A DNA stretch of 64,000 nt from a virus. A model generated the notes under the pieces. The model was not told the origin of the DNA. It ran no database searches and saw only the letters and a program-made list of their open reading frames with translations. Location of the stretch: positions 67,811 to 131,810 of the IMG/VR virus record IMGVR_UViG_3300048930_000192; one strand, given 5' to 3'. Positions 1-64,000 of the stretch are shown here, piece by piece. The translations under genes were made by a program, and so were the position numbers. Within the stretch, counting starts at the first letter, position 1, and each line of letters starts with the position of its first letter.

Positions 1-738
1 TTTAAGGCCACTAACTGCAATAGCATTCGGTATCATCATGCTGTCTATTGGACCTTCTAATATATAAATCTTAGAAGTTGCATCTAGTTTGTCTATACCG
101 TATATTAATTCTCGTTCTTCGCCTTCTGGCTTTATTATAATATACCGATACTTACTATATTTGTTCAAAGTACGGCATATTACACCATATACAGAACCAT
201 CTTTTTGTTTAAATGGTATTACTATCTTAGGATCATTAAAGTAGTTTCTTGTATCGTTTATTGATTTACCGAACGATTCAAAATCTTCTGAATAGTAAAT
301 CTCGTCATATAGTATAGACGGCACTTTACGATCTGTCAAATATCGAACAGCTATATGATCGGGTGGTAAGTCAGATATTCTAGGCAAATCTATGAAAATA
401 GCCTTATCGAATCTTTCTTTTGGCGAAGTGGTAGATACTTTGATTTCTGGTTTACTTGGAGCAAACGACTGCTGAAAGATCTCCATTCTATATTCGCGGT
501 ATAGTTCGGGATCGTAGTTCTTTAGAAACGTAGAAAATAGGTTTGCTATTTCGCAATTATGACACTTAGCATGAAACTCACCCTTCTTGTAGTAAAAATA
601 GAACCGGCGTTTACTCTTATTCTTTTTAGAGTCGCCGCACGTTGGGCACCGACAAGTAGCCAGAGTTGCAGTTTTCCATGAAAACTTCTCAAGTCTGGCT
701 GATATCATGTTAATATATTTTACGTCGATGTAACTCAT
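1..738 (-). CDS. 61: DNA primase (T4 gp61-like), truncated by window start
   Basis: Manual translation MSYIDVKYINMISARLEKF..CRCPTCGDSKKNKSKRRFYFY..KCHNC (zinc ribbon) and EGPIDS TOPRIM motif; ATGA overlap with the polymerase stop. Confidence 0.92.
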   Translation of the reverse strand, partial: MSYIDVKYINMISARLEKFSWKTATLATCRCPTCGDSKKNKSKRRFYFYYKKGEFHAKCHNCEIANLFSTFLKNYDPELYREYRMEIFQQSFAPSKPEIKVSTTSPKERFDKAIFIDLPRISDLPPDHIAVRYLTDRKVPSILYDEIYYSEDFESFGKSINDTRNYFNDPKIVIPFKQKDGSVYGVICRTLNKYSKYRYIIIKPEGEERELIYGIDKLDATSKIYILEGPIDSMMIPNAIAVSGLK

Positions 739-2138
739 TCAAAGAAATCCGAAACCGAATTGCGAGTCTCATAGTTCCAATTAATTGTATTCAGCAAGCC
801 ATTTAGTGGATCTAGAAATGTCTTTTCATATTGAGTTTCTTTGTCGATATATCGTTGTAATTTAAATTCTTCTGGTATATCTTTAACAAAACTAATTACA
901 TGAGATTTTGTTGGGTTTGGTACTTTAAGATATATAAACTTGATCTTGTCACCGCTGTCTATCTTCTGATACCGACTCTGTAGTTTATTAGATTCTATCA
1001 AGTTATTGTATATCAATGCACCTTTAACTGCTATAGGAGTACCTTTACTAAAGATCTCTTTGGCGTCGGTATATTTCTCTAGGTCATTAACACCTCTGGG
1101 TGATGCTATGTCGATATATGGCCTGGTCATGAAGTCGTTTTTAAACTCTGTAACATAGTTTATTAGTTCATTTTCTGTACCAGTAAGCATTATCTTTATG
1201 CACTTCTTTAATGCTTCCCTACATATATTAGGTGTACTAGACCTTTGAACCTCTATGCCCATGATTTTGAGTTTCGGCTCGGCATATCTAACACCTTCGC
1301 TGTCAATAACATTTAGACAATATCTCTTTTTAGCTACCCATATACCTTTAGAGCATATATTCTCTCGTTTCATTACCATTTTGTTGGTATAACAGTTCAT
1401 ATATTCGGCAAGTTCTTTATAGCACTTGTCCATAAATGGTTGTATTACTTCTTTAGATATTTTGTCTAATGTATTAGTAGCCTTTATTGGGTCAGCAATA
1501 GGCCCGAAAATTGAATCAACAATACGACTAGCGCTAATATACAAACTATCTGTATCAAGGTATTCAATATAATCAACACCACTCGTTTTACATATTTTAT
1601 TAAAGTATTCGTTGACATATTTTTCTACCCACTGGATTGCCAATTGGCCAGATATTGTAATAGCCTCTGCTTGGCGAACATCATAATGACGGAAGTTAAC
1701 CTGACCAATGGAACCATATCCCGAGTTGGCCGCAATCTTATATGCCATTTGTTTCGTTTCTAGCTTAGCAGCAAGTTTTTTGGTTTCAGCAATCTTTCTT
1801 TTCAGATCGTCTGTTGACAGATTTTCATACATAATTTTATTTTTATTTCTTATGGACAATTCTTTTTCCATAAGCTCTATTTCCTTCTTTAGGTCAATTG
1901 CCTTATTCTTTGCAGCCTTACGCCAATCCATGAAGTTACTCATGATTGACGACAAGAAACTTTGCCGATCATTACTGAACAGTTCACCGTTGGCAGCCAT
2001 ACCACAATTCAGTTTCTTAAGATACGATAGATCCATTTTCTTGTGTAGAAAATCTTGAACGGTAGGTGGCGACTTTAGATGGTATTCTAGGTTAAGTAGT
2101 TCAGTATCAGTCAGCAAACTCAAATCAATATTATGCAT
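735..2138 (-). CDS. 43: Family B DNA polymerase, C-terminal part (fingers/palm/thumb)
   Basis: KIAANSGYG (motif B), YLDTDSLY (motif C), KKRYCLN, KIMGIEVQRSSTP. Confidence 0.95.
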   Translation of the reverse strand: MHNIDLSLLTDTELLNLEYHLKSPPTVQDFLHKKMDLSYLKKLNCGMAANGELFSNDRQSFLSSIMSNFMDWRKAAKNKAIDLKKEIELMEKELSIRNKNKIMYENLSTDDLKRKIAETKKLAAKLETKQMAYKIAANSGYGSIGQVNFRHYDVRQAEAITISGQLAIQWVEKYVNEYFNKICKTSGVDYIEYLDTDSLYISASRIVDSIFGPIADPIKATNTLDKISKEVIQPFMDKCYKELAEYMNCYTNKMVMKRENICSKGIWVAKKRYCLNVIDSEGVRYAEPKLKIMGIEVQRSSTPNICREALKKCIKIMLTGTENELINYVTEFKNDFMTRPYIDIASPRGVNDLEKYTDAKEIFSKGTPIAVKGALIYNNLIESNKLQSRYQKIDSGDKIKFIYLKVPNPTKSHVISFVKDIPEEFKLQRYIDKETQYEKTFLDPLNGLLNTINWNYETRNSVSDFFE

Positions 2139-3418
2139 TATAATCCTCTGCGTTGTTTTTCCGCTGATATTTTGCTTAACAAATCATTCTTTTCTATAAT
2201 AGTATCTGATCCGATAGAATACTGGATAATCAAAGATGGATACAGTGAAGTGAGGTCGAAGCTAATGATCCAGTCCTTGAATCCCGGTCTAGGATCTTTA
2301 ACATATGCACCGGCATATTGACCGTCAATCACTTCACCCTCTTTCTTTAGAGGTATAACTATGTTTTTATTCTTTAGATAGTTGTAGATAATACAATCCC
2401 AAGTCTTGACTTGGCCAAACACATCTTCAAAGTTGCACTTGGCAACGTATGCGATGCCTATATGCAGATCTATTAGATTCAACTTATTATCTAATTCATC
2501 TACTATATCTACGTCTTGAATATTATACATTACAAACTTATCAAAGTCCTTTGTATAAAATTCATGCATACTATCATATTCTGTATAGTCTAACTTGGTC
2601 TTATTGAGCTCGACTTTAGCTACATGGTTTAAAGAATATGATTCTAATGTCTGTGTAGAATACTTTCTATAAAGTTCGTATAGATCTAATATTGATATGC
2701 CAACCAATCTGAACGTCTGGCAAGTCTTGCCACGATATTCAATTTCTTCTTCTTTTATCCAATTCCATGGCGACAATTCTTTGGTTGCTTTCTCACCAAG
2801 AAGCTTATAACATCTGTTGACAATATACGGTATATCGTAAAATCTAATGTTCCAGCCAGTTATAACATCTGGATCTATTTTCTTAAATTCAGAAATGAAG
2901 GCTTTCAACATTTCTTCTTCTGAATCATAACATTCGATAATAGTATTTTCGAAAGTAGTTATAGTCTTATTAAGACAGAAAGTATGCCTTAAACCAGTGT
3001 TCTTATTCTTTATTGTTATAACATTGATTCTTTCTGTCGGATCATCAGCTGGCGCAAATCTTTCTTCTGATTCTGTTTCAATGTCTAAAGTTACAACAAC
3101 TATGTCGTGCATATCATAATGAATTTCATCAGGAAACTTATCAGAAATATACTGATACTTGTAGTCGGTATTACCGTATACTTTAAAATTATTGATATCT
3201 TCGTATTGCTTTAGAAAGTCTCTGGCATCAGATATTGATCCTATCTCGATACGATCTAAGAAATCACCTTGAATGCTGGTATAGTCAGTAGTCTTGGCAG
3301 ATGTAATATACAAAGTAGGTTTAAACGCATTATCAATATATGTTACTCTTTTGCCGTTTTCTATACCACGGTAAAGAATATTATCGCCCTTTGTTTGTAC
3401 ATTCGTATAATAATTCAT
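2138..3418 (-). CDS. 43: Family B DNA polymerase, N-terminal part (3'-5' exonuclease + motif A)
   Basis: LDIET, GWNIRFYDIPY, YNIQDV exonuclease motifs; YAGAYVKDP..SFDLTSLYPS motif A. Confidence 0.95.
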   Translation of the reverse strand: MNYYTNVQTKGDNILYRGIENGKRVTYIDNAFKPTLYITSAKTTDYTSIQGDFLDRIEIGSISDARDFLKQYEDINNFKVYGNTDYKYQYISDKFPDEIHYDMHDIVVVTLDIETESEERFAPADDPTERINVITIKNKNTGLRHTFCLNKTITTFENTIIECYDSEEEMLKAFISEFKKIDPDVITGWNIRFYDIPYIVNRCYKLLGEKATKELSPWNWIKEEEIEYRGKTCQTFRLVGISILDLYELYRKYSTQTLESYSLNHVAKVELNKTKLDYTEYDSMHEFYTKDFDKFVMYNIQDVDIVDELDNKLNLIDLHIGIAYVAKCNFEDVFGQVKTWDCIIYNYLKNKNIVIPLKKEGEVIDGQYAGAYVKDPRPGFKDWIISFDLTSLYPSLIIQYSIGSDTIIEKNDLLSKISAEKQRRGL

Positions 3419-3855
3419 TTTCTCTTAATAACCTTTTTAACTGGTTTCTTAGTAACTTTCTTAGTAGCCTTCTTCTTGGTTTTCTTCGCGTAAGAAAGAA
3501 CTTCTTCTGGCATGTCCATCAATTTGGGATCAAGTCTGCCTCGAATGTGCATTTCTTCTTGGTGTATCATTGCAGCTGCATTCCACATGATTGCAGCCAA
3601 GTGATCTTCTGATCTATCACCAGCAAGATACCGAATACAATGCCTATTCATAGAATCATATATCTTTCTCATTGGCAAGCCAAGTTTCCAATTATCTTCT
3701 GGGTGTGTCTTAGCTCCATTCTGATAATGCTTAGCCAATCTAGTAGTTGCATGGGTAGAAATCATATCGAACCTACCCTTATCCGTATTTTCTGCTCTAA
3801 CTGCACCAGAAGAGAATTTCTGCATCTTAATTTTGTGACTTGAACTCTTTGCCAT
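3415..3855 (-). CDS. dATP/dGTP diphosphohydrolase (DUF5664-type)
   Basis: FSSGAVR..KGRFDMI..RLAKHY..GA..NWKLG.P..DS..RH..GDRSEDHLAA..WNA family pattern. Confidence 0.8.
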   Translation of the reverse strand: MAKSSSHKIKMQKFSSGAVRAENTDKGRFDMISTHATTRLAKHYQNGAKTHPEDNWKLGLPMRKIYDSMNRHCIRYLAGDRSEDHLAAIMWNAAAMIHQEEMHIRGRLDPKLMDMPEEVLSYAKKTKKKATKKVTKKPVKKVIKRK

Positions 3856-3856
3856 A

Positions 3857-4390
3857 TTATCTTACTCCTGTACTACCAAATCCACCATTTCTAGATGTTT
3901 TAACTGATGGCTTTGAATCTATTGGCTCTAGATTATACGCAAGCGATTCGATCATTTCAAGTTGCGCAATTCGATCACCGCTATTAATCTTTACAGGTAT
4001 ATTTGTAGTATTAGTAATCATGATATATAATTGTTCAACATAATCGCTGTCGATAATACCTTCATTGTTAGTTAAACTCAATCCGTTCTTTAGTGCAGTA
4101 CCAGATCGACTATGCACTCTTACGCTATAGCCAAGTGGTATATCTAATATAATACCAGTTGGTATTAAAACTCTATCGCCCGGATTTACAGTCAAAGATT
4201 CAGCCTCACTTTGCTGGCTATCTTTAACTGCAACTTTGCTAGTTAGCGTATTGTCTTTTGTATAACACTTTATAATCTGTTCGTGTGTGTTACCAAAGTA
4301 CGCATGTACATCAAAACATGCAGATTGCAATGTTGCAAAATATGGTTCTTTGACGTTCTGGTACATCTTATAATATTTCAAATTATTCAT
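3857..4390 (-). CDS. dut: Trimeric dUTPase
   Basis: SACFD, RSG, GIIDSDY, GDRIAQ, RNGGFGSTG motifs. Confidence 0.95.
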   Translation of the reverse strand: MNNLKYYKMYQNVKEPYFATLQSACFDVHAYFGNTHEQIIKCYTKDNTLTSKVAVKDSQQSEAESLTVNPGDRVLIPTGIILDIPLGYSVRVHSRSGTALKNGLSLTNNEGIIDSDYVEQLYIMITNTTNIPVKINSGDRIAQLEMIESLAYNLEPIDSKPSVKTSRNGGFGSTGVR

Positions 4391-4409
4391 AATAACTCCT
4401 TTTGTAAAT

Positions 4410-4441
4410 GCAGCAAAGATGTAATATTACATCTTTGCTGC
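4410..4441. terminator. Perfect 32-bp palindrome between regA and dut (terminator or processing hairpin)
   Basis: GCAGCAAAGATGTAATATTACATCTTTGCTGC. Confidence 0.55.
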
Positions 4442-4473
4442 TATGTTTTACTATTCTTAAATATTGTCGAATC

Positions 4474-4875
4474 TTACTTTTTACCTATTTGATACTTAGA
4501 AACTAATTTCCATTGTGCTTTTTCTCCATGCTTTATTACTTTTATTTCATTCATCAATGCAACTGGGAATTCAGTTTTCTTAGGGTCCAATATTCTAATC
4601 AAACCCCAATCTTCTATTAAGTTAGCAATTGTATTTCTACGAGCAAGATCATTTTCGTCAAAGGTTATTTCGTGGCCATCTAATCCAAAAAGTTCTTTAA
4701 AGTGAATAATTGCATATCTACCCTTTTTGTGGAGAAGGTGGCAACTTTGGTATATAGTATTATCTTTTTTGGAGCATATACCAATTCTGGTTAATGTCTC
4801 TTTAACTTTCAAGAAATTCTGTGGATCAATCAATTCAATTTCAACGCCGAACCCTCTGAAAATATCATCTTGCAT
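4474..4875 (-). CDS. regA: Translational repressor RegA
   Basis: FLKVKETLTRIGI..YQSCHLLHKKGRYAIIHFKELF.LDG..RRNTIANL. Confidence 0.95.
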   Translation of the reverse strand: MQDDIFRGFGVEIELIDPQNFLKVKETLTRIGICSKKDNTIYQSCHLLHKKGRYAIIHFKELFGLDGHEITFDENDLARRNTIANLIEDWGLIRILDPKKTEFPVALMNEIKVIKHGEKAQWKLVSKYQIGKK

Positions 4876-4920
4876 GTGTTGGCCCTATATAAAATAATCA
4901 AAGTCATATGTAGGTATTTA

Positions 4921-5313
4921 TTACTTTGTGCCGCCAGGGTTCATTCGCTCTTTGATTTCTTTAAGTTGGTCTTTAGACAAGACCTTTAGATATTTCTTAG
5001 CCACTTCTCGGTTTACGCTATAATAAGACATTATAACCTCGACATCGGCAGTCAACTCATTTTTATGCCACTTTCCACTATACCGTTTGCGTTTTTCTAC
5101 ACCAAACATATAATAATGATATTGCATCATTTTATCTAGATTTGGTCGTATATTCATCTCATTTGCATAAAATATAGTGTCTGGATGATACGAAAATGCA
5201 CGATTTGTTAGATACGGTATATAAGAACTTATATTAGACTCACCTTTAGTGATATCTGCCTTTGCATAAGAAGCATCATTATAGAAATCAAATGGATTAG
5301 CTTTTTCCGTCAT
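4921..5313 (-). CDS. 62: Clamp loader small subunit (gp62)
   Basis: YIPYLTNRAFSYHPDTIFYANEMN..KRKRY..W pattern; T4 45-44-62-regA-43 synteny. Confidence 0.88.
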   Translation of the reverse strand: MTEKANPFDFYNDASYAKADITKGESNISSYIPYLTNRAFSYHPDTIFYANEMNIRPNLDKMMQYHYYMFGVEKRKRYSGKWHKNELTADVEVIMSYYSVNREVAKKYLKVLSKDQLKEIKERMNPGGTK

Positions 5314-6049
5314 CTTTTGGTTCCGGTCTCTTTATTTCGTCAATCGAATCACTAAACATATCAATAATCAGGCTAATCGGTACAGCAACATGAGTATTTG
5401 TTATAGAATCGTATAATCCATGAACATAGAAGCTATCTAGAAATCCCACCCCAATATATCTGTCTATTAAGTTGGATTCAATATAATCTGGCGATAATTT
5501 AGGTTCATGATGCTTTGCCTTGATTGTTCTAATCTTACCATTCAAATCTTCGTATGTTATATCTATTGTATCATTCTTTATTTTGATTAGCGATAGATCT
5601 ATCCATAACGACAATATTCTATCTTTAAAAGACTTGGGATCTGTAGTTATTTCTGAAGGTGCGCGATCTACGATTTGAGTACAAACAAATTTGTTCCAAA
5701 AGTAATCTTCTCTATTTGCCATAAACTCTTTTTTAAGACCAATTACTTTCTTGCAATATTCATCATATTTAAACTTCTGCTGAATTGATCCTATTTCATC
5801 TATAATTTCTAGCTGATCATCTGGTGAGAAGTTAGCAACTTCATTAACAATGATTCTGTGCAATTCAGAACCGGTCTTGATGTCGGTAGAATACAAAATA
5901 TCTTTGAGTTTGTTATAAGTAGACGTATCTTTAGATTTAGATACTATGATATTTTTAATTTCGGTATAATATTCTTCAACTCTATATTTTTTGTGTAGAG
6001 AATGAACGTCTATAATCATGTCATTTGCAGACCGAGTAATGTTTCTCAT
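5297..6049 (-). CDS. Hypothetical protein inserted between genes 44 and 62
   Basis: 250-aa ORF preceded by CATAAATA late-type promoter. Confidence 0.7.
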   Translation of the reverse strand: MRNITRSANDMIIDVHSLHKKYRVEEYYTEIKNIIVSKSKDTSTYNKLKDILYSTDIKTGSELHRIIVNEVANFSPDDQLEIIDEIGSIQQKFKYDEYCKKVIGLKKEFMANREDYFWNKFVCTQIVDRAPSEITTDPKSFKDRILSLWIDLSLIKIKNDTIDITYEDLNGKIRTIKAKHHEPKLSPDYIESNLIDRYIGVGFLDSFYVHGLYDSITNTHVAVPISLIIDMFSDSIDEIKRPEPKDDGKS

Positions 6050-6069
6050 ATGTAATATTTATGATGGCC

Positions 6070-7005
6070 TCATTTAAATGTTGCATTTACCATTATTTCA
6101 ACAAAGCAGGCACACAAACAAATTTCTGGGTCACTGCTGAATGCCATCTTATACTGGTAATCTGCCAATATTAGAATTACTTGAGGCACAGATTGCTTGT
6201 CTACGGTTTCAGATAATGTATCATAGATTTCTCTAAAAATAGCAGACGAATCACAATCGCTGTTTTCACTAACCCATTTTCTGACTGAAACGAAATTTTT
6301 CTCTTTCATGTGCTTAATTAGGGTAGCAACATTACTATGAGATCCGAGTGACAATATACCTTCGTCGATAGTACCTCTTGAACCGTATGTTTGTAGTTCA
6401 CCGAGAATCTTTCTAAAATCTGGAAAGAACTTAAGGATAAATCTACTTAGAACCTTCTCGTCGTAAGATATCTGTTCACGATCCAAAATGTTCTTAACTC
6501 GTTGATGCATTTGAGAAGCCAATTTAGGCTGTTGATCTCGTGGCATCTTAAAATCAATAATAGAAAATCTACTATGTAGTGGTTCTATAATCTTATTTTT
6601 AAAGTTACATGTTAGTATAAATCGGCAATTGGCTGCAAACTCTTCTATGAATCCACGAAACGCAGATTGAGTTGCCGCAGTCATATTATCACTTTCGTCT
6701 AATATAACTACTTTGCCACCGCCAAGCACACTAACTGTACTTGCAAAGTTTCTGATAGTAGTGCGCAAGGTATCTATGTTGCCTTGTTCAGATGCATTAA
6801 TGAAAAGTGTATCACAATTCAATTCATTGCACATGGCTCTGGCTGCCGTGGTCTTACCGCAACCGGGGCCACCACTTAACATTAAATTTTGAGCTTCGCC
6901 ACTTTTGATTATATCTTTGAAGATCTTTGAGATATTATCTGGTAAAATACACTCGTCAATAGTTTTGGGCCTATATTTCTCAACAAACAGAAATTGATCG
7001 CTCAT
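6070..7005 (-). CDS. 44: Clamp loader AAA+ subunit (gp44)
   Basis: VEKYRP, GGPGCGKTT Walker A, ILDESD Walker B, PLHSRF. Confidence 0.96.
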   Translation of the reverse strand: MSDQFLFVEKYRPKTIDECILPDNISKIFKDIIKSGEAQNLMLSGGPGCGKTTAARAMCNELNCDTLFINASEQGNIDTLRTTIRNFASTVSVLGGGKVVILDESDNMTAATQSAFRGFIEEFAANCRFILTCNFKNKIIEPLHSRFSIIDFKMPRDQQPKLASQMHQRVKNILDREQISYDEKVLSRFILKFFPDFRKILGELQTYGSRGTIDEGILSLGSHSNVATLIKHMKEKNFVSVRKWVSENSDCDSSAIFREIYDTLSETVDKQSVPQVILILADYQYKMAFSSDPEICLCACFVEIMVNATFK

Positions 7006-7012
7006 TATTTAC

Positions 7013-7690
7013 TCACTTCCAGAAGCTATCACTTTCAACACTTATAAAGTAAGTCACGTCAATGTCTTTGTTGGTAAATTTAGATATCTTTGGGCTGAGT
7101 TCGACAAGATAATTGCCAGGAATTATCTTGAGGCTATTTACAATGTCGAAGTTAAAGCTAAATTCGTGATTAGTCTGGTTATCACCAAGATCTACTTCAT
7201 ACACGTTGCTTGAACTATCATTCTTATCATGCACAGCCAATACGATTCTATCGCCAACAGATCTAATGCTCATGTTAGAAACCATAAGTGCAGATCGTGA
7301 CTTCATGATACCAGTGATCATTTCTGGTGTCAACTCGAAATTAAACTCAAAAGTCAGCGGCTTCATGTTTCTCTTGAGGTTATTTTCAAGAGTAGTCATC
7401 AATTCAGGTGCAGCATAACGGTATTTTACCTTTGACTTGCCACTAGAAATGATAACATGTGTGTCCTTGAAGTCAAAATCTGGATCCTTCATCATCGAAC
7501 ACACATTTAGAAACTGAGAAAGATCAAAAATGTTTGCCTTCTCTGTAAAATTCTCACTAACAGTAGCAATAGAGATAATACCAAGATTTGGAGCTACAGT
7601 TTTAAGCTCGTTTCCTGGAAAAATCACTAAATTACTGTTGATTGATGAAAAATTCTTCAAAACCGTCATAGTATCTTCACTTATCTTCAT
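7013..7690 (-). CDS. 45: Sliding clamp (gp45)
   Basis: MKISEDTMTVLKNFSSIN..IFDLSQFL..LKIIPGNY.V; synteny. Confidence 0.93.
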   Translation of the reverse strand: MKISEDTMTVLKNFSSINSNLVIFPGNELKTVAPNLGIISIATVSENFTEKANIFDLSQFLNVCSMMKDPDFDFKDTHVIISSGKSKVKYRYAAPELMTTLENNLKRNMKPLTFEFNFELTPEMITGIMKSRSALMVSNMSIRSVGDRIVLAVHDKNDSSSNVYEVDLGDNQTNHEFSFNFDIVNSLKIIPGNYLVELSPKISKFTNKDIDVTYFISVESDSFWK

Positions 7691-7766
7691 AATATCTCCA
7701 AAATATTAAAAATCACTGTTTAAAATGTCTGATACAACGTCTATTATATCAGACATACGACGTATT

Positions 7767-7910
7767 TTAGCTGTTCGGAGAGAACTTGTCAACAACCTTA
7801 CTTTCGGCATCTCTTACTTTAGCAAGAGTATTCTTATTATTCTTGCTAAACCAAACAGTAAGACCAAAACTAACGACTGCGCCAACTAAAAGACCTGCAA
7901 TAAAAAGCAT
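7767..7910 (-). CDS. Small membrane protein
   Basis: MLFIAGLLVGAVVSFGLTVWF hydrophobic helix after an AGGAG RBS. Confidence 0.6.
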   Translation of the reverse strand: MLFIAGLLVGAVVSFGLTVWFSKNNKNTLAKVRDAESKVVDKFSPNS

Positions 7911-7929
7911 AAACTTTCTCCTTTTTAAA

Positions 7930-8175
7930 TTATTCATTATCATCTTCACCAAAGTCTTGAATATCACCATCTTCTGTGTCTGGTTCTACTTGATCCAAAT
8001 CTTCTTCTGAATATCCATTATATTCAGCCTCTGGATTAGTAAAATTCTGCGAAACAAAATCTTTAAAATGATTAATTCGATCATTTGTACGATTGATCAT
8101 TTCTTGATCAAACATCATCTTAAATGTTCCTGGGTTACCGTCATTTAAGGCATTCATCATATCTTCAATACTCAT
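7930..8175 (-). CDS. Acidic protein, possibly gp67-like prohead core protein
   Basis: Helical N-terminus plus very acidic tail; resemblance is only loose. Confidence 0.4.
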   Translation of the reverse strand: MSIEDMMNALNDGNPGTFKMMFDQEMINRTNDRINHFKDFVSQNFTNPEAEYNGYSEEDLDQVEPDTEDGDIQDFGEDDNE

Positions 8176-8786
8176 GGATTTGTTCCTTTCATCTGTTTAA
8201 TTCTATCTGCCAAGCCGCCGGCAGCTTTGCGCTTTGCTTCTAGTTCTTTGCGGCGTTTCTCTTCGGCATTAGCTCTATCATCAGCCAACTTTGCACTCTT
8301 TTCTGGATCTTGAGTTGCTTTATAATGGTCTTTAGATGCTTGCCGTTCTGAATCAGTTAGTTTCTTGCCAGTAAATCTAGGCACGAAGGCAGCAGGATCA
8401 ACACTTCTATTTTCCATCTGCGCCTTAACGCGATCCATGATTCTATTATATCTACGCTTTTTGCGATTGTCAGAATCTTTCTTTGGGCCTAATCTATGCA
8501 ATTGGCGAACATTGCGTTCTAAAGTATCTTTCTTATTTTTACCTGAAGCCTCTGATATTTTGTCAGTAGTTTGAAACTTGGCGTAACTAACATTTAAAGC
8601 TTTGGCATTAGTAAGCGGCGAACTCTCTGTCTTTATGTCTTTAAGAGCGGCCAATGCTCGTTCTGCTTCTGGTCGGTCTTTATGCTTACTCATGGTAAGT
8701 GTTTGTGTGCCTACGATCTTAATCACAGCAAACAGATCGCCGCCGAGCTTTATAATTTTGTATTTAGTCGTATTTTCTTGCGCCAT
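8172..8786 (-). CDS. Basic hypothetical protein
   Basis: 204-aa K/R-rich ORF overlapping both neighbours. Confidence 0.65.
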   Translation of the reverse strand: MAQENTTKYKIIKLGGDLFAVIKIVGTQTLTMSKHKDRPEAERALAALKDIKTESSPLTNAKALNVSYAKFQTTDKISEASGKNKKDTLERNVRQLHRLGPKKDSDNRKKRRYNRIMDRVKAQMENRSVDPAAFVPRFTGKKLTDSERQASKDHYKATQDPEKSAKLADDRANAEEKRRKELEAKRKAAGGLADRIKQMKGTNP

Positions 8787-9432
8787 TAGCTTCTACCTCT
8801 TTCAAAAAACCGACATATCCAAGCAAACTGTCGTCTTTGGACTTGATCGGAAATGCTTCTATTCTAACACGATACTTTATGCCATCTGTGTTTTGAATAT
8901 AAAATATATCATGAAATTCTTCAATATTTGATATACACCGATTCCATTCACTTCTAACCTCTTCTCTGTCTGACTCTTCTATTGTATTTAGCCAACCATA
9001 ACCCAACAGTTCTTCAATTGTTCGATTAGTAAGCCGTTGGTACAGTCTATTAACAGTAGTTACATTGCCACGACTATCTGTTTCAAAATAACATATTTGC
9101 TTGCTAGAAGTTAAGATAGCCTTTTGGCGCTGTTCTAGATAGTGCATATTTTTATCTATTCTATTAACAGAATCTTTGATACTCATGCCACCGTTAGTAG
9201 AAAGTTCTTTAGATATTTCAGAAATTTGATTATTTATTTTAGGTATTTGACCAATACTATCTGATATCGAACTAAAGTACTTTTTTACTGGTATCACTAT
9301 TTTCTTACTAACATACAGATATATAGCACCAATAGCTCCGGCTCCAGCAACTATACCCACCAATGCTTGACTGATCTCATTAATGTTGGGTATACTAATT
9401 AATGCAATAATCAGACTAACGAAATGATCCAA
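8764..9432 (-). CDS. Membrane-anchored PAS-domain protein
   Basis: N-terminal TM segment and coiled coil, then FETDSRGNVTTVNR..EELLGYGWLNTI..DREEV..W..GYVG PAS/PAC pattern; non-ATG start. Confidence 0.8.
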   Translation of the reverse strand: MDHFVSLIIALISIPNINEISQALVGIVAGAGAIGAIYLYVSKKIVIPVKKYFSSISDSIGQIPKINNQISEISKELSTNGGMSIKDSVNRIDKNMHYLEQRQKAILTSSKQICYFETDSRGNVTTVNRLYQRLTNRTIEELLGYGWLNTIEESDREEVRSEWNRCISNIEEFHDIFYIQNTDGIKYRVRIEAFPIKSKDDSLLGYVGFLKEVEANGARKYD

Positions 9433-9471
9433 AGTAATATCTCCAGTTAAGTTCTTATTAGATATTTATGT

Positions 9472-10566
9472 TTACCCAAAAGTAGTTAACGGTGATATGC
9501 CAATTCTTGTGTTTGGTATGACCAAACCATGAATATCTACGTTCCGGTCACTGGCTGGCCTCAACGAGAAGCATGGTTCTAGATCTGGTCTAAGAGTTAT
9601 AATGTCTCGATGTATTCGTCTGTCAATTACATGCAACGGATTGTCGGTATGAAAATAATCGTCTATTGTTTTTTCGTCTGGCTCACCAAAACAGATCATA
9701 TCTACGTTATTTGGACCAGATTCGCCAAATTGACTATATTCGTGCCCGTACATAGCACAATTCATTAATTCTATAGATTCTGGTGAGCCATCATATATTC
9801 TACGAATCGTTCGTTTTGTGGTTGAATTGAGATATTCGTTTACATCTATTATATATGATATATTCTTAACTAATTTATTATTGTATATCCGTTCGCCTGC
9901 ACTCTTAGATATACCAGACCATTGTCTGAATTCTGGCCCACTCGACCCTGCTTTATGAGATATAAAGTAAGTGTTTAATTTACTTGAGCCACCATAACTG
10001 GTACTTGCAGTATACAATGCTATATCAGCCTTTTCGCCAGTATTTAACGGCAAGCAACAAATTGGCGTAGATTTATACCCCATCGAATCAACATATCGTC
10101 TAAACAAGCCTTTTCTTATAGCACCATTTACTTTACTAACAAATTTAATTTCATGCCTGGCGCACGACACAAACGGAAATCTGGGTAACGGCACTCGATC
10201 AAACATCGGCATTTGTGTGTACAAATTAAAATCTTCAAAATCGTATTCTAACGGTGTGTTTGATGAAGTTAATAAGATGTTACTTTTTATTACATTGCAG
10301 CCGTTAATTTCTATCTTAGAAACTTCATCAACAAACTTAATCGTACATTTGTGTTTACACAATTGCTGCAATTCTTCGATCGGTGTTGTAAAGATATTGT
10401 ATTGTTTATTATCTAATTCAAATACAACTGTAGTAAAACATATTGGGTTATATTTTTTAACTACCCAATATGTTTTACTATTTAATTTATCTTTGACAGC
10501 TTCAATTCTTTCAATCGCACAATTGCCGCTTGAGCCTAGAAATCCCGGTGCATTCAAACCACTCAT
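9472..10566 (-). CDS. Hypothetical protein
   Basis: 364-aa ORF with RBS, no motif recognised. Confidence 0.7.
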   Translation of the reverse strand: MSGLNAPGFLGSSGNCAIERIEAVKDKLNSKTYWVVKKYNPICFTTVVFELDNKQYNIFTTPIEELQQLCKHKCTIKFVDEVSKIEINGCNVIKSNILLTSSNTPLEYDFEDFNLYTQMPMFDRVPLPRFPFVSCARHEIKFVSKVNGAIRKGLFRRYVDSMGYKSTPICCLPLNTGEKADIALYTASTSYGGSSKLNTYFISHKAGSSGPEFRQWSGISKSAGERIYNNKLVKNISYIIDVNEYLNSTTKRTIRRIYDGSPESIELMNCAMYGHEYSQFGESGPNNVDMICFGEPDEKTIDDYFHTDNPLHVIDRRIHRDIITLRPDLEPCFSLRPASDRNVDIHGLVIPNTRIGISPLTTFG

Positions 10567-10586
10567 GATATAATATTCCCTAATAT

Positions 10587-11747
10587 TTAACTAAAATCAA
10601 TTTCGTCGATATTAACGGCATTATCGTATTGCGGATACTGTTTTGCACCAGTGTTAATACTACTCTTAATTAGACCGTTGGCATATTTAATATTTACACG
10701 AGCCAAAATATCTTCAACTGCATCTCTGTCTGCCTGGGTTTCGTGCGGGCTAGCCCAATAAAGCGCCTCTTTGTAGCCACCTATGCAAAGAGCACTAACC
10801 AGTGCCTCAAACGGCTGATATGTATTATACGACGGCATACCGTTGCCACGATATCGTGGCAACGCAATCCACGGCAACTTCTTTGTGCTTACGCTCAACG
10901 AATCTGCAAGATCTAATGCTATTTCAAACCCTACTCTAGACGCACGAGCCAAATCTATATCTGCTGCATTTTTATCTAAAATCACTTTGGCCTGATACGA
11001 TCGTAACGATATACCTCTGGCACCCGAACAGTCTGGATATATTGGCGGCGAATTGTAGCCAAAGTAACTAACACCTGTATATTTGGTGCTAACCCAGTTA
11101 TTGATTTCGGTATGATCACGATACATCTTGCTTACGCCGTAATTAGAAAATACGTTGCCAACATAGTTCTGAGCATAATACGGCTTAGAAATTATTTCGT
11201 ATAAAGATTTGGTGTATCTTAGTTGCGCCCATCTAGAAAAGTTCATGATCCATCTGGCACCACCAGATGCAGCACCATAACTAGTTAATAATACATCTTT
11301 ATCGTATGTGGCCAATAGTTTGCGGTCAAATTTCTTAGTGGCAATAGCTGCGTCAATTTGTGCAAGTCTGGTTGGATTATCTACGCCAATTCTGTACCAG
11401 GTATAACCGCTTTCGTTTTCTAATACAACACGATACGGTTGCACGCCACCAGCGGCGCTATATGCAGCCCAAAATCTTTCGCTATAATTACGCCATGCAA
11501 TCATCGACGGTGTATTGCCGATCAAAAAGTCAGCCAACGACTCAGATGCAAGATTTGGCAAACCAGATGCGGCCTCGCCAAAATGCCGAAGAAACATCAC
11601 GTCACCGTCTTTCATCTGACTGGCTGCTGATTGTGCAGCAGCCTCTGGTGATGCAAATGTAGAAACTTTTATTAATACCATTGGTTTAATAAACTCTGAT
11701 TCTGGATTCTTGCTTTGAACATCATCGGTCCATGAAAATAGCTTCAT
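10587..11747 (-). CDS. Hypothetical protein (late-type promoter upstream)
   Basis: 386-aa ORF, AGGAG RBS, AATAAATA upstream. Confidence 0.75.
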   Translation of the reverse strand: MKLFSWTDDVQSKNPESEFIKPMVLIKVSTFASPEAAAQSAASQMKDGDVMFLRHFGEAASGLPNLASESLADFLIGNTPSMIAWRNYSERFWAAYSAAGGVQPYRVVLENESGYTWYRIGVDNPTRLAQIDAAIATKKFDRKLLATYDKDVLLTSYGAASGGARWIMNFSRWAQLRYTKSLYEIISKPYYAQNYVGNVFSNYGVSKMYRDHTEINNWVSTKYTGVSYFGYNSPPIYPDCSGARGISLRSYQAKVILDKNAADIDLARASRVGFEIALDLADSLSVSTKKLPWIALPRYRGNGMPSYNTYQPFEALVSALCIGGYKEALYWASPHETQADRDAVEDILARVNIKYANGLIKSSINTGAKQYPQYDNAVNIDEIDFS

Positions 11748-11797
11748 ACGATTATATCTCCCTGTTATATGATAACTATTTATTACAACGATAATGT

Positions 11798-12223
11798 TTA
11801 ATCAAACATTCTAATATTAATCAAACATTCTAATATTACTGTATACCAGTGTTGTAAGAAATGATCAAGACCCGATGATATCTGATTCATACTTACATCA
11901 AAGTCAGATGTATAATGGGATTTGTAATAATCACTGAATTCGCCAAGTGTAGACATTAAACCAAGGTCAAATCGATTAAACAGTTTATTGATCAACTCGC
12001 GATGTGTATAATTAAATGTAACATGTCTGAAAAATACAAGTACCTTACCGGGCATTTCTTGAATACTAACATACATTGATATAGTAATAGAACCATCAGT
12101 TTCTATAATTAAACTAACAACCGATGTGGCAATATCAAGATGGCCAGTATCTACAGGCACAATAAAACCATAATTGGGTGTGTCGTCGCCAGATAGTATG
12201 TAAATTTGAGGTACATTAGCCAT
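11798..12223 (-). CDS. Hypothetical protein
   Basis: Last of four overlapping AT-rich ORFs. Confidence 0.6.
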   Translation of the reverse strand: MANVPQIYILSGDDTPNYGFIVPVDTGHLDIATSVVSLIIETDGSITISMYVSIQEMPGKVLVFFRHVTFNYTHRELINKLFNRFDLGLMSTLGEFSDYYKSHYTSDFDVSMNQISSGLDHFLQHWYTVILECLINIRMFD

Positions 12224-12611
12224 TATTGGGTATATCCAGCCAATGATTGGTTATAACAACAAGATTTATGTAACTTGTCACAAATTCGATGTCAGCCATA
12301 TTATGTTTTCTCTTTTTATAATAACTTGCGAATTCCTCAGAAAAATACGAATACATCTGTTGCATTACACTCAAGAAGTTATATTTAAAGATTGGGCCAA
12401 AATGCTTTGTAAAGCAGACCCATGAAAAATCACCATGTTTAAATCTCAATGTTATATGCAAATTGCCATTACTGCATTCTACGTTTTCGACAGTAATGGT
12501 ATAATTCTCAAATACAAAGCAACCACTATTATCAGTCAACCTGCTAATCATAACATTATAATAATGTGTATTATAGTCGGGGTTGGTCTTATATACGTTC
12601 ATGTATACCAC
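12216..12611 (-). CDS. Hypothetical protein
   Basis: Overlapping ORF in the leftward early operon. Confidence 0.6.
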   Translation of the reverse strand: MVYMNVYKTNPDYNTHYYNVMISRLTDNSGCFVFENYTITVENVECSNGNLHITLRFKHGDFSWVCFTKHFGPIFKYNFLSVMQQMYSYFSEEFASYYKKRKHNMADIEFVTSYINLVVITNHWLDIPNNG

Positions 12612-13086
12612 CTGTGCCGATCTTGTTGAGCTGAGTCATATAATATAAGAAAAGGTGAGCACAATAAAATGAAACCTCGTCTATTTCATTAGATGTTAGA
12701 AGACGACCAAAATCTGCAACCACAGATCTACAAATCCTATCATAAACTGATTTATATATATCACTGATAACAGTCAGTATTGGTGCACCGATATCGTATG
12801 TAACACCCAAATCGCAAATACATAAATCATTAATTTGCCGCTGAGGGGGTAGATCATAAGTTTGTAGATGCAAAGTAATATCACACCGTATGTTAGTATT
12901 ACCGATCGCCATACGAAAATGACTAATTGTTATATCTTTATTAAGATTATCAATAGTAGTAGGTAAACCAATAATCTGTTTGTTTGTTTGATGAATGCTG
13001 GTATCACAACTGTTCTTTGTTATTGTAATGTTAGATAATTGATCGATACCGACGCAATAATTGATAAAGTTATCGTTTGGTATCAT
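12589..13086 (-). CDS. Hypothetical protein
   Basis: ATGA-coupled ORF. Confidence 0.6.
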   Translation of the reverse strand: MIPNDNFINYCVGIDQLSNITITKNSCDTSIHQTNKQIIGLPTTIDNLNKDITISHFRMAIGNTNIRCDITLHLQTYDLPPQRQINDLCICDLGVTYDIGAPILTVISDIYKSVYDRICRSVVADFGRLLTSNEIDEVSFYCAHLFLYYMTQLNKIGTGGIHERI

Positions 13087-13559
13087 ATATTATGTTCCAC
13101 TGTTCTAGGAAACTGAACTAAACTTAAGGTAATCAAATAATCAACAAGAAAGCAGACAAGACTGATATTATCAGGTTCTATTACAGATATCTTAGAAAGA
13201 CCACTACTAATTGTATTATTAATCGAATGTAATAACCACATTATGTCGTCGTGTATCGTAAATGAATCATTATAGAGTTCAGTATATTCTTCTTTTGGGG
13301 TTGATGAAGCCTTATTATTGATGACCTTCGCACAAAGATTGATTTTGTAATAATATCTATTGTTGATAGTATTATACCCAGCAATAAACTCTTTAAGTAT
13401 TATTTTAATAGTATATTGGCTATTAGAAAATAATGCAATAACCTCTGATTCTTGCATGGTATTAGTATCTGAGTTTGGTTGATTGGATATGTAAAATTGA
13501 TATCTGATAGTATCTTTAATACATTGTGGTGTAAAGAAGTTATTATTTAATGCAGTCAT
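13083..13559 (-). CDS. Hypothetical protein
   Basis: First ORF after the leftward promoter at 13626. Confidence 0.65.
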   Translation of the reverse strand: MTALNNNFFTPQCIKDTIRYQFYISNQPNSDTNTMQESEVIALFSNSQYTIKIILKEFIAGYNTINNRYYYKINLCAKVINNKASSTPKEEYTELYNDSFTIHDDIMWLLHSINNTISSGLSKISVIEPDNISLVCFLVDYLITLSLVQFPRTVEHNI

Positions 13560-13597
13560 ATATGAAACTCACGATATAAGAACACTAATGTTGACGT

Positions 13598-13626
13598 ATT
13601 ATACACGATTGGTATGATATGATCAA
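13598..13626 (-). promoter_or_regulatory. Leftward sigma70-type early promoter
   Basis: TTGATC-17-TATAAT with CC at positions 15-16. Confidence 0.8.
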
Positions 13627-13697
13627 AAATCTGAGTTTCGGTGCGTAAGATAATAGTCGCCTATAGTAGATCTATAGTGATTACCGTGACCACCGTT

Positions 13698-13910
13698 ATT
13701 TTAACTCTGGATAGTGAAAAATTGTGGCGGCCAAAAGAACGGTAACAGTACCACCACCGTACCACCACCACCGTACCACCACCACCGTACCACCACCACC
13801 GTACCACCACCACCATTTTGACTCTGGATAGTCACCATTTTAACTCTGGATAGTGAAAAATTGTGGCGGCCAAAATATCGTATTTAATCTTCAACGACCC
13901 CCACCACCCC
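13698..13910. repeat. Repeat block at the strand switch (candidate origin or genome end)
   Basis: Two copies of ATTTTAACTCTGGATAGTGAAAAATTGTGGCGGCCAAAA flanking tandem GT(ACC)n units. Confidence 0.85.
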
Positions 13911-13986
13911 TCTTTATATAGTGTCTTTTCGTATCTGAGATACTACAGTTAGTGTGTACTAACAGTCGATTTTTTCACTCCAGTGC

Positions 13987-14014
13987 TTGACTCTACGCGC
14001 GACGCGCATACACT
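13987..14014 (+). promoter_or_regulatory. First rightward early promoter (GG/CC-free)
   Basis: TTGACT-16-TACACT. Confidence 0.7.
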
Positions 14015-14084
14015 CTATGTGTCTACTACGTGTCGCGCAACTTCGTGAGACACGAAAACAATAGTAGACTTGTGAGAATCTGAC

Positions 14085-14749
14085 ATGACTTCTACGCTTC
14101 AGATCGTTGCATCGTCGCACGTCGTTCGTTTTCGTGATCAAGAGCAGCGACTGTTTTCGTACAGTCTGCACGATTCGTCTGTCAGTCTCACGCGCAACGC
14201 GCTTGCGTCGTACGCGCTCGATCGTGAAGACTCTCTCGCGCACGTGCATACGATCGATCGCGACGAATTCGAGCGCGCAAATACGCGCGTGATTCGTGAC
14301 AGTGTGTACGAAAACTACGCGCAGAATCGTCACTCGATCGAGCGCGTACGACGCAAACGTTCGCGCGTGCGACGATCGATTCGTGCTTCACTACGTTCTC
14401 GACTGTCGCGCGCTTCACTGTCAACGTCGATAACGTCAAGCGCGACAAGTGTGTGCGAATCGTGCGAAAAGTTGAATTCGACGAAGCGTACAATGCAAGC
14501 GCAGAGCACGATTTGCAGATCGCGCAAGATTGCAGACTGCAATCGATCGAGATCATGCAAATGATCGAAGATGTGCAGAAATTGCGCGCAAAGATCGCAT
14601 CGTGCATCACTCTCTTTCACAAAATGAAAGAGAGCGCAGACAAAGAGACGCGCGACAAAGCGTTTGCTGCTCTCAACGCTGCGAAAAAGCGCAAGATTCT
14701 GCTCGCAGAGATGCTCGAATCGTTGAATTGCGCAGATCTTTTCGACTAA
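14085..14749 (+). CDS. GG/CC-free early gene, apparently frameshifted (ORFs 14085-14564 and 14453-14749), unknown function
   Basis: Lies between promoter and terminator; no Gly, Pro or Trp; helical C-terminal segment. Confidence 0.65.
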
Positions 14750-14769
14750 GATCGAAAACAGAACAAAAC

Positions 14770-14803
14770 ACGAACGAAGCGCTAACGTGCTTCGTTCGTC
14801 TTT
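14770..14803 (+). terminator. Intrinsic terminator built without GG/CC
   Basis: ACGAACGAAGC-GCTAACGT-GCTTCGTTCGT followed by CTTT. Confidence 0.75.
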
Positions 14804-15033
14804 CTCACAAAGCGCCGATTGCCAGTGCTTGTTGCGCTGGCTTTCGTCGTTTTTCGGTCGGATCATAACATCGCGTTCGCCATTGTATGCATGGTGGTAT
14901 CAAAAGTCAAGTAAAAAATAAAATAATATTATACGGTGGTGGCGGACGCGAGGTTAGTAACGGCTAACTAACAACCATCTGGGATACCGTATGTTAGTGA
15001 ATACTAATGTGTGTCAAAATCAAGTCTACGTGC

Positions 15034-15062
15034 TTGACATTCGCACGTTTACGCGCTATACT
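15034..15062 (+). promoter_or_regulatory. Early promoter (GG/CC-free)
   Basis: TTGACA-17-TATACT inside a 140-bp GG/CC-free stretch. Confidence 0.85.
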
Positions 15063-15141
15063 TATGTGTCACACGAGAGAATATTAGACGTGAGTGTTTC
15101 ACGAAAAGTAAACTCTCAAAACAAGTTTGGAGTATCTGACA

Positions 15142-15723
15142 ATGACGACCGCCAATGCTCTGCCGTTTGCCCCCGTCACCCCCGGGGCGCCCAAGACCGC
15201 CAAGCCCGCTGCCCCGAGTGGCGTGACCTACGGGGACAAGATCAATGCTGCCTTCGCGCTTGAGATTGCCCGCACCGTGGGCTTCGACCCGTTCGACGTC
15301 GCCGCTCGCCCGACCTACTTCACCCGCCCGCAGATGTTCCGCATCGCGCTCGAAAACGGGGCCAAGTGGTTTCTCGACTACTACCGCAAGCAAAAGAGTG
15401 GCAAGGGCCTGGGCAAGCTGATCGCGCAGACGGGGCAAGACTGGTACACCCCCGAATTGTTCAGCGACCCCAAGTTCTACTCCCGCTTTGGCGTCAAGCT
15501 GGGCAAGCCGAATCATGTGAGCAACAAGCACACCAAGAATGGCGTCTGCGTCGACCCGACCCGCCCGTGCCTGCCCAACGGGACCAAATGCTACGACGCC
15601 GTCGTGCTCTGGGAATCGCTTGACCGCGTGCGTGAAAAGATGGGCGAAGTTCACTACCTCGCCATGTGCGACCGCAAGCCGTTCGATGCCGCGACCGACG
15701 AAGAAACCGAAGATTCCGAGTAA
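15142..15723 (+). CDS. Early protein, paralog family A copy 1
   Basis: GGAG RBS; motifs shared with ORFs at 17157 and 42287. Confidence 0.85.
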   Translation: MTTANALPFAPVTPGAPKTAKPAAPSGVTYGDKINAAFALEIARTVGFDPFDVAARPTYFTRPQMFRIALENGAKWFLDYYRKQKSGKGLGKLIAQTGQDWYTPELFSDPKFYSRFGVKLGKPNHVSNKHTKNGVCVDPTRPCLPNGTKCYDAVVLWESLDRVREKMGEVHYLAMCDRKPFDAATDEETEDSE

Positions 15724-15754
15724 ACCCATCGTCACGACAATCTGAGATAGACCC

Positions 15755-15785
15755 AAGGGGCTGGATCAATCCAGCCCCTTGTTTC
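15755..15785 (+). terminator. Intrinsic terminator
   Basis: AAGGGGCTGGAT-CA-ATCCAGCCCCTT followed by GTTT. Confidence 0.8.
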
Positions 15786-15942
15786 GGTACATTATCCCAA
15801 ACATCGCGTCCGGCATTATAGGGGTGTGGTATGATGGTGTCAAGTGCATTAGTGAAAATTAATGTTACCGTATGGCGGACACGAGGTTAGTAAGTACTTA
15901 CTAACAGATATCTGAGATAATAAAATAAAATGCACTATACAC

Positions 15943-15971
15943 TTGACATCGACTAGGTAACATGCTATACT
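15943..15971 (+). promoter_or_regulatory. Early promoter
   Basis: TTGACA-17-TATACT, single GG at positions 14-15. Confidence 0.85.
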
Positions 15972-16010
15972 TATGTGTCGAGTGGATCATCTATCACAAA
16001 GGGGCTCAAA

Positions 16011-16358
16011 ATGAGCAATTGCATCCAGCCGCGTGGCAATTTCTGTCAGGGTGTCATCTTGGATCCTTCCATGTTCACTGGGCTCCTTGCCGTCGAAGAT
16101 GCCGAGGGCAACAAAATCTTCCGATCCACTCGTGATGGCTGGGTCCTCAAGATGGGCAGAATAACCACATGGCGTGGGTTTCGTTGCTTTCTCTGGAACC
16201 ATGTGCAACCGTTCGTCAATCAGCCGCGCGTCAAGATCCCAACCCTGATCGCCGACGAGGCTGATGAGTTTGCCGAGGCATTCACTGCCACCGTGCACCT
16301 ATTTCCACCTGGGACCAAGAGCGCAGACGTGGCTGATTGGACCAAGATTTTCCCCTGA
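16011..16358 (+). CDS. Hypothetical early protein
   Basis: AAGGGG RBS, directly downstream of promoter. Confidence 0.7.
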   Translation: MSNCIQPRGNFCQGVILDPSMFTGLLAVEDAEGNKIFRSTRDGWVLKMGRITTWRGFRCFLWNHVQPFVNQPRVKIPTLIADEADEFAEAFTATVHLFPPGTKSADVADWTKIFP

Positions 16359-16375
16359 CCAGACCAAATGGAGAT

Positions 16376-16612
16376 ATGACCATGACCGATAACCTCAAGA
16401 CCGTCACCCGGAACCTTCTGATGTCTGCCCTCATGTGTGATGAGGGTGTGACCAAAGAAGTGTTCGACCGCCTTCTGGAACTCGCCGAAGAGGTGTTTGG
16501 CACGCCGGGTGCTCATGTGCTCGCGATGTACGTGGATGCCACCGATGATTGTTTCTATGTCGCGGAACACAAGGTGTCTGCCTTCATGATCGACGTGGCT
16601 AATCTGATCTGA
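16376..16612 (+). CDS. Hypothetical early protein
   Basis: GGAG RBS; leader sequence duplicated before 16633. Confidence 0.7.
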   Translation: MTMTDNLKTVTRNLLMSALMCDEGVTKEVFDRLLELAEEVFGTPGAHVLAMYVDATDDCFYVAEHKVSAFMIDVANLI

Positions 16613-16632
16613 TCACCAGACCCAATGGAGAT

Positions 16633-16824
16633 ATGACCATGACCAAGATCATTGTGACCGTGACCGACAACGAGAACCCAGAGTGTGAGCCTGCTACCTA
16701 TGAGGCGCTCGTGGAAACCGGACTTTCTCCTGAAACCCAGGAAATGATCGTTCGTGGGATCCTTTTCGCCCATTCCTGGGCAGATTCTGCTGGCATCGAC
16801 TATACCTGGTCCTACGACGGATAA
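16633..16824 (+). CDS. Hypothetical early protein
   Basis: GGAG RBS, followed by terminator. Confidence 0.7.
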   Translation: MTMTKIIVTVTDNENPECEPATYEALVETGLSPETQEMIVRGILFAHSWADSAGIDYTWSYDG

Positions 16825-16840
16825 CCCGACCTTTCAAATG

Positions 16841-16897
16841 CGCCGATAGAACCGTGAATGGTGTGTTGCCATTCACGGTTCTATCGGCGTGTTTTTA
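16841..16897 (+). terminator. Long-stem terminator
   Basis: CGCCGATAGAACCGTGAATGG / CCATTCACGGTTCTATCGGCG followed by TGTTTTT. Confidence 0.8.
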
Positions 16898-17156
16898 GGC
16901 TCATCCGTAAACCTCGTGTCCGGCATTATAGTATATAGGTAGTGTAAAGTCAAGTATGGTATGTAAAATTGATGTTACCATGATGGCGGACGCGATGTTA
17001 GTACTTACTAACTAACCTGTATCTGAGATAATCACAAAAAGAGCGATATACACTTGACGTCTTCTAGCCTACGCGCTATCATTCACTGTCAACTGCAACT
17101 GTCGCGCGTCGCGTCGATCGCAAGTTGAAAATTACCCACGAAAGGGGTAAAGTATC

Positions 17157-17834
17157 ATGACCGAGAATAACAACGCCGTTGCCACCACTCCTGCCACCGC
17201 CGCCAAGAAGGGCCGCAAGCCCAAGAATGCCGCTGCCTTGCCTGATGTGCCGCCTGCCCCTGTCGCGCCTGGCGCCGCGACGCCCGAGACCCCGATCAGC
17301 AAGCCCGCCAACGTGTCGCGTCGTGACCGTACCAATGCGGGATTCGTGCTCGACCTGTGCATGATCACTGGCACTGACCCGACCGACATCGCCAATCGCC
17401 CGCAGTATATGACCCGCCCGCAGATGGAAGCCGTTGCCATCTCGAATCGTGAGCCGTGGTACGTGAATATGTGGAACAAGCAGAAGACCACCAAGCACCG
17501 CGACAAGACCATCGCCAAGACGCATGCCAACTGGTTCGACGAAGCCATGCTCGTCGATGGCAAGAAGTTCAGCCGATTCGGGATCGTGTGTGGCAAGCCG
17601 GGCCACGTGAGTTATGCCACTGTTCATGCCGGGGTGATGGTCGACCCCAAGGGCCCGACCCTGCCCGACGGGACCAAGCAGTACGACATCACCCAACTCT
17701 GGGATTCTCTCGACCGAGTGATCGCTGCCTACCCCGCGGGGACCTATGCCGAACTGAGCCAGCGCAAGCCCGTTGTCGCTGATGACTCGACCGATGAGTC
17801 TGACACCGAGACCAACGACGAGACCGCCGACTAA
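17157..17834 (+). CDS. Early protein, paralog family A copy 2
   Basis: NAGFVLDL..RPQYMTRPQM..FSRFGI..GKP..GVMVDP..LPDGTKQYD..LWDSLDRV. Confidence 0.85.
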   Translation: MTENNNAVATTPATAAKKGRKPKNAAALPDVPPAPVAPGAATPETPISKPANVSRRDRTNAGFVLDLCMITGTDPTDIANRPQYMTRPQMEAVAISNREPWYVNMWNKQKTTKHRDKTIAKTHANWFDEAMLVDGKKFSRFGIVCGKPGHVSYATVHAGVMVDPKGPTLPDGTKQYDITQLWDSLDRVIAAYPAGTYAELSQRKPVVADDSTDESDTETNDETAD

Positions 17835-17864
17835 ACCCGACAACCCGACATCCTGAATCACCAC

Positions 17865-17893
17865 GAGGGGCTGGATCGATCCAGCCCCTCTTT
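17865..17893 (+). terminator. Intrinsic terminator (near copy of 15755)
   Basis: GAGGGGCTGGAT-CG-ATCCAGCCCCTC followed by TTT. Confidence 0.8.
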
Positions 17894-18102
17894 CGGGTAC
17901 ATATACTAACCTCGTGTCCGGCATTATAGTATATAGGTAGTGTAAAGTCAAGTATGGTATGTAAAATTGATGTTACCATGATGGCGGACACGAGGTCTAT
18001 GGTTACCGATAAAATAATCGTGTGTGTAGACTTGACATCATGTTGCCATAACGCTAGAATAACTGTCGCGCATTGTCTCTCACATACACTGGAGATCGCC
18101 GC

Positions 18103-18324
18103 ATGGGCTACCGTGATCCTCGCCGTTTCGTGATTGCCGTCACCAACGTCAATGGCCGCAAGGACTACTATGCGGGTAGCCGTGATGGCCAACCCACATG
18201 GTCGAATGACCTGATCGACGCCTTCCAGTTTCGTGGCGAAACGGAACTGGATGCTGCAATCCTGCTCGCCAAGAAGCTTGGTGCCAGGGTCTATCAGCGT
18301 GGCGTGATGGTCGAGTGTTGGTAA
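18103..18324 (+). CDS. Hypothetical early protein
   Basis: GGAG RBS after promoter 18032. Confidence 0.7.
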   Translation: MGYRDPRRFVIAVTNVNGRKDYYAGSRDGQPTWSNDLIDAFQFRGETELDAAILLAKKLGARVYQRGVMVECW

Positions 18325-18366
18325 GCAATTTCATCCATCTCACGCAACCACTCAAGGAGTATCATC

Positions 18367-18591
18367 ATGGCTACCGTAAAGTCGGACCTGACCGCCGCCC
18401 GTAGGTACCTGATCGAGGCCTATAAGGCTATCAAAGATGCCAGAACCCACTGTGATGGTGTCGTGGATGTTGAAGGCATCCACTACCATGATATCACCAA
18501 AATCATGGACCAAGTCGATACCGTCGCTCGGATTTGCAAGGTCGAGCTGGATCGTCTGGATAAGGGTATTTTGACGTCCAAGGAATCCTGA
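18367..18591 (+). CDS. Hypothetical early protein
   Basis: AAGGAG RBS. Confidence 0.7.
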   Translation: MATVKSDLTAARRYLIEAYKAIKDARTHCDGVVDVEGIHYHDITKIMDQVDTVARICKVELDRLDKGILTSKES

Positions 18592-19053
18592 TATTTTCCG
18601 CTGTTTTCCGTAATTGTCGTCAAAAATCACGAAAAAACTGCATTTGGACAGCCAGGATGCAGTTTATTTTGATGGATTTACGCTCCAAAAAAACTGCATT
18701 TGGACAGCCAGGATGCAGTTTTTCACGAAAACACGTGTTTTTTGCATTTACCCCTGCTCCGCTACAGGCCAGCCCTTACCAAACATCAAAAAACTCGCGT
18801 CCTTTTGGAAATACGTGGCAATAGGTCTATAATTTTACCTCGTGTTCGGCATGTTATGTGTATGGTGTATGATAGTCAAGTATGGTCTAAAATATTAATG
18901 TTACCAATTGATGTATAATGGTAGCGCCAATGGTGGCGAACACGAGGTATGCCATTGGTATAATATATTCGTGTGCGTACACTTGACTATGATATGCCAA
19001 TCGTCTAAAATAACTGTCGCGCATTCTCTCACACGATCATTGGAGTATCCACA

Positions 19054-19320
19054 ATGACAGAGCAAGACTTCAACCAGTTGCCAGACCACATCAAGAATGC
19101 ACTCAAGGAAGCCAACATCGTGGCCATGTGCACCCACCACCGATTGAACACCGACAATAGTGGTGTGATGGGCACCACCGAAGTCCATGTTGATGCCGGT
19201 TGCTATATGCACAACACGGAACTCAAAAAGTTGGTACAATGCAATGGTTTCGTGAAAATCTGCCCGTACTATATTGGCACAACGCCATCATTGAAACTGG
19301 TCTTTTGGACCGTGGTATAA
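19054..19320 (+). CDS. Hypothetical early protein
   Basis: GGAG RBS after promoter 18983. Confidence 0.7.
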   Translation: MTEQDFNQLPDHIKNALKEANIVAMCTHHRLNTDNSGVMGTTEVHVDAGCYMHNTELKKLVQCNGFVKICPYYIGTTPSLKLVFWTVV

Positions 19321-19335
19321 AGGAAACCACCGAAA

Positions 19336-19593
19336 ATGAGCACCACCATCACTCGGCCAATGGTATGGGACGTCTATTACCACGACGACGACACCATCAC
19401 GATGGTAATGGGTATTACCAGTGATAATCGGGTCCATCTGCGGTCGATCAAAAAGTTGACGGATTACGACAACCACTTCGGTTACCATGGGTTCGACGAC
19501 GGTGGCCTCATGTCGGTCACCATGGATGAATTCCTACGAGCACTTTCACAGTCCATCATCATCAAGGTCATCAATTTGCAACTGCCATTGTGA
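19336..19593 (+). CDS. Hypothetical protein
   Basis: AAGGA RBS. Confidence 0.65.
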   Translation: MSTTITRPMVWDVYYHDDDTITMVMGITSDNRVHLRSIKKLTDYDNHFGYHGFDDGGLMSVTMDEFLRALSQSIIIKVINLQLPL

Positions 19594-19989
19594 TTTTCAT
19601 GGATTTTCACCATTTTTTTAACATATATAGGCTCTTTTTAGTTTATCCACGGTCCCTATAATGTTAGATTTTTCGTGGTTTCTACGATTTTTGTAGAAAG
19701 GGTAAATGGTATATGATGCAGATTATTGATTGCCATGGCAATCCAGTTGTCAATGGTGATATTGTACAATCACATAGCGGTAAGAAATATACAGCCATGT
19801 TCACTGATGGTGGCATTGTTTTAGAACAATCATCTACATGGTTGTATAATCCATCTAAGGGCACAGGATCAAAGCAATACGTTTCTTCTTCCTATCATCC
19901 GATCACCATTTCATTTGAAAACTTCCCCAATACTCAATGGCATAAGGTATAATCAATTTTTTGAAATAGAAAGGGCAAATGGTCCACAC

Positions 19990-20400
19990 ATGAGCATTAT
20001 TAAACTGACCGTCAACGGCGCCACCATCACAATCGACCAAACTGCTGATGGTGATACCACCATTGGTGTTAATACACAAGGGCCTACAGTCAAAACTGAG
20101 CCCGACGGTACTCATGCTATCCCAATTGTTGACGGCGGTTACTATACACCCCCTGCACAAACTGATTCAGTTGGTCCGGCATTCAGCCCTGAGCAACTAG
20201 GCAAATTGCGGGAAGTTATTCGAGCAATTGCATACGGTATCATCTATCTTGGTCCTAGTGATGGTTCAGTCGAGGACCGGCTTCGGCGCGACCGTAAACT
20301 TCAAGAGAAGTACCATCTAGAAAAGGATGCCTTAAATTGCCTGTGCAGTTTGGTTGGTGATACTTTTTATTGTGAGACCCTTAAGGATTTTAAGATTTAA
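19990..20400 (+). CDS. Hypothetical protein
   Basis: ORF in operon; start uncertain. Confidence 0.6.
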   Translation: MSIIKLTVNGATITIDQTADGDTTIGVNTQGPTVKTEPDGTHAIPIVDGGYYTPPAQTDSVGPAFSPEQLGKLREVIRAIAYGIIYLGPSDGSVEDRLRRDRKLQEKYHLEKDALNCLCSLVGDTFYCETLKDFKI

Positions 20401-20412
20401 AGGAGATTTCAT

Positions 20413-20835
20413 TTGAATACTGGAAATGTTCCGTCGGGTGATCTAGCAGGCGAATCAGCCAAGATTCTTGAATGGCTACGGTCTAGTACCCAATCGGCTG
20501 GTGATTTTGCCATTACACAGGCACCGTTGGCTGCTCAGGAATTCATTCGATGGGAAATCGTTGGTCATGGCATCACGGCAGGTTTGTATCTTATCTGTGG
20601 TATCGCCATGTTGATATGTGGCATACTTGGCCTCAGGTATTTAATGAGCGACAAAATGAATTGGGAAAAAGGCCCAAACGGCGGTTTCGCCGTGTCTGCG
20701 GTCGGTTGTATTCTTGGTTTCGCTGCGATGGTTGGTGTGTTGCCATCTGGCATCAGCGAGGCAAAGCAGTCGATCAAGGCATACGTTGCACCGCGGGTAG
20801 TGATTATTGAGAAAATCAGCGACCTGGTCCGATAA
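20413..20835 (+). CDS. Membrane protein (2 TM)
   Basis: AAGGAG RBS, TTG start, two hydrophobic segments. Confidence 0.7.
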   Translation: MNTGNVPSGDLAGESAKILEWLRSSTQSAGDFAITQAPLAAQEFIRWEIVGHGITAGLYLICGIAMLICGILGLRYLMSDKMNWEKGPNGGFAVSAVGCILGFAAMVGVLPSGISEAKQSIKAYVAPRVVIIEKISDLVR

Positions 20836-20845
20836 CTTGTTTTTT

Positions 20846-20972
20846 GCTCGGGTATCGTGGATATGGCTCACGCACGCCCTAACCGGCGTGAAGGGGTTGG
20901 CCCCCTGCGGGCGAAAGCCTTAATGACGGTTCGAATCCGTTGGTATAGTCGGTTCGAATCCGACCCCGAGCG
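20846..20972 (+). ncRNA. tRNA-like RNA with two T-loop arms
   Basis: GCTCGGG/CCCGAGC acceptor stem, GTCGG-TTCGAAT-CCGAC T arm, second ACGG-TTCGAAT-CCGT arm, 127 nt. Confidence 0.7.
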
Positions 20973-21290
20973 TTTTGACCCCTGTTTATAGATGGAATAT
21001 GGCATATGAAAAGAGAAGATCTCCTAGCTTTACTTGTTAATCGGTTATCGTCTGATTTTATTATTACTGATGTTGGTCACGGTTGGTCTAATAAGGTGAT
21101 AACAGTTAAATCTGGCACCAATCAAGTAAACCTATGGGTCGATGAAACTGGTATACGCATTGTGTGTATGTGCCCAAACCCGAAAGAATCTGGTGGATGT
21201 AATAAAGTTGTTTTACCAGAAAATGTAATCGACACCATTATTTCTCTTAAAGGGCATAAATGCATGCCTTGGGGTGGGTGATTTGTATAT

Positions 21291-21503
21291 ATGACTGATA
21301 CTAACCAACAGCCAAATAACAGGGCATTAACTCTTGAATCTATTAATAGGTCAGGATTATACACCTATTATGACGGTTGGCTAGAATATTTTGAAGGTAC
21401 GCGGTGTACCATGCTTTTAACTGCCATTGGATCATACAGAAAGCATGGCCTCAATTCTTTTGTTGACAGATCCGGTCTACCCCAACAGGAATTCCAAATA
21501 TGA
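21291..21503 (+). CDS. YxG-GxY-DxTG mini-protein family member
   Basis: YYDGW..IGSY..VDRSGL. Confidence 0.7.
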   Translation: MTDTNQQPNNRALTLESINRSGLYTYYDGWLEYFEGTRCTMLLTAIGSYRKHGLNSFVDRSGLPQQEFQI

Positions 21504-21848
21504 CCAGATACACAAAGATAGTTGACACCATCGGCAATCCGATGTGTTTGTGTGCTTATATCGACCAGCACCAATTTTGCTTCTATCACAATACTGCATG
21601 CACCATCGGCCCATTCTATTACCCAGCGGAAAACAGGCTTAGCACAGAAATTGACATTGGCCTAGCCGAATACACAGACCTTTTGATTGAAATATTACAA
21701 TCAGCCAAGGCGGCCAAACTGTAATTTTATTCGGCATCAAATTTCTTTAACGACAGTCTTGACAGTGATTTGCCATACGTCTACAATCACATGAGTGGGG
21801 CGATTCTTGTATGATTCTCACTCACCCCCCCTTATGGAGTACCTTGAA

Positions 21849-22157
21849 ATGACAACCACTCAACGCAAGGTTTGGACTCGTGACGAAATCAAGGCTCAGA
21901 TCCTCACCGATGATCGTTGGGTCGAACGTGCCATCGTGGCCATCTACAACAAGCAAACCAGTCACGAACAGGCAATCGGATCGACCACGGTCCATAACGG
22001 TGTTGGCTTTGCTCACTGTCACGCCAATCTTGGATCCTATTATGCCCGTTGGATCCAGAGTGGCAAGATGCTCAGTGGCCATCATGTGGCCAAAGCTCGC
22101 AAGATTGCCCTTCGATACGTCGGGCAACTGGCCAAGATCGCAAACGGTGAGATCTAA
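21849..22157 (+). CDS. Conserved-looking phage hypothetical protein
   Basis: GGAG RBS; RAIVAIY.KQT..EQ..T..HNGVGF pattern. Confidence 0.75.
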   Translation: MTTTQRKVWTRDEIKAQILTDDRWVERAIVAIYNKQTSHEQAIGSTTVHNGVGFAHCHANLGSYYARWIQSGKMLSGHHVAKARKIALRYVGQLAKIANGEI

Positions 22158-22529
22158 AAGGAGATACACGATGACGGCGAATTGGGATAAGCTGTGGGCG
22201 GCTGTGGCCGTCGCGTCGTTCATGGCGATGTGGGCACTGCCCTTGATGCTAGTGTTGTTAGCATGGGCGCTGCGCATGGAGTCGATTCGCGACCAGGATC
22301 GAGATTCGCTGGTCCGCGAATCGAACGGTCTATTGCGCGGAGCAGCATATGCGCTCATGGCCCTGTTGGTACTGATAGTGTTGCACATACTTTATGGAAA
22401 CTAGATATAGCCTGCCGCACTAATATTTTAACGTTATAGCTTGACAGTGAGTTGCCGTACGTCTACAATTGATTGGCGTTCGATGCACAAATGAATTTTC
22501 CGCCTCTCACTCACAAAGGAATCAGCACC

Positions 22530-22889
22530 ATGACCATCACCACTCACAATGATCTGATCGCACGGCTCAAGGCCAACTACCCCGACGAATCGTTGGACGG
22601 TGAGTTTCTTGCGCCGGGTGTTGCTTTGGCCAACAAGCTCATTAGCTGCCATACTGTGGCCGACAACTACGAATCTTCGACCACGATCTTTGCCTTTAAT
22701 CCCGAAACCACTGATGCAGAGATTCGTGACATTGCCAAGATGTGCCACTTTGATCCAGATGGATCCAGTTGCAGGTGCAGTCACGATTGCTGTGGCCACT
22801 GGTTTCATGGCGCCATCCGAATCGTTGATAACACCAGTCACCCTGCGTTTTTTCGGTTCGCCTATATCTATGGGCACAGAAATGTCTAA
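22530..22889 (+). CDS. Hypothetical protein with C.CSHDCCGHW motif
   Basis: AAGGA RBS after promoter 22441. Confidence 0.7.
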   Translation: MTITTHNDLIARLKANYPDESLDGEFLAPGVALANKLISCHTVADNYESSTTIFAFNPETTDAEIRDIAKMCHFDPDGSSCRCSHDCCGHWFHGAIRIVDNTSHPAFFRFAYIYGHRNV

Positions 22890-23341
22890 TACAGCAACTC
22901 GCGCAATCAATCCCGAGTCAATTACACACACCGTTGGTGATGTGGGCATCTTTATGGCCACCTACGACGGGAGTGTGCGTATGCGGAACGATCATGGCTC
23001 ATATTATACCTATCTCACTCTTTATGCGGTAACTGATTTCAATATGGCCGGTTCATATCGTCCAAGTCATCGAAGCTTTGTGACCGACGACGGAGAAATC
23101 CTAAATGATTTCTAATACAGCCACTCGCGCAATCAATCCCGACTCAATTGCACGCACCATTGGTGATGTGGGCATCTTTATAGCCACATACGACGGGTAT
23201 GTGTATATGAAAACCGATCGCGGCGCATATTACAATTACATCACTCTTTATGCGGCATCTCGTTCCAGCATGGCAGGCGCATATAATCCAAAACATCGAA
23301 TCTATGTAACCGATGACGGAGAAATCCTAAATGATTTCTAA
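22882..23341 (+). CDS. Two recently duplicated mini-protein family members (22882-23115, 23105-23341)
   Basis: Near-identical tandem ORFs SNTATRAINP..ATYDG..AGxY..VTDDGEILNDF. Confidence 0.8.
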
Positions 23342-24396
23342 GAACAGGCAACAGCCAATGTTTGTTGCCAGTAACAAATCACCAACACCGTATCGTCTGA
23401 TTGATATTAGTCAGGCTCAGGCAATGGCCGGCGATACGCCGTTGCCATTGCCCGGTTGCCGAACGGCGATCAATGTTCGCAAAACTAGAACCAGAGGCTG
23501 GCTTTATCATTTACCTTCAACCGGTACTTTCTTGTTTACCACATCAAACGAACACCGTATGATTCATGGTACTACTCAAATTATCACAAAGGCACAAACG
23601 CCAAACAAATTGCCACGAGAAGAAGCTCGGTTGCCTGCATATGTTGGCGGCCATTATCGGCCGCGATGGGATGCCGACCGCGAGGTTTGACGGTGCATTA
23701 CATTTTGACGATATCACTTGACGATGACTTACCATACGTCTACAATTGATTGGCTCTCGTTGTCTTTTCAAGAAAGGTTGATACAAGCCATGAAGATCGT
23801 CAAGACGCATAATGCCAAGATGGGTATGGTATATCAACTGATTGCCATGGACCACAAGATTCCTAGTGCATGTGTATGGTCAACCAATGATGGGCAACGA
23901 GTTGCCCTTTGTCTGATGCGCAAGGATCGGCATGGTGAAATGGCAATTTCTCGCATGATGAGTTGGCGAGAAAAGATGAGTTGGATCATGTTGGTGTGTT
24001 ACGACATTGAGAACGTGGCCAAGGCGTTGGATATTAAGCCGATTAAGGTTTGATAGCCAACCATCTGAATTTTCCTCAAAAGAAAGGTATCATCACAATG
24101 ATTAGGCAATACAAGGTTTCTAGCAATGCCCCGGGCTTCGTTGAAAAGTATCTGTGGTCTAGTTTCTACGTGGCCGAATTGGTCAAGACCATCCCAGATG
24201 GCTATACGGTCGATATCGAATACGAAGATCGGCCGATCTTGTCGGGCATCATCGGCCAGATGACGTTGCCGACGATCGCAACCTTGTATCGAGCCGTTGC
24301 AGTTGATCCGACTGTGTTGCCTGTGGTGACAGACGATGAGCCGTGCCAGATCAGCGGCAACGAAGGTGCAGTTCAGGGATAATTGCTTGTAGGCAC

Positions 24397-24582
24397 ATGT
24401 GGAACCCTAAAATGGATACTAGATGGGTCAGCCGAACCTTCATTAACTACACCAGTTTCGGTGCCTCAATTACTATGATTTTTTATGATGGGCATATATC
24501 TTCTGGTAGTGTATCGCTTCGCCAAGGCGGGCAATATTATACCAATAATAAGAACTTTTCACCAACAGGAGTAGAATCATGA
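24397..24582 (+). CDS. Mini-protein family member
   Basis: FYDGHI..GGQY..FSPTGV. Confidence 0.7.
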   Translation: MWNPKMDTRWVSRTFINYTSFGASITMIFYDGHISSGSVSLRQGGQYYTNNKNFSPTGVES

Positions 24583-24938
24583 AGTATTTTGAACGGGATA
24601 GTAAATTCAATTTCGTGGACGCAAACAACGTCTTTGTAGGCTATGACTCACATCAGGATTGCTGTGAGTTGGCTAGCTGGTATTTTTCTTTCAACCCGGG
24701 TGTAATTCCAGTTAGTGATTCAGACCATATTAGTGTTGACGAACTGGATGCATATTCGTTTGACACCGGTTATTTCCGTAAAGAGTTTGAAGATGAAACT
24801 GCAATTGCGGAATTCAAGTTGGTCGCCGCAGGTCTTCCGGATATCTATTTGATTCTTCATAACACCCATAATGGTTATTATGGGCATGGCTTTAAGTGTG
24901 AAATTTCTGGCGAAGTTCTGCGTTCGGGCATTCTGTGA
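24579..24938 (+). CDS. Phage hypothetical protein (QDCCE..HNGYY type)
   Basis: HQDCCE and HNGYYGH motifs. Confidence 0.7.
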   Translation: MKYFERDSKFNFVDANNVFVGYDSHQDCCELASWYFSFNPGVIPVSDSDHISVDELDAYSFDTGYFRKEFEDETAIAEFKLVAAGLPDIYLILHNTHNGYYGHGFKCEISGEVLRSGIL

Positions 24939-25073
24939 TATGGGTGAGTGCCGAGCACGAGGTTGATGTTATAGGCAAGTGATATTTTAATGATATCACT
25001 TGACAGTGATTTGCCGTACGTCTACAATTAATCGACTGGTCTCACACGCATACTTTATATGGAGTATCACCAG

Positions 25074-25445
25074 ATGCCAATTCGCCTGTCAACTCCAACC
25101 GAATACACTCTTGACATGGGTCGGTCTGATGGGAAGTTTGCTCTCAGGGCAGACAGATGGGAGTTCGCCTTCAACTACAACGGCGAAACCATGGCTGTTC
25201 AGGTCTTGCATGATGGCATTGAGACCAGATTCAAGATGTTTCACTGGGATCTTGGCGATCGGTTTGAAGTCATCACCAAAGAAATGTTGGACCAACGGAT
25301 CCAAGACGCCATTGACCATGGCGACACTTACGATGGCAAGACGATTGAGGTCGCTGAAACTGCTGGGTATGACGCCATCATGGCAGATGTTCGCGCGCGA
25401 TGGACTGCCATTTCATATATCGTTAACCCCAGGTACGCCTATTAA
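25074..25445 (+). CDS. Hypothetical early protein
   Basis: GGAG RBS after promoter 25000. Confidence 0.7.
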   Translation: MPIRLSTPTEYTLDMGRSDGKFALRADRWEFAFNYNGETMAVQVLHDGIETRFKMFHWDLGDRFEVITKEMLDQRIQDAIDHGDTYDGKTIEVAETAGYDAIMADVRARWTAISYIVNPRYAY

Positions 25446-25459
25446 TTTGGGAGAGGTGT

Positions 25460-25651
25460 ATGATCCCGGCGAGAGAAATTGGTTACTCCTGCATGACTTA
25501 CTATATTGCGGGTAGATGGATCATGACTTTGTATTATTCCGGTGATTTTACGAGGAATGAAATCACACACACAAGTTTTTACAGGTTATTTGAAAGCGGG
25601 GAGTATTGCTACAAAAGTAAATTATTTGACTCAACTGGTGTGGGTAGATAG
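25460..25651 (+). CDS. Mini-protein family member
   Basis: YYSGDF..SGEY..FDSTGV. Confidence 0.75.
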   Translation: MIPAREIGYSCMTYYIAGRWIMTLYYSGDFTRNEITHTSFYRLFESGEYCYKSKLFDSTGVGR

Positions 25652-25736
25652 AGGCTGATTAAATTTTGCATATCGACTTGACAGTGATGTGCCGAAGTTC
25701 TATAATTTTGTACGCACTCTCTGGAGATCAAAGACG

Positions 25737-26096
25737 ATGATTAAGATCCTTTTCCTTGACGACGAAGCAGCCAGGTTTGACGTTTTGGTAAAGAATCTTG
25801 GTGATAGTGCCCAATGCCGTCATGTGAAGGACGGGTTTGAATTTCTTGAGGCTCTGTGTGATTCCAAATATGATGTTATCATGTTGGATCATGATCTTGG
25901 CCTCTGCGATTTCACTGGTGTGGATGCAGCAAAGATTCTTGCCTGCGCACCAGAGAATCTGAATGATCACCAACTGGTAGTTGTTCATAGCATGAATGTT
26001 TGCGGCGCCGACAACATGATTTCACACATGAGGAACTCGCCGCATCTTAGGATTCGCAAGATGCCTGGTGCATGGATGAAGAATTTTCTTGGATAG
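25737..26096 (+). CDS. Stand-alone receiver-like protein (cyclic-phosphate-processing receiver type)
   Basis: ILFLDDE..MLDHDLG..TG..VHSMN..GA.NM signature. Confidence 0.8.
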   Translation: MIKILFLDDEAARFDVLVKNLGDSAQCRHVKDGFEFLEALCDSKYDVIMLDHDLGLCDFTGVDAAKILACAPENLNDHQLVVVHSMNVCGADNMISHMRNSPHLRIRKMPGAWMKNFLG

Positions 26097-26311
26097 AAAG
26101 AGGTAAATAATGTCAAACGATGAAAACGTCCCAACTGCAAGCCCAAGTCGAGAAGAAACAATCACCAATCTTGTCGAGGAGATGACAGGTGAAATGCTGC
26201 AAATCAGTAGGAAACTGGAACCCCTATACACTACAAGGGATGCCTTGTATGATCAAACCGACATCAATTTGATGGACGAATATATCTGTAGCCTAGAAGA
26301 CCAAATTAGGC

Positions 26312-29300
26312 TTGTTCGTGACATTACCGTTAGGAAGATTTGCGCAATTGTTTGAAAGATACCTTAAACAATGGCTGGTTATTGATAGTGGTACTATTGT
26401 TTTCTATGATGGTGCCATTGTATTGTTAAATCTACATATGTATAGCCCAAGAGGCAGAATTCATGGTGGTAACGGTAGTAAATGGTATGACGAAACCGGA
26501 ATAGAGTATGGTACCTAAGAGGTCGGTTCATCTTCAATGGATTTGTTATGAAGAACCAGATGGCCGTTGGTTCTCAGACATATGGTACCTTGGAGTAATT
26601 GTTTTTTGTGTGCCAGCACGTGGTTTTGAAAGTGATGGTAGCTATGACCTTACCACTGCTGAATATGACGATACTGGGCTACTGATAACATGACTGACAG
26701 GATAATAGGATCATCATACATTTATTACATAGAGCCGGGTGCCAGGCGGCCTGCTAGTGGGGTTATGGGATACAATGGCACCATAACATATAGTAATCTT
26801 ACTTTTTGGAATACAGGTCAATATAATTTTGGCCGCGACGTATTTTCGCCAACAGGAATAGAATTGTGAGTACCCGCATATTATATTATTTCATTTGGTG
26901 CGACGGCCAAAGTCTATGGTACACAGGCAATATAGACCGGGGTGATGACACCCATCATGAAAGCGGTAGTTACGATTTGGGGTTCAGACATTTTGACCGA
27001 ACAGGATTAATATTATGAGAACGAGGGAGATTCAACTGGATTGCATGAGAATCATACTCGGTGAATATTTCACATACTATATTATATGGTATGATGGCGA
27101 TGTAGATTTCGGCACTTATGGGCTTGCTCATCGGGGCGTTAGTTTAAATTTAAGCCCAGTTGGAGCATATACCATTGAACACTTCGTAGATCAATCTAGG
27201 CTATGTGTTAATGCCGATGGGTCTTAATATTTTGGCAATAATAATTTTGATATATCGACTTGACTGCGACTGTCCAGATGTCTATAATTTATGACAAGGA
27301 GATCTGCGATATGGATAAGTCATACCACGAAGTTCACGATGATGCCGATTGTATCGATGATCTGCCAGAGCTGACGGCAGAAGAAGCCAATATCATCGAA
27401 CGGCAAATCGATGGCCTCTATGAAGGTCCTGTGTTCCAACGGAAACTTGAGGCCTATTATGAAAGAGTCGGAAATCAGGATAGTTGACTACCGCAAAATT
27501 GCCAAGCCACACATCAACATACTATATGGCGGTGATATCATTCATCGGTCAAGAGTATTCCTACATGCATCCGGCGAGTATACCACATTCGACTCATCGG
27601 CTGCGGTCACATCAGATGGAAGTGAATTAGAATGGCCAAAGAAACCGTTATAGAATACTACTGTATTGTCTTTGGCGGCCCGGGTAATAATACATGTGTT
27701 GCATTTTATCACGGTGAGGCCAGGTGTCTATGGGGCTACTGGTTATGGGACACCGGGGCATATTATGTCAATTACAACAAAAATCGGACGCCAGTGGTAT
27801 TTTACGATGAAACGGGGTTACAACAATATGAATAGGTCAATATTTGCTACCAATATAATTTTGTGGCATCCAAACGGATATCGAGATGTTAGATATAATG
27901 GCAGTGTCACCAACCAGAAATTCTGGCTGTGGGAAAATGGTTCATACTATGTTTACCGTCACCCGAATGACACACCCTGCTTTACTGTGTTTGATGCAAC
28001 AGGAGTCTATATATGAATAATCCCGGAAACAAGCCTGTGCGCGTAGTTTGCCCGCGAGAAATCGTTAGGTATTATGATGGCGCTCGCGACATCATAAGCT
28101 ATATTGGTACCATTAATACAACTGGCAATTTTCTGCTTTATAGTATCGGATCATATAATCTCTACGACCGACCCAACCCCAAAATTATGGTAGAAAGAAC
28201 CGGCGAATATATTGATGCGAGATATTGAAATGGATCAACAAATTACCAGGTTATTAACCGACATAAGCATAGAAAATTTCCAAACCAACACCGAAATCTA
28301 TTATACTGGGTGTATTTTAGACAGGGAAAAAATGCTTTGGACTATAGGTGATTATTATTTTCGTAAGTTGGTTATAGATGAAACCGGATATATCGACCAT
28401 GACCACTACGATCAGCGTTTTTAAGATTAGACATATATTTTCAGTTAACGGCATTAACTATGCTATTGGCACAAGTGGTAATGACAGTTGGTGGCGAGAG
28501 CGATGCGGCACACCACGGTCACTATTGCGTATATCTACTAAGGTGGATGGAATTACTTCACCAGAGTATTTTGTTGAACCGACGGCGTTAGATGATACAG
28601 ATAAAGAGGCTATTAACTTCTCCGGTTTGGTATCACACAGGGATTAAACATGGTCACCGAAATCACCAATGAAAACAAGATGCGCCCCGACTTCAAGGGT
28701 GGGCATGGCTATCGGCAACCTGGCTTCTATGACAAGCATGGTAAGAGGGTCGGCGAACGTGGTTGGATGACCTGGGACGAATCTGTTTACACCAAGCCGT
28801 TGCACAGGATCCTTGGTTACAAGAAGCGCGCCACTCTGCGAGATCACCGTGTTGGATAATCAACAACACCAAATTCGTACAGTTGGCGATAGTCGGATAG
28901 AATATCATCTTCCAGCTAATGGTTGGTTCACCGCCATCTTTAGTTATGATGGTAGAATTAGTGTTTATGATTTATATTTATCAGTTAATGATTTATATTT
29001 ATCAGTTAATGGCTCATATACTTGCTATGCCAAAGATGGGCTATCAATTGATATAGACGAAACTGGTCTAGATTTGATATAGACGAAACTGGTCTAGATT
29101 TTTCGTGGGACTAGGTAACATGCCAGAACGGTTGATAAACTCATATTATATCGAATATAAAGAAAATAATACATACACATTATGCATTGGGTATGATGGT
29201 TATATCGGTCCTAAAGCACGCACTAAGTTTATGTTTAATGATGGTAGCTACCAGTATATATTAATCGACGAGATACTTTATTGTAACGCCACAGGATTAT

Positions 29301-31226
29301 AATATGACAGACCGACGTGCATATCCAGGCTGTATTGCATACGGAGAATTTTTCTCTATTAACTATAATGGCTATTCTGGCTATCTTGATCTGGAAAAGT
29401 TCAGCAGGGTTTGGCCAGATGGTTGTTACATGTATAGGTTTGGTGAAATATTCTTTTATTGTGAGGCCACTGGCTAATGAAAAGCAACCTTCAATTGTGG
29501 TATAGGAAATCACCGGTTTTCTTTGTTCGAGAAACCTATGGCAATTACACCGAAATATCATATAATGGTGATATTAGGTCTACTGATAATAGTACAATTA
29601 CCAAACGATTTGGTAATTCCGGACAATATTCGATTAGTTTACCTAGCAAATATGAATTCTTCGAAGGTACGGGACTAAGGGTGCTTTCATAATCACACAA
29701 ATACTGGATCCCGAGAATGAATAGGACGGTAAAACTTAGACATGAACATATCAGGGTCTACTACACAGATTATAATGATGTACGTTATTATAATCGGTAT
29801 ATTAGCTATACTGGCGATTTGGAAGCCGGCACCGATACACTTACTACTTTTTGGTTTAGAGTAGATGGCTCATATTGCTGGTATACAACGGATAGTATGT
29901 ATTACTATAACTCCACTGGAGAAGGTAATCAATGAATACAATCCGACTCATTCACCATTACCATTTGACTATTGAAATAGAGTATCCCGATAAGTCATTT
30001 ATTACCATTGAATATGATGGCAACATAAGCACCGGTAAAAAATAAAGGAACGCGTGAGCCGACGGCTGCTAGCTTTACTCGCCAACGGCGATTATTCTGA
30101 CCTAGACGGCAATTTCTTTACAGATACTGGATATTAATCATGAAAAGAATAGTTGATGAATGGGATATTGATATACACCATAGTATTAATGTGCATATTA
30201 CAATTGGTTATGAGGGTGATATTGTAATGAGTGAACGATGGCGAAGGAAATTTGCACTAACAGGCAAAGGCTACGACCCAGACACCCTAGCAGACACTCT
30301 AGCCGAAGATGGCTCGTACTTTTGCATCGGTAGTTATTACTTTGATCCAACAGGATATTAATCATGAATAACGACTATAGGATTATTGAGTATCGGATAA
30401 TTAAAAGAAAATTGGGTGATAAAGAGTTCAAATTATATTATGATGGTTCTTATATAGACAACTTAGCAGGGCCAACAGTTATCAGTATTACCGGTGAATA
30501 TAGAGTGTTCTTTGACCCAGGCTGGGATGCAAAGAACAGGATCATTTTTGATGAAACGGGGTTACAACGTGAATAGTTATACCAGAGATGTGAGATCAGA
30601 TAACATTTTTGCTAACTATGGTACCATATGTTGGTCGATAAATTATATAGGAAGTTATTATAATGACTCAGTTGGTGCTTCCGCTGTCGGTGTAAACGGA
30701 ATGTATTTTGTATATTCTGTGCCAGGATTTGGCACCGCGCCGCGCACAATGGTAAACGAAACCGGAATTATCAAAAATGGATAGGGAACTTAATGGTGGG
30801 TTTATTTGTCATACAGTCGGCGACAAAGAATACATTATACATTATATCGGCTCATTTGGCCACAACAAAGTAGGACCAGCATGGTTCTTACGAACTGGTT
30901 CATATAAAGCATACAAATTTGATAATTGGCCAGATTGCCCATGTTATTCAATTGATGATACTGGTATTTTACTGGTATTTGGTATTAATAATGTCTCGCC
31001 GTTGAAGATATAATAGGTATTAATAATGAAACAAAAAATAACTTATACTTATACTCATATGTATCGTGGACGACAGTTTTACATGAGTTATAGTGGTGAA
31101 TTAAGTAAAAACTATACCAGGTTTAGAGCGAGTGGTGATTATATAGGATATAATCACGATAATTGGAATAATTGGGCAATTGACAACACAGGTATTCTTA
31201 CTGGTTCTTTGCCAATCAAAATATGA
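26312..31226 (+). CDS. Main array of about 21 coupled mini-protein genes (26312, 26508, 26690, 26866, 27015, 27459, 27632, 27828, 28013, 28212, 28849, 29120, 29304, 29477, 29717, 29932 frameshifted, 30140, 30364, 30569, 30777, 31026), with a few unrelated ORFs interspersed
   Basis: Each 50-80 aa with YxG, GxY and mostly DxTG near the C-terminus; frequent ATGA/TAATG overlaps. Confidence 0.85.
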
Positions 31227-31327
31227 TACCGCATCGCAATCATCGACTTGACAGTGACTTGCCACAAGTCTACAATTTGTTCGAGCGATCATCGATCTTT
31301 AATAACCGAATGAGTTGATAGTATAAT

Positions 31328-31414
31328 GGGCGGATCCCTTAGTCCGGTTTATAGGAGCAGATTCATAATCTGCCGGATAACATCCAATCGTGGGTTCGAA
31401 TCCCACTCCGCCCA
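31328..31414 (+). tRNA. tRNA with CAU anticodon (Met or Ile2) and long variable arm
   Basis: GGGCGGA/TCCGCCC; GCAGA-TTCATAA-TCTGC; GGAT-AAC-ATCC variable arm; canonical T arm. Confidence 0.85.
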
Positions 31415-31980
31415 CTTTGTTTCGATAAACTTCTGGAGATAAAATAAATGCGCCGCAGCTGCAAAATGGAAAAGAAAGAAGTGAAGATTTGGGCAGCTTC
31501 ACTTCTTTGCCTTAGTATTTTTAGCTCAGGAATATTATTTGTTGGGTGTAAAGAGCCATGCCAAACCAATGGCACACCTTCAGCGCCACCAATCACAGCA
31601 ACTATTTGGTGTGATAACTACTATCTGCCTGGTGGAATAAAAGCAACAGGGCCAATTCATAGCAATAGTGGCACAATAACTTTTACTGACGCATCGACCG
31701 GTAAAATCGTTGAAATTCACGGCAATTACATTATTAGGTATGAGTAAAGGACCCCCCAAATGGCGCGTAACAAAGTCATTATGTATGGTCAAGGTTGCTT
31801 TGTTGAAGGCTCGTTTAATATGATGTGTATGAGGCTTCGCCTTGCTGACCGCAAAGCTAATGGCCAGGCCTTTGTAAACGAAAGAATCCTTCGGTTTCCC
31901 AGATCATGGTCAGAAAAGAAGTGTTGGGACTTTTACCAAAAGCGAACTGCAATCGGCGCAATTCTAAGGTGGTAATACTG

Positions 31981-32643
31981 TTAAACCACGTCGTATAACG
32001 GTACTACTCTAGACTTTATGCGCTTATCGGCTATAACACAGTAGTCTGGCACTATCTCTGAACCAATATACCTGCGACCAGTATCTAATGCTGCTATGGC
32101 AGTAGTACCAGAACCCATGAATGGGTCATAAACTATATCATTTGGTTTGGTATAATTCAAAATGCACCGTTTAGGCATAGCAACTGCCACGCCCTGTTGG
32201 AATCCATCATATCGTTCTGTACCATCTTCAAATACATCTGGTTTAAATGACTTCTCGAAATATTGTTTAGGCTTAGACTTCTTCTTGGCGAAGGTCAAAA
32301 CATTGCTATAATTCAACCGATATAAATTAACACCCATAGATTTTATTAGAATCTTGTGCGATATTAGTTTATAGTCCAATTCGCTCATCATGGTATTAAT
32401 CATTGTTGACTTAGATATGATCCGAGAATCAAACTTTCGGTCAGTCAGGCACATTGTTATAATGCCAGTTGAAGGATTGCACAACTCGAATATGGAGATT
32501 AAAAAGTCTTTATATGCCTTTTCATCGTTGGGGTCATAACCCAACTCGTCGTATTCGGGTGGCCCGCAAAAGATATAGTCATAAGATATATTAGATTTCA
32601 AGGTATCGCGGCAATCTTCACATTTAATAACATTCTCTACCAT
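31981..32643 (-). CDS. Amino-DNA methyltransferase (m6A/m4C, beta-type motif order)
   Basis: DYIFCGPPEY (motif IV variant) precedes VYDPFMGSGTT (motif I). Confidence 0.85.
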   Translation of the reverse strand: MVENVIKCEDCRDTLKSNISYDYIFCGPPEYDELGYDPNDEKAYKDFLISIFELCNPSTGIITMCLTDRKFDSRIISKSTMINTMMSELDYKLISHKILIKSMGVNLYRLNYSNVLTFAKKKSKPKQYFEKSFKPDVFEDGTERYDGFQQGVAVAMPKRCILNYTKPNDIVYDPFMGSGTTAIAALDTGRRYIGSEIVPDYCVIADKRIKSRVVPLYDVV

Positions 32644-32693
32644 TATATTAATCCTTTCGTATCAAAATCACATTAGTTATTTATGGAGTTTAT

Positions 32694-33023
32694 ATGGGAT
32701 ATCAGACACAATATACATTAAAGGCGTTGGATCCACTTACTATGGAAGAAATAGAAGATCAGGCTTCTATCATCGGCAATTTTACACAAGCTGTCGAGTA
32801 TGCTATCGATTCAAATGGTGATTGTATTGATTCAGTTACGTGGTACGATTGGGAAACAGATACTAGGGAGTTTAGTAAGAATAATCCTAGTTATATATTC
32901 TTCTTGAGTGGCATTGGCGAAGAGACCGGTGATATGTGGCGAGCATATTTCTTTAATGGCAAAGCTCAAATAATTGGCGCAAGAATAGAATATGATCCGT
33001 TTGATTTGGCACTACTTAAATAA
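32694..33023 (+). CDS. Conserved-looking phage hypothetical protein
   Basis: MGY.T.Y..WYD..SK..P..F.L.G.GEE.GD.W..YF.NGK pattern. Confidence 0.75.
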   Translation: MGYQTQYTLKALDPLTMEEIEDQASIIGNFTQAVEYAIDSNGDCIDSVTWYDWETDTREFSKNNPSYIFFLSGIGEETGDMWRAYFFNGKAQIIGARIEYDPFDLALLK

Positions 33024-33121
33024 TGGCATAAAGAAAAATTAGCGTTTGACTTGACGACAATTTGCCATAAGTCTACAATTGATCGACGCGAACTCTATAT
33101 GGCACTCGAAAGGAAACTGGC

Positions 33122-33736
33122 ATGACTCTGCTTATTGGTGATGTTCATGGCAAATGGCACCTGATGGACAGAGTTGTTAGCAATACTACTCAGGACGTCG
33201 TTTGTGTGGGTGATGTTGGTATTGGCTTTGCCGGAAAGAAAGATCCGGTGATGCCAAGCAATTTCAAGTTCATTCGTGGTAATCATGATAATCCAGAAAT
33301 CATTAGCAAAGAGCCAGGGTTTCTTGGTGATTATGGTATGACCAAGTACGGATTCTTTGTTGTGGGTGGTGCAGATTCAATTGACAAGGATCTAAGAACT
33401 CCTGGCATCGATTGGTGGCCAAACGAACAATTGAGCCACACAGAAATGGCTAAATGCAGAGAGGCATACAACGAAGCCAAGCCTGATATCGTGGTATCTC
33501 ACGAAGCACCTTTCTTTCTTCATGGCATCCTTCATGCCGCAAGTGTTACTCTTAGACCATCATACAAGAGTCTTGGTGAGCCAAAAGGTAATAGTACCGC
33601 GTTTCTGTTGAACACCATGTTTCTTGACCATAGACCCAAGATGTGGTATTTCGGTCACTGGCACACGTCTTTGACTTTCAGGCAGTTTGGCATTACATTC
33701 CGGTGCATTGATGAACTGGAGACAGTAGAGGTATGA
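33122..33736 (+). CDS. Calcineurin-like metallophosphoesterase
   Basis: GDVHG, VGD, RGNHD, SH, FGHWH. Confidence 0.9.
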   Translation: MTLLIGDVHGKWHLMDRVVSNTTQDVVCVGDVGIGFAGKKDPVMPSNFKFIRGNHDNPEIISKEPGFLGDYGMTKYGFFVVGGADSIDKDLRTPGIDWWPNEQLSHTEMAKCREAYNEAKPDIVVSHEAPFFLHGILHAASVTLRPSYKSLGEPKGNSTAFLLNTMFLDHRPKMWYFGHWHTSLTFRQFGITFRCIDELETVEV

Positions 33737-34481
33737 GGCACAAGACTAAGCCACACGAATACATCCCAACTACAATCATTCTACTTACTGGGTTACTTTG
33801 CGTTACTAAACTAATTGGGATGTTTCCATTCGATTGGATATGGGTATTTGTTTTGATTTGGGGACCAATTTTGGCATGGTTTGGCTTAGTTGTAGCCGTG
33901 GCAGTACTCGGCTTGGTATGGCTTGCGTTATCAGAAATGGTGGCTGCGTTTACTGGTGCAGAAACTTAATAGGAAAGTAAAATGGATAACAAGTATATTT
34001 ACATTCTGGGTCATGGGCCTGGAACCGACTATTACAGGTATTTTGAAACGTACAGCATTGACCAGTATGAATACGAATTGCGCCGGGCACGACGGACCTT
34101 GGATGAAATTCACACTCGATGGATCGGTCGAGAAAGTGAAATCCCCGTATATGAAAAGGAGATTAAACGTCTAAATATCCTGATTGACGAAGGGCGTCAG
34201 ATTCTACGCGAAAAGGCCATGGTAAAATCGCGCAGTCGTAACCTAACAGAAATCATTGTTGCTTGCACCTTTGGTATTTGTCTTGGTGTTATCATTGGAT
34301 ATAGCATCTTTGCTTGTTGATATGGATTAATAATGAACCATAGATCATATAAGGTAATATATGGATTTGATTAGTTATATTGTCGGTGATTGTATTATAG
34401 TTTATTTTATATTTAGGTAAGGTCTGAGTTAACTCACACCTTACCAATCCGGTGTGTTGGAAATGACACATCGGGTTTTAC

Positions 34482-34526
34482 GCCAAAGTAGCCCAGCTGG
34501 CAGGGGTTCGAATCCCACCTTTGGCA
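34482..34526 (+). pseudogene. tRNA remnant lacking the anticodon arm
   Basis: GCCAAAG/CTTTGGC acceptor, TAGCCCAGCTGG half D arm, GGG-TTCGAAT-CCC. Confidence 0.65.
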
Positions 34527-34535
34527 CTTTAGATT

Positions 34536-34832
34536 ATGGAGAATAACATGACCAAACTTCCAATGCAGCCATTACACCGTGATCATCACGGCATAATTCG
34601 ATTTGTAAAAAACAGGATCGTTAGGGATCTTCTTGATACGGCAACCGAAGCCGGTTTAATGGACATGAATTCAATTTGTATTGATGCCTGTAAAGGTAAA
34701 TATACAGAACAAGAGCAGATGCAATTTGCCCAGTTAATTGGTTATTCATTGGGCGGGTTTGAGGAACTAAATTATAGTTCTCAGGAAGTGATAGATGCGG
34801 CTCACCAGTCATACTTAGATTCTAAGGATTAA
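34536..34832 (+). CDS. Conserved-looking phage hypothetical protein
   Basis: PMQPL..RFVKNRIV..LLD..QFAQLIGYS..GF.EL. Confidence 0.75.
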   Translation: MENNMTKLPMQPLHRDHHGIIRFVKNRIVRDLLDTATEAGLMDMNSICIDACKGKYTEQEQMQFAQLIGYSLGGFEELNYSSQEVIDAAHQSYLDSKD

Positions 34833-35359
34833 AATGTGATTCAAATACGAACGGTTCAATTTCTTTTGCCGATCGTGTAAAGTTTATGGTCACAGAGACT
34901 TCTTATTCGGCCATGCTTTTGTTGGCGGCGGCTCACGAGAGTATGAAGAATACCTCAAGGGGCCGCATGTCTGCGCATTTAGCGAGAAAATGACAAGGCG
35001 CAAAGTCTTGGAGAATAATGCAAAGTTGGTTCGGCACTAGAATTTGCAGGAGTGATGGGCGATGGAAAATAATACAGAAGTAGATAATTCGTTGAAGATT
35101 GCCGGTGGTATTCGGATTCAGAACAACAGCAACCCATACGCCGTCGCGACCCACACCCTAGCTCGCCGAGTTAGAGAGTTGGAAACCGAGGCATCGAAAT
35201 TGCGGCTCGACCTTGCCACTAAGACTGAGGCAATGGATAATCTTGCGAAGGCTGCGAAGGAACTTATAGATGTAGCCGACAATATGGGTTACACCCACAA
35301 TGATGCTTGTGCTGACAAAATAATTGCCGAACTTCGTAAAATGCTGGAGGAGACTGGAT

Positions 35360-35848
35360 ATGGAACGTGATTACGACGACGCCGCAAACACCGGTGTGTA
35401 TATAGCCGGCGCGATAGCCGATGCCAAAACGATCGCTGACCTTAGAACTCAACTCACCGTGGCGACCGCCCGCGCGGAGAAGGCCGAGGCGGAACGGGAC
35501 TCATACAAGAAGGCCAGGGTCGACGCGGCGGCGAAGGCTGAGGATGTTGCTGAGGCGTTGAAACGTACGGATGATTACGCGATGAGGGTAGAGCAGCATG
35601 ATCTTGTGGTTCATCCACAATGTCGGGCGTTGCTCATCCTCGCCGCCGAGGTGCGGAGGTTGTCCGACGCGATAACTCGCGCGGAGAAGGCCGAGGTGGA
35701 ACGCGAGAAACTATTGGCGTCGATGAACCGCATCGCCGCCATGCCCGTAGACGGGTGTACGCCTTCTGTGATTGAGTCAATGCTGCGACAGGCAAAGACT
35801 CTCGCTTGCAACGCCCACGACGCCGCGCGAAGGGAGGCGGGACTGTGA
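35360..35848 (+). CDS. Coiled-coil hypothetical protein in a GC-rich segment
   Basis: Repeated RAEKAE.ER; GGAG RBS. Confidence 0.65.
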   Translation: MERDYDDAANTGVYIAGAIADAKTIADLRTQLTVATARAEKAEAERDSYKKARVDAAAKAEDVAEALKRTDDYAMRVEQHDLVVHPQCRALLILAAEVRRLSDAITRAEKAEVEREKLLASMNRIAAMPVDGCTPSVIESMLRQAKTLACNAHDAARREAGL

Positions 35849-36115
35849 AGCAACTCAAAGAGTGGTGGCGGCAGTTCTGTGACGACTGGCAAGTGAGTGC
35901 GATGTTGGCCGACGAAATGGAAGCTCAGCGGCTATGCCGATTAGACAAGCCGGCAAAGCCCATCGAGATCGTGCTGACAATCCGACTAGACGCGGCCAAG
36001 CCGCAGGAGAGAGAAAAGTGATCGATACAAGGCATCCAATGATAAATAATGACTCTGTGACTTGACTTTAATTTGCCATACGTCTAGAATTGACGTAGAG
36101 AAAATGCAATTGAGT

Positions 36116-36249
36116 GAAACGGTTCGTGTCATGGTTCTTGAATATACGAGAACGACCCTAGCTAATGGTTCCTGAAAGAAGGGCAGCTTTTGTGCGAAAG
36201 TGGGCGCTTCGGCAATTTTCGATTCAAGAGCCATGACATGAACCGTTTC
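36116..36249 (+). ncRNA. Unassigned structured RNA with 28-bp closing stem
   Basis: Arms differ from a perfect inverted repeat only by two G-U pairs; directly after promoter 36062. Confidence 0.7.
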
Positions 36250-36285
36250 GGTATCTATGATAAGTGAATGAATTGATAATATAAT

Positions 36286-36361
36286 GGGGTCTTACCTTAG
36301 CCTGGCCTAAAGGAGAAAACTCATAATTTTCCTATCGCTGGTTCGAATCCAGCAGGCCCCA
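36286..36361 (+). tRNA. tRNA-Ile2/Met (CAU)
   Basis: GGGGTCT/AGGCCCC; GAAAA-CTCATAA-TTTTC; GCTGG-TTCGAAT-CCAGC. Confidence 0.9.
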
Positions 36362-36436
36362 CTTGTTCGTTCAAGTCCTAGTTGGTAAAGCATCTAACTC
36401 TTTATATTTCTAAATAGAAGTATAAGGAGTGAATAG

Positions 36437-37129
36437 ATGCGAGAAAAGAATTGTAAAAATTGCGGCGGCTACATTCCCGCGACCATTTTAATAGATGGTT
36501 CTTATAAATCTCTAAAAGATAGAAGATTTTGCCTTTGTTGCCGACCTTTTAGATCCAAGGAAAAGATACCAAATTATTCAAATCCAAGAAAAGGAATAAA
36601 AAGAGAAGGCCGAGGCGGTAATCAATATACTCTAGCTAAAGAATTGGGTCTTCCTAAACCAACTGTCTCTAAAGAAACCAGAGACAAAATCGGTGCTAAA
36701 TCTAAGGGGAGACTAGTTTCCCAAGAAACCAAAGATAAAATTTCTTCGGCAATGAAACGCGCCGTTGAGTTGTATCCAGAATCTTATAATTCTTCAAATC
36801 GCGGTAGAACAAAACAGATCATTGTAGACGGAATAAAATTCCAAGGTAAATGGGAACTAGAATTCTATAATTGGTGCAAAGATAATAATATACAAATACG
36901 GCGGTGCTTAGAAAGTTTCCCATACAATTGGAATGGATCTAGGAAATACTTCCCCGACTTCTACTTAACGGAACTGAATATTTACACAGAAGTAAAGGGA
37001 TATAAAACTGAACGAGATGAAGCAAAATGGTCTCAGTTTCCACACCAACTATTAATTGTTCAAAAACAGGATATAGAAAGAATAAGGAATGGTACATTTA
37101 GTTTGAATACGGGGAATTACTTAAAATAA
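36437..37129 (+). CDS. Putative homing endonuclease (NUMOD3-like repeats + PD-(D/E)xK domain)
   Basis: VSKETRDKIG and VSQETKDKIS repeats; YFPDFYL..EVKGY; RBS-occluding hairpin. Confidence 0.8.
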   Translation: MREKNCKNCGGYIPATILIDGSYKSLKDRRFCLCCRPFRSKEKIPNYSNPRKGIKREGRGGNQYTLAKELGLPKPTVSKETRDKIGAKSKGRLVSQETKDKISSAMKRAVELYPESYNSSNRGRTKQIIVDGIKFQGKWELEFYNWCKDNNIQIRRCLESFPYNWNGSRKYFPDFYLTELNIYTEVKGYKTERDEAKWSQFPHQLLIVQKQDIERIRNGTFSLNTGNYLK

Positions 37130-37295
37130 TGATGTTTGCAGAGTGTGGCCCCTTGGCCCTAATCCCAAACCTGATTCGCCAATCAGACTGGGATACGCAC
37201 GATTCTCACACTAATTGGCGTTACTGTGAGGATGGGCGGGCTAGTGATTGGCACCTTAAACAGTGCCAATTACTTTTTGAATAAGGATCAGAATC

Positions 37296-37709
37296 ATGAC
37301 CGATAATCGCACACCATTCTATTACTTGCACACCAACGGCAGTTTGATATACAAGCCTCATGCGGACGTTGCCGACCTCGAGGAAAGCGACTTCGTGGTC
37401 GAGTACTGGGCTTGGAACGAAAACCGAGAAACACTCTGGAGTATTTTGATCGAAGGCCTTGGGTTGTCCGCCGCTCCAGAAATAACTGCATCTCGGGTAG
37501 CAGAAATCGCACCTCATTGGCATTGCGATGCTCGCGATCTAGAACAATATATGGCTCGAATGGACGTAAATCCAGTTAGAGCCAAAGGTGTTGTGTTGTT
37601 CCTTCAAGATGTTCTGAAAATCGACCCGCGGGAATGGATGGATTGGTTTGCTTCTACTCCCGTGGGTGGTGAGCCAAATTACGAAACTATGCCAAAGGCA
37701 AAGAAATGA
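37296..37709 (+). CDS. Hypothetical protein (paralog of 38713)
   Basis: YYLHTNG..YW..ILIEGLGL..P.Y.TMP. Confidence 0.75.
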   Translation: MTDNRTPFYYLHTNGSLIYKPHADVADLEESDFVVEYWAWNENRETLWSILIEGLGLSAAPEITASRVAEIAPHWHCDARDLEQYMARMDVNPVRAKGVVLFLQDVLKIDPREWMDWFASTPVGGEPNYETMPKAKK

Positions 37710-37988
37710 TCCAGATACTCGTCATCCCTATGATAGTATGCTGGTTTGGTGGTATCGTAATGTGGGTTATTGCCTCAATTGTTGGCGGTGATCGACCAGA
37801 CCAAACCAGAGCTAATACTATCGGTAATGTGTTGATGATAGTGTGTGGTGTATGTGCATTGTGTGCGGCTTTTGCCGGTGAATTTAGGTAAACCAGTTAT
37901 TAAAATCGTTGTCTTGACTTGACTTGACTTTGATTTGCCGTGCGTCTAGAATTGTCTGTAAGAATTTGTTATCTATGACAAGTGAATA

Positions 37989-38200
37989 TCCGATTCTTGT
38001 TGTGTGGCATTGCCGTTAGTGGCAAAAGTGGAATCTTAGTTTGCAGCCGATAGCCCGACGTGGAAATGGGCGCCACACAAACTGAGTGAGGGAGACCAGA
38101 CCGAGCCGTTAGGGATAACCAGCATATACAATCTGCATAGACGTATGCAAATACAAAGCAAACGAACGGTTAACGGCAATGCCACACAGCAAGAATTGGA
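37989..38200 (+). ncRNA. Unassigned structured RNA with 31-bp closing stem and internal pseudoknot
   Basis: Arms pair with only G-U deviations; directly after promoter 37924. Confidence 0.72.
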
Positions 38201-38256
38201 ATAGTATAAACGCGCTCGGGGTCGTAGCTTAGCCTGGCTCAGAGTCAGTCGTATTT

Positions 38257-38330
38257 GGGTCTTCAGCTTGTGTAGTTCAAGCACCGGTCTTTTAAACCGG
38301 ATTAAATGAGTGCAAGTCTCATAGGACCCA
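38257..38330 (+). tRNA. tRNA-Lys (UUU), atypical
   Basis: GGGTCTT/AGGACCC; CCGGT-CTTTTAA-ACCGG; T loop TGCAAGT. Confidence 0.8.
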
Positions 38331-38444
38331 CTTTCCAATGCTTAAGGATCGCGATGATGATGATGCAGAACGAACCCAAATGGTCGACCTTGTAATTGCT
38401 CGACGTGCAGAGGCAATCCGTAAGTTGAGTGTTAGTAATTAAGT

Positions 38445-38595
38445 TTATATAGTATATTGGTACTGGCAAATACAACGTGGGATAGCTCACCTGGGGGCCG
38501 TTGCGCCCCTGGGTGGGACCCCACTCCTAGATGAAGGGTTTGACCGATATGGTGGAAATGCCATATAAAGATTCATCTACTGGTATATTATATAA
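38445..38595 (+). ncRNA. Unassigned multibranch structured RNA
   Basis: Closing stem with G-U pairs and two long internal hairpins; intergenic. Confidence 0.55.
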
Positions 38596-38712
38596 TTACC
38601 CGTGCCATCGAGTTGATCGCCGATGGCAGGATTTATATTGATAGTGGCATATATTTGTAGCCACTGATGCTTATGCAACTCACCAACACATTAACTTGTC
38701 TTGGTGAGTTTT

Positions 38713-39138
38713 ATGGTCAATGAATTCCATTATCTGTATATAGATGGCCAGATATTATCCGGAACATGCGGTACCGTAAATATGGATAAAGATCCCAATA
38801 TAATGGGATATTGGAAAGTAAATGTATGTGATGCCATATCAATGTACGATATGATTATCGAAGCTCTTGGTTTAGCAAACATAGACCAGATTTATACTAC
38901 CATAACAGATATTAAGGTATACGCATATGACTGGGATATAGTCTTAGATGGTGAAAGTCTTTTGCAATATATGTTGGAAACTAAACCAACCTACTTTCTG
39001 CGCCGAGGAGCAAACAGGTTCATAAAATATGTTCTAAATGTAGACCCAGACGAATTTTGGAATTGGGTTAGTAATCAAGGCGAAACACCGGATTATGCAA
39101 CAATGCCGGTTTATAAGGGAGTAGTTATAAATGCGTAG
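38713..39138 (+). CDS. Hypothetical protein (paralog of 37296)
   Basis: HYLYIDG..YW..MIIEALGL..PDYATMP. Confidence 0.7.
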   Translation: MVNEFHYLYIDGQILSGTCGTVNMDKDPNIMGYWKVNVCDAISMYDMIIEALGLANIDQIYTTITDIKVYAYDWDIVLDGESLLQYMLETKPTYFLRRGANRFIKYVLNVDPDEFWNWVSNQGETPDYATMPVYKGVVINA

Positions 39139-39391
39139 TTTAGTGGCATCTTTAATTTGTATGGTTTGTGTTACTTCTGTTGGTTGCTCTGATGCCTCAT
39201 GGGAACGTAACACGAGTTATGGATCTAAACACAAGGTCCAACTATATTCTGGCGGCACAATGGTACAAGAATGGACTTCTACTGGTAGGGTCATGAGCCT
39301 GCAATCAGAAGATGGTTGGCAATTTGTTGATGCAGAAACCGGTCATTTGATAATTGTAACCGGCGATCTTGTCATTACAAAGTTAGATTAA
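39131..39391 (+). CDS. Putative lipoprotein
   Basis: Hydrophobic N-terminus with SVGC lipobox-like motif. Confidence 0.6.
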   Translation: MRSLVASLICMVCVTSVGCSDASWERNTSYGSKHKVQLYSGGTMVQEWTSTGRVMSLQSEDGWQFVDAETGHLIIVTGDLVITKLD

Positions 39392-39525
39392 CATACCTCG
39401 TACTCGGCTCACCGTTGATAAATAACAATCTCACTAAATGGCATGGCAAGATAAATTTTGATTTGACAGTTGACAGTGAATTGCCATAACGATATAATTT
39501 GTTGTCAATTAGCATAGTATTAGTA

Positions 39526-39599
39526 GGGTGCGTAGTCCAACCGGCAGAGACAATCGCCTTAAGAGCGATCCAGTACGGGTCCGAATCCCGTGGCACCCA
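39526..39599 (+). tRNA. tRNA-Leu (UAA), short variable loop
   Basis: ATCGC-CTTAAGA-GCGAT; GGGTGC/GCACCC. Confidence 0.85.
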
Positions 39600-40553
39600 T
39601 TACCGTCCTGTTCTATCCCGTCCCACGATTCCGGAAAAATGCAATGGTCGCTTTTATTTGGATTTTGAGTCACACCATGTTCATTGTGCCTCTCGCGTTT
39701 TGGACTCAACTCGAAATCACCGGATGGGCGTCTTACTCAAAGGGCGTATACAGCCCATTTAATTGGTGGCTTGCATTGCTCATCACCGCAGCCCTTTACT
39801 TTGTGCGACCCTGGATCCTCATTGTTCTTCTGGTAATCTCAATGATTGCCAGATTTGTGTTCATCTAATACAAACCACTTCTTTGAAAGTTGATGGTTGC
39901 CATGCTGACTAGGCCAATTTGCGTATATTGTTACACAGAGTTTATTCCCGTCGGCAATGAAACTGTTTGTGATCTTTGCGCCGACGAAGGAATTACCATC
40001 GACGAACCGTTAACCCTTACTGTCAAGGGCTTCCCAGCCAATCCACCCAATGCTTGTCGTACAATTGCAAGTTGTACGGTGCTCGATCATGCACCGACCG
40101 GATCTACTCGCGACGAATATTTTGGGCTGAGGCGCGAACTTGCTTTGAAGTATGGTGGCCCCAAAGGCTACGCCGACATGAGTGATTTCGAGGATCGGTG
40201 CCCGTTTGATCCTAAAGACCCCGATGGTTCAAACGAAGCATCCGATAACGTAATTTATAACCTCATACACCGTTGCGTTGAGATTAGAAAGAACAGTAAA
40301 CCATGAAATTTACACGAAGATTTAGGAAAAAAGCCATAGACTTAATGGCTTTAGTTAATGGCAGTAGATTCTATATTCGTGGTTATGATATTGTGCCAGA
40401 TGACCCGATTAAATGGGATAATTGGGAATATAACAGATCGATGCAAGTTGCCAAAGCAATGTTTCGCGATCTGCCTGTACCACCCGCTAAAAATGTGCCG
40501 AAGTTTCAACTGGTTAAACAAACTCCGCTCATTCTTTAAGGAATAATTAAACC

Positions 40554-41156
40554 ATGAACACCCACGATTTAATTGATGCTGGCCATGAACTACCTCGTTA
40601 CAGCGACCTTCAATGTTCGCCCCGCGCTCTTACATTGGCAATTCACGGTCACAAACACCAACAGCGATCTGATGGTAAGGCTTACATCTCTCACCCTGTT
40701 CGTGTTGTTCGGCTATTGCAGCATTATTATATCTATGACGTGGATACTCTCGACACCGCAATTTGTCATGATCTGTTGGAAGATACAACGGTAACAGAGG
40801 ATGATATTGAATACGCTTGTGGTCGCAAAGTTGTTAAAAACGTCAAAATGCTAACTGGTGTGTATTATGCCGACAAGGATACCACCAAGTTAACCACCGA
40901 ACAAAAGACCAAACTAATTGTATCTAAGGTTGAATCTTATAATACTGCGGCCGCATTAGTTAAAATGGCTGATAGGTTGGATAACCTTACTGATGCAATT
41001 GGTGTATGGTCTACCGAACGGATTGACGCCTATGCCAAACAGGCTAACCTTATGTTGGGTGCAATGGCTATTAACCAAAATGTTTGCTTTGATGATAATT
41101 CAAAGCAACTCCGTAATAAGTTGTATGGTGTGGCAAACTTTCTTTCAAGGAAATAA
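40554..41156 (+). CDS. HD-domain hydrolase (SpoT/Mesh1-like small alarmone hydrolase)
   Basis: H.HQQRSDG.AYISHP..V, CHDLLEDT, VKMADRLDNL. Confidence 0.85.
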   Translation: MNTHDLIDAGHELPRYSDLQCSPRALTLAIHGHKHQQRSDGKAYISHPVRVVRLLQHYYIYDVDTLDTAICHDLLEDTTVTEDDIEYACGRKVVKNVKMLTGVYYADKDTTKLTTEQKTKLIVSKVESYNTAAALVKMADRLDNLTDAIGVWSTERIDAYAKQANLMLGAMAINQNVCFDDNSKQLRNKLYGVANFLSRK

Positions 41157-41414
41157 TATGAATACTCTTATTAATATCGTCCTTTTTATCCTTGTTAATA
41201 TCGCCCTTGTTGTTTTGATTGTATGCCTTGGCGCCTTGTCTGGTGCAGTATTGCGGTTCTTCTATGATGATTTGACCAGATGGGAGTCATTTGGATATGG
41301 CGTAGTATCTCTAATTATGGTTGACTGGCTTTATACGGCTCAGAAGCAAGTTATCAAGTGGTCTTTTGGTGATCGAGGCTAACGCTACTTGTAGTGGTTT
41401 CTCGCTGCGCTCGA

Positions 41415-41448
41415 AACAGGAGAGGCAAAGCCTCTCCTGTTTCCTTTT
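41415..41448 (+). terminator. Intrinsic terminator
   Basis: GAAACAGGAGAGGC / GCCTCTCCTGTTTC stem followed by a T run. Confidence 0.75.
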
Positions 41449-42286
41449 GGTGATTAGGTGGTATACAGCACGTTTTAAGTCTCATATGAACTCCTTTGAT
41501 ACACTTTGATTATACGTCATCCGGTCTAGGATCTCAAGTTTCGTCAATCGTAGATAATAATTGTATGTTTGCCAGTGCCAAATTTATCAATCTGGATTTT
41601 CTTTGTCATCCTAATCCCGAACCTGGTCTGTATACCTATCACAAATTAAATGCGGGGTTGCTTATATATTGCATTAGCGGCGACCTTGAAGCACAAATTC
41701 ATTATTTTTCTGGCTGGAAGAATTTTCAAGACAATAAGGTATTCCTAAACGACCCAATTGTAGAAATTGATATAAACCACTACATTAGATACTCATATAC
41801 CTTCATTGAACGGTACAATAAAGATATCGTATATTACATCGACGGTATTCAAGTAAATCCTGGAAAATTGATATATGGAATTTTACCATAATATAAATCA
41901 TAACACCGCAAATAGTTGCATTTATACTATTATGATTAATAGGCCCATATTTATTGTAAACACCCTTATTATTAGTGTGTTTGTAAATTGTTTCGATAAT
42001 TATACCGACTATAGTAATTTTATTGATATATATGGCAATAAAAATAACTTTGAAAGAATTACACTAGACGAATATATCAAACTCACCCACAAGTTATATT
42101 TGGATGGCATAAAAACTAATAGTTTAAGATGCTGTGGTGGGCTTGGCGTCGAAATACATTCACCAATATTGAGAATATCTCAATTGAAAACTTGACGATG
42201 ACTTGCCGATTGAGTATAATTATACGTCGATCATCGCGCGTTGTGATGGTCAAATTGTGATTGCATGTTTATATGGAGTATCGATA

Positions 42287-42781
42287 ATGTCCAACGATTC
42301 GACCGCCGTTACTGATGCCGGTTCTGAAAACAAGGCTCCGCGAGTGCTTTATGGTACTCGTGTTGACGCCGCATTTGCCCTTGAACTCGGGCGCCTGCGT
42401 GGCGAGGACTATACTGATCCCAGCCAGGATCGACCGAAGTATATCACTCGCCCTGAACTGATCCGCATTGGTATCGAGAATGGCACCAACTTCTATGTGG
42501 ATTACATCAACGATCATCCTGGTTCGCGTGAGGCGTACATGACCGATGAAATGCTTGAGCCTGACCAGTCGAAGCGCACCAAGTATACTCGATTTGGCAT
42601 CACTCTTGGTGTTCCTGGCAAGGCAACTCAGCGCACCACAAATCGCAATCCTGCTGGCCCTCGCGCAAGTGATGGTACGCCGCAGTATAAGATGGATATT
42701 TTCTTTACTGCGCTCGACAACCTTATTCGTGACATGAAGCCCGAAGAATTCAATGAAACCTTTGCGCGTACTGCCCTCTGA
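42287..42781 (+). CDS. Early protein, paralog family A copy 3
   Basis: YGTRVDAAFALEL..RPKYITRPEL.RI..ENG..YTRFGITLGVP..DGTPQY. Confidence 0.85.
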   Translation: MSNDSTAVTDAGSENKAPRVLYGTRVDAAFALELGRLRGEDYTDPSQDRPKYITRPELIRIGIENGTNFYVDYINDHPGSREAYMTDEMLEPDQSKRTKYTRFGITLGVPGKATQRTTNRNPAGPRASDGTPQYKMDIFFTALDNLIRDMKPEEFNETFARTAL

Positions 42782-43154
42782 AACAAAAATTAAAACTGAA
42801 TATGCCAATACGGCGTGATTAACTTTGCGCCGTATTATTTCCCGAATTTAACTTTAACGGAGAATATATGAGTCACGGTCAACGTGCGGCATATAAGAGC
42901 AATCACCAACGCGAAGTTTGGAGTCGCAGAGCAGACTCTAGGTTTACTGGTTGCAGAAATGGCCGATATGTGAAAACTGAAACCCATAGGCAAGAGCGCC
43001 GAGAAGCCAGAATTAATCTCAAAAAGCACGAAGATTGATCCTCGCAGTCGGCAACTGGTAACAATAAATTGAGTCGTTTATCTTGACTTTGATTAGCCGT
43101 AAGTATAGAATTATTCGTGCGATAGATTCTAAACGCCTTTAAAGGATTCATTAA

Positions 43155-43448
43155 ATGAGTCGGAATGTGCAACCCGTTATTTCGCCTGTTGAGATCATGG
43201 ATCGCAGGATCGGAGATCGTGAAATTTCCGACAGTCTCGTGGCTGCTCGAATCAAGCCGAGCGAGGTGATTGTTTCTCGCGTTGACCAAGCTGGAAAGTA
43301 TGTGATTGTTGAAACCAGTCACACTTGTTTGGATCGTGCTCAAATGGCAGAATTGTGTAAGTGTGTTCGGTTTGCTCAGTTGGAAACTACATATTCTATT
43401 GATGGTACTATTTGGTTCTTCTTTAAGACCTCTAACAGCGCAAGGTAA
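43155..43448 (+). CDS. Hypothetical early protein
   Basis: AAGGA RBS after promoter 43083. Confidence 0.7.
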   Translation: MSRNVQPVISPVEIMDRRIGDREISDSLVAARIKPSEVIVSRVDQAGKYVIVETSHTCLDRAQMAELCKCVRFAQLETTYSIDGTIWFFFKTSNSAR

Positions 43449-44278
43449 TAAAAAATGAGTGACAATTATCGCAGAGCCGGGCGATGTTATATCGAGAGAT
43501 ATAACACCATTCGCAAATCATATCAGGGTATTATTACTTACGTTGGTGGTGCGAAAGTAAAGAGGCAAAATAAGGATTTGCCAACATCACTTGGGATCAA
43601 TGGGGTGCCGTTTTCTATGGTAAACAAATGCATCGCGATGGTGCGATCACCTCTTTGTATCATGCAAGGCGCCACGGTCTAAAACGGAATGTTAATACCC
43701 GTCATATTCTTAGAACCTCTGAAATTGTAACAAATAGAATTACTACCGTACGTGCCTATAATGGCACAGAACGACATCATTACGAAGCCCTGAAAAAGAG
43801 AAGGGGCAAACCTTCTAAGATCGGTAATGATGGGCGATATTTCATTCCCAAGATAGTAATTATGCCTGATGGCATTTCTCGACCGGTCAGATCAAATACA
43901 GAAAGGACAGACAGAACATGGCTGCAAACACATTGGTAACGGTAGATAACTATCCATCACAGAAGTATGTTTTGCTGGATTCAAATGCAAATGGCACCGT
44001 GCGCATCAATGGTCTTGCCTCGCACGAAGAAGCAATCATCCTCATCTTCAAAGCCGGTGATGGATATTATGGCTGCACAGCCGACGATATCGTTTATGTT
44101 GGTGCGCCCATTGATGACGATGGTGGTGATGATCTCGAATTTGTTGGTGTTGGAATTCTAGAGTCTCTTGTCGAATGACAAAAGTTTGTGTCAAAACTTG
44201 ACGCGAGTTTGCCGTCAGTGTATAATTTCAAGTCGTTTTGTTCACGCAATATCTGTGGATTGAAAAGGAGTATCAAGA

Positions 44279-45160
44279 ATGCCGGGTCGCCGAAGTAACG
44301 AAGATCGTGCAAAGATTATTGCCAGTCTCAAGAAGGATATGTACTACCTTGACGGCTTCGACGTGATTTATGACGATAGTGGCAAGAAAGAGAAGCGGTA
44401 TCTCGATCCTGATACCATGAAGCCACGCGATCCGTATGATGGTGTTGCAGCCATTCAGACTTCGCCGCTTCGTGCGAAGAAGGATATCTGCAAGGATTGC
44501 CCGAACAAGCCCGGGCTACTTGAGGGAATGGTTTATCTGTGGGGGCTGGATCTTGTGCTCGACCCTCGAAACAACCTGACTGTGTATCGTCACCCCGAAA
44601 CTCGTCTTGTGTATAACGGCTACACAGATATCCCCGCTTTCATTGATCCTGGCTCTAGCGAGCGATTCTTCCAGCAAGACCGTGGCGGCATCATCAATCG
44701 CACCAATGGTCCTGCGTGCGTGTTCCCCATCAACCCCGAAGATAACCTGTATATCGTCGATGGTCGCCCACTTGCGCAGGGCGGGCATCTGGATCTTGCT
44801 CGTAAGATTGTAATGGAGCCCGAGAAGCTTACCCTCGACGAGATTTATTCCATCGTCGATGAGGAATCAAAGCGAATTGCGATCGAACGGTTCGGTCTTG
44901 AAGAATTCATCAAAGTGAGTAATGCCAAGGTCCTTGATGAATATGAAAATGTGATTGAGGGAACCCATGAAGCCTTGTTCGAGCTGTATGGCAACAAAGA
45001 GGGTACCATCAAGTTTTCGTTCTTCTGTGGTGTTTGCCGTTCGACTGGCCGCGTTTACTTCATTCGAGTGCCGAATCCCGACGACAATCGAACCATTGAA
45101 GCAGCCAAGAAGTTCATGACTGGCGGGATGGAACCCAACAAGTGCGTTGGTGCAAGTTAA
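44279..45160 (+). CDS. DUF6745-like protein
   Basis: E..RIAIERFG.E.FI..VLD..VCRSTGRVYFIRVP..T.EAA C-terminal pattern. Confidence 0.65.
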   Translation: MPGRRSNEDRAKIIASLKKDMYYLDGFDVIYDDSGKKEKRYLDPDTMKPRDPYDGVAAIQTSPLRAKKDICKDCPNKPGLLEGMVYLWGLDLVLDPRNNLTVYRHPETRLVYNGYTDIPAFIDPGSSERFFQQDRGGIINRTNGPACVFPINPEDNLYIVDGRPLAQGGHLDLARKIVMEPEKLTLDEIYSIVDEESKRIAIERFGLEEFIKVSNAKVLDEYENVIEGTHEALFELYGNKEGTIKFSFFCGVCRSTGRVYFIRVPNPDDNRTIEAAKKFMTGGMEPNKCVGAS

Positions 45161-45233
45161 TAAATAAGTAAGATTGTTTCTTGCTTATATGCCTCTGTGT
45201 ACGATAGTGTGAGAATAAAAGGAGTTTTAGATT

Positions 45234-45692
45234 ATGGCTAAGAATACTGTTGCTGTTGCCGATCCCGTGAAGGTCTTTAACCGAGTGAAGAACTCTGTAA
45301 AGAACCCGAAGCCCGATCCAATCATGCTTTCTAACGTGAATACTCCCGGTGAGTTTGTTCGCCAGGGCGACATTTACGTTACCCTTCTTGAGGGCAAGCC
45401 GACTGGTACTTGCAAGAAGGTTCCTGCTGCAAAGCTGACCAGCAAGGAATTCCAGCTTGCGCCTGGCAACAGCCGTGGCTCTCGCCACATGCTCGATAAT
45501 GTCGATGCTGTGGAGATCTACGATCGTGGCACTCGTGAAGATGGCATCGAAGCTGGTTATGCAATCAAGGTGAACGAGGCTTGCAGCATTGTTCACCCCG
45601 AGCATGGTACTGTCAATCTTGGCAAGGACATGTGGGTTGCTGTTACTTACCAGCTCACCTGGGATCAAGTTGCTCGCCGCGTTCAGGACTAA
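45234..45692 (+). CDS. RQGD..HPEH protein (typical DUF6745 neighbour)
   Basis: VRQGDIY..LAPG..GSRH..VHPEHG. Confidence 0.7.
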   Translation: MAKNTVAVADPVKVFNRVKNSVKNPKPDPIMLSNVNTPGEFVRQGDIYVTLLEGKPTGTCKKVPAAKLTSKEFQLAPGNSRGSRHMLDNVDAVEIYDRGTREDGIEAGYAIKVNEACSIVHPEHGTVNLGKDMWVAVTYQLTWDQVARRVQD

Positions 45693-45766
45693 TACTGAAC
45701 ACCAATGATTCTGTTTGACAATTTGATTATTGTTTCCGCACACTGAAAAGTTGTGCGGAAATTTTT

Positions 45767-46099
45767 ATGACGACAGGAAGAAACACTACATTCCGTGCAG
45801 ATCGTATTCTTTACGATTCTATTAGAATGCCAAATACCGTTTTTTATGATGGTACTATATCTTATGTGGCACGAAAGCACAATAAGATATATATGTACGC
45901 AACCAAGATATATATGTACGCAACCGGCTCATATGAATGCCCGTTTGGTAAGATATATATGTACGCAACCAAGATATATATGTACGCAACCGGCTCATAT
46001 GAATGCCCGTTTGGTAAGATATATATGTACGCAACCGGCTCATATGAATGCCCGTTTGGTGCATTTATAGATCGAACTGGATGGAACCACCTCACCTGA
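45767..46099 (+). CDS. Mini-protein family member with internal tandem expansion
   Basis: FYDGTI..ATGSY..IDRTGW. Confidence 0.75.
   Translation: MTTGRNTTFRADRILYDSIRMPNTVFYDGTISYVARKHNKIYMYATKIYMYATGSYECPFGKIYMYATKIYMYATGSYECPFGKIYMYATGSYECPFGAFIDRTGWNHLT
45884..46060. repeat. In-frame compound tandem repeat AABAABAB (A=21 bp, B=24 bp)
   Basis: A=AAGATATATATGTACGCAACC, B=GGCTCATATGAATGCCCGTTTGGT, exact copies. Confidence 0.95.
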
Positions 46100-46126
46100 G
46101 GTGTGCCGACAACGAGGAATGATGTA

Positions 46127-46516
46127 ATGGCAAAGAAGAAAGAACAAATAAAATATATTGATACCTATGCGGCTATCACCGACCTAATGCAAGTGGTGTT
46201 TAATGCCGAGAGGCCAGGCCCAGGATATTCATACTATCGGTGGTATGATATTAACACGAAAAGTGCAATATCAATATTTCGGTCTTTTAATCCATTTACT
46301 AAAGAAAAGCATACAATAAAGGTTCTGGAAAAGTTCATTAAAATGACGGAATGTGCAATATCTATTGAGGCTGGTGTTAATGGATATTCACTAAAGATGA
46401 TAAAGGATGGTAATACTACGTTACTTAGTTTGGAGAAAACTCTGCCGTATGCAGTTTGTATTGGAATTCTAAACTATTATGGGCATCAAAGGCCAAAATA
46501 TGAAGTGCCGAGATAA
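46127..46516 (+). CDS. Possible phage ABA-sandwich-like protein
   Basis: FNPFT..KVLEK..TLPYAVCIGIL pattern. Confidence 0.45.
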   Translation: MAKKKEQIKYIDTYAAITDLMQVVFNAERPGPGYSYYRWYDINTKSAISIFRSFNPFTKEKHTIKVLEKFIKMTECAISIEAGVNGYSLKMIKDGNTTLLSLEKTLPYAVCIGILNYYGHQRPKYEVPR

Positions 46517-46754
46517 AAGGATAGTTAACAGAAGCGATATTTTTTATGGTAATAAAGATATAGCCATTAAAACTGTTCTGTATGACGGTTCAATTTGGAC
46601 GGGACCTTATAACATAAGTAATCGCAGAATTATAAAGAAAGAAAAATCGGCTCGTTTTGAAAATAACGGAGAATATAACTTTTATGTTCCCGTAGATAAG
46701 TATAATAATACCCTAAATATGTTCGATCCAACCGGAATCATTTCGCAACTCTAA
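46500..46754 (+). CDS. Mini-protein family member
   Basis: LYDGSI..NGEY..FDPTGI. Confidence 0.75.
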   Translation: MKCRDKRIVNRSDIFYGNKDIAIKTVLYDGSIWTGPYNISNRRIIKKEKSARFENNGEYNFYVPVDKYNNTLNMFDPTGIISQL

Positions 46755-46755
46755 T

Positions 46756-46829
46756 GCCCGAATACCAAAATGGCTTAATGGCTCTGGCTGCAACCCAGAT
46801 GTGTCTTGGTTCAAGTCCAAGTTCGGGCT
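46756..46829 (+). tRNA. tRNA-Cys (GCA)
   Basis: GCCCGAA/TTCGGGC, U73; TCTGG-CTGCAAC-CCAGA. Confidence 0.9.
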
Positions 46830-46834
46830 TTGAT

Positions 46835-47044
46835 ATGGAAAATAAACACAAACTTGGTCAATATTGTATCTTTATTCAAGGTTGCGACAATGTGTTTATT
46901 GCATCTATTCATTATTCTGGCGGCATTACTGTTGGTCCATATATTACAGATTATGGGCACCATACTACTGATTCCGATGGTTCATATCGAATTGGACCCA
47001 AAAATTCATACATCGATGAAACTGGTTGTTTGATAATAACATGA
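46835..47044 (+). CDS. Mini-protein family member
   Basis: HYSGGI..DGSY..IDETGC. Confidence 0.75.
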   Translation: MENKHKLGQYCIFIQGCDNVFIASIHYSGGITVGPYITDYGHHTTDSDGSYRIGPKNSYIDETGCLIIT

Positions 47045-47732
47045 AAATATTTAACGCTAAAAATTACGGTTCTATTCCTCATTTGCCTGGCAGTCACTTG
47101 ACTGTTGGCGACTATACTCTTAATGCTGGTCAAGCCAAGATTCTAACGGTAAAGACCAGAGACAAGCACGATACCGTATTTGTACATGAAAAGTTGGATG
47201 GCTCTAATGTTGGTATCTATCGTGAAGGCGATATATTTCATCCAGTTAGTAGATCTGGTAATATGTGTGTAAATTCGCCACTTGAGCAACACCGCATATT
47301 TTACGAATGGGTAAAAACAACTGCGGCTTATTCTTGTTTCTAGAAGATGGTGAACGACTGGTTGGCGAATGGCTTGCACAAGCTCATGGTACTAAATATG
47401 CAATAAATAATAATCCATTTGTCGCATTTGATATTATGAGAGGCTCAACCAGAGCCTTACAATCGGAATTGGATTCAAGAATACCGTCAGAAATACCTCG
47501 ATCCAAACTTCTTCATTCTGGTCAGACAATTTCAGTAGACCAGGCAGATAAACTTCTGGGCGAATACGGCCATCATGGTGCGACAGAGACAGCAGAAGGC
47601 GTGGTATATCGTGTTGAACGTAACGGTGGTGTTGACTTTTTGGGCAAATATGTTAGAAGTGGTGTAGTGCCTGGTAAGTATTTGAGACTGGATCCACCGA
47701 TATGGAACTGGCATCCAAGAAAACTAAATTGA
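47041..47732 (+). CDS. ATP-dependent RNA ligase family protein, split by a -1 frameshift near 47315
   Basis: EKLDGSN (motif I) in 47026-47343; GEW, AFDI, EGVV in 47307-47732. Confidence 0.8.
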
Positions 47733-47750
47733 TTGTGTTAGCGGGGCACT

Positions 47751-48743
47751 TTACGTCTTTTTTATATTTATTTCGTATTTTGCACACCATTTCCTAACAG
47801 CATTATCAGATACACCGTACTTTCTACCCAAAGCAAGAAATGACATTTTTTCTATTTCATCTTTTAGAATTTCTTTAGATGGCCTTGTCACTTTTCTAGA
47901 AGATTCTGCACAACACTCGGTAGAACAAAATTTACCCTTACATTTTTTAATTTTGCAAAATTCGCAACAATTTAATTCTTTCTTTGGTTTATCAAATTTA
48001 GCGAACTTATCCCAATTGGCAGAGGACGCCGTCCTAGAAACGGTGTGTTCGGGGTTCGACTCCCCGAGTTCGCATTTGTTCTTTTTAGATTTGGATTTAC
48101 AAAAAGTTTCTGTTTGGCTATGACAATTTGGACAAATTAATCTTAAATTTTCCAATCTATTATCGTATGATACGCCATTTATGTGATCCATTTGTAAAGT
48201 CAATTTATTATTATTCCACGATGATATACCACAAATATCACATTTATATTCGTGCTTAACTTGCAAAAATCTTTCTTTTACCATTGATTTACATTTTCCG
48301 TGTATCGCAAATATTTCTTCGTTGGGTGTTCTATCTTTCTTCGGGCCAAACTTTGCACCTTTGCTCCATCCCTGACCAGTAAAATGATCGATATTTATAT
48401 TATTTGTTTCTATATAATTTATCAATTTTGATTTGAAAGTCCAAGGATAGTCATTTTTGCCGCCCAATAAAATATATACTCTCCTAATAGACTTACTATT
48501 TTTTATTGCCTCTAATATGAATTCCGGTTCTATTGTATCTATGTCAATTATATTACCGTGCTTTCCGCGCATATGGCTTACGTCTATTTTATGCTTATTA
48601 ATGTAAGCATCTAAGTCTCTATACCAAGCGCCACTATATGGGTCATTTTTATTCAATTTTCGAAAAATTTCAGCCTTAGTCTTACTTTCTTTAATAATCA
48701 AATTTAGTTCTTCATTAAAATCAACAAAGTATCCGGGTTTCAT
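47751..48743 (-). CDS. HNH homing endonuclease with C-terminal HTH
   Basis: C..CG..W..LQMDHING..DNRLENLRLICPNCHSQT; LGRKYGVSDNAVRKW; GGAGG RBS before MKPGY. Confidence 0.92.
   Translation of the reverse strand: MKPGYFVDFNEELNLIIKESKTKAEIFRKLNKNDPYSGAWYRDLDAYINKHKIDVSHMRGKHGNIIDIDTIEPEFILEAIKNSKSIRRVYILLGGKNDYPWTFKSKLINYIETNNINIDHFTGQGWSKGAKFGPKKDRTPNEEIFAIHGKCKSMVKERFLQVKHEYKCDICGISSWNNNKLTLQMDHINGVSYDNRLENLRLICPNCHSQTETFCKSKSKKNKCELGESNPEHTVSRTASSANWDKFAKFDKPKKELNCCEFCKIKKCKGKFCSTECCAESSRKVTRPSKEILKDEIEKMSFLALGRKYGVSDNAVRKWCAKYEINIKKT
48001..48074 (+). tRNA. tRNA-Leu (UAG) embedded antisense in the HNH ORF
   Basis: GCGAACT/AGTTCGC; GCCGT-CCTAGAA-ACGGT; CGGGG-TTCGACT-CCCCG. Confidence 0.85.
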
Positions 48744-48806
48744 CTGAACCTCCATTCTATGCTACTATTTATCTTTTAATGAATTTGGGGTTCAGATATA
48801 TTTTCT

Positions 48807-48835
48807 GGTGATAGGTTCAAGTCCCTTCACCCGCA
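48807..48835 (+). pseudogene. 3' tRNA fragment (Leu-like end)
   Basis: GGTTCAAGTCCCTTCACCCGCA. Confidence 0.55.
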
Positions 48836-48842
48836 TTTTAAT

Positions 48843-50329
48843 ATGAATAGAACCATAATATCAAATGCTATTGCCAGATCGAATGACAAGGGAGCAATTA
48901 TCCTGTGGATCGAATATTCGGGTAAGATTGACGGGAACAGAGTATGGGACCCAAACATTTTAAAATACCTCGATTTCCATGAGAATGGGTCGTATGATAT
49001 AGATTCTGTGGTGTTTGTTGATCCAACGGGAGTAGAGGATAGATGAATAATCTAATAGAAAAAAGAACTATTAATTGGGCGAGTATTCATATACGATACA
49101 AGTTGAATTATAATTTGTTCATATATTACAATGGTCTTATTACTAATTTCCCAAAATATCCAGATTTTAAAATTGACGGATCATATGAGTTATACAATTC
49201 TTGTAGCCCCATTGGAATAATACAATATGACGAAACCGGATTATAATAACCCCAAAATAGATATTGGATATTATTTAATGTCTAGATACGACAATGACGG
49301 GTATGTGAAGATGTATTTTTACTACAACGGTGAATTAATATTAACCCCTTGGCAAACAAATTTTGGCGAAGACGGTGGATATTATTTCGACGGCCTTCAA
49401 TACTTTGAGTTCGATGAAACAGGGATACCAATATATGAGTAAATCTAAACCACATAAGTCATTTTTAATGACTCCCATTAAAAATAAAATGCGATCTAGA
49501 ATTTATTATGATGGATGTATACTTGTTGAAACACGAGAAAAATCTGTATTGGATATCTATAGATTTAAGGAGTATGGTGTGAGTGGCGAATATGGTGGTT
49601 GGAAAACGCCATGGGTAACTGAAACCGGGTTAACAGGGTTCTAGCACCATTATATGGGATTCAATATATATGAGTAAATCTAGAAAATGTAAAGAATGGA
49701 TTAATATAACTGTAAATAAACATATAACTAGAATTTACTATGATGGATCTCATTGGGGGTTTCTGTACGTCGCCACGGGCGATCCACTAGAGTGTTATTT
49801 TGATAACGATGGGAGATATTGGATCATGGGAAAATCCATTGATGAGACTGGGCTATGAAAACTAATGGCATAATAGGATGGCATTCAATATTTAGATCAA
49901 AGAGGGTTACCAAATGAATTTTAGGTCACTTACATCGATTTCAATTTACAATTCATGCGGATCTTTCCTGCACATTTACTATGACGGAAGTATATCGGCC
50001 CGTGGTTGCAGTGGTATTTTTTATGAGGATGGTGGATATCTATCCAATAATTATTATTTTAATGAGACAGGTCTATGAAAACAAATACTAAACTTACTGA
50101 CTGGATCATTATAACTTCTTTTGGTACATATAAAGTCATCCTCGAATACAACGGCAGTATACTGCACTTTTTTACTAAACTGGCATCAAAAGAAGAAAAA
50201 CTAAATTACAATGGTATAAAAATAGCGGAATCAGATGGTGAATATTATATGGTAAATTGCTCAGTCGATTCAACCGGAATTATAGACCAGACCTATAGAG
50301 GTCGATTAAAATTCGATGACTTGACTTGA
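48843..50329 (+). CDS. Second array of 7 mini-protein genes (48843, 49043, 49227, 49435, 49670, 49914, 50075)
   Basis: All with YxG..GxY..(D/T/N)xTG. Confidence 0.85.
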
Positions 50330-50392
50330 CTAGATGATGCCACGAAGATATAATATCTCGAATCGCGTAGTTTTCACGAATCGTATAAATGA

Positions 50393-50465
50393 TGGGTTGT
50401 AGCTCAGTTGGTAGAGCAAAAGATCGATAATCTTTAAGTCATAGGTTCGAGTCCTATCAGCCCAA
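50393..50465 (+). tRNA. tRNA-Ile (GAU)
   Basis: TAGCTCAGTTGGTAGAGC D arm; AAAGA-TCGATAA-TCTTT. Confidence 0.9.
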
Positions 50466-50669
50466 TTTTGGAGATGTATTAAATGCCAGATTTAGAGCGC
50501 CTCACAGATGACCTTATGCTAGACCTAAGCAAAGGCGACGAATCAAAACACCAATATTACATTGGCTATATTACAGGTAAAACTACTGCAAGAAAAGAAA
50601 TTGCATTTGCCGCTATTGTTCTTGGCGTAATTATCTGTGTGTTTGGCTTCTTTGCTTCTTGAATATAAA

Positions 50670-51650
50670 ATGAGCCACATCAATCAAATCTCAAATTCAT
50701 GGCGCCGTCTAGTTGGCACCAATAAAGTGCTTCTGATGGTTTCTGGTGGCGTAGACAGCATGGCTTTAATGGAAACCGCATTACGAGCCAATGTTGACTT
50801 TGAGGTGTTGCATATTACCCATGATATGCGACCTGCAAGCGAAACTGATAATGACCGAAAGATCGTGGAAGAATATTGTGCCGACCACGATGTTCCGTTT
50901 CATAACATTGCCGTTACAAGTGAATCCAAGACTGAAACAGATTACCGCAATCTTCGAGTAAAGGTAATCTGTGATCTTACCAATGAACTTGGCATCAAAT
51001 ATGTTGCCACTGGGCACCATTCAGATGACCAGATTGAAACCATTTTGATGAAGATTTGTCGAGGTTGCGGCCTTGAAGGCCTGAGTGGCATTGCAGAGAC
51101 CTCAGAATATCCGACCGTTGATCCGCAATTTACATATGTTCGGCCACTACTGAATACTCCAAAATCTGTTCTTATTGATATTTGCCTTGAAAATAATGTG
51201 CGATGGCACGAAGATGTTACCAACGCAGATGCCGATATTACTCGGAACGCGATTAGAAACAAGGTTGTGCCACTACTCAAGCAATTGTACCCTGGCATTA
51301 ACTCTGCATTTAATAACATGGCTGACAATTCTCGAATGGCACTTGACCATATTACCAATGAAGTATCTGAATATATTGCCTCGCAATTAGACGAATATGG
51401 CTCTGGCTGCTTTGACCGCAAACAGCTAAAGGCCAAGAGCGATTGCTTCATTCGGTATTGGCTAATTGGTATTCATAGTCATAATAGCTATAATGGTATG
51501 GACAAATTGAAGAAAACGTATACTATGGAATTCATCAAGTGTATTAAATCAACCAAAGTAAGGAACACTGTAATGAGATATGGTAATTGCGAAATGTTCT
51601 TTGCCAGAGATAAGATTTACGTTATTGGTCAACCGCATAATCAAAAATAA
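50670..51650 (+). CDS. tilS: tRNA(Ile)-lysidine synthetase
   Basis: VSGGVDSMAL PP-loop, TGHHSDDQIETILM..RG.GL.GL.GI, VRPLL, W.ED.TN..RNAIR. Confidence 0.9.
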   Translation: MSHINQISNSWRRLVGTNKVLLMVSGGVDSMALMETALRANVDFEVLHITHDMRPASETDNDRKIVEEYCADHDVPFHNIAVTSESKTETDYRNLRVKVICDLTNELGIKYVATGHHSDDQIETILMKICRGCGLEGLSGIAETSEYPTVDPQFTYVRPLLNTPKSVLIDICLENNVRWHEDVTNADADITRNAIRNKVVPLLKQLYPGINSAFNNMADNSRMALDHITNEVSEYIASQLDEYGSGCFDRKQLKAKSDCFIRYWLIGIHSHNSYNGMDKLKKTYTMEFIKCIKSTKVRNTVMRYGNCEMFFARDKIYVIGQPHNQK

Positions 51651-53616
51651 AGATATAATTATCGTGCGTAACGATTGATGTAGACTTACCACAAGTCTAC
51701 AATATATCACGTTCGTATAGACAAAAGCGAGACAAAATATGCCAAATGACTTTTTCAGCCGTGAAAATCTTGAGAACCTTGAAAAAAGGCCACATCTGCC
51801 AACAGAAGAGGAATTGGAAGCTTCTATTGAGGATCCAAAGAACACTGTTCTTAACCTTATTGGCCATATGGTAGACAATAAAATGTTGGCTTTTAAGTTG
51901 GATGTTGACACCAAGAGGTTTGACGAAAAGGACACCATGAGGGTGATTGTTCTTGGTGTCAAGGCCCTCAAAAATGTATTGTATCGCCTCGGTAAGGAAA
52001 ATGATATTTCCAAAGAAGAAATTGATGCCATTATAGATGACGATTCTAATGGTGGCATGCACTTTATCTAAAAAGAGATATAAAATGAAAAGACCAAAGT
52101 TAATTTTTGACATGGCTAAAATGTCTGGTATAAGTGCGCCTATAGATTATTCTGAACACCGATCAATTACTGCTGCCGACTTGGTAAAATTAGACAGAAA
52201 AATCAACCAACCGATGATTTATACCACAACTACAGCCACAATATATAAAAATCAATCTCAATCGCATATGGTCGAAGAAAATTGTATTCTTAAAGTTTAC
52301 ATAAACGACAAACAATCCCGAATTATTCTGCACTGTAGAAGGCCTTGTAACAACAAACATGCTACTGCCGGCTATTACTATAATGACCGAATATTTGAAA
52401 TAGCAAAGACAGACCATTTGTCGAGAACACTTAACCGAGCAGGCCAAACTCTTCGGTGCAGACTTAGTTGCTTAAATGGCACAACTTTTGAATATAAGCG
52501 GTCTAAATTTACTGAATGTACCACTGAAAGTGTTAAGTTTATGTTTGGTAAAGCATATATGATTATATAAATATCGTAATGAAATCCAGACTAGAAATAA
52601 TTAAGGCTCTTTTACGAAAACAAAGTTTAGAAAAAATGAAGTCTACCGGTATTACACGGTCTAAATCTTGGGGTGGTAAACCAACCGCCAAGAAAGATCG
52701 AGTTTCGTCCAAGAAGAATCTTCGGTTCAATTCATAGGAGTATGTGTGTTGTATACTAATAAGTTTGAGGTCGCTACCCAAATTACTCGTTCGTATACCG
52801 CAGTTACTAAATCTGGGCACGAAATTACTGTGCAAGCACCAGCATTGGCTTCTGCTCAGGAAATCTTCAAGAGTAAGATGCCTGCATCTATGATTTTGCG
52901 CATTAAAGATAACAACGGTAAAGTTGTTTGGCGCAACAGTCACCTAATGTGACGCATTTGAGAGGAACTTAGATAATGCCGTATTATGTTTGCTATAATG
53001 AGAATGAGAATGGATATTGGAATAGGTCAATGGGGTGGGTGCAATATAGATTGGCAGACCATTATACTGCGATGGAAGCAAGAAATAATGAGCCGCCTCA
53101 TGGTGGCGTTTGGATTCTTGTAAGTGAAGCCGCAAAAAATGAAACTCCATAATTGTGTGGAGTTTGTTTATTGGTGTTTAAATTATGGAAAATAATGTTT
53201 TCGATGTGTCGGAATTATTTCGAGGCGTGGTAGAGGTGCATGATACTCCAATGCAATATGTTAAAATGTTAGTTTATAATAACAATACCACGTCTATTGT
53301 TATTCTTAACAAGTCAGGCCAACTAAATTACTTTTCGCCAACAGCAGATGCTATTTTGCCAACTTTGGCTGACCCGATTCTTTTGTCGTCAAGCGGCGAA
53401 TGCTGCGGGGGATCAGCAGATATAACCAATAATTATACCGAATTCATTGAATGTTGGTCTAACAACAGCCAAAAGTTTAATGATATTATAATGTCGTAAA
53501 GATATGGTCTAACTTATATTAGACGATCGACTTGACTTGAATATGCCAAGTCGATATAATATTTTGCGTACATTCTATCGACTAGCTGTAAACTTTCCCA
53601 ATCAGAGGTTTGGCAT

Positions 53617-54051
53617 ATGAATGTTAAATTATTTGCCATGTGTTCATTTGTGGCAGTCAGCAATTGCTTTGCAGTTGATCCGGGATGGTCTGATTCAGAA
53701 TGGCGGTCATTTTACGACGCTCTGAGGCAAACTGAAACTGGTGCAGAGCCAAACGAAGGATTGGGTGCAGTTGGCGACAATGGCAATGCAATTGGACCGT
53801 ATCAAATTTGGGATGCGTATTATGCCGACGCCAAGCAATACGACAGTGGTATTGGTGGCGTCTACGAGGATGTTAAAAACGACAAGGCTTTAAGTGAAAG
53901 AGTGGTAAAGGCGTATATTTGCAGATATCTTCCAAAGAATGGTTCTATGGAAGATGCCGCTCGAATTCATAATGGTGGTCCAAAGGGGCATAAGAAAAAG
54001 TCAACTTTGGGTTATCTTAAGAAGTTTAAGAAATTTTTGCTTGGTACTTAA
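53617..54051 (+). CDS. Lysozyme-fold muramidase with signal peptide
   Basis: ETG..GDNGNAIGPYQIW..Y.DA..ARIHNGGPKG. Confidence 0.8.
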   Translation: MNVKLFAMCSFVAVSNCFAVDPGWSDSEWRSFYDALRQTETGAEPNEGLGAVGDNGNAIGPYQIWDAYYADAKQYDSGIGGVYEDVKNDKALSERVVKAYICRYLPKNGSMEDAARIHNGGPKGHKKKSTLGYLKKFKKFLLGT

Positions 54052-54063
54052 TAGGAAACAAAA

Positions 54064-55242
54064 ATGACTGGTTACAACTTTGTCGTTAACGGTCGGCAAT
54101 ATACTCCTGTGCCGAAGGACTCTGCTATTGCAGACGGCTTTAAGCCTGGCTGTTATGTCATTAAGCACCGAATGAATGGCCCGGACTATTTCGAACCGGT
54201 AACCAATGTTAATATTCCAAAGAAGATTTATGGCGATTGCACTCGATATGCAAATCGAATTTGGAAACAATTCAAGGAATCTAATGAAAATGTCGGCGTT
54301 CTTCTTTCTGGTGAACGAGGCAGCGGCAAGACTTTGTTGAGCAAGGTCATTTCTAATATGGCCATGCAAGAAGGTATGAGTACGATTTTGGTAAATGATC
54401 CAGAAACCGGATCTAGATTCGGCGAACTGATGCAGATGATTCCACCATCTGTTGTTATTCTGGATGAATTCGAGAAAATTTACGAAAAAGATGACCAGAT
54501 GAAGATGCTAACGGTGCTTGATGGTGTTTTGAGCAATCGGCATCTGTTCATTATTACGGTAAATGACTATAGTATGCTCGACGATCACCTATTGAATCGC
54601 CCGGGGCGAATTCGGTATCGTATCAAGTATAATGGTCTAAGCGAAAGCGAAATTCGGGAATATTGCAACGAGGTTCTGATTGACAAGGGTCAAATTGAAG
54701 GCATTCTTATGCTAACCTCAATGTTCCACAAATTTAACTTTGATATGCTTCGAGTTTTGGTTGAAGAAATGAATAAGTACGGCGAAACTGCAATTGAAGC
54801 CGTGCAAATTCTTAATATTGATCCCAGCCATAGCGAGCGTTTGTTTGAATATAGGGTATTCATTAACGATATTGAGATTGACACCAATTTATACTATAGC
54901 TATGGCATCGGTCGTCAAAATCCTATGTCTCAAGATTGTGATGACTCAAATTTGCATATTAGGTATGGTCTGCAAGCAATCAAAGTTGGCTCCAAAATTG
55001 TCCAAACAAACTCGGATCAAGAAACTACCCTTTATCAATTGCTGGCTAATTCAACCCCCAATATCAATCAAAAATATTCTTCTGATGTGGGGTATGAAAA
55101 TGCTATATCCAAAGAAAATCTCGTATCTCATAATCACATTGACGGAAAATATGTATATGTCATAAAGGATGGTAATCTGAATGTAAAGATTGTCTTTACC
55201 AGAGAAAGTCGCAAAAATGACTTTAATTATTATGCCTTCTAA
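54064..55242 (+). CDS. AAA+ ATPase
   Basis: GERGSGKT, ILDEFEK, LLNRPGRIRY. Confidence 0.9.
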   Translation: MTGYNFVVNGRQYTPVPKDSAIADGFKPGCYVIKHRMNGPDYFEPVTNVNIPKKIYGDCTRYANRIWKQFKESNENVGVLLSGERGSGKTLLSKVISNMAMQEGMSTILVNDPETGSRFGELMQMIPPSVVILDEFEKIYEKDDQMKMLTVLDGVLSNRHLFIITVNDYSMLDDHLLNRPGRIRYRIKYNGLSESEIREYCNEVLIDKGQIEGILMLTSMFHKFNFDMLRVLVEEMNKYGETAIEAVQILNIDPSHSERLFEYRVFINDIEIDTNLYYSYGIGRQNPMSQDCDDSNLHIRYGLQAIKVGSKIVQTNSDQETTLYQLLANSTPNINQKYSSDVGYENAISKENLVSHNHIDGKYVYVIKDGNLNVKIVFTRESRKNDFNYYAF

Positions 55243-55667
55243 GTTATGAACGGCATAAGTTATTTTGATAAATGATCTTGACTTGAATTTGCCAATCGTC
55301 TATAATTTTCTGTGAATTTCTCGAAACTCTTTAATTTGGAGAAGCCATGATTTACAACGGCGATTTCCCAGTCAATGTCAAGATGCCGATTCGCAATAAG
55401 GAAAAGGCTGCAATGAAAGTCGGACCGACTTTCAAGAAGATTGACCTTCTTGACCTAGAAGCAGAAGCAGAGGGCAATGCTATTCGCCGAATGAAAACTT
55501 CATTCAGTAGTGGCAATAATCCTGTTCTTGGTCGTCGCCTTGTTCGTCAGGGTGTCAAAGAGAGCCGCGGGCGAACGATGGTTGGCAATAAGAGAGTTGT
55601 GAACCTTACCAAAGATCACAACGCTGCGCGTGAAAAGTATATCATTGGCTCCGAATAAGGAATTAAA

Positions 55668-56603
55668 ATGTCAGACGATAAACTGGTTCACATCTTAGGA
55701 CCAAAGACCAATCTAGACATTGGCGATTGCGGTAGCAATGAATACGACGGTGTTGTTTATCCTTACGATTCCGGATATGCAATCCAGTATATTGAATATA
55801 CCACGTTCTCTGGTGGTGAAATTCATCTAGATATGGAGAATTGCTTTAGTAAGATTAATTACCATATGCCAAGTGTTATCAGGGCACGACTACAATCAGC
55901 CAATGATGTTATGGCTCTATTTTCGCTAATGGATATCTATAAGCGCCGTGGCCATATTCCGGATATCTTGGAAATTCCATATTTCCCATATGCTCGTCAA
56001 GACAGGGCAACTACACCGTATACCAGTTTCAGTTTGAAGTGGTTTGCCGATCTAATCAATACGTTTAATGCTCCGTATGTATTTTCTTATGATCCGCACA
56101 GTGTAGTTACACCAACACTGGTCAATAATTTCAGATCACCAGATATCACTGGTTGTATGTCATTGGCGATCAGTAAGGGTTGCCGATCATTGTTCAACGG
56201 CAACGACTATACTGTGGTATCACCAGACGCTGGCGGCTACAAGCGGGCAAGCCAATTTGCCGAAAAGATCAAGATGCCGTTTGCTACTGGTATGAAAGTC
56301 AGAAATCCTGCTACTGGCAAAATTGAAAAAGTCGAAATCTTTGGCGATGTTGGTGAAAATGCAATTATCATTGATGATATTTGCGACGGTGGCCGAACCT
56401 TCATTGAACTTGCAAAGATCCTAAAAGAGCAAAGGGGATGCAAAAAGGTTGCATTGTATGTTACTCACGGCATTTTCAGCCGTGGTCTAGAAGTGTTTGA
56501 TGGTCTTATTGATAAGATCATTACCACTTCGTCGTTTGTTACACCGTTTACAGACGTTAATAATCCGTTGTTGCACGTTGAACATATTAACTTTCCACGA
56601 TAA
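55668..56603 (+). CDS. Ribose-phosphate pyrophosphokinase homolog (NARP1 Adps-like)
   Basis: FSGGE, PYFPYARQDR, DPHS, VSPDAGG, IIDDICDGGRTF, VTHGIFS. Confidence 0.92.
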   Translation: MSDDKLVHILGPKTNLDIGDCGSNEYDGVVYPYDSGYAIQYIEYTTFSGGEIHLDMENCFSKINYHMPSVIRARLQSANDVMALFSLMDIYKRRGHIPDILEIPYFPYARQDRATTPYTSFSLKWFADLINTFNAPYVFSYDPHSVVTPTLVNNFRSPDITGCMSLAISKGCRSLFNGNDYTVVSPDAGGYKRASQFAEKIKMPFATGMKVRNPATGKIEKVEIFGDVGENAIIIDDICDGGRTFIELAKILKEQRGCKKVALYVTHGIFSRGLEVFDGLIDKIITTSSFVTPFTDVNNPLLHVEHINFPR

Positions 56604-56615
56604 AAAGGAGATATC

Positions 56616-58136
56616 ATGCAAATCAGTCCGCTCCATTCTTGCGATTTTTACAAAGTAGTCCATCGAGTCCAATATCCGGAAGGAACCCAAGAGGTATATT
56701 CCAACTTTACTGCTCGAAGTGGCAAACTTGGTAATGTACACCCAGATAATTTTAGCGGTGTTGTGTTCTTTGGTTTGCAGCACTTTATCCTTGACTTCCT
56801 GATGAAGGACTTTAATGATATGTTCTTCAATCAACCAAAGGCGACTGTTGTTGCTCAATACAAGCGCCGTCTAGACAATGCTCTTGGTAGGGATGCAGTT
56901 GCAGTTGACCACATCGAGGCTCTGCATGATCTTGGGTATTTGCCGATTGAGATTCGTGCATTGCCCGAAGGTACTATTGTGCCTATTGGTGTGCCGATGA
57001 TGACAATTCGTAATACTCATCCAGATTTCTTCTGGTTGACTAACTATCTGGAAACTGTTCTTAGTAACAATCTATGGAAGCCAATTACGTCTGCTACTAC
57101 TGCCCATTATTACCGTATGTTGCTTGATAAGTGTGCAATTAAGACCGGTGCTGATTTGGGATTCTGTCAGTTTCAGGGGCACGATTTCAGTTGCCGTGGC
57201 ATGAGTGGTATGCATGATGCCGCTCTTTCTGGCGCAGCCCATCTTATTAGTTTCGCTGGCACAGATACAGTCGCAGCCATTGATTTGCTTGAATATAGTT
57301 ATGGCGCAAACAGTGATGATGACCTGATTGGCTGCTCTGTTCCTGCCACAGAGCATAGTGTTACGTCTGCCGGCGGTCCAGAAAATGAGAAGGAAACTCT
57401 GCGCCGAATTATTCAAGATGTTCATCCTTCTGGTATTGTTAGTTTGGTTGCCGACACTTATGACCTTTTCTCTGTCATTTGCAACTATGCCGCAGAATTG
57501 AAGCCTCTAATCATGAGCCGAAACGGCAAGGTAGTGTTTAGGCCTGATAGTGGTGATCCTGTTCTTATCATCTGCGGCGATGAGAGTGCAACATCTGGCT
57601 CGCCCGAGCGAAAGGGTGTTATTGAGTGCCTGTGGGATGTGTTTGGTGGCACTGTGAACGAAAAGGGATATAAGGTACTGGATGGTCATGTTGGTGCTAT
57701 CTATGGCGATAGTATTACATATGATCGCGCCCGGTCTATCATGACTCGCCTAGAAGAAAAGGGATTCGCATCTTCTAATATCGTCTTTGGTATTGGATCT
57801 TATACCTATCAACATTGTACCCGAGATACTTGGGGTATGGCTGTCAAGAGCACCTATTGCATCATTGATGGCAAAGGCAAGGATATCTATAAGGACCCAA
57901 TCACGGACAATGGCACCAAAAAGAGCCTGCGTGGTAGAATTGTTGTTGTGCAGAAGGATGGTCGATTGGTTGCAAATGACGGGCAGCAAGACTATGACTG
58001 CCTTGGTAATATGCTTCAAGTAGTGTTTAGGAATGGCACTCTTATTAAGATGCAAGATTTGGTTGAAATTCGTGACCGTCTTGCAAGCCAACGGGCCAGT
58101 GCCGTTGGTGCCGAGATCGAGGTTGCAGTAAACTAA
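56616..58136 (+). CDS. Nicotinamide phosphoribosyltransferase homolog (NARP1 Namat-like)
   Basis: DFYK.H..QYP, HDFSCRG, SVPATEHSV, RPDSGDP, IYGDSIT, KDPITD.G.KKS. Confidence 0.93.
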   Translation: MQISPLHSCDFYKVVHRVQYPEGTQEVYSNFTARSGKLGNVHPDNFSGVVFFGLQHFILDFLMKDFNDMFFNQPKATVVAQYKRRLDNALGRDAVAVDHIEALHDLGYLPIEIRALPEGTIVPIGVPMMTIRNTHPDFFWLTNYLETVLSNNLWKPITSATTAHYYRMLLDKCAIKTGADLGFCQFQGHDFSCRGMSGMHDAALSGAAHLISFAGTDTVAAIDLLEYSYGANSDDDLIGCSVPATEHSVTSAGGPENEKETLRRIIQDVHPSGIVSLVADTYDLFSVICNYAAELKPLIMSRNGKVVFRPDSGDPVLIICGDESATSGSPERKGVIECLWDVFGGTVNEKGYKVLDGHVGAIYGDSITYDRARSIMTRLEEKGFASSNIVFGIGSYTYQHCTRDTWGMAVKSTYCIIDGKGKDIYKDPITDNGTKKSLRGRIVVVQKDGRLVANDGQQDYDCLGNMLQVVFRNGTLIKMQDLVEIRDRLASQRASAVGAEIEVAVN

Positions 58137-59068
58137 AATATCACGGCTCAAATTATAATTTGAGCGTTCGCTTGACTTGACTTTACCAATCTGATATAAT
58201 TATGTGTCAGATCAAATTTTGTTAGAAAGAGAACACATGGAAATCAATATTGTAGGCGCGTTTATTGACGAAATTGGCATTGAACTAAACAATATTTCTA
58301 ATATTGTTGGCCCGGAAAATGTTACTGTAGACCAGATTTACTCTACTCCCGATTTGGTTAATCCAGAATACTGGCACGATCAAATCCTGATGGAACTAAA
58401 TGGCAATCAAACTCGATTGGTTCTTGAAACCGTAGCCTCTACTAAGTATCACGGATCTAATATTCCAGGTGAAACTTTTGTTAAAACGATGTTAATGGAA
58501 TTGCAAGATTGTGATCCTAAGATGTGGGGTCAGATTATTTCTAGTAGCTATCTTAGCAAGATTTATACCGACACAGTTGGAGTATAAAGAATGTCGGAAA
58601 AATTGGATCCAGTGCAGTTGACGATTGCAACCAGCAATGTAGTTGCCAGTAAAAATGGTAGTATCTATGAAGCAATTGCAAGTGCTGCCATGCAGAGTAA
58701 GAAACAAGAGGAATTAAACAAAAAAGCAGCCGCAGAACTTATTGATAAAATACCAGAAATGTGTAGGGTTGCATCTGGCAAAGGCGAATGGTCTATTCGA
58801 GTGTGTGCCGCAGAGGGTAGTTTTTATTCTACTGGCAAGTCTCACCCAATATGCGGTGGTATATATTATGGCACACCATGTGGTTCAACCACAATGGTAT
58901 ATGATTACTGCGTGGCTATCTTTGGTAAACTAAGAACTTTCTTTACCCGTGTTGACGGCGAATACTATCTAAATGTTACATGGGCAGAAATTACAGATGA
59001 GCAATTAAAGAATTTGGATAAATCGAATGATCTACCTAACAGCTGATTCGCATTTTGGGCACTAAATC

Positions 59069-59102
59069 AACTCCTCATATAAATACAAATATATGAGGAG
59101 TT
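59069..59102 (+). promoter_or_regulatory. T4-type late promoter TATAAATA inside an RBS-sequestering hairpin
   Basis: AACTCCTCATAT-AAATACAAAT-ATATGAGGAGTT. Confidence 0.85.
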
Positions 59103-59108
59103 AAATAG

Positions 59109-59981
59109 ATGACAAGAAAGTACGAAAAAAGAATAGTAATTGACAAAATTTGTTTAAATTGTAATAAAAAATATAAAACTAAATTTGAGACACAAAAATA
59201 CTGTTGTAAAGTTTGTAAAAACCTTCATCAAAAAATAACTCAGATTGGCAGAAAATACAAACCAAAATACGGCAAAGAAAATTCTAACTACGGAAATAAA
59301 TGGTCGGAAGAACAAAAATTAAAGCAATCAGATTTGATAAAATCTAAGGTAAACGATGAATATAGATTCAAATGTGGATCTCCCAGAAGGGGTAAAAAAT
59401 TAGACAGAGAAACCATTATAAAAATGCACGGCAATAGGGAAAAATCGTCATATAGTCACCCGCACACAAAAGAATCCAAATTAAAAATAGGCATTAAAAG
59501 CAAAGAAAAATTTACACCAGAATATTTCAAAAAAATTCGATCTATAATGGAAAAAAATGGTAGTTGGGTACCTTTGTCCAAAAAAGAAGATAGATCGGTT
59601 TACTTCAAAGAATCAAACTGGAATAAAAAATTATTCGATGTTTTATATTCAAAATATAAAATATTAATAGAAACTTACGGAATATTTAATTCTACAAAAA
59701 ATAGTAGGGGTTGTGTGCGAGATCATATATTTTCCAGACAAAGCGCATTTGATTTGGGAGTTTTTCCAGAAATAGTAAGGCACATTGAAAATTGTCAAAT
59801 AATATTGCACAAAGATAATGTCAAAAAAGCATTCACTAAAAAAGACGGAATTTCATTAGAACAACTTTTTGAAAAAATAGAAAAAACTTCCCACGTATGG
59901 GAGGAACAAGAAATTTGTCTAAAATTGATAGAGGATTATAAAAATGGTAAAAGATGGATTAATAGATGGAAGGAGGACTAA
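59109..59981 (+). CDS. Putative homing endonuclease (Zn ribbon, NUMOD3-like, HNH-like C-terminus)
   Basis: C..C..KYC..C; HTKESKLKIG; RDHIFS..ENCQI..DN. Confidence 0.75.
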   Translation: MTRKYEKRIVIDKICLNCNKKYKTKFETQKYCCKVCKNLHQKITQIGRKYKPKYGKENSNYGNKWSEEQKLKQSDLIKSKVNDEYRFKCGSPRRGKKLDRETIIKMHGNREKSSYSHPHTKESKLKIGIKSKEKFTPEYFKKIRSIMEKNGSWVPLSKKEDRSVYFKESNWNKKLFDVLYSKYKILIETYGIFNSTKNSRGCVRDHIFSRQSAFDLGVFPEIVRHIENCQIILHKDNVKKAFTKKDGISLEQLFEKIEKTSHVWEEQEICLKLIEDYKNGKRWINRWKED

Positions 59982-60553
59982 TGAGTGTCGGATATGGTTA
60001 ACATCCGACACTCATTAGATGCTATTTCGGGCACTCCAACATAATCAAATATTGTAATAGACCATTCCAGAATGTAAATGAAATGGATGCACATCTAATA
60101 GACCAGATCAACAAATTGGTAAAGCCAGAAGATACACTATATCACCTTGGCGATTTTTGCTTCTGGAACAAACAAATAGATCCAAAAATTTACCGAGAAA
60201 GGATTAAGTGCAAAAACATACATTTAATCCTCGGTAATCATGATTATAAGAATAAATCCTACTACTTAAATAGCGGCTTATTCAAAAGTGTTGGTGATAT
60301 GGGCAGAATTGCATATGGCGACGGATCAGAAGTGGTGTTATGCCATTATGCAATGAGGGTATGGAATAAATCTCACCACGGTGTTGCCCATGCATATGGG
60401 CATTCTCATGGCACATTGAAAGATGACCCATGTTCTAGAAGTATGGATGTTGGCGTAGATAATATTCCTGGATATAAGCCAATTTCATATGTTGAGTTTT
60501 GGGAAATAATGAAAAGTAAAGAGTTCACGCCGATCGATCATCATGGAGCGTAA
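59944..60553 (+). CDS. Calcineurin-like metallophosphoesterase with interrupted N-terminus
   Basis: IWLTSDTH then FGHSNIIKYCNRPF in the +1 frame; HLGDF, GNHD, CHY, YGHSHG, DVGVD. Confidence 0.85.
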
Positions 60554-61082
60554 TATAATGCCAGTATCAAAATCAGATGAAGTAATACCGATTGCAGAAG
60601 TTATTGAGAATTTTATAAATTCTTTGCATCAAAGCGGTGCATCTACAGATCAAATTCTAGAAGGTGTAATTCGGGCATTTAATAGTCGTGACGGCATTTT
60701 AGTTACGTCCAATCTAGACGATAATGCTAATATGCAAGAATTGGCGTATAAAGTCGAAAGTGATTTGGTGAAAACTCACCAAGATTTGGTAAATTATTCG
60801 CGTCAAGAAATTTCTGGATAAAGGAGATATCGTAAATGGTTGATATCTATGAAGGGTTAGATCCTGGTGCAACCGTGGCACAATCGGTCAGCCATTGTTC
60901 TAATCTGCAATGGCGCCAGCACAATGGTGAAACCAAAAAGTTGGCCAATTTAACTACTACACACCTAAACAACATTTTGGCGTATAGGGCTAGGCACAAG
61001 TCTCGAAATCTGCCGGGTGGTGAACGGCGTAATGTAATGGCTATGGCAATCTGCATTGAAATTTATAGGCGAAATGGAGTTT

Positions 61083-61658
61083 TTAATGAATATCGATAAT
61101 AGTATTGGCCCAGACGAACGAATTGCTAAAGTGTTTGAGCCTGGTCTACATTTGATTGGTAAAAGTGTTAGGAGATGCATTATCTCTGGATTTATTGGCG
61201 TATGTTTGGGGATTTTTGGATTTGCGTATGGCTCATTGGCATTTGTAGATGGTAGCAATATTGCAATTGTTATAATGACAGTTGCGGCAATGTTAGCTGT
61301 TGCTAATGCTAATATTATATCCAAGAATCTTTATGCCCGAAAGGCGTTTAATAAAGATTTTGCGTCTATGGCTTTGCCTGAAAAGATGCAATATATCGGT
61401 GAATACATTCCGTATGCGCATAAAATTCGGCATGCTGAATTGGTAGAAAGTATAATTTGTTTTGGTTTCTTTGCTACAATGCTTGCATTTTTTGCCAATG
61501 CAGCAATATATGATCTATCTACCAATAATATACTTTCGGTAATTCTCTGCATTGCTACCGTCTGTTTTAATGCCTTAACCATAAAGTTTAATAAAATGTC
61601 GTTGGATCTTTCTGATATGGTTTGCCGTCATTGGAATGAGTATTTGAAATATAAATAA
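61083..61658 (+). CDS. Multi-TM membrane protein
   Basis: Four hydrophobic segments; start approximate. Confidence 0.6.
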   Translation, partial: LMNIDNSIGPDERIAKVFEPGLHLIGKSVRRCIISGFIGVCLGIFGFAYGSLAFVDGSNIAIVIMTVAAMLAVANANIISKNLYARKAFNKDFASMALPEKMQYIGEYIPYAHKIRHAELVESIICFGFFATMLAFFANAAIYDLSTNNILSVILCIATVCFNALTIKFNKMSLDLSDMVCRHWNEYLKYK

Positions 61659-61721
61659 TCAGTCGATGACTTGACTTCGATTTACCATACGTCTACAATT
61701 TACTGTCAACAAATTCACTTT

Positions 61722-61793
61722 GGCCCTGTCGTCTAGAGGCTAGGACGCTGAGACTTTCAATCTTGGAACATGGGTTCGAGTCCCATTGGGTCA
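61722..61793 (+). tRNA. tRNA-Glu (UUC)
   Basis: TCGTCTAGAGGCTAGGAC D arm; TGAGA-CTTTCAA-TCTTG; imperfect acceptor stem. Confidence 0.8.
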
Positions 61794-61850
61794 CTTTGGT
61801 CGCATCAATGAAACCCGCAGTAATTCATTGTGTAAGACGGCCATTTCAAT

Positions 61851-61922
61851 TGCCGTGTGGCGTAATCGGTAACGCGCGGGGCTTTGGTCCCTGAGTCCAC
61901 GGATCGTAACCGTGCATGGCTG
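61851..61922 (+). tRNA. tRNA-Gln (UUG), atypical T loop
   Basis: CGGGG-CTTTGGT-CCCTG; CACGG-ATCGTAA-CCGTG. Confidence 0.8.
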
Positions 61923-61928
61923 TTTGTA

Positions 61929-62017
61929 GGATAGGCGACGCACATCGGTGAGGCGTAAAGGATTGCTAATCCTTCGTATCTGAAAAGGTACTGCTGGTTC
62001 GACTCCAGTTCTATCCG
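61929..62017 (+). tRNA. tRNA-Ser (GCU)
   Basis: AAGGA-TTGCTAA-TCCTT; long variable arm; G73. Confidence 0.88.
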
Positions 62018-62027
62018 CTTTCTTTTT

Positions 62028-62093
62028 GGGCTAAGAAGATCGGCACTTGTCACGACACAATGCAAGTTGGTGGTTCGAATCCATCCAAGCCCA
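62028..62093 (+). pseudogene. Degenerate tRNA
   Basis: GGGCT/AGCCC ends and TGG-TTCGAAT-CCA T arm; D and anticodon arms broken. Confidence 0.55.
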
Positions 62094-62761
62094 CTTTTTA
62101 ATTATCTTGTGCATCACTTGACTTTGATATGCCGTTTATCTACAATATGTTAGATTGTAGATCGAGAACAGCTATATTGGTGTAAATAGTTTTGGAGATA
62201 TTATGCAATACGTGAGCCGCACCGTCGACCATGGTGGCAATTCATTTGAAATGTTTTATGATGTTATTGGCAATAAGTTGATTCTAAAGGACGTTATTCC
62301 TCAAGAACGTGGTACAAGTCTTCCAGACGACATCGCCAACCAGTTTCATCAAGAAACCGTTGAATCTATGTCAACTTATGGCAAGATCGACCCGTCAAAT
62401 GCCGAAGATATGATTTATGTTAGTGCCTTGGCTGATAAGGGAATTGTCATCATTGATGATCCCGACGACGAAGAAATCGAAGATTAAAGGAGATAATTTC
62501 ATGGCTCGATTTTATGATCCTGATAATGTTGTTGATCCAGTGGATCTAAACGATCTCGATGGATATGACTTCCTTGATAATATCGCAGAAGAATTTGACC
62601 GAGAGTGTAAGAAAGTTCCAGACGTTGATGTTGTGGACGAGGAAGATGCCGATCACGAGGAATCGGATCAAGAATAATTGATATCAGTCTTGACTTTTGA
62701 TTGCCGACTCGATAGAATTGATACGCAAATTTCTCTATCACAGTAAAAGGATTTAGATAAA

Positions 62762-63268
62762 ATGTCAGAAAACATGGAACTTAAAGTCGATGGCAATAAG
62801 CCAACCAAGTATTACATTCGTTGTGGTCAAATGTATAACTTGATGCCTGTTGTTACGTCTAATGGCGGCCCAAAGCAAGCAGCGATTAATGCCACTGTTG
62901 GCATCATCAAGATGCTAATGAAGGTTGTCAGGGATTCGTCGCAGGGCGACTATGACAAGTTTGTGGAAAAGATGACACCGAAGAAGAAGATCCGAGTTAG
63001 TTTGGCTGGTGTTGAGACTCCGGAAGAATTCGATGTTTCACTCAAGGAATTTGGTCTATCCAAGACTGAAATTGCCGATCTTCAATCAGACTGGAAGAAA
63101 AATCACGCAGATGACACCGTGTTTGATCTTGCAGAAATTCAAAAGTTGGCTATGGATCTTGTTAAGAAAGAAATGAAGAATCGGCAAATGCAGCAAGACG
63201 AAAATCCATTTGATAATGGTTATGACGATGGTGATTCATTTGGTAGTAATGATCGCGACTCCTTTTAA
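62762..63268 (+). CDS. Hypothetical early protein
   Basis: After promoter 62690, AAGGA RBS. Confidence 0.7.
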   Translation: MSENMELKVDGNKPTKYYIRCGQMYNLMPVVTSNGGPKQAAINATVGIIKMLMKVVRDSSQGDYDKFVEKMTPKKKIRVSLAGVETPEEFDVSLKEFGLSKTEIADLQSDWKKNHADDTVFDLAEIQKLAMDLVKKEMKNRQMQQDENPFDNGYDDGDSFGSNDRDSF

Positions 63269-63282
63269 TTATAGGAAAGCAA

Positions 63283-63909
63283 ATGTATAAGTCAGAATTG
63301 GTGTCCAAATATCGTGCAAGGATTGATGAAATCACCAGCCCATATCTGCGGCTGTTTTTCACCGATCTAATGAATAGTTATGAATCGATTGCCAATTGCA
63401 TTGTCAATGGTAAGCAATTGCCGATTGAAACGTATATCAAGTATAATGGTATGCGAAATAATTATGTTAAGTTGGGTGGTGAGTTCTCGAACATCGGCCT
63501 CATTTCTAACGCACAGATGCGATCTTTGGACGAACTGATGATACCGTTTACCAATGAGTTTGCCACTGCCTATCAAAGTAAGATTCCAGAAGATAAGCAG
63601 ACTGTTGGTGGTCCATTCGGATTGACCATTGAGTGTAAGACAGGCGATTTGGCAAATTTCTACGTTAAGTATGTTACTGGCGAAGTAACCGACGAAGGTG
63701 CTGGTAAAGTTAACAATATTGTCAATGATCTGCTCGCGGCGATTGCCGGAGACGAGGATATTACCCAACTCAACTACGGGGCAGAACGAATAAATAATCT
63801 TGTCAAAGAGTATTTCTCAAAGGTTGAGGCTAAATATTACGAGGCTATTAAGAAACTTAATGCGCCATTGAAGCCTTCTGGTGAATTGTCATCGGAAGAT
63901 TACGCATAA
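63283..63909 (+). CDS. Hypothetical protein
   Basis: 208-aa ORF, AGGA RBS. Confidence 0.7.
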   Translation: MYKSELVSKYRARIDEITSPYLRLFFTDLMNSYESIANCIVNGKQLPIETYIKYNGMRNNYVKLGGEFSNIGLISNAQMRSLDELMIPFTNEFATAYQSKIPEDKQTVGGPFGLTIECKTGDLANFYVKYVTGEVTDEGAGKVNNIVNDLLAAIAGDEDITQLNYGAERINNLVKEYFSKVEAKYYEAIKKLNAPLKPSGELSSEDYA

Positions 63910-63955
63910 ATGATTTGCCGGAGTAGCTCAGCTAGTAGAGCGATCTAGTTAGCCT

Positions 63956-64000
63956 GTTCGCGTGCGCCGAATTGGTAAGGCACCGACCTTGTAAGTCGGC
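63956..64000 (+). tRNA. tRNA-Thr (UGU), truncated by window end
   Basis: GCC-GAATTGGTAA-GGC D arm; CCGAC-CTTGTAA-GTCGG. Confidence 0.65.

What the first reader, a model, noticed from the sequence alone, without database searches (positions are those of the whole stretch)
13981..14815. A whole transcription unit written without a single GG or CC dinucleotide
Seen: reading base by base, 835 bp contain no GG and no CC (only one CC back to 13911) although the DNA is about half G+C and full of CG and GC. Roughly a hundred would be expected by chance (rough estimate). The promoter, the leader (no GGAG; GAGA instead), the coding sequence (hence no Gly, Pro or Trp) and the terminator all comply, and GG/CC resumes right after the terminator. 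It is the first rightward unit after the repeat block, and the next genes are CC-rich. Inference, preferred: virion DNA is bulkily modified at GG/CC, and this bootstrap gene must be readable by host RNA polymerase before anything else; its product may license transcription of, or remove marks from, the rest. Alternative: a PAM-free gene invisible to NGG (Cas9) or CC (type I-F) CRISPR systems or GG/CC-containing restriction sites, for example an anti-defence gene. I know of no description of such an element.
Basis: partly seen in the sequence, partly recalled or inferred. Interest (0 to 1): 0.95.

Follow-up and report, generated by a model that had tools for sequence, protein, structure and literature searches.

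The report
GG/CC-free early gene in T4-like phage
One early gene of an uncultured T4-like phage, from promoter to terminator, is written without a single GG or CC step and its relatives keep it that way, which points to a still unidentified factor that reads this two-letter word on DNA.

Summary
Window 13981-14815 (835 bp, 51% G+C) has no GG or CC where about 110 are expected. It is the longest such gap in the 131,810-bp contig; the next is 142 bp, at the adjacent promoter and leader.

It is not chance, an assembly chimera or hypermutation. An independent metagenome contig (L003, 77% identical over the unit) has the same architecture and 9 GG/CC, against about 50 expected from its 188 substitutions. 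Five protein relatives have 0-2 Gly+Pro+Trp where about 27 are expected. dN/dS is 0.29 at dS 0.77. Back-translating the protein with phage codon usage predicts 42-69 GG/CC; 0 are seen.

The unit encodes one roughly 220-aa protein of a tiny family with no known relatives. In this contig it is broken by a 1-nt deletion inside a 25-nt inverted repeat. The phage is a distant T4-like myovirus. GG/CC is not depleted contig-wide (ratio 1.005). No hmC or deazaguanine genes were found in the 72% of the genome held.

My leading candidate, held weakly, is escape from host DNA surveillance that needs this word (CC or NGG PAMs). This scan has noted the same trait before, on unrelated phage DNA.

The parts
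13981..14815 (.). GG/CC-free stretch (835 bp), running from 7 nt upstream of the -35 hexamer to about 10 nt past the terminator
   Evidence: 0 GG/CC against about 110 expected; longest gap in the contig.
13987..14014 (+). Sigma-70-type promoter TTGACT-16 nt-TACACT (class I: -10 followed by ctatgtgtc, no CC in the spacer)
   Evidence: Conserved in L003 as TTGACA-17-TATACT. Function is inferred from the consensus match only.
14015..14084 (+). Leader with GAGA (14074-14077) 7 nt before the ATG, in place of a GG-containing Shine-Dalgarno sequence
   Evidence: Promoter plus leader are 86% identical to L003. In a crude call of 174 genes, 120 have GG in the 20 nt upstream, many as GGAG or AGGA.
14085..14339 (+). 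N-terminal coding block (85 codons, frame of the ATG at 14085)
   Evidence: aligns to residues 1-85 of relatives P0001-P0005 and L003; dN/dS 0.26.
14340..14350 (+). Frame break: 11 nt where all relatives have 12 (KRNQ). It lies in the right arm of the inverted repeat 14200-14224 / 14335-14359.
   Evidence: The arms are 25 nt and 96% complementary here but only a partial palindrome in L003. This suggests a quasipalindrome-templated mutation (inference); an assembly error is not excluded.
14351..14749 (+). C-terminal coding block (132 codons plus stop), helical-hairpin domain
   Evidence: aligns to residues 90-221 of relatives; dN/dS 0.26. In the AlphaFold2 model of P0001, helices 140-181 and 187-213 are the only confident part.
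14766..14803 (.). Hairpin (15-nt arms, 8-nt loop). It looks like a terminator on both strands: CTTTCTC follows on +, GTTTTGTTCT on -.
   Evidence: The 3' UTR/terminator is 93% identical to L003.
13698..13880 (.). Upstream repeat block: 44-nt direct repeat (13698-13741, 13837-13880), 22-nt repeats, and a tandem array ACCACCACCGTACC x4.6 (13750-13815). Very CC-rich on the + strand.
   Evidence: The related array AGACCACCATT x5 is in L003, and the block is also at the end of L006. Its role is unknown.
14882..14910 (-). Antisense consensus promoter TTGACT-17-TACAAT firing toward the hairpin
   Evidence: It belongs to the PeSL-like terminator/promoter cassette between the early genes.
14987..15129 (+). 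Second-longest GG/CC-free stretch of the contig (142 bp): the next class I promoter (15034-15062, TTGACA-17-TATACT) and its leader, up to the next gene's start region
   Evidence: Its -10 and start region (TATACTtatgtgtc) resemble those of the first unit.

Best explanation
The unit is an accessory early gene of a T4-like phage that purifying selection keeps free of the DNA step GG/CC from promoter to terminator. As a result, a host surveillance activity that needs this word to engage double-stranded DNA cannot bind, silence or cut this one transcription unit.

The most concrete candidates are PAM-dependent CRISPR effectors: CC for type I-F, NGG for many type II systems. A short-motif nuclease is a second possibility. 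On this reading the roughly 220-aa product is an anti-defence or host-takeover protein whose production must not be interrupted. The rest of the genome, with about 10,000 GG/CC, relies on that product or on other means.

Shown: the absence of GG/CC; its restriction to one transcription unit; its maintenance by selection in relatives; that it acts at the nucleotide level and not only on amino acids; that the gene codes for protein; the T4-like early-region context.

Inferred: I give about 0.35 to the host-surveillance reading as a whole and about 0.25 to CRISPR PAMs specifically.
For: Selection on the nucleotide word:
- 0 GG/CC against about 110 expected.
- L003 differs by 188 substitutions yet has 9 GG/CC. 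Random placement of the same substitutions gives a mean of 49.7 and a minimum of 30 in 5000 trials.
- The 23-27 best-supported substitutions listed per run for three public runs create none; random placement gives 5-6, with P(0) about 0.001. These are 36 of 216 listed differences and are not independent between runs.
- Back-translating the Gly/Pro/Trp-free protein with phage codon usage predicts 42-69 GG/CC; 0 are seen.
- The non-coding promoter plus leader and the 3' end have 0 where 12.4 and 6.9 are expected.

DNA-level reading: both strands are equally clean, and the clean zone starts 7 nt upstream of the -35 hexamer, before the transcript begins.

Real protein gene: dN/dS 0.29, dS 0.77.

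Accessory, fast-turnover setting:
- The family has 5 members among 5.8 billion clusters and 1 representative among 1.84 billion proteins.
- There is no Pfam, PHROG or PDB match.
- The CDS is 74% identical to L003 while the flanks are 86-98% identical, as with PeSL-bounded cassettes of T4-like hyperplastic regions (PMC4122927, abstract read).

Precedent for the word: CC is the type I-F PAM and is statistically depleted in targeted Pseudomonas phages (PMC12174588, abstract and impact statement read). Spacers are enriched against anti-CRISPR loci (bioRxiv 10.64898/2026.10.15.759504, abstract read), which gives a reason to clear PAMs from such a locus in particular.

Specificity: it is not general restriction-site avoidance, since palindromes are 2-3 times enriched.
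Against: - Neither the host nor its defence systems are known. The TilS-like gene gave only hits of 35% identity or less, across many phyla.
- The contig as a whole shows no GG/CC depletion (ratio 1.005). A cut anywhere else would still kill a lytic phage.
- T4-like phages are not known for stepwise DNA entry (textbook knowledge, not tested here), so the time-window logic of T5/T7 does not obviously apply.
- Known anti-CRISPR proteins are not reported to be Gly/Pro/Trp-free (recalled, not tested).
- A per-site benefit from removing one potential protospacer seems too small to explain an absolute purge.
- TA is also depleted (0.41 and 0.46 of expectation) and CG doubled in both copies. A PAM model does not predict either.
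- The gene is frame-broken in this contig, so it may be dispensable here.
- The same trait was noted by this scan in phage-plasmids of soil bacteria (unchecked notes), where one common PAM is not an obvious explanation.
Confidence: 0.35

Rival explanations
1. Own-mark model. The phage marks its DNA at GG/CC, and the mark or the marking reaction hinders host RNA polymerase. One immediate-early gene is therefore kept site-free so that it can be read first or continuously; its product may license the rest.
For: The clean zone matches a transcription unit, including its promoter. 28 of 32 TTGACN-17-TANNNT sites to the right of 13900 carry CC at spacer positions 9-10, whereas the first three rightward promoters (13987, 15034, 15943) do not. 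These are two promoter classes that a CC-directed mark could distinguish. A DNA methyltransferase of unknown specificity is encoded at 31981-32643. Earlier notes of this scan proposed the same for other phages (unchecked).
Against: No thymidylate-synthase/dCMP-hydroxymethylase, TGT/DpdA, ABC-ATPase or GNAT gene is in the contig, though 28% of the genome is missing. Units 2 and 3 share the class I promoter but have normal GG/CC in their genes. The methyltransferase resembles adenine methyltransferases only weakly and below the cut-offs. The spacer CC may simply be part of a duplicated PeSL-type promoter.
Confidence: 0.2
2. RNA-level design. The mRNA avoids GG (RegB-type GGAG cleavage, Shine-Dalgarno-like or CsrA-type GGA sites) and also CC and UA, to give a long-lived, unregulated early message. 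Strand symmetry would then be a by-product or reflect antisense transcription.
For: TA is depleted to 0.41 and 0.46 in both copies, against 0.78 next door. The Shine-Dalgarno sequence is GAGA, while other genes commonly use GGAG or AGGA. GGAGG/CCTCC is 6-fold under-represented contig-wide. An antisense promoter faces the unit. RegB cleavage at GGAG in T4 is recalled knowledge; the review PMC3014915 was seen only in a search listing.
Against: CC is as absent as GG, and no RNA reader of CC is known to me. The untranscribed promoter part is also clean, though this is only about 35 bp with roughly 4 expected. The antisense RNA should stop at the hairpin and itself contains GG/CC.
Confidence: 0.12
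3. Self-immunity. The product, or another early phage factor, attacks or blocks nucleic acid at GG/CC as a host shut-off, and its own gene must be immune to keep being expressed.
For: An absolute purge fits a reader that acts at every site. Natural and engineered precedents exist for genes that lack the site of a co-expressed RNase (MazF/ACA-less mRNAs; recalled, not checked here).
Against: All other phage genes carry GG/CC at normal density and would be hit too. The protein shows no nuclease or DNA-binding family match. The structural model is confident only for a helical hairpin.
Confidence: 0.1
4. Mutational origin: a CC-specific cytosine deaminase, or another context-specific mutagen, erased CC/GG without selection.
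For: Such footprints are known in animal viruses (recalled). A transcription-coupled process could be limited to one unit.
Against: G+C stays at 51% and CG is doubled. Substitutions against L003 are 85 transitions and 103 transversions, with no C>T/G>A excess. dN/dS of 0.29 shows an intact protein constraint. Both strands are equally clean.
Confidence: 0.03
5. Artefact: a chimeric assembly or a synthetic/spike-in sequence.
For: None beyond the oddity itself.
Against: L003, an independent metagenome contig, has the same flanks on both sides. Logan contigs of three runs from different studies bridge both borders: X1 13896-14310 and 14761-14889; X2 13916-14755. The promoter and leader resemble those of the next unit.
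Confidence: 0.01

Closest known systems
PAM depletion in phages (type I-F CC PAM in Pseudomonas aeruginosa phages, PMC12174588; motif depletion in phages of CRISPR hosts, PMC4246573)
   Same: The same two-letter word (CC and its complement) is under negative selection in phage DNA. It is a strand-symmetric, DNA-level effect.
   Different: The published effect is a modest, genome-wide statistical shift (PMC12174588: abstract and impact statement read; PMC4246573: search listing only). Here the contig-wide ratio is 1.005 and a single 835-bp unit has none at all, at the cost of excluding Gly, Pro and Trp from the protein.
Site-free first-entering DNA: T5 first-step-transfer region and the early-injected region of T7-like phages (PMC10644984 and PMC12455610, search listings and abstract openings only)
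   Same: A small, early-expressed block with strong host-type promoters must escape host nucleases before counter-measures exist.
   Different: Those blocks lie at a fixed DNA end and avoid particular 4-8-bp sites. This one lies inside a T4-like contig with no end found, avoids a dinucleotide, and is rich in palindromic sites.
PeSL terminator/promoter cassettes of T4-like hyperplastic regions (PMC2839356, search listing; PMC4122927, abstract read)
   Same: T4-like phage; small novel ORFs bounded by conserved hairpin-plus-early-promoter modules; flanks more conserved than the ORF.
   Different: PeSLs explain how such a gene is shuffled, not why it lacks GG/CC. No dinucleotide-free cassette is mentioned in the abstract read.
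GG/CC-free early operons noted earlier by this scan in phage-plasmids and other phages (e1-3543736, e1-5969878, e1-5797348 and others)
   Same: The same trait: a 1-1.6-kb early unit without GG/CC, Gly/Pro/Trp-free proteins, conserved in relatives, reader unknown.
   Different: No sequence similarity to this unit. Those cases were tied to a DNA tip or to a predicted DNA-marking enzyme. Here the setting is a T4-like myovirus with neither found. The notes are AI notes and mostly unchecked.

Membership tests
PAM-depleted (CRISPR-evading) phage sequence | Depletion of the PAM word on both strands | tested here: met
   0 GG/CC in 835 bp against about 110 expected.
PAM-depleted (CRISPR-evading) phage sequence | Depletion seen across the targeted genome or its protospacers | tested here: not met
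   Contig-wide observed/expected 1.005; lowest other 835-bp window 0.62.
PAM-depleted (CRISPR-evading) phage sequence | Host carries a CRISPR system with a CC or NGG PAM and spacers against this phage | not testable with these tools
   Host unknown. The TilS-like gene gave only hits of 35% identity or less, in many phyla. No spacer database is available.
First-step-transfer / early-injected terminal region (T5, T7 type) | Lies at a fixed physical end or terminal repeat of the packaged DNA | tested here: inconclusive
   The unit is at 81.8 kb of a 131.8-kb linear contig classed as having no end repeats. The phage is T4-like. A repeat block lies upstream, but no read-level end data exist.
First-step-transfer / early-injected terminal region (T5, T7 type) | General paucity of restriction sites | tested here: not met
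   Palindromic 4-mers 127 per kb against 58 next door; 6-mers 34 against 11.
PeSL-bounded cassette of a T4-like hyperplastic region | T4-like genome; ORF flanked by a conserved stem-loop plus early promoter; flanks more conserved than the ORF | tested here: met
   Split PolB, clamp, clamp loader. Hairpin 14766-14803, then promoters 14910(-) and 15034(+). Identity to L003: CDS 74%, 3' end 93%, downstream 98%.
Anti-CRISPR / anti-defence protein families | Sequence or fold similarity to a described member | tested here: not met
   No Pfam, PHROG or PDB-sequence match. No ESM Atlas feature hit. The AlphaFold2 model has mean pLDDT 51, so no fold search was made.
Anti-CRISPR / anti-defence protein families | Inhibits a defence system | not testable with these tools
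   Needs expression against defence panels.
Phages with hypermodified C or G (T4 hmC type; 7-deazaguanine type) | Encodes dCMP hydroxymethylase (thymidylate-synthase fold) or a DpdA/TGT transglycosylase | tested here: not met
   PF00303 and PF01702: 0 matches in the contig, with the control genomes positive. The contig is about 72% complete, so absence from the phage is not shown.

The most novel reading that the evidence does not exclude
A still undescribed activity reads the bare GG/CC step on DNA. Unrelated phages, now including a T4-like myovirus with no known stepwise DNA entry and none of the DNA-marking genes looked for, have independently written one immediate-early transcription unit without that word, even giving up glycine, proline and tryptophan. 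The invariant CC in the spacer of 28 of 32 later promoter-like sites would then be the same word used as a switch. That would give a two-stage early programme keyed to GG/CC.
Probability: 0.25. Interest if true: 0.9.

Novelty: new variant of a known kind. Interest (0 to 1): 0.8.

Why it matters
Motif avoidance in phages is normally a weak statistical signal for 4-8-bp sites. Here a two-letter word is banned absolutely from one complete transcription unit, selection maintains the ban, and the protein pays by losing three amino acids. That implies a strong reader of GG/CC which is not yet identified.

This case adds constraints to the earlier sightings. The trait occurs in a T4-like phage. It is not at a detectable DNA end. 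The contig has no hmC, deazaguanine or ABC-GNAT marking genes. The rest of the genome is not depleted.

If it is a DNA mark or an unknown nuclease, it points to a new layer of phage-host conflict. In either case such units could be found by a simple scan, and their products are candidates for early anti-defence proteins.

Tried and rejected
No close relatives in phage collections. Nothing was found in the INPHARED phage set by blastn or megablast. IMG/VR gave nothing with either ORF, the family alignment, the neighbouring 198-aa gene or a conserved 24-nt flank. One IMG/VR relative of the 386-aa neighbour (L006) ends inside the repeat block and so lacks the unit.

Function. No Pfam, PHROG, PDB-sequence or ESM Atlas match. 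AlphaFold2 on the 5-sequence alignment gave mean pLDDT 50.9, confident only for helices 140-213, so I made no fold search. No Rfam match in 13000-16000.

Chi-site idea. The flanking ACCACCACC / GGTGGTGG motifs are oriented toward the unit, but the TGGTGG strand bias simply follows gene orientation, the exact motif is not conserved in L003, and GCTGGTGG is absent. I dropped this idea.

Host. The TilS-like gene gave only hits of 35% identity or less, across many phyla.

Expression. No RNA holder was listed by the look-up of sequencing runs. The laid runs were contigs only and cannot show starts, ends or levels.

I find one break, a 1-nt deletion in an inverted-repeat arm.

Literature. Seven full-text searches found no description of a dinucleotide-free phage gene. 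Supplementary files were not consulted (closed) and could hold relevant tables in the PAM-depletion papers.
Full report
**Observation.** The window is the last 64 kb of a 131,810-bp viral contig estimated to be about 72% complete. Between the CC at 13980-13981 and the CC at 14815-14816 there is no GG and no CC. The stretch is 51% G+C, with CG 113 and GC 83. About 109-110 GG+CC would be expected, either from base composition or from the density next door. The probability of none is about 1e-51. It is the longest GG/CC gap in the whole contig; the runners-up are 142, 139 and 125 bp, and no other dinucleotide class shows anything comparable. The contig as a whole is not depleted: observed/expected is 1.005, the median 835-bp window is 0.97 and the lowest window elsewhere is 0.62.

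**Anatomy.** The clean zone coincides with one transcription unit.
- Promoter TTGACT-16-TACACT at 13987-14014.
- A leader whose ribosome-binding sequence is GAGA, 7 nt before the ATG at 14085. Other genes commonly use GGAG or AGGA.
- The coding sequence, running to the stop at 14749.
- A hairpin at 14766-14803 that looks like a terminator on both strands.

Upstream lies a repeat block: 44-nt and 22-nt direct repeats and a tandem ACCACCACCGTACC array. This block separates leftward replication genes (split family-B polymerase, clamp, clamp loader, dUTPase) from a long run of rightward early-type genes. PolB is at most about 45% identical to that of any isolated phage, with T4-like cyanophages and a Pelagibacter phage as best hits. 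The phage is therefore a distant T4-like myovirus. The host is unknown.

**Coding status.** All six frames are fairly open because TA is scarce, so ORF lists alone are misleading. Five relatives were found among 5.8 billion protein clusters: P0001 (221 aa), P0002 (218), P0004 (218), P0005 (212) and the fragment P0003. They show a single protein of about 220 aa.

In this contig the frame changes between HSI and TQTF, where 11 nt stand in place of the 12 nt (KRNQ) found in all relatives. Contigs from other runs also carry the longer form. The break lies in the right arm of a 25-nt, 96% complementary inverted repeat (14200-14224 / 14335-14359). In L003 that repeat is only a partial palindrome. 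I read this as a quasipalindrome-templated mutation, which is an inference; an assembly error cannot be excluded. Against L003, dN/dS is 0.29 with dS 0.77, so this is a real protein gene.

The protein has no match in Pfam, PHROGs, PDB sequences or the ESM Atlas. The AlphaFold2 model has mean pLDDT 51 and is confident only for a C-terminal helical hairpin.

**Is the property selected?** Yes, on several lines of evidence.
- L003 is an independent 1,083-nt metagenome contig with the same repeats, promoter, gene, terminator and downstream sequence. Its unit differs from ours by 188 substitutions (77% identity) yet has only 9 GG/CC dinucleotides, in three clusters. Placing the same substitutions at random creates a mean of 49.7 and never fewer than 30 in 5000 trials.
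- The 36 best-supported differences shown for three public runs (of 216 listed; not independent between runs) create no GG/CC. Random placement gives 5-6 per run, with P(0) about 0.001.
- At the protein level, Gly+Pro+Trp counts are 0 (ours), 0, 2, 0, 1 and 2 (L003), where about 27 would be normal for this phage's early genes.
- The constraint is on nucleotides, not only on amino acids. Back-translating our protein with the phage's codon usage predicts 42-69 GG/CC, and 0 are seen. The non-coding promoter plus leader and the 3' end have 0 where 12.4 and 6.9 are expected.

**What it is not.**
- Not a chimera: L003 and Logan contigs from three studies bridge both borders.
- Not hypermutation: G+C is 51%, CG is doubled, and the substitution spectrum is 85 transitions to 103 transversions.
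- Not general restriction-site avoidance: the unit holds 127 palindromic 4-mers and 34 palindromic 6-mers per kb, against 58 and 11 next door. This is so even though the contig as a whole avoids several 6-mer palindromes.

**Context that bears on mechanism.**
1. The second-longest GG/CC gap (14987-15129) is the next promoter and leader, which resemble the first (TAYACT followed by yatgtgtc).
2. Promoters fall into two classes. The first three rightward ones (13987, 15034, 15943) have no CC in the spacer, whereas 28 of 32 TTGACN-17-TANNNT sites to the right of 13900 carry CC at spacer positions 9-10. This may be a temporal class distinction, or only the signature of duplicated PeSL-type cassettes (PMC4122927, abstract).
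3. Units 2 and 3 have normal GG/CC in their coding parts.
4. Family searches of the contig for the thymidylate-synthase/dCMP-hydroxymethylase fold, TGT/DpdA, ABC ATPases and GNATs found nothing relevant. The only DNA-modifying candidate is a 220-aa beta-class N6_N4 methyltransferase of unknown specificity. The missing 28% of the genome limits this negative result.
5. Both copies of the unit also show TA at 0.41-0.46 of expectation, CG at about 2 times and TC/GA at 1.2-1.5 times. I cannot explain the TA depletion.

**Mechanism.** The data show strong purifying selection against a strand-symmetric two-letter word, limited to one promoter-to-terminator unit.

I commit, weakly (0.35), to escape from host DNA surveillance that needs GG/CC. 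PAM-dependent CRISPR effectors are the most concrete candidate (about 0.25). CC is the type I-F PAM and is known to be depleted in targeted phages (PMC12174588). Spacers are reported to be enriched against anti-CRISPR loci (bioRxiv 10.64898/2026.10.15.759504, abstract). An effector bound in a promoter or gene would silence it at once. Together these would explain why the transcription unit is what gets cleared.

The points against this reading are serious. The host is unknown. The rest of the genome is not depleted. T4-like phages are not known for stepwise DNA entry. Known anti-CRISPR proteins are not Gly/Pro/Trp-free (recalled). The per-site benefit seems small for an absolute purge. The TA and CG skews are unexplained. 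The gene is broken in this genome.

It is weakened by the missing enzymes and by the GG/CC-rich units 2 and 3. RNA-level design (0.12), self-immunity to a phage factor (0.1), mutation bias (0.03) and artefact (0.01) follow.

**Comparison with what is known.** The closest published phenomena are these:
- PAM depletion, which is genome-wide and modest;
- site-free first-entering DNA of T5- and T7-type phages, which sits at a fixed end and avoids specific 4-8-bp sites;
- PeSL cassettes, which explain the conserved flanks but not the missing word.

Seven full-text searches found no dinucleotide-free phage gene in print. This scan has noted the same trait before on other, unrelated DNA: phage-plasmids, a 108-kb phage, and phages predicted to modify guanine. 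Those are AI notes, one of them later checked as 'what was seen stands'. They share no sequence with this unit.

This case widens the trait to a T4-like myovirus and removes two proposed explanations for this lineage, as far as a 72% genome allows: a position at a DNA tip, and an ABC-GNAT or deazaguanine marking system.

**Verdict.** The trait is conserved under selection. The mechanism is unresolved. I class it as an extreme new variant of motif avoidance, with a real chance that it reveals a new kind of reader. Interest 0.8.

Noticed in passing
window 13900-64000 (promoters listed): 28 of 32 TTGACN-17-TANNNT sites carry CC at spacer positions 9-10 (consensus TTGACa-gtgatttGCCatacgtc-TAcAAT). 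The exceptions are 14910(-), 15034(+), 15943(+) and 33671(+). The promoter of the GG/CC-free unit has a 16-nt spacer without CC.
   Followed up: partly
window 14987-15129: The second-longest GG/CC-free stretch of the contig (142 bp) covers the next class I promoter and its leader, which resemble those of the first unit.
   Followed up: partly
window 14200-14224 and 14335-14359: A 25-nt, 96% complementary inverted repeat inside the gene. Its right arm holds the 1-nt frame break and a cluster of differences from all relatives. In L003 the repeat is only a partial palindrome, which suggests a templated (quasipalindrome) mutation.
   Followed up: partly
window 13981-14814 and L003 199-1021: Besides GG/CC, TA is at 0.41 and 0.46 of expectation (0.78 next door), CG is about 2 times and TC/GA 1.2-1.5 times. 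The 258-bp TA-free run at 14489-14747 is the longest in the contig. Unexplained.
   Followed up: partly
whole contig: GGAGG/CCTCC occurs 7 times against 40 expected. GGCC is the most avoided 4-mer (0.60). The 6-mer palindromes CTGCAG, CTCGAG, AACGTT, ACGCGT and TACGTA are at 0.04-0.20 of expectation.
   Followed up: no
window 13698-13880; L003 1-55; L006 first 150 nt: A conserved repeat block lies at the divergence point of leftward and rightward genes: a 44-nt repeat twice, a 22-nt repeat three times, and a tandem ACCACCACCGTACC array x4.6 (an 11-nt AGACCACCATT array x5 in L003). Contigs of relatives end inside it. It could be an origin, a regulatory array or a DNA end; this is undecided.
   Followed up: partly
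window 14000-19000: The first 5 kb of the rightward early region has 47-62% G+C, against 39% for the contig. It holds two paralogous genes of unknown family (15127-15723 and 17157-17834).
   Followed up: no
window 50637-51650; 31981-32643(-); 8764-9432(-): The phage encodes a TilS-like PP-loop protein (tRNA lysidine synthetase N-domain, E 2e-45), a small beta-class N6_N4 DNA methyltransferase with an unusual motif IV (CGPPEY), and a PAS-domain protein. There are also 10 tRNA genes, NAMPT and PRPP synthetase.
   Followed up: partly
window 14882-14910(-), 15815-15843(-), 16953(-), 17951(-), 18879(-): Consensus antisense promoters sit between the first early genes and face the upstream gene's 3' hairpin. 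They look like PeSL-type composite terminator/promoter cassettes.
   Followed up: no

Follow-up and report, generated by a model that had tools for sequence, protein, structure and literature searches.

A fixed CC step in locally cleared DNA at the predicted early promoters of a distant T4-like phage

Why would the early promoters of a phage keep a CC step at one fixed place in the spacer while CC and GG are nearly absent from the DNA around it? The question is raised by a 64-kb (64,000-nucleotide) stretch, called the window below, of a 72%-complete contig from an uncultured, distant T4-like phage, for which we predict about 33 early promoters of the host-sigma70 type. Positions are those within the window unless stated otherwise (prefix w where ambiguous), and the promoters and start sites are predictions from sequence. 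It is noted that the original prediction of a CC-bearing promoter set is borne out as a whole, and in a stronger form than first stated.

Exact matches to the motif TTGAY-N9-CC-N7-TANNAT number 31 in the window, compared with a mean of 0.11 (maximum 1) in 100 dinucleotide-preserving shuffles of the window. The CC occupies positions 15-16 from the first T of the -35 box, which corresponds to -21/-20 from the likely start on the non-template strand. In a scan blind to CC, requiring an exact TTGAC, a 17-bp spacer and at most one mismatch to TATAAT, CC stands at 15-16 in 27 of the 30 strong promoters of the early region (genome position 81,400 onward) and in 3 of the 7 found outside that region of the contig. 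The three early exceptions are w14910 on the minus strand (14882..14910), the only off-register case, with CC at 14-15 and 17-18, w15034 on the plus strand, with none, and w15943 on the plus strand, with GG at 14-15. The consensus reads AC-TTGAC-ttTGAtTTR-CC-rtacGTC-TAnAAT and is preceded by an A/T-rich, UP-like tract. In a logo of 33 sites chosen by the presence of CC, in which CC is invariant, the other spacer positions carry 0.1-1.0 bit; the neighbours of CC are weak (TTR before, R after), and no dyad symmetry was found around it. Mutual information between positions indicates that promoter subfamilies exist. In the set as predicted, each promoter retains exactly one CC, always at the same place and on the same strand.

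On the plus strand, the 25 CC sites listed originally between 17054 and 62718 are all present. The first rightward promoter with CC lies at 17054..17082 and is followed by those at 18032..18060, 18983..19011, 21759..21787, 22441..22469, 23718..23746, 25000..25028, 25678..25706, 27260..27288, 31248..31276 (ahead of tRNA-Met), 51675..51703 (-35 TTGATG), 55278..55306, 58172..58200, 61671..61699 (ahead of a tRNA-Glu/Gln/Ser cluster), 62118..62146 and 62690..62718, all by motif match, and, by motif match together with orthologue comparison, by those at 33051..33079, 36062..36090, 37924..37952, 39470..39498 (ahead of tRNA-Leu), 42192..42220, 43083..43111, 44198..44226, 50326..50354 (ahead of tRNA-Ile) and 53532..53560. 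On the minus strand, the five CC sites given before are confirmed by motif match: 13598..13626, with -35 TTGATC, which is the first leftward promoter at the divergence point, and four that are followed by GCCGGAC, namely 15815..15843, 16925..16953, 17923..17951 (its 29-mer identical to that of 16953) and 18851..18879 (-10 TAACAT). One more is found, by motif and by the CC-blind scan, at 7764..7792 (TTGACA-N17-TAAAAT), ahead of a leftward block of replication genes.

These cassettes stand among small early genes and tRNA genes and resemble the PeSL (promoter-early stem-loop) cassettes of T4-type phages, which were reportedly described by Arbiol in 2010. The likeness lies in early promoters that are close to the sigma70 consensus and have A/T-rich DNA upstream, in their repetition among the small variable genes of a T4-like phage, and in the breakpoints at which close relatives differ by insertions, deletions or swaps, which fall at the elements. 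In contigs of related strains, joints lie at the edges of promoters: 31277->21832 in runs X1 and X6, at the end of the promoter ahead of tRNA-Met; 25030->21799 in run X7, beside the promoter at 25000; and 22153->22469, a deletion present in runs X1, X6 and X7 that ends at the last base of the promoter at 22441. The other ends of the first two joints lie just beside the promoter at 21759. Such joints are the behaviour described for PeSLs (PMC4122927), and, together with the existence of promoter subfamilies, they would be expected if the CC had no function, the cassettes having descended from one ancestral copy with a single CC and their likeness being maintained by PeSL-type recombination and gene conversion. 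Several results make this explanation hardly credible. In 9 orthologous promoter pairs, the variable spacer positions have changed at 38 of 144, which is a divergence of 26% in the positions neighbouring the CC, while the CC positions have changed at 0 of 18 (P = 0.004). The leftward promoters, with spacers otherwise unrelated, retain the CC as well. Moreover, differences between this genome and that of the relative G002 (see below) that would create CC or GG in the zone around the promoters number 16 against 42.3 expected, and are thereby rarer than in the flanks taken as controls (56 against 81.3 and 141 against 204.3), and the clearing reaches the +30..+50 region, which has no sequence conservation, so that ancestry cannot explain the clearing there. 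Based on the orthologue, substitution and flank-clearing results, the no-function explanation appears already disfavoured.

The comparisons also show where the rule holds among the predicted promoters and where it is absent. In G002, a related contig at 70-90% identity, CC is present in 19 of 19 promoters, and 12 of 13 have no CC or GG besides the fixed CC from -20 to +50. By contrast, among 23 unrelated look-alike promoters that match the 19 other consensus bases, CC is present in one, and their CC/GG content is 2-3 times higher. In the distant relative G001, CC is present in 2 of 11 promoters, with 7.25 CC/GG per zone in the four promoters examined. The rule is present in two genomes only, this contig and G002, and since these are related at 70-90% identity they represent effectively one lineage.

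We now consider the clearing itself. The original claim that the promoters lie in GG/CC-depleted DNA holds for a local zone but not in general, with the GG/CC odds ratio being 1.00 genome-wide and 1.02 within the window. The zone covers about 70 bp per promoter; with the first T of TTGAC as reference it runs from about -22 to +50, which is roughly -56 to +14 relative to the likely start. With expected values taken from composition nulls, the 29 promoters other than the leftward GCCGGAC type have 4 CC/GG in the -22..0 flank against 27.7 expected and 8 in the +30..+50 flank against 42.6, while at +51..+71 the number is normal again (42 against 46.0). Inside the 29-mer, where position frequencies predict 27.7, there are 4; this expectation is inflated by the subfamily correlations between neighbouring positions. 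In the four leftward promoters followed by GCCGGAC (15843, 16953, 17951 and 18879), the flank depletion is absent. The nearest other CC/GG lies at a median of 40 nt upstream and 45 nt downstream of the promoter CC, and a GG that precedes the CC by exactly 40 bp often forms the upstream edge of the zone. The median CC/GG-free span is 85 at the promoters and 21 genome-wide (95th percentile 63), and the two cases in which the promoter CC was said to be the lone GG/CC in about 100 bp, 44154-44256 for the promoter at 44198 and 51635-51741 for that at 51675, are exact. The avoidance covers CC and GG steps on either strand, while CG is enriched within the zone.

The suggestion that GG/CC is avoided where RNA polymerase binds agrees with the size of the cleared stretch, which is about that of the polymerase footprint. 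This raises the possibility that the rule is a property of the host RNA polymerase itself or acts via DNA shape, with the rigid, A-philic GG/CC steps being disfavoured where the DNA wraps or bends in promoters of maximal strength. The footprint-sized clearing fits equally well with the polymerase itself sensing the step, and, besides the match of about -56 to +14 to the footprint, a functional spacer element around -21 is known, the Z-element of T7A1 and T7A2 (Yuzenkova 2011, PMC3173786). According to that paper, the T7A1 element maps to -22..-18 with the sequence AACCT, which contains a CC, and acts via the beta' residues Y47/R48 (the beta' zipper) in the enzymes of E. coli, T. aquaticus and B. 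subtilis. The phage CC falls within this interval. However, the sequence differs, and when the hexamers are aligned the T7A1 CC lies 2 bp downstream of the phage CC; moreover, the Z-element consensus is described there as loose, with single substitutions having effects below 2-fold, whereas the phage has two invariant bases and a footprint-wide exclusion of the same dinucleotide. The solved open complex of Thermus aquaticus, as described in PMC4593229, has no protein-DNA contact from -29 to -18. The rule is also missing from unrelated consensus promoters and from the distant relative, and a gene free of GG/CC, described below, is left unexplained. An intrinsic rule is thus rather unlikely in our estimation.

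The GG/CC-free gene belongs to the left end of the early region, where a separate class of promoters is found. As was stated originally, the first rightward promoters deviate from the rule: P1 (13987..14014, plus strand) is TTGACT-N16-TACACT, with a 16-bp spacer and no CC or GG; P2 (15034..15062, plus strand) is TTGACA-N17-TATACT, with no CC, in a 142-bp CC/GG-free gap; and P3 (15943..15971, plus strand) is TTGACA-N17-TATACT with the off-register GG. These three leftmost rightward promoters, which we call class I, have the -10 box TATACT or TACACT followed by TATGTGTC and lack CC; all later rightward promoters, class II, have it. The division into two classes is therefore supported by the -10 boxes as well as by the presence or absence of CC; the two-tier early cascade originally built on it is a hypothesis. 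P1 would drive a predicted transcription unit (13981..14815, plus strand) of 835 bp at 51% G+C with zero CC and zero GG, which contains the promoter, a terminator and a gene of about 221 aa whose reading frame is broken by a frameshift in this record. The 16 listed variants create no CC or GG, and two homologues of the gene, one at only 61% identity, encode no Gly, Pro or Trp. For the product, which was originally suggested as a possible reader, no Pfam family and no Atlas neighbour were found, and its structural model has a mean pLDDT of 49.6. Just upstream lies a CC-rich 14-bp tandem repeat, ACCACCACCACCGT, in about 4.5 copies (13741..13815), a variant form of which occurs in run X6. With a whole unit free of the step, a CC/GG reader seems to act beyond promoters in this system.

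A unit of this kind would also be expected if the step carried a covalent mark. In this scenario CC/GG in virion DNA carries a modification made by an enzyme of the phage, for example one of its two beta-class methyltransferases. Promoters that must act on the DNA as injected would be kept free of the mark where the polymerase sits, except for one marked site, a switch by which virion DNA is told from newly replicated DNA. The contig has two beta-class N6A/N4C methyltransferase genes, one antisense within the early array; the gene at 31981..32643 (minus strand), one of the two, is a candidate writer. That neither strand is exempt from the avoidance suggests a property of duplex DNA, and no CC/GG depletion was found at 14 candidate late promoters, which would work on replicating DNA. 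Against this, the methyltransferases resemble adenine-specific CcrM/YhdJ enzymes and score below curated cut-offs, and the 72%-complete contig has no gene of the C5-methylase, dCMP hydroxymethylase or TGT/DpdA type. The genome strongly avoids six-base restriction sites (CTGCAG, 2 against 54.9; AACGTT, 4 against 46.5), which is unexpected for heavily modified DNA, and the majority of early genes have abundant CC/GG and yet must be transcribed. We consider a covalent mark improbable.

The classical restriction-site avoidance of the genome would instead accord with evasion of host defence, by which CC/GG is purged from the cassettes, whose many near-identical copies would present an easy target, removing CC- or NGG-type CRISPR PAMs and short restriction or nicking sites, with the GG/CC-free gene shielded likewise; the cleared zone coincides with the repeated cassette as well. 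Under this explanation every CC should be lost, while one CC is invariant; the clearing reaches the non-repeated +30..+50 region; and shielding a few percent of the genome gives no protection from cutting elsewhere. Evasion is thus highly improbable as the cause.

The CC rule suggests that some factor reads the two-letter step at transcription start, and we tentatively favour the reading that the CC promoters are read by a non-sigma factor in the polymerase-promoter complex. The step would be read on duplex DNA inside this complex by a component distinct from the -35 and -10 reading parts of sigma, most likely a protein carried along by RNA polymerase, either supplied by the phage or an accessory protein of the host. 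The CC that is kept would be the docking or registration point, in the one stretch of the spacer not covered by the polymerase, and the clearing would stop the reader from engaging elsewhere under the polymerase. The CC promoters may thereby form one jointly controllable set, a control that would not reach the three leftmost promoters, which lack CC, or the gene free of GG/CC. Since the CC sits in the contact-free -29 to -18 stretch, a separate reader there is plausible. It should be noted that two base pairs with weak neighbours are very little for a DNA-binding protein, which counts against a reader.

Phage factors bound to host RNA polymerase offer a likeness, as they use a short additional sequence feature to tell classes of sigma70-dependent promoters apart. 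To our knowledge, literature searches included, no described factor reads -21/-20. In T4, AsiA and MotA direct middle promoters, the MotA box lying at -30 and replacing the -35 box; by contrast, this phage keeps the consensus -35, and AsiA, the MotA C-terminal domain and sigma70 region 4 were all searched for in the contig and none was found. The early genes tested mostly gave no family match. Promoter classes are also discriminated through the host polymerase by T5 gpT5.026 (PMC7472727) and by gp39 of a Thermus phage (PMC3950348).

Compared with PeSLs, whose promoter is given as TTGACA-N17-TATAAT (Comeau 2014, PMC4122927), the elements of this phage differ in that a stem-loop was noted upstream of some copies only, and in having a conserved spacer dinucleotide and a dinucleotide exclusion, neither of which is mentioned in the part of that account dealt with here. 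The CC and the cleared zone would constitute an extra, lineage-specific spacer element on PeSL-like early cassettes of the sigma70 type.

The spacer between the −35 and −10 boxes of a promoter is normally taken as sequence-neutral, save for the loosely defined Z-element and minor effects around −18. In the window, the pattern TTGAYN-N8-CC-N7-TANNAT, with its fixed mid-spacer CC, has 31 exact matches against 0.11 expected. All 25 plus-strand sites that the original prediction had placed from w17054 to w62718 (w denoting window coordinates) are recovered, as is the CC at the five minus-strand sites for which it had been claimed, and a further minus-strand site is present at w7792. These promoters, called here the CC class, share the consensus AC-TTGAC-ttTGAtTTR-CC-rtacGTC-TAnAAT; ahead of the −35 box, at −21..−11, runs an A/T-rich tract (positions and offsets take the first T of TTGAC as their origin). 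The −35 box is TTGAC in 31/33 sites and TTGAT in 2/33, the spacer is 17 bp and the −10 box is TAnnAT in all 33, and position 27 is A in 31/33. When the −10 hexamer is numbered −12..−7, the CC sits at −21/−20. An extended −10 element (TG at −15/−14) is not present, positions 21-23 being GTC and not TGn (G in 18, T in 19 and C in 21 of the 33), and dyad symmetry is lacking: inverted repeats in the 29-mers reach no greater length than in shuffles, and no symmetry centre is prominent. Most of the plus-strand sites (17/25) have a called ORF starting no more than 200 nt downstream, and 4 of the other 8 precede tRNA genes. With a −35-like hexamer, a spacer of 17 ± 1 bp, a TATAAT-like −10 box and a gene downstream in the right orientation, the elements are, by sequence, phage early promoters of the sigma70 type that resemble PeSLs.

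In T4-type phages, PeSL cassettes are described in the available portion of PMC4122927 as near-consensus sigma70 early promoters with A/T-rich DNA upstream, which lie between small variable genes and are points of recombination. As with PeSLs, the early sigma70 promoters here have an A/T-rich upstream tract and are repeated in hyperplastic regions, and breakpoints between relatives fall at promoter edges (22153->22469, 31277->21832 and 25030->21799; each joint is carried by contigs from 1-3 runs). The promoter-edge joints and deletions in w21800-31300 represent modular shuffling of the PeSL kind. As to the upstream stem-loop of PeSLs, hairpins are visible by inspection at some copies here (e.g. 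upstream of 55278 and 23718), not at all of them. A conserved mid-spacer base is mentioned neither for PeSLs (PMC4122927) nor for the logos of T4-like early promoters (PMC1524935) in the available portions of these sources. Unlike a T4 middle, MotA-dependent promoter, where the MotA box at −30 replaces the −35 box, the promoters here have a consensus −35 box; in the contig (72% complete), AsiA and the MotA C-terminal domain (MotCF) have no match at E <= 1, and sigma region 4 is also absent. Among other candidates, an opposite-strand sigma54 promoter was rejected by inspection, TGGCAA being present with the −12 GC not at the required spacing; so was a second −35-like box, TTGCCA lying 11 bp past TTGACA with no conserved −10 box at the right distance; and CRP, IHF, Fis or LexA-type sites were rejected by eye only.

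The window covers the last 64 kb, at the right-hand end, of one linear 131,810-bp IMG/VR record, which is 72% complete by the CheckV estimate. Judged from its genes, the source is a distant T4-like phage: the gp23 capsid gene stands at the start of the contig, and a family-B T4-type DNA polymerase at w735-3418 (−) is encoded by two adjacent ORFs (426 + 467 aa, with a 1-base end overlap), its closest named relatives being only ~45% identical in protein and distant DNA searches. NAD-salvage genes and ten tRNA genes are also encoded. A near-identity DNA search of the phage collection gave no match and no close named relative. The collection scans gave, among the matches listed, two related contigs, one close and one distant, with one scan yielding mostly single chance hits. 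The close one (G002, IMGVR_UViG_3300020576_002511) is 70-90% identical to the source in syntenic parts, and the distant one (G001) shows 38% protein identity in a neighbouring gene. Related contigs come from wastewater, sludge and freshwater metagenome runs, and a genome-contig scan gave 14 single matches, about the chance expectation by our own estimate, with no clue to the host.

Because a logo made from CC-selected sites is circular, the count was redone blind to the CC, by a search for TTGAC without mismatch and, after a 17-bp spacer, TATAAT with no more than one. CC then stands at positions 15-16 in 27/30 matches of the early region and in 3/7 in the rest of the contig, among them the divergent pair at genome 57624/57638. 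Three matches of the early region depart from this: w14910(−), where the CC comes one base early with a second CC at 17-18, w15034(+) and w15943(+). The last two, together with w13987, which has a 16-bp spacer, are the leftmost rightward promoters, and it is true of them, as predicted, that they are without the fixed CC, w13987 and w15034 having none and w15943 having GG at 14-15. These three form a class of their own (class I), with a −10 box TATACT or TACACT followed by TATGTGTC. In G002 the CC is present in 19/19 blind matches, with 0 for a reversed control pattern. Over 9 orthologous promoter pairs, 38/144 variable spacer positions (26%) are changed versus 0/18 CC positions (P = 0.004). 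The CC is found, moreover, in leftward promoters whose spacers otherwise differ from the rightward consensus. As an outside control, a metagenome collection was searched with 19 consensus bases, positions 14-20 being left free, and CC at 15-16 was found in 1/23 distinct unrelated matches; in G001 it was found in 2/11. From these controls, the CC is neither a by-product of the remaining consensus nor a general trait of such promoters. On the evidence of the aligned and counted sequences, the CC pattern is selected and is specific to the lineage and to the promoter class, so that the fixed CC as originally noticed is not only confirmed but sharpened (31 matches; 27/30 blind; 19/19 in G002). Note also that in an unrelated phage group (loci L040, L041 and L058, on other IMG/VR contigs) there is a separate, repeated promoter family TTGACC-AAnAATT-CCC-AATTTGC-TATAAT with a conserved spacer, where CC lies near 14-16 in many copies, not all, in a sample that is biased because it was found by a pattern requiring CC.

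The promoters had also been described as lying in GG/CC-depleted DNA. This fails as a trait of the genome (odds ratio 1.00) but holds as a sharply bounded zone around the promoters. Inside the 29-mer, with the dinucleotides touching the fixed CC omitted, there are 4 CC/GG versus 27.7 expected from position-specific base frequencies, an expectation that promoter subfamilies, visible as mutual information between adjacent positions, have probably raised too high. With the leftward GCCGGAC type set aside, the remaining 29 promoters have 4 versus 27.7 expected at −22..0 and 8 versus 42.6 at +30..+50, so that the flank depletion persists in a composition-matched test; from +51 to +71 the number is normal, 42 versus 46.0. 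Ten-base bins give a like picture in the source record and in 13 promoters of G002, 12 of which have no CC/GG from −20 to +50 besides the fixed CC. The CC/GG-free span around the fixed CC has a median of 85 bp versus 21 genome-wide, and if the start is assumed to be ~7 nt past the −10 box, the zone extends from about −56 to +14, which is the size of the RNA polymerase footprint. CG is enriched in the zone, and thus G and C are used there, though not as homodinucleotides. The upstream edge of the zone is a GG at −26..−24 in 18/33 promoters, exactly 40 bp before the CC in 14/33. It is seen that this GG is often inside GGCA (e.g. w33026 and w55253), and that it and the fixed CC are in inverted orientation with the centre near −41.

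The clearing is a property of the CC-class promoters of this lineage in the comparisons made. The 23 unrelated promoters have 2-3 times more CC/GG per sub-zone, four G001 promoters have 7.25 per zone, and the four leftward promoters with GCCGGAC after them have no flank depletion. As T4-type TATAAATA occurs only 7 times, the late-promoter control was built on 14 candidate sites with ATAAATA upstream of ORFs, a noisy set, in which there is no CC/GG depletion. It could be supposed that the promoter copies are alike merely by ancestry and gene conversion, without function. If this were so, the clearing of +30..+50, where there is essentially no sequence conservation, would not be explained, nor would the rarity of differences between the source and G002 that create CC/GG, which number 16 versus 42.3 expected in the zone (ratio 0.38) and 56 versus 81.3 and 141 versus 204.3 in the flanking DNA (ratio 0.69). 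We consider this supposition scarcely credible.

The exclusion of CC/GG reaches its extreme at w13981-14815, 835 bp of 51% G+C with zero CC and zero GG, the second-longest CC/GG-free gap in the contig being 142 bp. Every other dinucleotide is present in this unit, and CG is at 2.07 times the expectation. Mutational loss of CC (APOBEC-like editing) was rejected because of that CG value and because the unit has the highest local G+C. The unit takes in a single gene with its terminator and, ahead of them, the first class I promoter, and it lies directly to the right of where the leftward replication genes and the rightward early genes diverge. The gene is frameshifted in the record; at 14345 relatives have one more A, and there the gene encodes one continuous protein of 218-221 aa. 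Gly, Pro and Trp are all missing from two homologues (one at 61% identity), two others contain 1-2 Gly, and 0/16 variants listed in the unit create CC/GG, which together indicate that the ban is kept by selection in the lineage. Something in this phage thus seems to read CC/GG beyond the promoters. The product has no Pfam family and no Atlas neighbour, and its AlphaFold model (4 sequences) has a mean pLDDT of 49.6, with the C-terminal helical hairpin alone being confident.

Just upstream of the unit, within w13690-13880, there is a CC-rich 14-bp tandem repeat (ACCACCACCACCGT, ~4.5 copies), which is bracketed by two direct copies of a ~38-bp sequence in the gap between the divergent gene blocks and has a variant in one run contig; the region is a candidate origin or binding array. 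Five leftward promoters lie in w14880-18900 (−), inside inverted repeats between early genes. Four of the five are followed by GCCGGAC(A/G)CGAGG and lead into the hairpin of the upstream gene, so that short antisense transcripts or small RNAs may be the product of these four; Rfam gave no convincing score in 13500-21800 and no match for the leftward promoters.

One way in which CC/GG could come to matter is a covalent mark on it from a phage enzyme. Two beta-class N6A/N4C DNA methyltransferases are encoded, at w31981-32643 (−), antisense inside the rightward early array, and at genome 60783-61415 (+). C5-methylases, thymidylate-synthase-type hydroxymethylases and the TGT family were all looked for in the 72%-complete contig and not found. 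We regard such a mark as improbable. A 7-deazaguanine modification was rejected, the 'QueC-like' PHROG match being a PP-loop/TilS-type protein and the TGT family being absent. The gene of a PP-loop (TilS-type) ATPase is at w50393-51650, directly past the tRNA-Ile gene and downstream of a CC-type promoter. Another way, which we hold to be very improbable, would be the evasion of defences that depend on CC/GG. Over the whole contig, on both strands, six-base palindromes are strongly avoided (CTGCAG 2 versus 54.9 expected, AACGTT 4 versus 46.5, CTCGAG 2 versus 23.6). The palindromes are a case of classical restriction-site avoidance. GGCC is at 0.60 of expectation in the contig (both strands), and AG/CT is low in the window (0.82). 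A small early protein at w25737-26096 is weakly like a two-component receiver domain (E ~5e-5 to 7e-5, far below curated cut-offs).

Among spacer elements already described, the closest is the T7A1 Z-element (AACCT, −22..−18), which is sensed through the beta' zipper and is loose, with <2-fold effects, according to the available portion of PMC3173786. The CC here also falls in −22..−18. By contrast with the Z-element as given in that portion, the five positions here are CC(A/G)(T/A)(A), not AACCT/AACAT, and T7A1 has its CC 2 bp downstream of the register seen here. The available portion of PMC4593229 describes the T. aquaticus open complex as free of protein-DNA contact over −29..−18, with the zipper residues extending to the phosphate at −17, and R451 of E. 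coli sigma70 senses −18 (PMC3130263). That the CC acts through the polymerase itself or through DNA shape is, in our estimation, unlikely.

Our preferred, still tentative, explanation, to which we give somewhat less than an even chance, is that the CC/GG step on duplex DNA would be read in the polymerase-promoter complex by a reader other than the −35 and −10 readers of sigma, with an accessory protein carried by the polymerase as the likeliest candidate. Docking or registration of this reader would take place at the single CC, where the spacer is left uncovered, and the clearing of CC/GG would stop it from engaging elsewhere under the enzyme. As an outcome, the CC promoters would be controllable as one class, apart from the three CC-less promoters. 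What the sequences show is the pattern, its selection and its specificity to the lineage and the promoter class; that there is a reader at all, what it is and whether it turns the promoters on or off are inferred. The original observation is confirmed save for the depletion of the surrounding DNA in general, and the original interpretation is supported in part.

The sigma70-type, PeSL-like early promoter is of a known kind. For its extra rule, the invariant mid-spacer CC together with the footprint-wide exclusion of CC/GG, a description was not found in the portions of the literature that were searched. It is conceivable, though doubtful, that a putative CC/GG-step reader coupled to the bacterial RNAP underlies a 'dinucleotide code' of phages, where the step is banned under the polymerase save at one fixed position, at which it would register or switch the complex, and the first genes are step-free, as one mechanism across phages. 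In ~50 promoters of two genomes, the two mid-spacer bases match the −35 and −10 boxes in information content. If they are read by a factor, this would be a new means for a phage to set its own early promoters apart from those of the host, or to switch a whole promoter class together, and transcription initiation would be the first functional handle on the GG/CC-free early gene units.

Follow-up and report, generated by a model that had tools for sequence, protein, structure and literature searches.

Bacillus phage G, a 500-kb jumbo phage, carries a zinc ribbon that has expanded to ∼35 copies, the function of which is likewise only guessed (Iyer et al. 2021, PMC7824862). In the hyperplastic regions of T4-type phages, genes are shuffled by promoter-early stem-loop (PeSL) cassettes, promoter-terminator units that shuffle unrelated ORFans (Arbiol et al. 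2010, PMC2839356; Comeau et al. 2014, PMC4122927). At the level of fold only, single-layer beta-meander proteins (MORN repeats, the CPAP/TCP10 G-box and the OspA central sheet) are weak neighbours of the proteins considered below, which are predicted to form a run of hairpins with turn glycines and nearby aromatic residues.

Here we describe an uncultured T4-like myovirus in which a family of small proteins, previously undescribed, has undergone a lineage-specific expansion. The copy number is about that of the zinc ribbon in phage G. However, the fold class is different: members carry 0–3 Cys each, a metal-binding pattern was not found in them, and they are predicted to be all-beta. The genome is that of a T4-like phage of an estimated ∼180 kb, and coupled operons with a junction repeat are a feature of the arrays described here.

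A family of small paralogues in a T4-like phage

The source is IMG/VR record IMGVR_UViG_3300048930_000192 (131.8 kb), and the window, i.e. the whole stretch of DNA analysed, comprises 64,000 nt (positions 67,811–131,810 of the record); coordinates below are those of the window. The phage type is indicated by a split gp43 DNA polymerase, clamp loader, NAMPT and PRPP synthetase, and the best cultured relative shows 45% DNA polymerase identity. The arrays lie in an accessory region, with replication genes on one side and tRNA and NAD-salvage genes on the other.

A first-pass annotation had reported about 36 motif-sharing mini-ORFs in this region. In the whole record, a loose motif pattern matched 21 of 1,625 stop-to-stop ORFs of at least 35 aa, of which 16 lie on the plus strand at 21.3–50.1 kb. 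One more is at 43.7 kb on the minus strand, and the remaining four are in large ORFs outside the window. An iterated profile retrieved 20 ORFs at E ≤ 1e-3. Members are 50–110 aa long, with pairwise identity of at most 41%, and have only Y-x-G, G-x-Y and D-x-T-G in common. In an alignment of 32 members (A1), Y, G and G are invariant and Y, T and G occur in at least 90% of rows, at 15–31% identity to the first row. Leave-one-out scoring placed 28 of the 32 at E ≤ 5e-4 (at least 16.6 bits), above every control (best reversed ORF, 11.8 bits; best shuffled ORF, 9.5 bits), confirming that the motif-sharing ORFs form a family. The other four (26312, 27411, 29304 and 49435) are borderline at 9.2–12.5 bits and were placed mainly by position, strand and size.

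Beyond its training set, the profile gained 45767–46099 (E 1.3e-5), as well as 29933–30137, a copy with a frameshift (N half E 3.7e-4). With these two additions the total is 34 loci, close to the number first reported, particularly if a possible distant pair at 22879–23341 is considered. At E ≤ 0.01, a profile search of the genome gave 33 matches, none of them on the minus strand. Thus, there are 33–34 family loci in the 131.8-kb record, confined to the plus strand at 21.3–31.2 kb and 45.8–50.3 kb of the window and taking up 7.1 kb, or 5.4%, of the recovered record. Four ORFs flagged earlier as missing from the ORF track encode 59, 50, 57 and 54 aa, so that a 60-aa cut-off would account for their omission. 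The next best ORF after the family had an E value of 0.11. A minus-strand candidate at 43.7–43.9 kb, listed in the first-pass annotation as another possible copy, was not supported as a member (profile E 0.11, hhalign probability 3.5%). Family members are listed below; E is the leave-one-out value unless stated otherwise.

21291..21503, +, solitary member, 70 aa, E 4.7e-5
22879..23341, +, uncounted tandem pair of 78-aa paralogues that are 69% alike and may be a distant branch; hhalign 64.6%, N half only; HMM E 0.16 and 1.4
24394..24582, +, solitary member, 62 aa, ORF opens at 24343, E 6.7e-9
25460..25651, +, solitary member, 63 aa, E 4e-10
26312..26518, +, borderline member, 68 aa, E 0.015 (control level), placed by position
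26508..26693, +, member, 61 aa, E 1.3e-6
26690..26869, +, member, 59 aa, E 2e-8
26866..27018, +, shortest member, 50 aa, E 2.2e-5
27015..27227, +, member, 70 aa, degenerate terminal motif, E 2.6e-4
27411..27653, +, borderline member, 80 aa, E 0.0091
27632..27835, +, member, 67 aa, E 2.2e-7
27828..28016, +, member, 62 aa, E 1.2e-8
28013..28228, +, member, 71 aa, E 1.1e-6
28212..28424, +, member, 70 aa, E 1.4e-7
28813..29082, +, member, 89 aa, 21-nt internal tandem repeat missing in relatives, E 1.5e-7
29105..29302, +, member, 65 aa, E 2.2e-8
29304..29477, +, borderline member, 57 aa, E 0.1, placed by motifs and position only
29477..29692, +, member, 71 aa, missing whole in contigs of two runs (joint 29477->29681), E 2.3e-6
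29717..29935, +, member, 72 aa, E 4.2e-8
29933..30137, +, frameshifted member, N half stops after a seven-A run, C half in another frame; N half E 3.7e-4
30140..30361, +, member, 73 aa, missing whole in one run's contig (joint 30128->30353), E 1.8e-6
30364..30576, +, member, 70 aa, first AlphaFold model, E 8.6e-7
30551..30784, +, member, 77 aa, uncertain start, E 4.8e-4
30777..31013, +, member, 78 aa, E 3.8e-7
31026..31226, +, member, 66 aa, ends long array, E 2.6e-4
45767..46099, +, member, 110 aa, enlarged by a perfect 66-nt internal tandem repeat; E 1.3e-5, outside training set
46479..46754, +, member, 91 aa, E 5.4e-11
46835..47044, +, member, 69 aa, begins after tRNA-Cys 46756-46829, E 2.9e-8
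48843..49046, +, member, 67 aa, opens second array, E 6.7e-9
49043..49246, +, member, 67 aa, E 1.4e-6
49227..49442, +, member, 71 aa, E 8.5e-8
49435..49644, +, borderline member, 69 aa, E 0.013
49670..49858, +, member, 62 aa, E 6e-8
49914..50078, +, member, 54 aa, second AlphaFold model, E 1.1e-7
50075..50329, +, member, 84 aa, ends second array, E 1.8e-6

Comparison with databases and related phages

No Pfam, PHROG or NCBIfam family was shared among members (0/32), and the PHROG and NCBIfam families listed were each matched by only one of the 32. Among 1.84 billion representatives there were 31 matches at E ≤ 1e-3, 27 short and four long. Of the short matches, 11 correspond to proteins of the window itself, whereas the other 16 look like variants on other contigs, i.e. 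unnamed orthologues. The four long matches, to Ig or VCBS-type repeat proteins, align on a D-G-S-Y strand. Ten orthologue clusters were without a name. The family profile was positive in none of the four closest cultured T4-like phages, compared to 33 matches in its own record. Tens of paralogues of one domain here, and few or none elsewhere, is the pattern of a lineage-specific small-domain expansion. Alignment, profile building and database searching thus gave significant similarity among the members and a match to no characterised family, in line with the first-pass annotation, in which the family was not recognised; it is absent from the curated libraries (Pfam, PHROG and NCBIfam).

Predicted fold

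Two AlphaFold models (30364..30576 and 49914..50078) each contain six short strands and no helix, with moderate confidence (pLDDT 74.1 and 70.1; pTM 0.51 and 0.37). The conserved Gly and Tyr lie at predicted turns, while the residues of strands and loops are free to vary, as are the length of the loops and the charge (pI 4.1–9.6). These models suggest, with moderate confidence, a small all-beta scaffold, a meander of six short strands in which turns would be fixed by the invariant Gly and Tyr. The small beta scaffold with variable surfaces proposed earlier is consistent with both modelled members and with the differences among the rest.

Structure searches with both models gave no significant fold match (all Z < 8). 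The best of these non-significant neighbours were strands of trimeric spikes from phages (Z 6.0) and from secretion systems (Z 5.9), followed by the CPAP G-box sheet (Z 4.9). Members differ from MORN repeats, the CPAP/TCP10 G-box and OspA in this low Z, in the lack of a sequence or profile match, and in having no internal repeat (N half versus C half of the family profile, hhalign probability 0.35%). They are also stand-alone proteins of 50–90 aa, whereas those systems are repeat arrays within one chain.

It is very improbable that these proteins descend, in degenerate form, from a beta-hairpin or catalytic family already known, namely MORN, Rhs/YD or the N half of SET. SET domains made up the five best PDB rows with profile A1 (E 0.02–0.13), but no SET row was among 12 with profile A3 (54 sequences), and nowhere in the record did PF00856 match at E ≤ 10. 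The SET cofactor-binding motif sits in the C-terminal half of that domain, a half that is missing here, as the proteins end 0–17 residues after D-x-T-G. MORN proteins appeared in weak rows: MORN4 (Z 4.3), junctophilin (Z 4.0) and, among the higher-probability viral fold rows, a Pandoravirus MORN protein (probability 0.95, E 0.57). The MORN unit is ∼23 residues long and occurs in several tandem copies per chain, and an internal repeat is what the family profile lacks. Rhs cores were similarly weak (Z 4.3 and 4.0 in one search, 3.3 in another). None of the 32 members fitted MORN, Rhs/YD or SET models at E ≤ 10.

Transcription, coupling and the terminal motif

Two dense arrays hold most of the family genes. 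A strongly conserved sigma-70-like consensus, TTGAC-N18-TAYAAT, is present in 21 copies versus 0.26 expected, and copies at 25678 and 27260 head arrays:

25678..25706, +, sigma-70-like promoter (12/12), heads a unit of a cREC-domain gene, an 81-aa gene and five family genes
27260..27288, +, sigma-70-like promoter heading the long array; next consensus promoter not before 31248

There is no consensus promoter between 27289 and 31247, and none directly upstream of the second array (48.8–50.3 kb). The T4-type late motif was not found within the arrays. In-array starts overlap the preceding gene in 20 of 29 cases, as expected from the translational coupling noted in the first-pass annotation, and for 27 of 29 the distance to that gene is no more than 25 nt.

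At the terminal Gly, 21 of 30 members use GGA or GGG, compared to 56 of 176 other Gly codons of the family (Fisher p 1.5e-4) and 38 of 205 in ten long genes (p 3e-8 versus terminal). These codons are used in 13 of 14 cases where GG is 6–16 nt before the next start and in 8 of 16 elsewhere, although several start codons were chosen by the analyst, which affects the 6–16 nt classes. Hence, judging from codon bias, the Thr-Gly codons of the terminal motif seem to double as the next gene's ribosome-binding site: Thr-Gly, preferentially as A-GGA or A-GGG 6–16 nt upstream of the start, would serve as its Shine-Dalgarno site. Neither this putative nucleotide-level role of the C-terminal motif nor the cassette-wise gain and loss of genes was part of the first-pass annotation.

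Judging early timing from promoter likeness, host RNA polymerase would transcribe each array early, as a single long message. Ribosomes would move from gene to gene by means of the overlapping stops and starts, and all paralogues would be made together owing to the shared message, coupled translation and dual-use junction.

Translational coupling is typical of complex subunits, and a six-strand single-layer meander leaves two free edges. Such features, along with the spike and G-box neighbours, would suit paralogues that bind themselves or each other and so build up a larger sheet, helix or propeller of beta strands, which would serve as a structural element or a scaffold. We consider this quite improbable, given the early-type promoters upstream, the late-motif result for the arrays, the spread of charge, Z scores all below 8, and the dispensability of whole genes in relatives.

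Gene turnover in relatives

Comparison of repertoires across relatives showed single genes missing or replaced at junction repeats. In two runs of two studies, a joint (29477->29681) removes 203 nt and with it one gene. A second joint (30128->30353) removes 224 nt and one gene, and is flanked by a 16-nt repeat:

30129..30144, +, 16-nt junction repeat, copy 1 (gene end, ribosome site, next start); its 16 letters fit both joint sides
30353..30368, +, 16-nt junction repeat, copy 2, 224 nt past copy 1

In two runs, 609 nt (27305–27915) are swapped for 643 other letters; relatives also carry 233 letters inserted at 28230 and are missing a 21-nt repeat unit. Thus, whole genes of the arrays are lost, inserted and replaced at junction repeats, and internal repeats slip. 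Similarity between adjacent genes slightly exceeds that over all pairs (26.0% versus 23.5%, permutation p 2e-4), in favour of a tandem origin. Joints and replacements in contigs of four metagenome runs show that close relatives differ by the insertion, deletion or replacement of whole genes within this T4-type accessory region, as with PeSL cassettes. Unlike a PeSL exchange point, with its promoter and stem-loop, the joints here fall at coding junctions within the stretch lacking a consensus promoter. Inside the arrays, the recombining repeat consists of a paralogue's coding end, a ribosome site and the next start, rather than a promoter-terminator unit, and what is shuffled is one family's paralogues rather than unrelated ORFans.

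The three family genes covered showed 22 non-synonymous and 10 synonymous differences, among 40 of 386 differences listed, a non-random sample. Diversifying selection had been proposed at first; in such a sample, however, a ratio of 22:10 can be read as weak or relaxed constraint no less than as positive selection or adaptation. In motif Gly and Tyr codons, only synonymous changes were found among the 32 listed substitutions in the three members, which suggests that the motif residues are a scaffold under constraint.

These changes bear on whether the expansion is largely non-adaptive, the repeated junction easing unequal recombination and copies multiplying and then drifting under weak selection, with few or no specific targets. 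Gene-sized indels at junction repeats, perfect internal duplications in members, the frameshifted copy, the 22:10 ratio and the four members that barely fit the profile all agree with this explanation. It is nevertheless unlikely: 33 of 34 copies retain an open frame of at least 50 codons, paralogues at most 41% identical have not decayed, every paralogue retains the scaffold residues, which also persist in orthologues (Gly codon changes being synonymous), and 7.1 kb is retained despite limited capsid space.

Possible functions

As a tentative preferred reading, we suggest that the arrays may encode a co-expressed set of small host-directed binder proteins, each of which would bind a target of its own, a protein of the host or of a competitor, as the phage takes over the cell or counters its defences. 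Inhibition of host defence is putative and draws on context, i.e. the early-type promoter set and an accessory region of RNA-repair, tRNA and NAD-salvage genes. Several observations count against such a set: one frameshifted copy, a second array without a consensus promoter directly upstream, a fold of only moderate confidence with no significant match, and a non-synonymous share that also fits relaxed constraint.

Polymorphic-toxin immunity arrays likewise consist of small, tandem, fast-changing, co-expressed genes, and the arrays here adjoin homing endonuclease and RNA-repair genes. The binders might then be aimed at other phages or bacterial toxins, as superinfection-exclusion or immunity-like proteins. 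This appears rather unlikely, as no NCBIfam or Pfam immunity family was matched and there is no toxin gene next to the arrays.

The host-directed reading has a more specific form, which is doubtful: a germline-encoded repertoire of >30 co-expressed single-layer beta binders on one Gly/Tyr turn scaffold, each adapted to its own target among host immune proteins or those of competitors, in which the dual-coding junction would have been selected as a recombination site. If so, lineages could exchange, gain or lose single binder cassettes, leaving expression of the rest undisturbed.

A family of mini-proteins in the accessory region

PHROG matches in the window identify the virus as a T4-like myovirus. 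The IMG/VR record, of which the window takes in bases 67,811-131,810, is linear, 131,810 bp long and 72% complete (CheckV), and because it is incomplete, more copies of the family described here are possible. The matches include the following:

735-2138 and 2138-3418, minus strand: DNA polymerase gp43, as two abutting genes

They also include a clamp loader, a DNA methyltransferase, HNH and other endonucleases, a metallophosphoesterase, an HD phosphohydrolase, a ribose-phosphate pyrophosphokinase and a nicotinamide phosphoribosyltransferase. By DNA polymerase, the nearest cultured phages are cyanophages (e.g. S-PM2) and Pelagibacter phage Mosig, with 44-46% identity; no DNA match was found among 50,697 phage records by blastn or megablast. 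The family sits in a plus-strand accessory region, where ARAGORN predicts ten tRNA genes and Rfam confirms nine.

The first-pass annotation had claimed a set of diverged mini-proteins with Y-x-G, G-x-Y and terminal D-x-T-G motifs. This family is real: the motifs are plain in the ORF lists, and profile searches and leave-one-out tests support it. A loose form of the pattern (aromatic-aromatic-x-G, then G/S-x-aromatic, then D/N/S-x-T/S/D-G) matches 21 of 1,625 stop-to-stop ORFs in the whole record, with 16 on the plus strand between 21.3 and 50.1 kb. Iteration of a profile from 14 seeds yielded 20 ORFs at E ≤ 1e-3, while the best reversed or shuffled ORFs reached E 0.04-0.13 in the last round, E 0.012 being the lowest value of any round. 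In a curated alignment of 32 members, identity to the first row is 15-31%; the Y and G of Y-x-G and the G of G-x-Y are invariant, and three further residues are kept in at least 90% of rows. When each member was left out in turn, 28 of 32 were recovered at E ≤ 5e-4 (at least 16.6 bits), compared to 11.8 bits for the best control. The borderline members 26312, 27411, 29304 and 49435 (9.2-12.5 bits) were assigned by position, strand and size. The profile also recovered two loci on which it was not trained: gene 45767-46099, at E 1.3e-5, and a frameshifted copy, whose N half scored E 3.7e-4. The ORF ranked after them was at E 0.11.

Across the whole record, the profile gave 33 matches at E ≤ 0.01, without exception on the plus strand. 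The 34 loci occupy 7,101 nt, or 5.4% of the record, and their products are 50-110 aa long (median 69), with a pI of 4.1-9.6 and 0-3 Cys per protein. Tyr accounts for 9.4% of residues, compared to 4.8% in ten long genes. A further copy suspected at 43.7-43.9 kb fails (E 0.11, hhalign probability 3.5%), and ORFs 28378-28647 and 28650-28859, which lie inside the long array, are not members either. Two tandem 78-aa genes at 22879-23341, 69% alike and part of a 226-nt repeat (82% at the DNA level), carry the motifs Y-D-G, G-x-Y-Y and T-D-D-G-E. Against the family profile, hhalign gives this pair a probability of 64.6% over the N half only, and the HMM gives no match; the pair is possibly a remote offshoot of the family.

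Search for relatives

The family is confined to this phage lineage, which is known from metagenomes only. It had not been recognized from the sequence, and the curated libraries bear this out, as none contains a shared family: in Pfam (E ≤ 10), PHROGs (E ≤ 0.1) and NCBIfam (E ≤ 0.1), every family listed was matched by at most one of the 32 members. Among 1.84 billion representative proteins, scanned in full with HMMER, 31 matched at E ≤ 0.001, of which none reached E ≤ 1e-10. Reading of these sequences showed 11 to be proteins of the window itself, 16 to be variants of 54-84 aa on other contigs, and 4 to be long Ig-like or VCBS-like repeat proteins, taken as spurious matches on a D-G-S-Y-type strand. 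A word-indexed search gave 12 proteins, none named; apart from this record, the contigs that carry them do not exceed 24.6 kb. Ten orthologue clusters of 1-5 members each also lack a name.

Searches of genomes were negative. For two of the 34 members, tblastn against the phage collection gave no match at E ≤ 1, and the family profile matched none of five sequences (the four closest cultured T4-like genomes and another contig of this phage, 14.5 kb long) at E ≤ 0.1. Searches for related loci, which may pass over records that closely resemble the window, found none with one member as the query, or with the orthologue alignment in metagenome and viral contigs. In species genomes, the same alignment pointed to two loci in Clostridia MAGs, rejected because they are a lipase-like gene (profile E > 0.7). 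Nothing usable came from the ESM Atlas. No description of the family was found in a literature search aimed at the kind of array rather than the motif, and prior publication is possible.

Predicted fold

A small beta-hairpin scaffold had been proposed, and both AlphaFold2 models, at moderate confidence, are small and all-beta. The model built on the curated alignment (pLDDT 74.1, pTM 0.51) has six strands and no helix, and that of a second member, based on a 54-row alignment (pLDDT 70.1, pTM 0.37), also has six strands. In the first model, a turn that follows strand 2 holds Y-x-G, another that leads into strand 5 holds G-x-Y, and strand 6 is capped by D-x-T-G; the conserved residues are therefore predicted to mark turns, and the variable ones to fill strands and loops.

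Foldseek searches of the PDB and BFVD gave nothing at E ≤ 0.001. The best Z scores from an exhaustive structural aligner were 6.0 (CPAP G-box) and 5.9 (phi92 spike), with 4.9 for the second model, and lower-ranked neighbors included MORN4 (Z 4.3), Rhs cores (Z 4.3 and 4.0) and OspA-type sheets; all Z scores fall below the stated noise level of ∼8. Because these searches were without a significant match, we name the predicted fold only as a beta meander of hairpins and claim nothing more. Comparison of the N and C halves gave no detectable similarity that would point to an internal repeat. A resemblance to SET domains, which arose in the first PDB profile search, was lost with a larger profile; PF00856 matches nothing, and no SET domain is among the best 50 rows of either fold search.

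Probable transcription units and translational coupling

A strikingly uniform set of promoters, TTGAC-N18-TAYAAT, occupies 21 sites in the window (14882-62146), compared to 0.26 expected, and 17 of these are on the plus strand. In all but one (14882), positions 15-16 are CC, with the first T as position 1. The sites and the gene that define the units are as follows:

25678, plus strand: promoter, 12/12 to consensus, heading the cREC receiver-domain gene, an 81-aa gene and five family genes
25689-26096: cREC_REC (cyclic-phosphate processing receiver) gene, E 3.7e-12, heading the operon with five mini-genes
27260, plus strand: promoter (TTGAC-N18-TAYAAT) heading the long array
31248, plus strand: promoter, the next consensus copy after 27260, directly before tRNA-Met

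The family genes of the long array run from 27411 to 31226. Because no consensus promoter lies between 27260 and 31248, some 20 cistrons apparently belong to a single unit. A promoter at 50326 marks the end of the second array (48843-50329), which has no consensus promoter directly upstream. The T4-type late motif TATAAATA, which may not be the phage's own, is found four times in the window (7.2 expected) and never in the arrays. Among 16 runs that carry part of the long array there was no RNA run, and one labeled RNA-Seq was flagged as probably DNA. From the sequence, we infer that the arrays are transcribed early.

Translational coupling had also been claimed for the arrays, and their spacing agrees: of 29 starts, 20 overlap the gene before them, and 27 are no more than 25 nt away from it. 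Translation is thus probably coupled along the arrays. A few bases upstream of most starts lies A-C-N-G-G-A, with which the gene before encodes the Thr-Gly of its D-x-T-G. Of 30 members, 21 use GGA or GGG for the terminal Gly, compared to 56 of 176 other Gly codons in the family (Fisher P = 1.5e-4) and 38 of 205 in the ten long genes (P = 3e-8). In 14 members the GG of this codon falls 6-16 nt ahead of the following start, and 13 of these have GGA or GGG; of the other 16, 8 have GGA or GGG and 7 have GGT. This codon usage suggests a second function for the D-x-T-G motif, as Shine-Dalgarno site for the cistron that follows. Members without a close downstream gene also keep Thr-Gly, and hence the protein, too, needs these residues.

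Turnover among relatives

The long array turns over by cassettes. Parts of it are carried by 16 runs from nine studies, none with more than 0.22 of its sampled words. We compared contigs of four runs, each from a different study (three labeled wastewater metagenome, one unlabeled), and found the pieces to be mostly 90-99% identical. In contigs of two runs, a joint from 29477 to 29681 removes gene 29477-29692. In one contig, a joint from 30128 to 30353 removes gene 30140-30361, and 16 letters fit both sides; an identical 16-nt string is present at 30129-30144 and 30353-30368, where it covers the terminal Gly codon, the stop codon and the start that follows. In two runs, 27305-27915 is swapped for 643 other letters. 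In another case, one run has 233 additional letters at 28230, and the loose ends there open with a start codon. Slippage, too, has left traces in the family genes. A 21-nt repeat (x2.3, 28963-29011, gene 28813-29082) is polymorphic, with one unit missing in two runs; a 66-nt perfect repeat (x2.3, 45883-46060) lies inside gene 45767-46099; the end of one gene is duplicated perfectly (26 nt, x2.1, 29048-29101); and one family copy is broken after a run of seven A. Adjacent genes are 26.0% alike, compared to 23.5% for random pairs (permutation P = 2e-4), and the closest pair is 41% identical.

The coding junction appears to play three parts at once, the same dozen bases probably serving as conserved protein motif, ribosome site of the next gene and recombination point. 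It offers a concrete account of how arrays stay expressed amid gene gain and loss.

Of 386 differences, 40 were displayed, 32 of them in three family genes (22 non-synonymous, 10 synonymous), and the codons of the motif Gly and Tyr show synonymous changes only. These displayed differences show a constrained scaffold with a loosely constrained remainder, and do not demonstrate positive selection.

Possible role and comparison with known arrays

Near the arrays lie RNA ligase pieces, the cREC domain, phosphoesterases, tRNAs and NAD-salvage genes. Phages use functions of this kind against defenses that cut tRNA or deplete NAD, and the cREC_REC domain is tied to RNA-repair conflict systems. From this context and by analogy, our guess is that the arrays might supply a co-expressed set of binders for takeover or counter-defense. 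Instead, the array could be prone to recombination and simply drifting, or the proteins could be aimed at other phages or toxins, or could self-assemble. If members do bind host or rival proteins, they would represent a natural minimal beta scaffold in many variants, and a probe list for defense or takeover targets.

To our knowledge, blocks of tiny early genes in large phages lack any assignable name. The present case is an extreme instance, with a single family in ∼34 copies making up 5% of the recovered genome. Phage CBB is reported to have 22 paralogous ORFs, and a ∼35-copy zinc-ribbon expansion in phage G is termed "unprecedented" (Iyer et al. 2021, PMC7824862). In accessory regions of T4-type phages, cassettes are described as shuffling at promoter/stem-loop units (Arbiol et al. 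2010, PMC2839356; Comeau et al. 2014, PMC4122927). This kind of array is already known; what seems new is the family, its all-beta prediction and a coding junction with three apparent roles.

Other features of the window

The RNA ligase is encoded in two overlapping plus-strand ORFs (47026-47343 and 47307-47732), reflecting either a frameshift or a genuine split. A minus-strand ORF for a 334-aa HNH endonuclease (47751-48755) contains, within the portion that matches the HNH PHROG, an antisense tRNA gene on the plus strand (48001-48074; ARAGORN Leu-tag, Rfam 45.2 bits). Directly ahead of the second array, at about 48817-48838, a string resembling a tRNA 3' end was noticed by eye. A separate pair of paralogues (37296-37709 and 38701-39138; 137 and 145 aa) shows 28% identity (E 6e-14), with a tRNA-Lys between the genes and no Pfam or PHROG family for either.

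The block 14001-18000 has a G+C content of 51-54%, compared to 32-48% in the rest of the genome. Its ORFs overlap on both strands, and the one tried (17079-17951) had no PHROG match. This block may be foreign DNA. All four minus-strand TTGAC-N18-TAYAAT sites fall within it, and those at 16925 and 17923 are identical over 29 nt.

Follow-up and report, generated by a model that had tools for sequence, protein, structure and literature searches.

A leucine tRNA gene in a wastewater phage apparently overwritten by an HNH endonuclease gene that bears a predicted substitute tRNA-Leu antisense within its reading frame

In a phage from wastewater, comparison with related loci confirms an arrangement in which a leucine tRNA gene appears to have been overwritten by a selfish HNH endonuclease gene that bears, antisense within its own ORF, a predicted substitute tRNA-Leu. 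The window analysed is a stretch of 64 000 nt from a 131,810-nt viral record. A first-pass annotation of this DNA had proposed a homing endonuclease that destroys its tRNA target while supplying a replacement within its own coding sequence, making itself hard to lose; this interpretation is supported by the comparisons, and under it the enzyme would cleave the intact tRNA-Leu gene and the embedded tRNA would be processed and charged. The features of the locus are as follows.

47026–47732, plus strand: RNA-ligase gene (PF09414) on the left flank, interrupted in the window by a frameshift (ORF list, Pfam)
47741–47745, plus strand: 5′ remnant of the resident class II tRNA-Leu(UAG), GCGGG, tRNA positions 1–5 (TTAGCGGG is common to the relative L302)
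47746–48812, no strand assigned: inserted cassette of 1067 nt that displaced about 56 nt from the resident gene for tRNA-Leu(UAG) (junction alignments with L302)
47751–48755, minus strand: predicted HNH homing-endonuclease ORF, 334 aa (ORF, Pfam and alignment)
47766–47966, minus strand: C-terminal Cys4 cluster and helix-turn-helix, residues 264–330 (invariant columns; pLDDT 77–93)
48001–48074, plus strand: embedded 74-nt tRNA-Leu(UAG) with a short variable arm, antisense to HNH residues 228–252 (ARAGORN, Rfam)
48111–48242, minus strand: HNH nuclease motif, residues 172–215 (PF01844; pLDDT 85–89)
48405–48713, minus strand: two N-terminal three-helix modules, residues 15–54 and 77–117 (alignment; AF2 helices)
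48813–48835, plus strand: 3′ remnant of the resident tRNA-Leu(UAG), comprising T-stem, T-loop, acceptor 3′ strand and A73 (aligns with L302:3721–3743)

The resident tRNA-Leu gene and mobility of the cassette

The gene order in L302, which is syntenic with the window, is tRNA-Cys, RNA ligase, an intact 85-nt class II tRNA-Leu(tag) with a variable stem-loop, small ORFs, tRNA-Ile(gat) and the MPDLERLTD ORF. An HNH-free relative with an intact tRNA-Leu running from GCGGG to CCCGCA had been suggested as a check on the first reading, and the L302 gene is of this kind, starting with GCGGG and ending with CACCCGCA. The distance from the RNA-ligase stop to GCGGG is 8 nt in the window and 7 nt in L302. 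The GCGGG at 47741, originally noted as one flank of the element, is a chance-level 5-mer when taken alone but lies within an 8-nt match to the start of the L302 tRNA-Leu, and the Leu-like tRNA 3′ end noted to the right of the element, AGGTTCAAGTCCCTTCACCCGCA, aligns with the region from the T-loop to the 3′ end of the L302 tRNA-Leu(UAG). What is left of the resident tRNA in the window is its first 5 and last 23 nt, with the D and anticodon arms absent and tRNA positions 6 to approximately 50 replaced by the cassette. The T-arm of the 3′ remnant is perfect in a second, near-identical relative, L300, while two of its five pairs are lost in the window. In the left flank, where the RNA-ligase gene is frameshifted, the contigs of sequencing runs X1 and X6 have an additional G after 47316.

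The cassette is polymorphic at this one syntenic site, being present in the window and in L300 and absent from L302, the sole cassette-free relative found. A contig of 4763 nt from run X1 spans 46776–49246, including the cassette, and pieces occur in runs from four studies; no empty-site allele, and no contig joining across the cassette, was seen in four sequencing runs. Two other readings of the layout were rejected. A group I intron with an endonuclease ORF is at odds with the position of the tRNA halves, which do not flank the cassette, and no Rfam intron family was found at 45000–51500 with E up to 10. A split or permuted tRNA assembled from the two remnants could form just five acceptor pairs, the D and anticodon arms being missing.

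In the one genome pair available for this contrast, the window and L300, the cassette is 97.4% identical (1043 of 1071 columns), compared with 88.8% (588/662) in the left flank and 80.4% (37/46) in the right flank. The greater similarity of the cassette points to recent lateral movement, but could in part reflect a different constraint on the cassette sequence. The HNH family to which the protein belongs is very large, an E-value limit of 0.001 giving 25,310 representative clusters, and is habitually found near tRNA genes: of 80 IMG/VR loci that contain a member, 78 have tRNAs within 4 kb, and a tRNA starts no more than 120 nt downstream of 39 of 99 family gene copies, on the same strand in 35 of these 39. 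Leucine tRNAs are enriched among the downstream tRNAs (13/39, against 96 of 612 tRNAs overall; p 0.005).

Approximately 56 nt of the resident gene were replaced and there is no clean insertion, which sets the founding event apart from a simple homing insertion. This agrees with an alternative in which the HNH protein does not home on tRNA-Leu at all, the layout being the outcome of illegitimate recombination as a tRNA cluster was reshuffled, with some other target or role for the nuclease; phage HNH proteins also have non-homing roles, and most members of this family are located between same-strand tRNAs and not inside one. Such an explanation is nevertheless unlikely given the presence or absence of the cassette at a single syntenic site, its closer similarity than the flanks between the window and L300, the tRNA-Leu enrichment near family genes and a homologue in the locus L415 that abuts a truncated tRNA-Leu, a 5′ fragment of about 33 nt adjoining its HNH stop. 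There is also a precedent in T4 SegB, a free-standing homing endonuclease of the GIY-YIG type in the T4 tRNA cluster, the recognition site of which includes tRNA T-stem-loop DNA (PMC2330249); the right junction of the cassette is likewise at the T-stem.

The embedded tRNA-Leu(UAG)

The full cloverleaf that had been noticed on the plus strand within the minus-strand HNH frame was recovered independently by ARAGORN, as a 74-nt tRNA-Leu(tag) at 48001–48074, and by the Rfam tRNA model (RF00005), which it matches over its full length (model positions 1–71) with 45.2 bits against a gathering threshold of 29 (E 2.1e-7); the ORF at 47751–48755 runs across it. Its minimum free energy has a z-score of −3.15. 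The same 74-nt stretch would serve both as a tRNA gene, on the main transcription strand, and as 25 antisense codons, and these encode CELGESNPEHTVSRTASSANWDKFA (residues 228–252) in the linker from the nuclease to the C-terminal Cys/HTH region, as first described. A pattern combining a Leu D-loop, a T-loop and antisense CPNCH codons was matched once in the window and in none of 100 shuffles.

The UAG anticodon, the 3′ A discriminator (A73) and the Leu-type D-loop are those of a bacterial tRNA-Leu; the D-loop, CCCAATTGGC, is a leucine hallmark, as tRNA-Leu makes up 112 of the 115 phage tRNAs retrieved with the pattern. Among the ten tRNAs of the 131,810-nt record the embedded copy is the sole Leu(UAG), and it has the same anticodon as the L302 gene, in line with the proposal that the cassette supplies a replacement. 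Approximately half of its positions differ from the L302-type resident tRNA, which also belongs to the other variable-arm class: the embedded tRNA has a 5-nt variable region in place of the long class II arm. Bacterial tRNA-Leu has such a long arm, and charging of the short-armed form by the host LeuRS is an assumption; short Leu tRNAs (73–78 nt) are frequent in phage clusters, accounting for 36 of the 97 Leu tRNAs of the loci examined. The anticodon loop, CCUAGAA, places C at position 33, where U is near-universal. In the relatives P0002–P0007 a Ser-Lys pair at the corresponding residues forces U33, as deduced from the protein sequence, and the C33 tRNA may be impaired in this lineage.

C33 and the absence of a long variable arm, together with a mismatch at one D-stem pair and an Rfam score below those of the two neighbouring tRNAs scanned with it (45 bits, against 57 and 70), would fit a cassette that merely destroyed tRNA-Leu(UAG), the cloverleaf being a dead or dying relic that survives as a protein linker. 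The homologues make this quite improbable. Protein homologues at 47–87% identity have a cloverleaf-compatible linker in which compensatory changes appear as paired amino-acid replacements, each pair change costing a replacement in the protein; in P0001–P0007, P0013, P0121 and P0123 the tRNAs are deduced from the protein sequence alone. The linkers of P0002, P0003 and P0004 (47–66% identical) are compatible with a complete cloverleaf in an unchanged register, with one, two and one impossible pairs out of 21, respectively, whereas no more than one impossible pair was found in only 7 of 29,008 control windows, the mode being eight. The double changes forced, as deduced from protein sequences, are A-U to G-C at pair 4–70, U-A to G-C or A-U at 7–67, C-G to U-A at 29–43 and U-A to G-C at 32–40. 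In P0001 (86% identical) the linker has just two replacements, V to L and T to R, one on either side of pair 31–41, and these permit a change from G-C to C-G. Elsewhere in the family the linkers are hypervariable, and between the window and L300 the tRNA is identical at 74 of 74 positions, whereas 28 of the 1071 cassette columns, all outside the tRNA, show differences. The cloverleaf thus seems to have been kept under selection, through compensatory change, while embedded.

The locus L301 presents the opposite of what constraint on a linker alone would predict, as its protein frame is gone and its tRNA is intact. An intact tRNA-Leu(taa) stands beside an HNH relic of 25 codons, SHKINNLTLLCPNCHAQTSTYCRKK followed by a stop; there is no ORF of 80 aa or longer, and stops occur within the antisense reading of the tRNA. 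No convincing remnant of a disrupted tRNA or of the C-terminal domain was found in L301 with E up to 10. The suggestion that the element makes itself hard to lose therefore holds for the cassette DNA, which embedding would shield from clean deletion, and fails for the nuclease, which is not shielded from mutational decay.

That homologous HNH proteins might also embed tRNAs, another point raised by the first-pass annotation, is borne out at the DNA level by L415, where the HNH and Cys4/HTH regions of a 34%-identical homologue are separated by an antisense class II tRNA-Leu(CAA) of 84–87 nt (50.5 bits in Rfam), and at the protein level by P0002, P0003 and P0004. The layout is rare: a cloverleaf-compatible linker occurs in about 5% of the closest 233 family members, and the embedded arrangement in none of 80 loci of distant members. 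A protein search limited to the linker returned P0001 as its sole match. A strict embedded-tRNA pattern had no match in IMG/VR, and D-loop patterns retrieved ordinary tRNA-Leu genes there, with a tRNA in an HNH frame in none of the 119 and 122 matches screened; in one of these matches, L246, an HNH gene begins just past the tRNA. A single-protein scan of IMG/VR gave no relative, and in the GenBank phage collection, searched in distant mode, no record covered more than 3% of 46500–50500.

The endonuclease protein

The minus-strand ORF is intact, and its real start is likely to be the second ATG, at 48743, which is preceded by GGAGG and would yield a product of 330 aa like that of P0001. The HNH motif (PF01844, residues 172–215) scores 24 bits against a Pfam cutoff of 21.4. 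In an alignment of 16 sequences, Asp190, His191, Asn203 and His212 fall in invariant columns, as do Cys172, Cys175, Cys208 and Cys211, which form two CxxC pairs, a zinc site around the HNH motif. The invariant residues of the C-terminal domain are Cys264, Cys267, Cys277, Cys281, Gly310, Val315, Ser316, Lys322 and Trp323. In the AF2 model the N-terminal modules comprise helices 15–23, 27–33 and 42–54, and 77–85, 90–96 and 105–117, respectively; the second module lies in an insertion common to P0001 and L300 only among the aligned sequences. Residues 215–258 have pLDDT values below 50 with confident domains on either side, and the linker between the HNH and Cys4/HTH domains is accordingly modelled as disordered.

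It is very unlikely that the long ORF is an accidental open antisense frame covering two genes, one for a short HNH protein and one for a distinct DNA-binding protein, on either side of the tRNA. Short forms do exist: among 57 IMG/VR loci where an antisense HNH motif adjoins a tRNA 3′ end, 56 are HNH-only, stopping at or in the tRNA, and one has the full architecture. However, the reading frame continues uninterrupted through the tRNA, always in phase with the conserved Cys4/HTH domain, in the window, L300, L415 and at least seven database proteins, no start-codon context is present for a separate downstream gene, and the two-domain architecture is the family norm even where there is no tRNA.

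No second copy of the HNH gene is present in the 131,810-nt record. A scan for promoters and terminators gave 26 promoter-like sites, compared with 19.5 ± 3.4 in shuffles, and is uninformative. Upstream of the HNH start, TTGATA-18-TAAAAT on the minus strand (48864–48835) matches the promoter consensus, as a consensus match only.

Proposed mechanism and relation to known systems

The reading preferred here, and held to be fairly probable, is that a free-standing HNH homing cassette replaced tRNA-Leu(UAG), brings a nested substitute, spreads by homing and is tolerated cheaply. The cassette would be a unit of a very large phage family of such endonucleases resident in tRNA clusters. In a mixed infection, the enzyme would cut the intact tRNA-Leu(UAG) gene of a cassette-free phage in or beside the part that is missing from the donor, and repair off the cassette-bearing genome would copy the cassette in, with the ligase flank and the T-arm flank as homology. 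The recipient would lose its tRNA-Leu(UAG) and gain the nested one, which would keep the cost of invasion low. The nested tRNA would be cut out of rightward transcripts, as with the other nine tRNAs, and after fixation the tRNA may outlast a decaying nuclease.

A more elaborate version, which we regard as doubtful, is that the cassette is a 'tRNA-swap' device: it would erase a class II tRNA-Leu, install a short-arm C33 isoacceptor that resists host tRNA-cleaving defences, spread between phages and be tolerated for its anti-defence tRNA, and the short-arm tRNA-Leu genes of phages would in part be leftovers after nuclease decay of the kind found in L301. Phage tRNAs are now viewed as counter-defence tools (PMC13096335). 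More generally, the cassette offers a concrete vehicle for the movement and exchange of tRNA isoacceptors between phages.

The association of homing endonucleases with tRNA genes is widespread, and SegB drives its own inheritance together with that of neighbouring tRNA genes at the expense of a rival phage's tRNA region (PMC2330249; PMC13096335). The present element resembles SegB in being a selfish nuclease gene in a phage tRNA cluster. It differs in its HNH rather than GIY-YIG nuclease, in holding a tRNA inside its ORF where SegB lies between tRNA genes with its cargo adjacent, and in overwriting its target tRNA, which SegB as described does not do.

In the intronless homing or marker exclusion of free-standing T4 endonucleases such as SegF and MobE, the donor has a cleavage-resistant version and gene conversion replaces the recipient allele. 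The cassette would similarly carry a resistant version of the function that is presumed to be cut in the recipient; on the other hand, the resistant version in those systems is an orthologous allele next to the endonuclease gene, whereas here the target is destroyed and a non-orthologous isoacceptor is nested antisense. Some integrative elements use tRNA genes as insertion sites and bring along a copy of the 3′ end of the tRNA. They too are mobile DNA that makes good, out of its own sequence, the function lost at a targeted tRNA gene, but they rely on an integrase and site-specific recombination and reconstitute the original tRNA with a partial duplicate, while the cassette would give a whole different tRNA gene and leave the old one broken. 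Endonuclease genes within self-splicing introns or inteins, such as the bacterial group I introns in tRNA genes, likewise enter a useful gene and leave it functional; unlike these, the cassette would achieve rescue by replacement and not by splicing, and it is the useful gene that is nested in the selfish one.

Homing endonuclease genes spare their hosts by residing in introns, inteins or intergenic sites. The arrangement described here suggests a third route into a useful gene, in which the target is overwritten and a predicted working substitute is carried nested in the invader's own coding sequence. The nearest case of a nested tRNA is reportedly a tRNA-Pro-like sequence within the mitochondrial MutS of an octocoral, and in the literature searched no description was found of a homing endonuclease whose ORF contains a tRNA gene. 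The locus also represents dual coding on opposite strands by an RNA gene and a protein linker, in which base-pair covariation becomes visible as paired amino-acid replacements. Annotation pipelines that forbid overlap between tRNA genes and coding sequences lose one of the two genes at such a locus.

Anatomy of the cassette and its empty site

The record, of which the window forms the final 64 kb of 131,810 nt (estimated completeness 72%), has ten tRNA genes, all inside the window and all on the plus strand, as are the ORFs flanking the HNH cassette on either side. The elements of the cassette and its borders are the following.

47741-47745: 5' remnant of the resident tRNA-Leu (tRNA positions 1-5), contained in the retained TTAGCGGG, from alignment with L302
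47751-48755, minus strand: HNH ORF of 334 codons, Pfam PF01844
48001-48074, plus strand: tRNA-Leu(tag), from ARAGORN and the Rfam tRNA model
48813-48835: 3' remnant of the resident tRNA-Leu, AGGTTCAAGTCCCTTCACCCGCA (T-stem to 3' end), from alignment with L302

The PF01844 match covers residues 172-215 of the HNH ORF (24 bits against a cutoff of 21.4). At the start of the ORF, ATGGAGGTTCAGATG, GGAGG precedes the second ATG, so that the true product is probably one of 330 residues, like the homologue P0001. The cloverleaf that the first-pass annotation had placed inside the open minus-strand frame is recovered at 48001-48074 by both ARAGORN and the Rfam model (45.2 bits, gathering threshold 29, E 2.1e-7), and ORF codons 228-252, its reverse complement, translate as CELGESNPEHTVSRTASSANWDKFA.

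It had been set out beforehand that a cassette-free relative should have an intact tRNA-Leu at this position. Scanning with the neighbouring RNA-ligase protein (PF09414) yielded such a relative, L302, with an 89% identical ligase and an 85-nt tRNA-Leu(tag) at the empty site.

Window: tRNA-Cys (46756), ligase (47026-47732), HNH cassette, small ORFs, tRNA-Ile(gat) (50393), MPDLERLTD ORF (50483)
L302: tRNA-Cys, ligase, 85-nt tRNA-Leu(tag), small ORFs, tRNA-Ile(gat), MPDLERLTD ORF, PP-loop (TilS-like) gene

The L302 tRNA-Leu is a canonical class II tRNA with U33, anticodon UAG and a variable stem-loop (MFE -37.7 kcal/mol), beginning with GCGGGTG and ending in CACCCGCA. The GCGGG at 47741, noted earlier as able to pair with a Leu-like tRNA 3' end, and the 3' piece at 48813-48835 align to the two ends of this gene, 1067 nt (47746-48812) standing in place of about 56 nt of it. 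The same cassette is present in L300, a 1793-nt metagenome contig whose 3' remnant retains a pairing T-stem (ATAGG/CCTGT), while two of the five T-stem pairs are gone in the window, as expected for a decaying tRNA remnant. The cassette has very probably supplanted a resident tRNA-Leu and bears a nested one.

The embedded tRNA as a probable selected gene

The resident gene is destroyed, and the embedded tRNA is the sole tRNA-Leu(UAG) of the 131,810-nt record and has the anticodon of the resident type in L302, which agrees with the earlier proposal that the HNH coding sequence supplies a replacement. Its D-loop, CCCAATTGGC, is a hallmark of tRNA-Leu, 112 of the 115 phage tRNAs fitting the pattern being Leu; all 112 Leu tRNAs matched by the D-loop/T-loop pattern measure 73-78 nt, with no long variable arm. 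Short Leu tRNAs of 73-78 nt (36/97 in the HNH loci) are common in phage clusters, and a second one in the window, Leu(taa), lies at 39526-39599. On the other hand, position 33 of the anticodon loop (CCUAGAA) is C and not U, one D-stem pair is non-standard and the variable arm is short, all of which count against a genuine tRNA gene under selection. The Ser-Lys of P0002-P0007 forces U33, so that, in the lineage of the window, replacing Lys by Arg corresponds to a change of U33 to C.

The linker that the tRNA encodes is hypervariable across the family, yet in P0001-P0005 and P0007 (47-87% overall identity) it is conserved as ..[DE]SNP..SK..SSANWD... Working from the protein sequences of these homologues, we asked which tRNA base pairs their synonymous codons permit. 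The full cloverleaf is permitted in the same register in P0002, P0003 and P0004, with one, two and one impossible pairs of 21, respectively; of 29,008 control windows taken from a further 113 proteins of the family, seven had at most one impossible pair and 75 at most two, the mode being eight. Where first or second codon positions fix both sides, the codons force changed but still paired bases: pair 4-70 is A-U in the window and G-C in P0003 and P0004, pair 7-67 is U-A in the window, G-C in P0002 and A-U in P0004, pair 29-43 is C-G in the window and U-A in P0004, and pair 32-40 is U-A in the window and G-C in P0002. The only two replacements between the linkers of P0001 and the window, V to L and T to R, fall on opposite sides of pair 31-41 and permit a change from G-C to C-G.

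The tRNA also outlasts the nuclease. On L301, a 1605-nt contig, an intact tRNA-Leu(taa) accompanies a 25-codon nuclease relic, SHKINNLTLLCPNCHAQTSTYCRKK, that ends at a stop and matches HNH family members with E 1e-7 to 2e-9; stops interrupt the frame antisense to the tRNA, and no ORF of 80 residues is found on the contig. Also on L301, complementary ends (GCAGAGG ... CCTCTGC) and a T-arm-like motif, GGGTTCAACTCCC, give a stretch at about 445-512 a tRNA-like look, but it is not called by ARAGORN.

The HNH family and the spread of the nested layout

A word-indexed search found 3719 homologues at E<=0.001 among 4571 candidates; with the same E limit, 25,310 of 1.84 billion representatives were matched in a profile search (3818 at E<=1e-30). 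The usual architecture opens with a three-helix module at the N-terminus (two copies in the window, P0001 and L300) and continues with an HNH motif terminating in CPNCHSQT, the hypervariable linker, and a Cys4 cluster with a helix-turn-helix that terminates in GRKYGVSDNAVRKW. The window protein has the full set of catalytic and zinc-binding residues. Its AlphaFold2 model (mean pLDDT 72.5) is confident in the HNH and C-terminal domains and falls below 50 at residues 215-258, placing the tRNA-encoded peptide in a predicted disordered linker.

The habitat of the family is the phage tRNA cluster: tRNAs lie within 4 kb in 78 of 80 IMG/VR loci with distant members (28-44% identity). A tRNA starts within 120 nt past the last aligned residue in 39 of 99 HNH gene copies, on the same strand in 35 of the 39, and tRNA-Leu accounts for 13 of these 39 against 96 of the 612 tRNAs of the same loci (Fisher p 0.005). 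None of the 80 loci has a tRNA between the HNH and C-terminal parts, which makes the embedded layout special. The check suggested earlier, whether homologous HNH genes embed tRNAs, gave a positive answer for L300 and for a distant homologue, L415, and a negative one in these 80 loci.

A codon-compatibility scan of the linkers of 233 family proteins (at most one impossible pair, with conserved U8, A14, T-loop and G53-C61), a threshold that misses P0003 and P0005, flagged 13 proteins against two of 233 shuffled-linker controls. Ten were antisense, including the window, P0001, P0002, P0004, P0007, P0013, P0121 and P0123, and three sense (P0093, P0142 and P0199). At the DNA level, a strict pattern for the embedded layout matched only L300 and L301 in a set of 241 million metagenome records; in IMG/VR its sole match was the record of the window itself. 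A looser pattern, which asks for an antisense T-arm at a distance of 30-60 nt from the CPNCH codons, gave 109 IMG/VR stretches, 57 of them coinciding with a called tRNA (Leu 27, Gln 14); in 52 of these 57 the HNH frame terminates at the tRNA or inside it, and in five it reads through.

Only L415 among the 57 has the complete nested architecture. Its homologue, 34% identical, has a class II tRNA-Leu(caa) of 84-87 nt (Rfam 50.5 bits) lying antisense in the stretch that separates the HNH part from the Cys4/HTH part. A 5' fragment of about 33 nt from a tRNA-Leu-like gene adjoins the HNH stop codon, and the D-arms of this fragment and of the embedded tRNA are identical. With L415 and the window, two distant branches show a tRNA-Leu gene both invaded and replaced. 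The L415 cluster contains several tRNA wrecks. By the HNH start, on the minus strand (1735-1790 and 1785-1860), lie a short tRNA-Leu(taa) of 76 nt and, directly after it, a 3' fragment of another tRNA, with a variable stem-loop, T-arm ACGGG/CCCGT and acceptor CGCTTGC-A. This 3' fragment and the 5' one, at opposite ends of the cassette, do not match.

At 56 IMG/VR loci (L312-L4xx), an HNH-only gene without the Cys4/HTH domain runs antisense and terminates at or inside a tRNA 3' end. This recurrent convergent layout may be a precursor of the embedded form, and its frequency suggests an origin by read-through and fusion: an antisense HNH gene adjoining a tRNA, the suggested ancestor, could gain a frame through it and fuse with a DNA-binding domain encoded beyond the tRNA.

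Mobility, proposed mechanism and neighbouring genes

Between the window and L300, the cassette is 97.4% identical (1043/1071 columns) and its embedded tRNA entirely so (74/74), against 88.8% (588/662) in the ligase flank and 80.4% (37/46) in the right flank; the cassette thus appears to be younger than the backbones that carry it. The cassette or pieces of it occur in Logan contigs of wastewater and sludge runs from four studies, including a 4763-nt contig of run X1 that covers 46776-49246 at roughly 93% identity.

In the mechanism that we propose, relatives without the cassette would have their intact tRNA-Leu(UAG) gene cut by the enzyme, in or beside the segment absent from donors, and recombinational repair would copy in the cassette, whose left boundary is the ligase gene with GCGGG and whose right boundary is the T-arm. 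The nested tRNA would make up for the lost tRNA-Leu(UAG), and the nuclease, transcribed against the regional flow, would be dispensable after fixation and would decay, as in L301. We consider this mechanism as a whole, in which the tRNA-Leu gene is cleaved and the nested tRNA works, to be likely, if less secure than the anatomy.

In intronless homing, a resistant allele takes the place of a rival's allele. Phage tRNA clusters are likewise known to harbour free-standing homing endonucleases, SegB among them (PMC2330249, PMC13096335). The 27-bp site of T4 SegB includes DNA of a tRNA T-stem-loop, and the right junction of the cassette, at the T-stem, resembles it (PMC2330249). An endonuclease gene that, like this one, holds within its ORF, on the other strand, the substitute for a gene it destroys was not found in the literature searched.

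The RNA-ligase gene (PF09414, 47026-47732) is intact in L300 (216 residues) and L302 (230 residues) and split in the window into two ORFs that overlap (47026-47343 and 47307-47732). One additional G after 47316 is present in contigs of runs X1 and X6, and the split is either a genuine frameshift or an assembly error. To the right of the cassette, 48843-50329 contains at least seven small plus-strand ORFs (54-93 residues), paralogous in appearance, which share YYDGS/YYNG-like cores and C-termini of the type ..DETGL/NETGL/DSTGI; the first has no Pfam match, and similar ORFs are present in L302. Downstream of tRNA-Ile(gat), L302 encodes at 4945-5916 a PP-loop ATPase (PF01171, E 1.5e-39) of the tRNA(Ile)-lysidine synthase family; judged by this gene content, with the RNA ligase and the ten tRNAs, the region is a tRNA-centred module. 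The ARAGORN tRNA-Met(cat) at 31328-31415 of the window is, at 88 nt, unusually long for class I.
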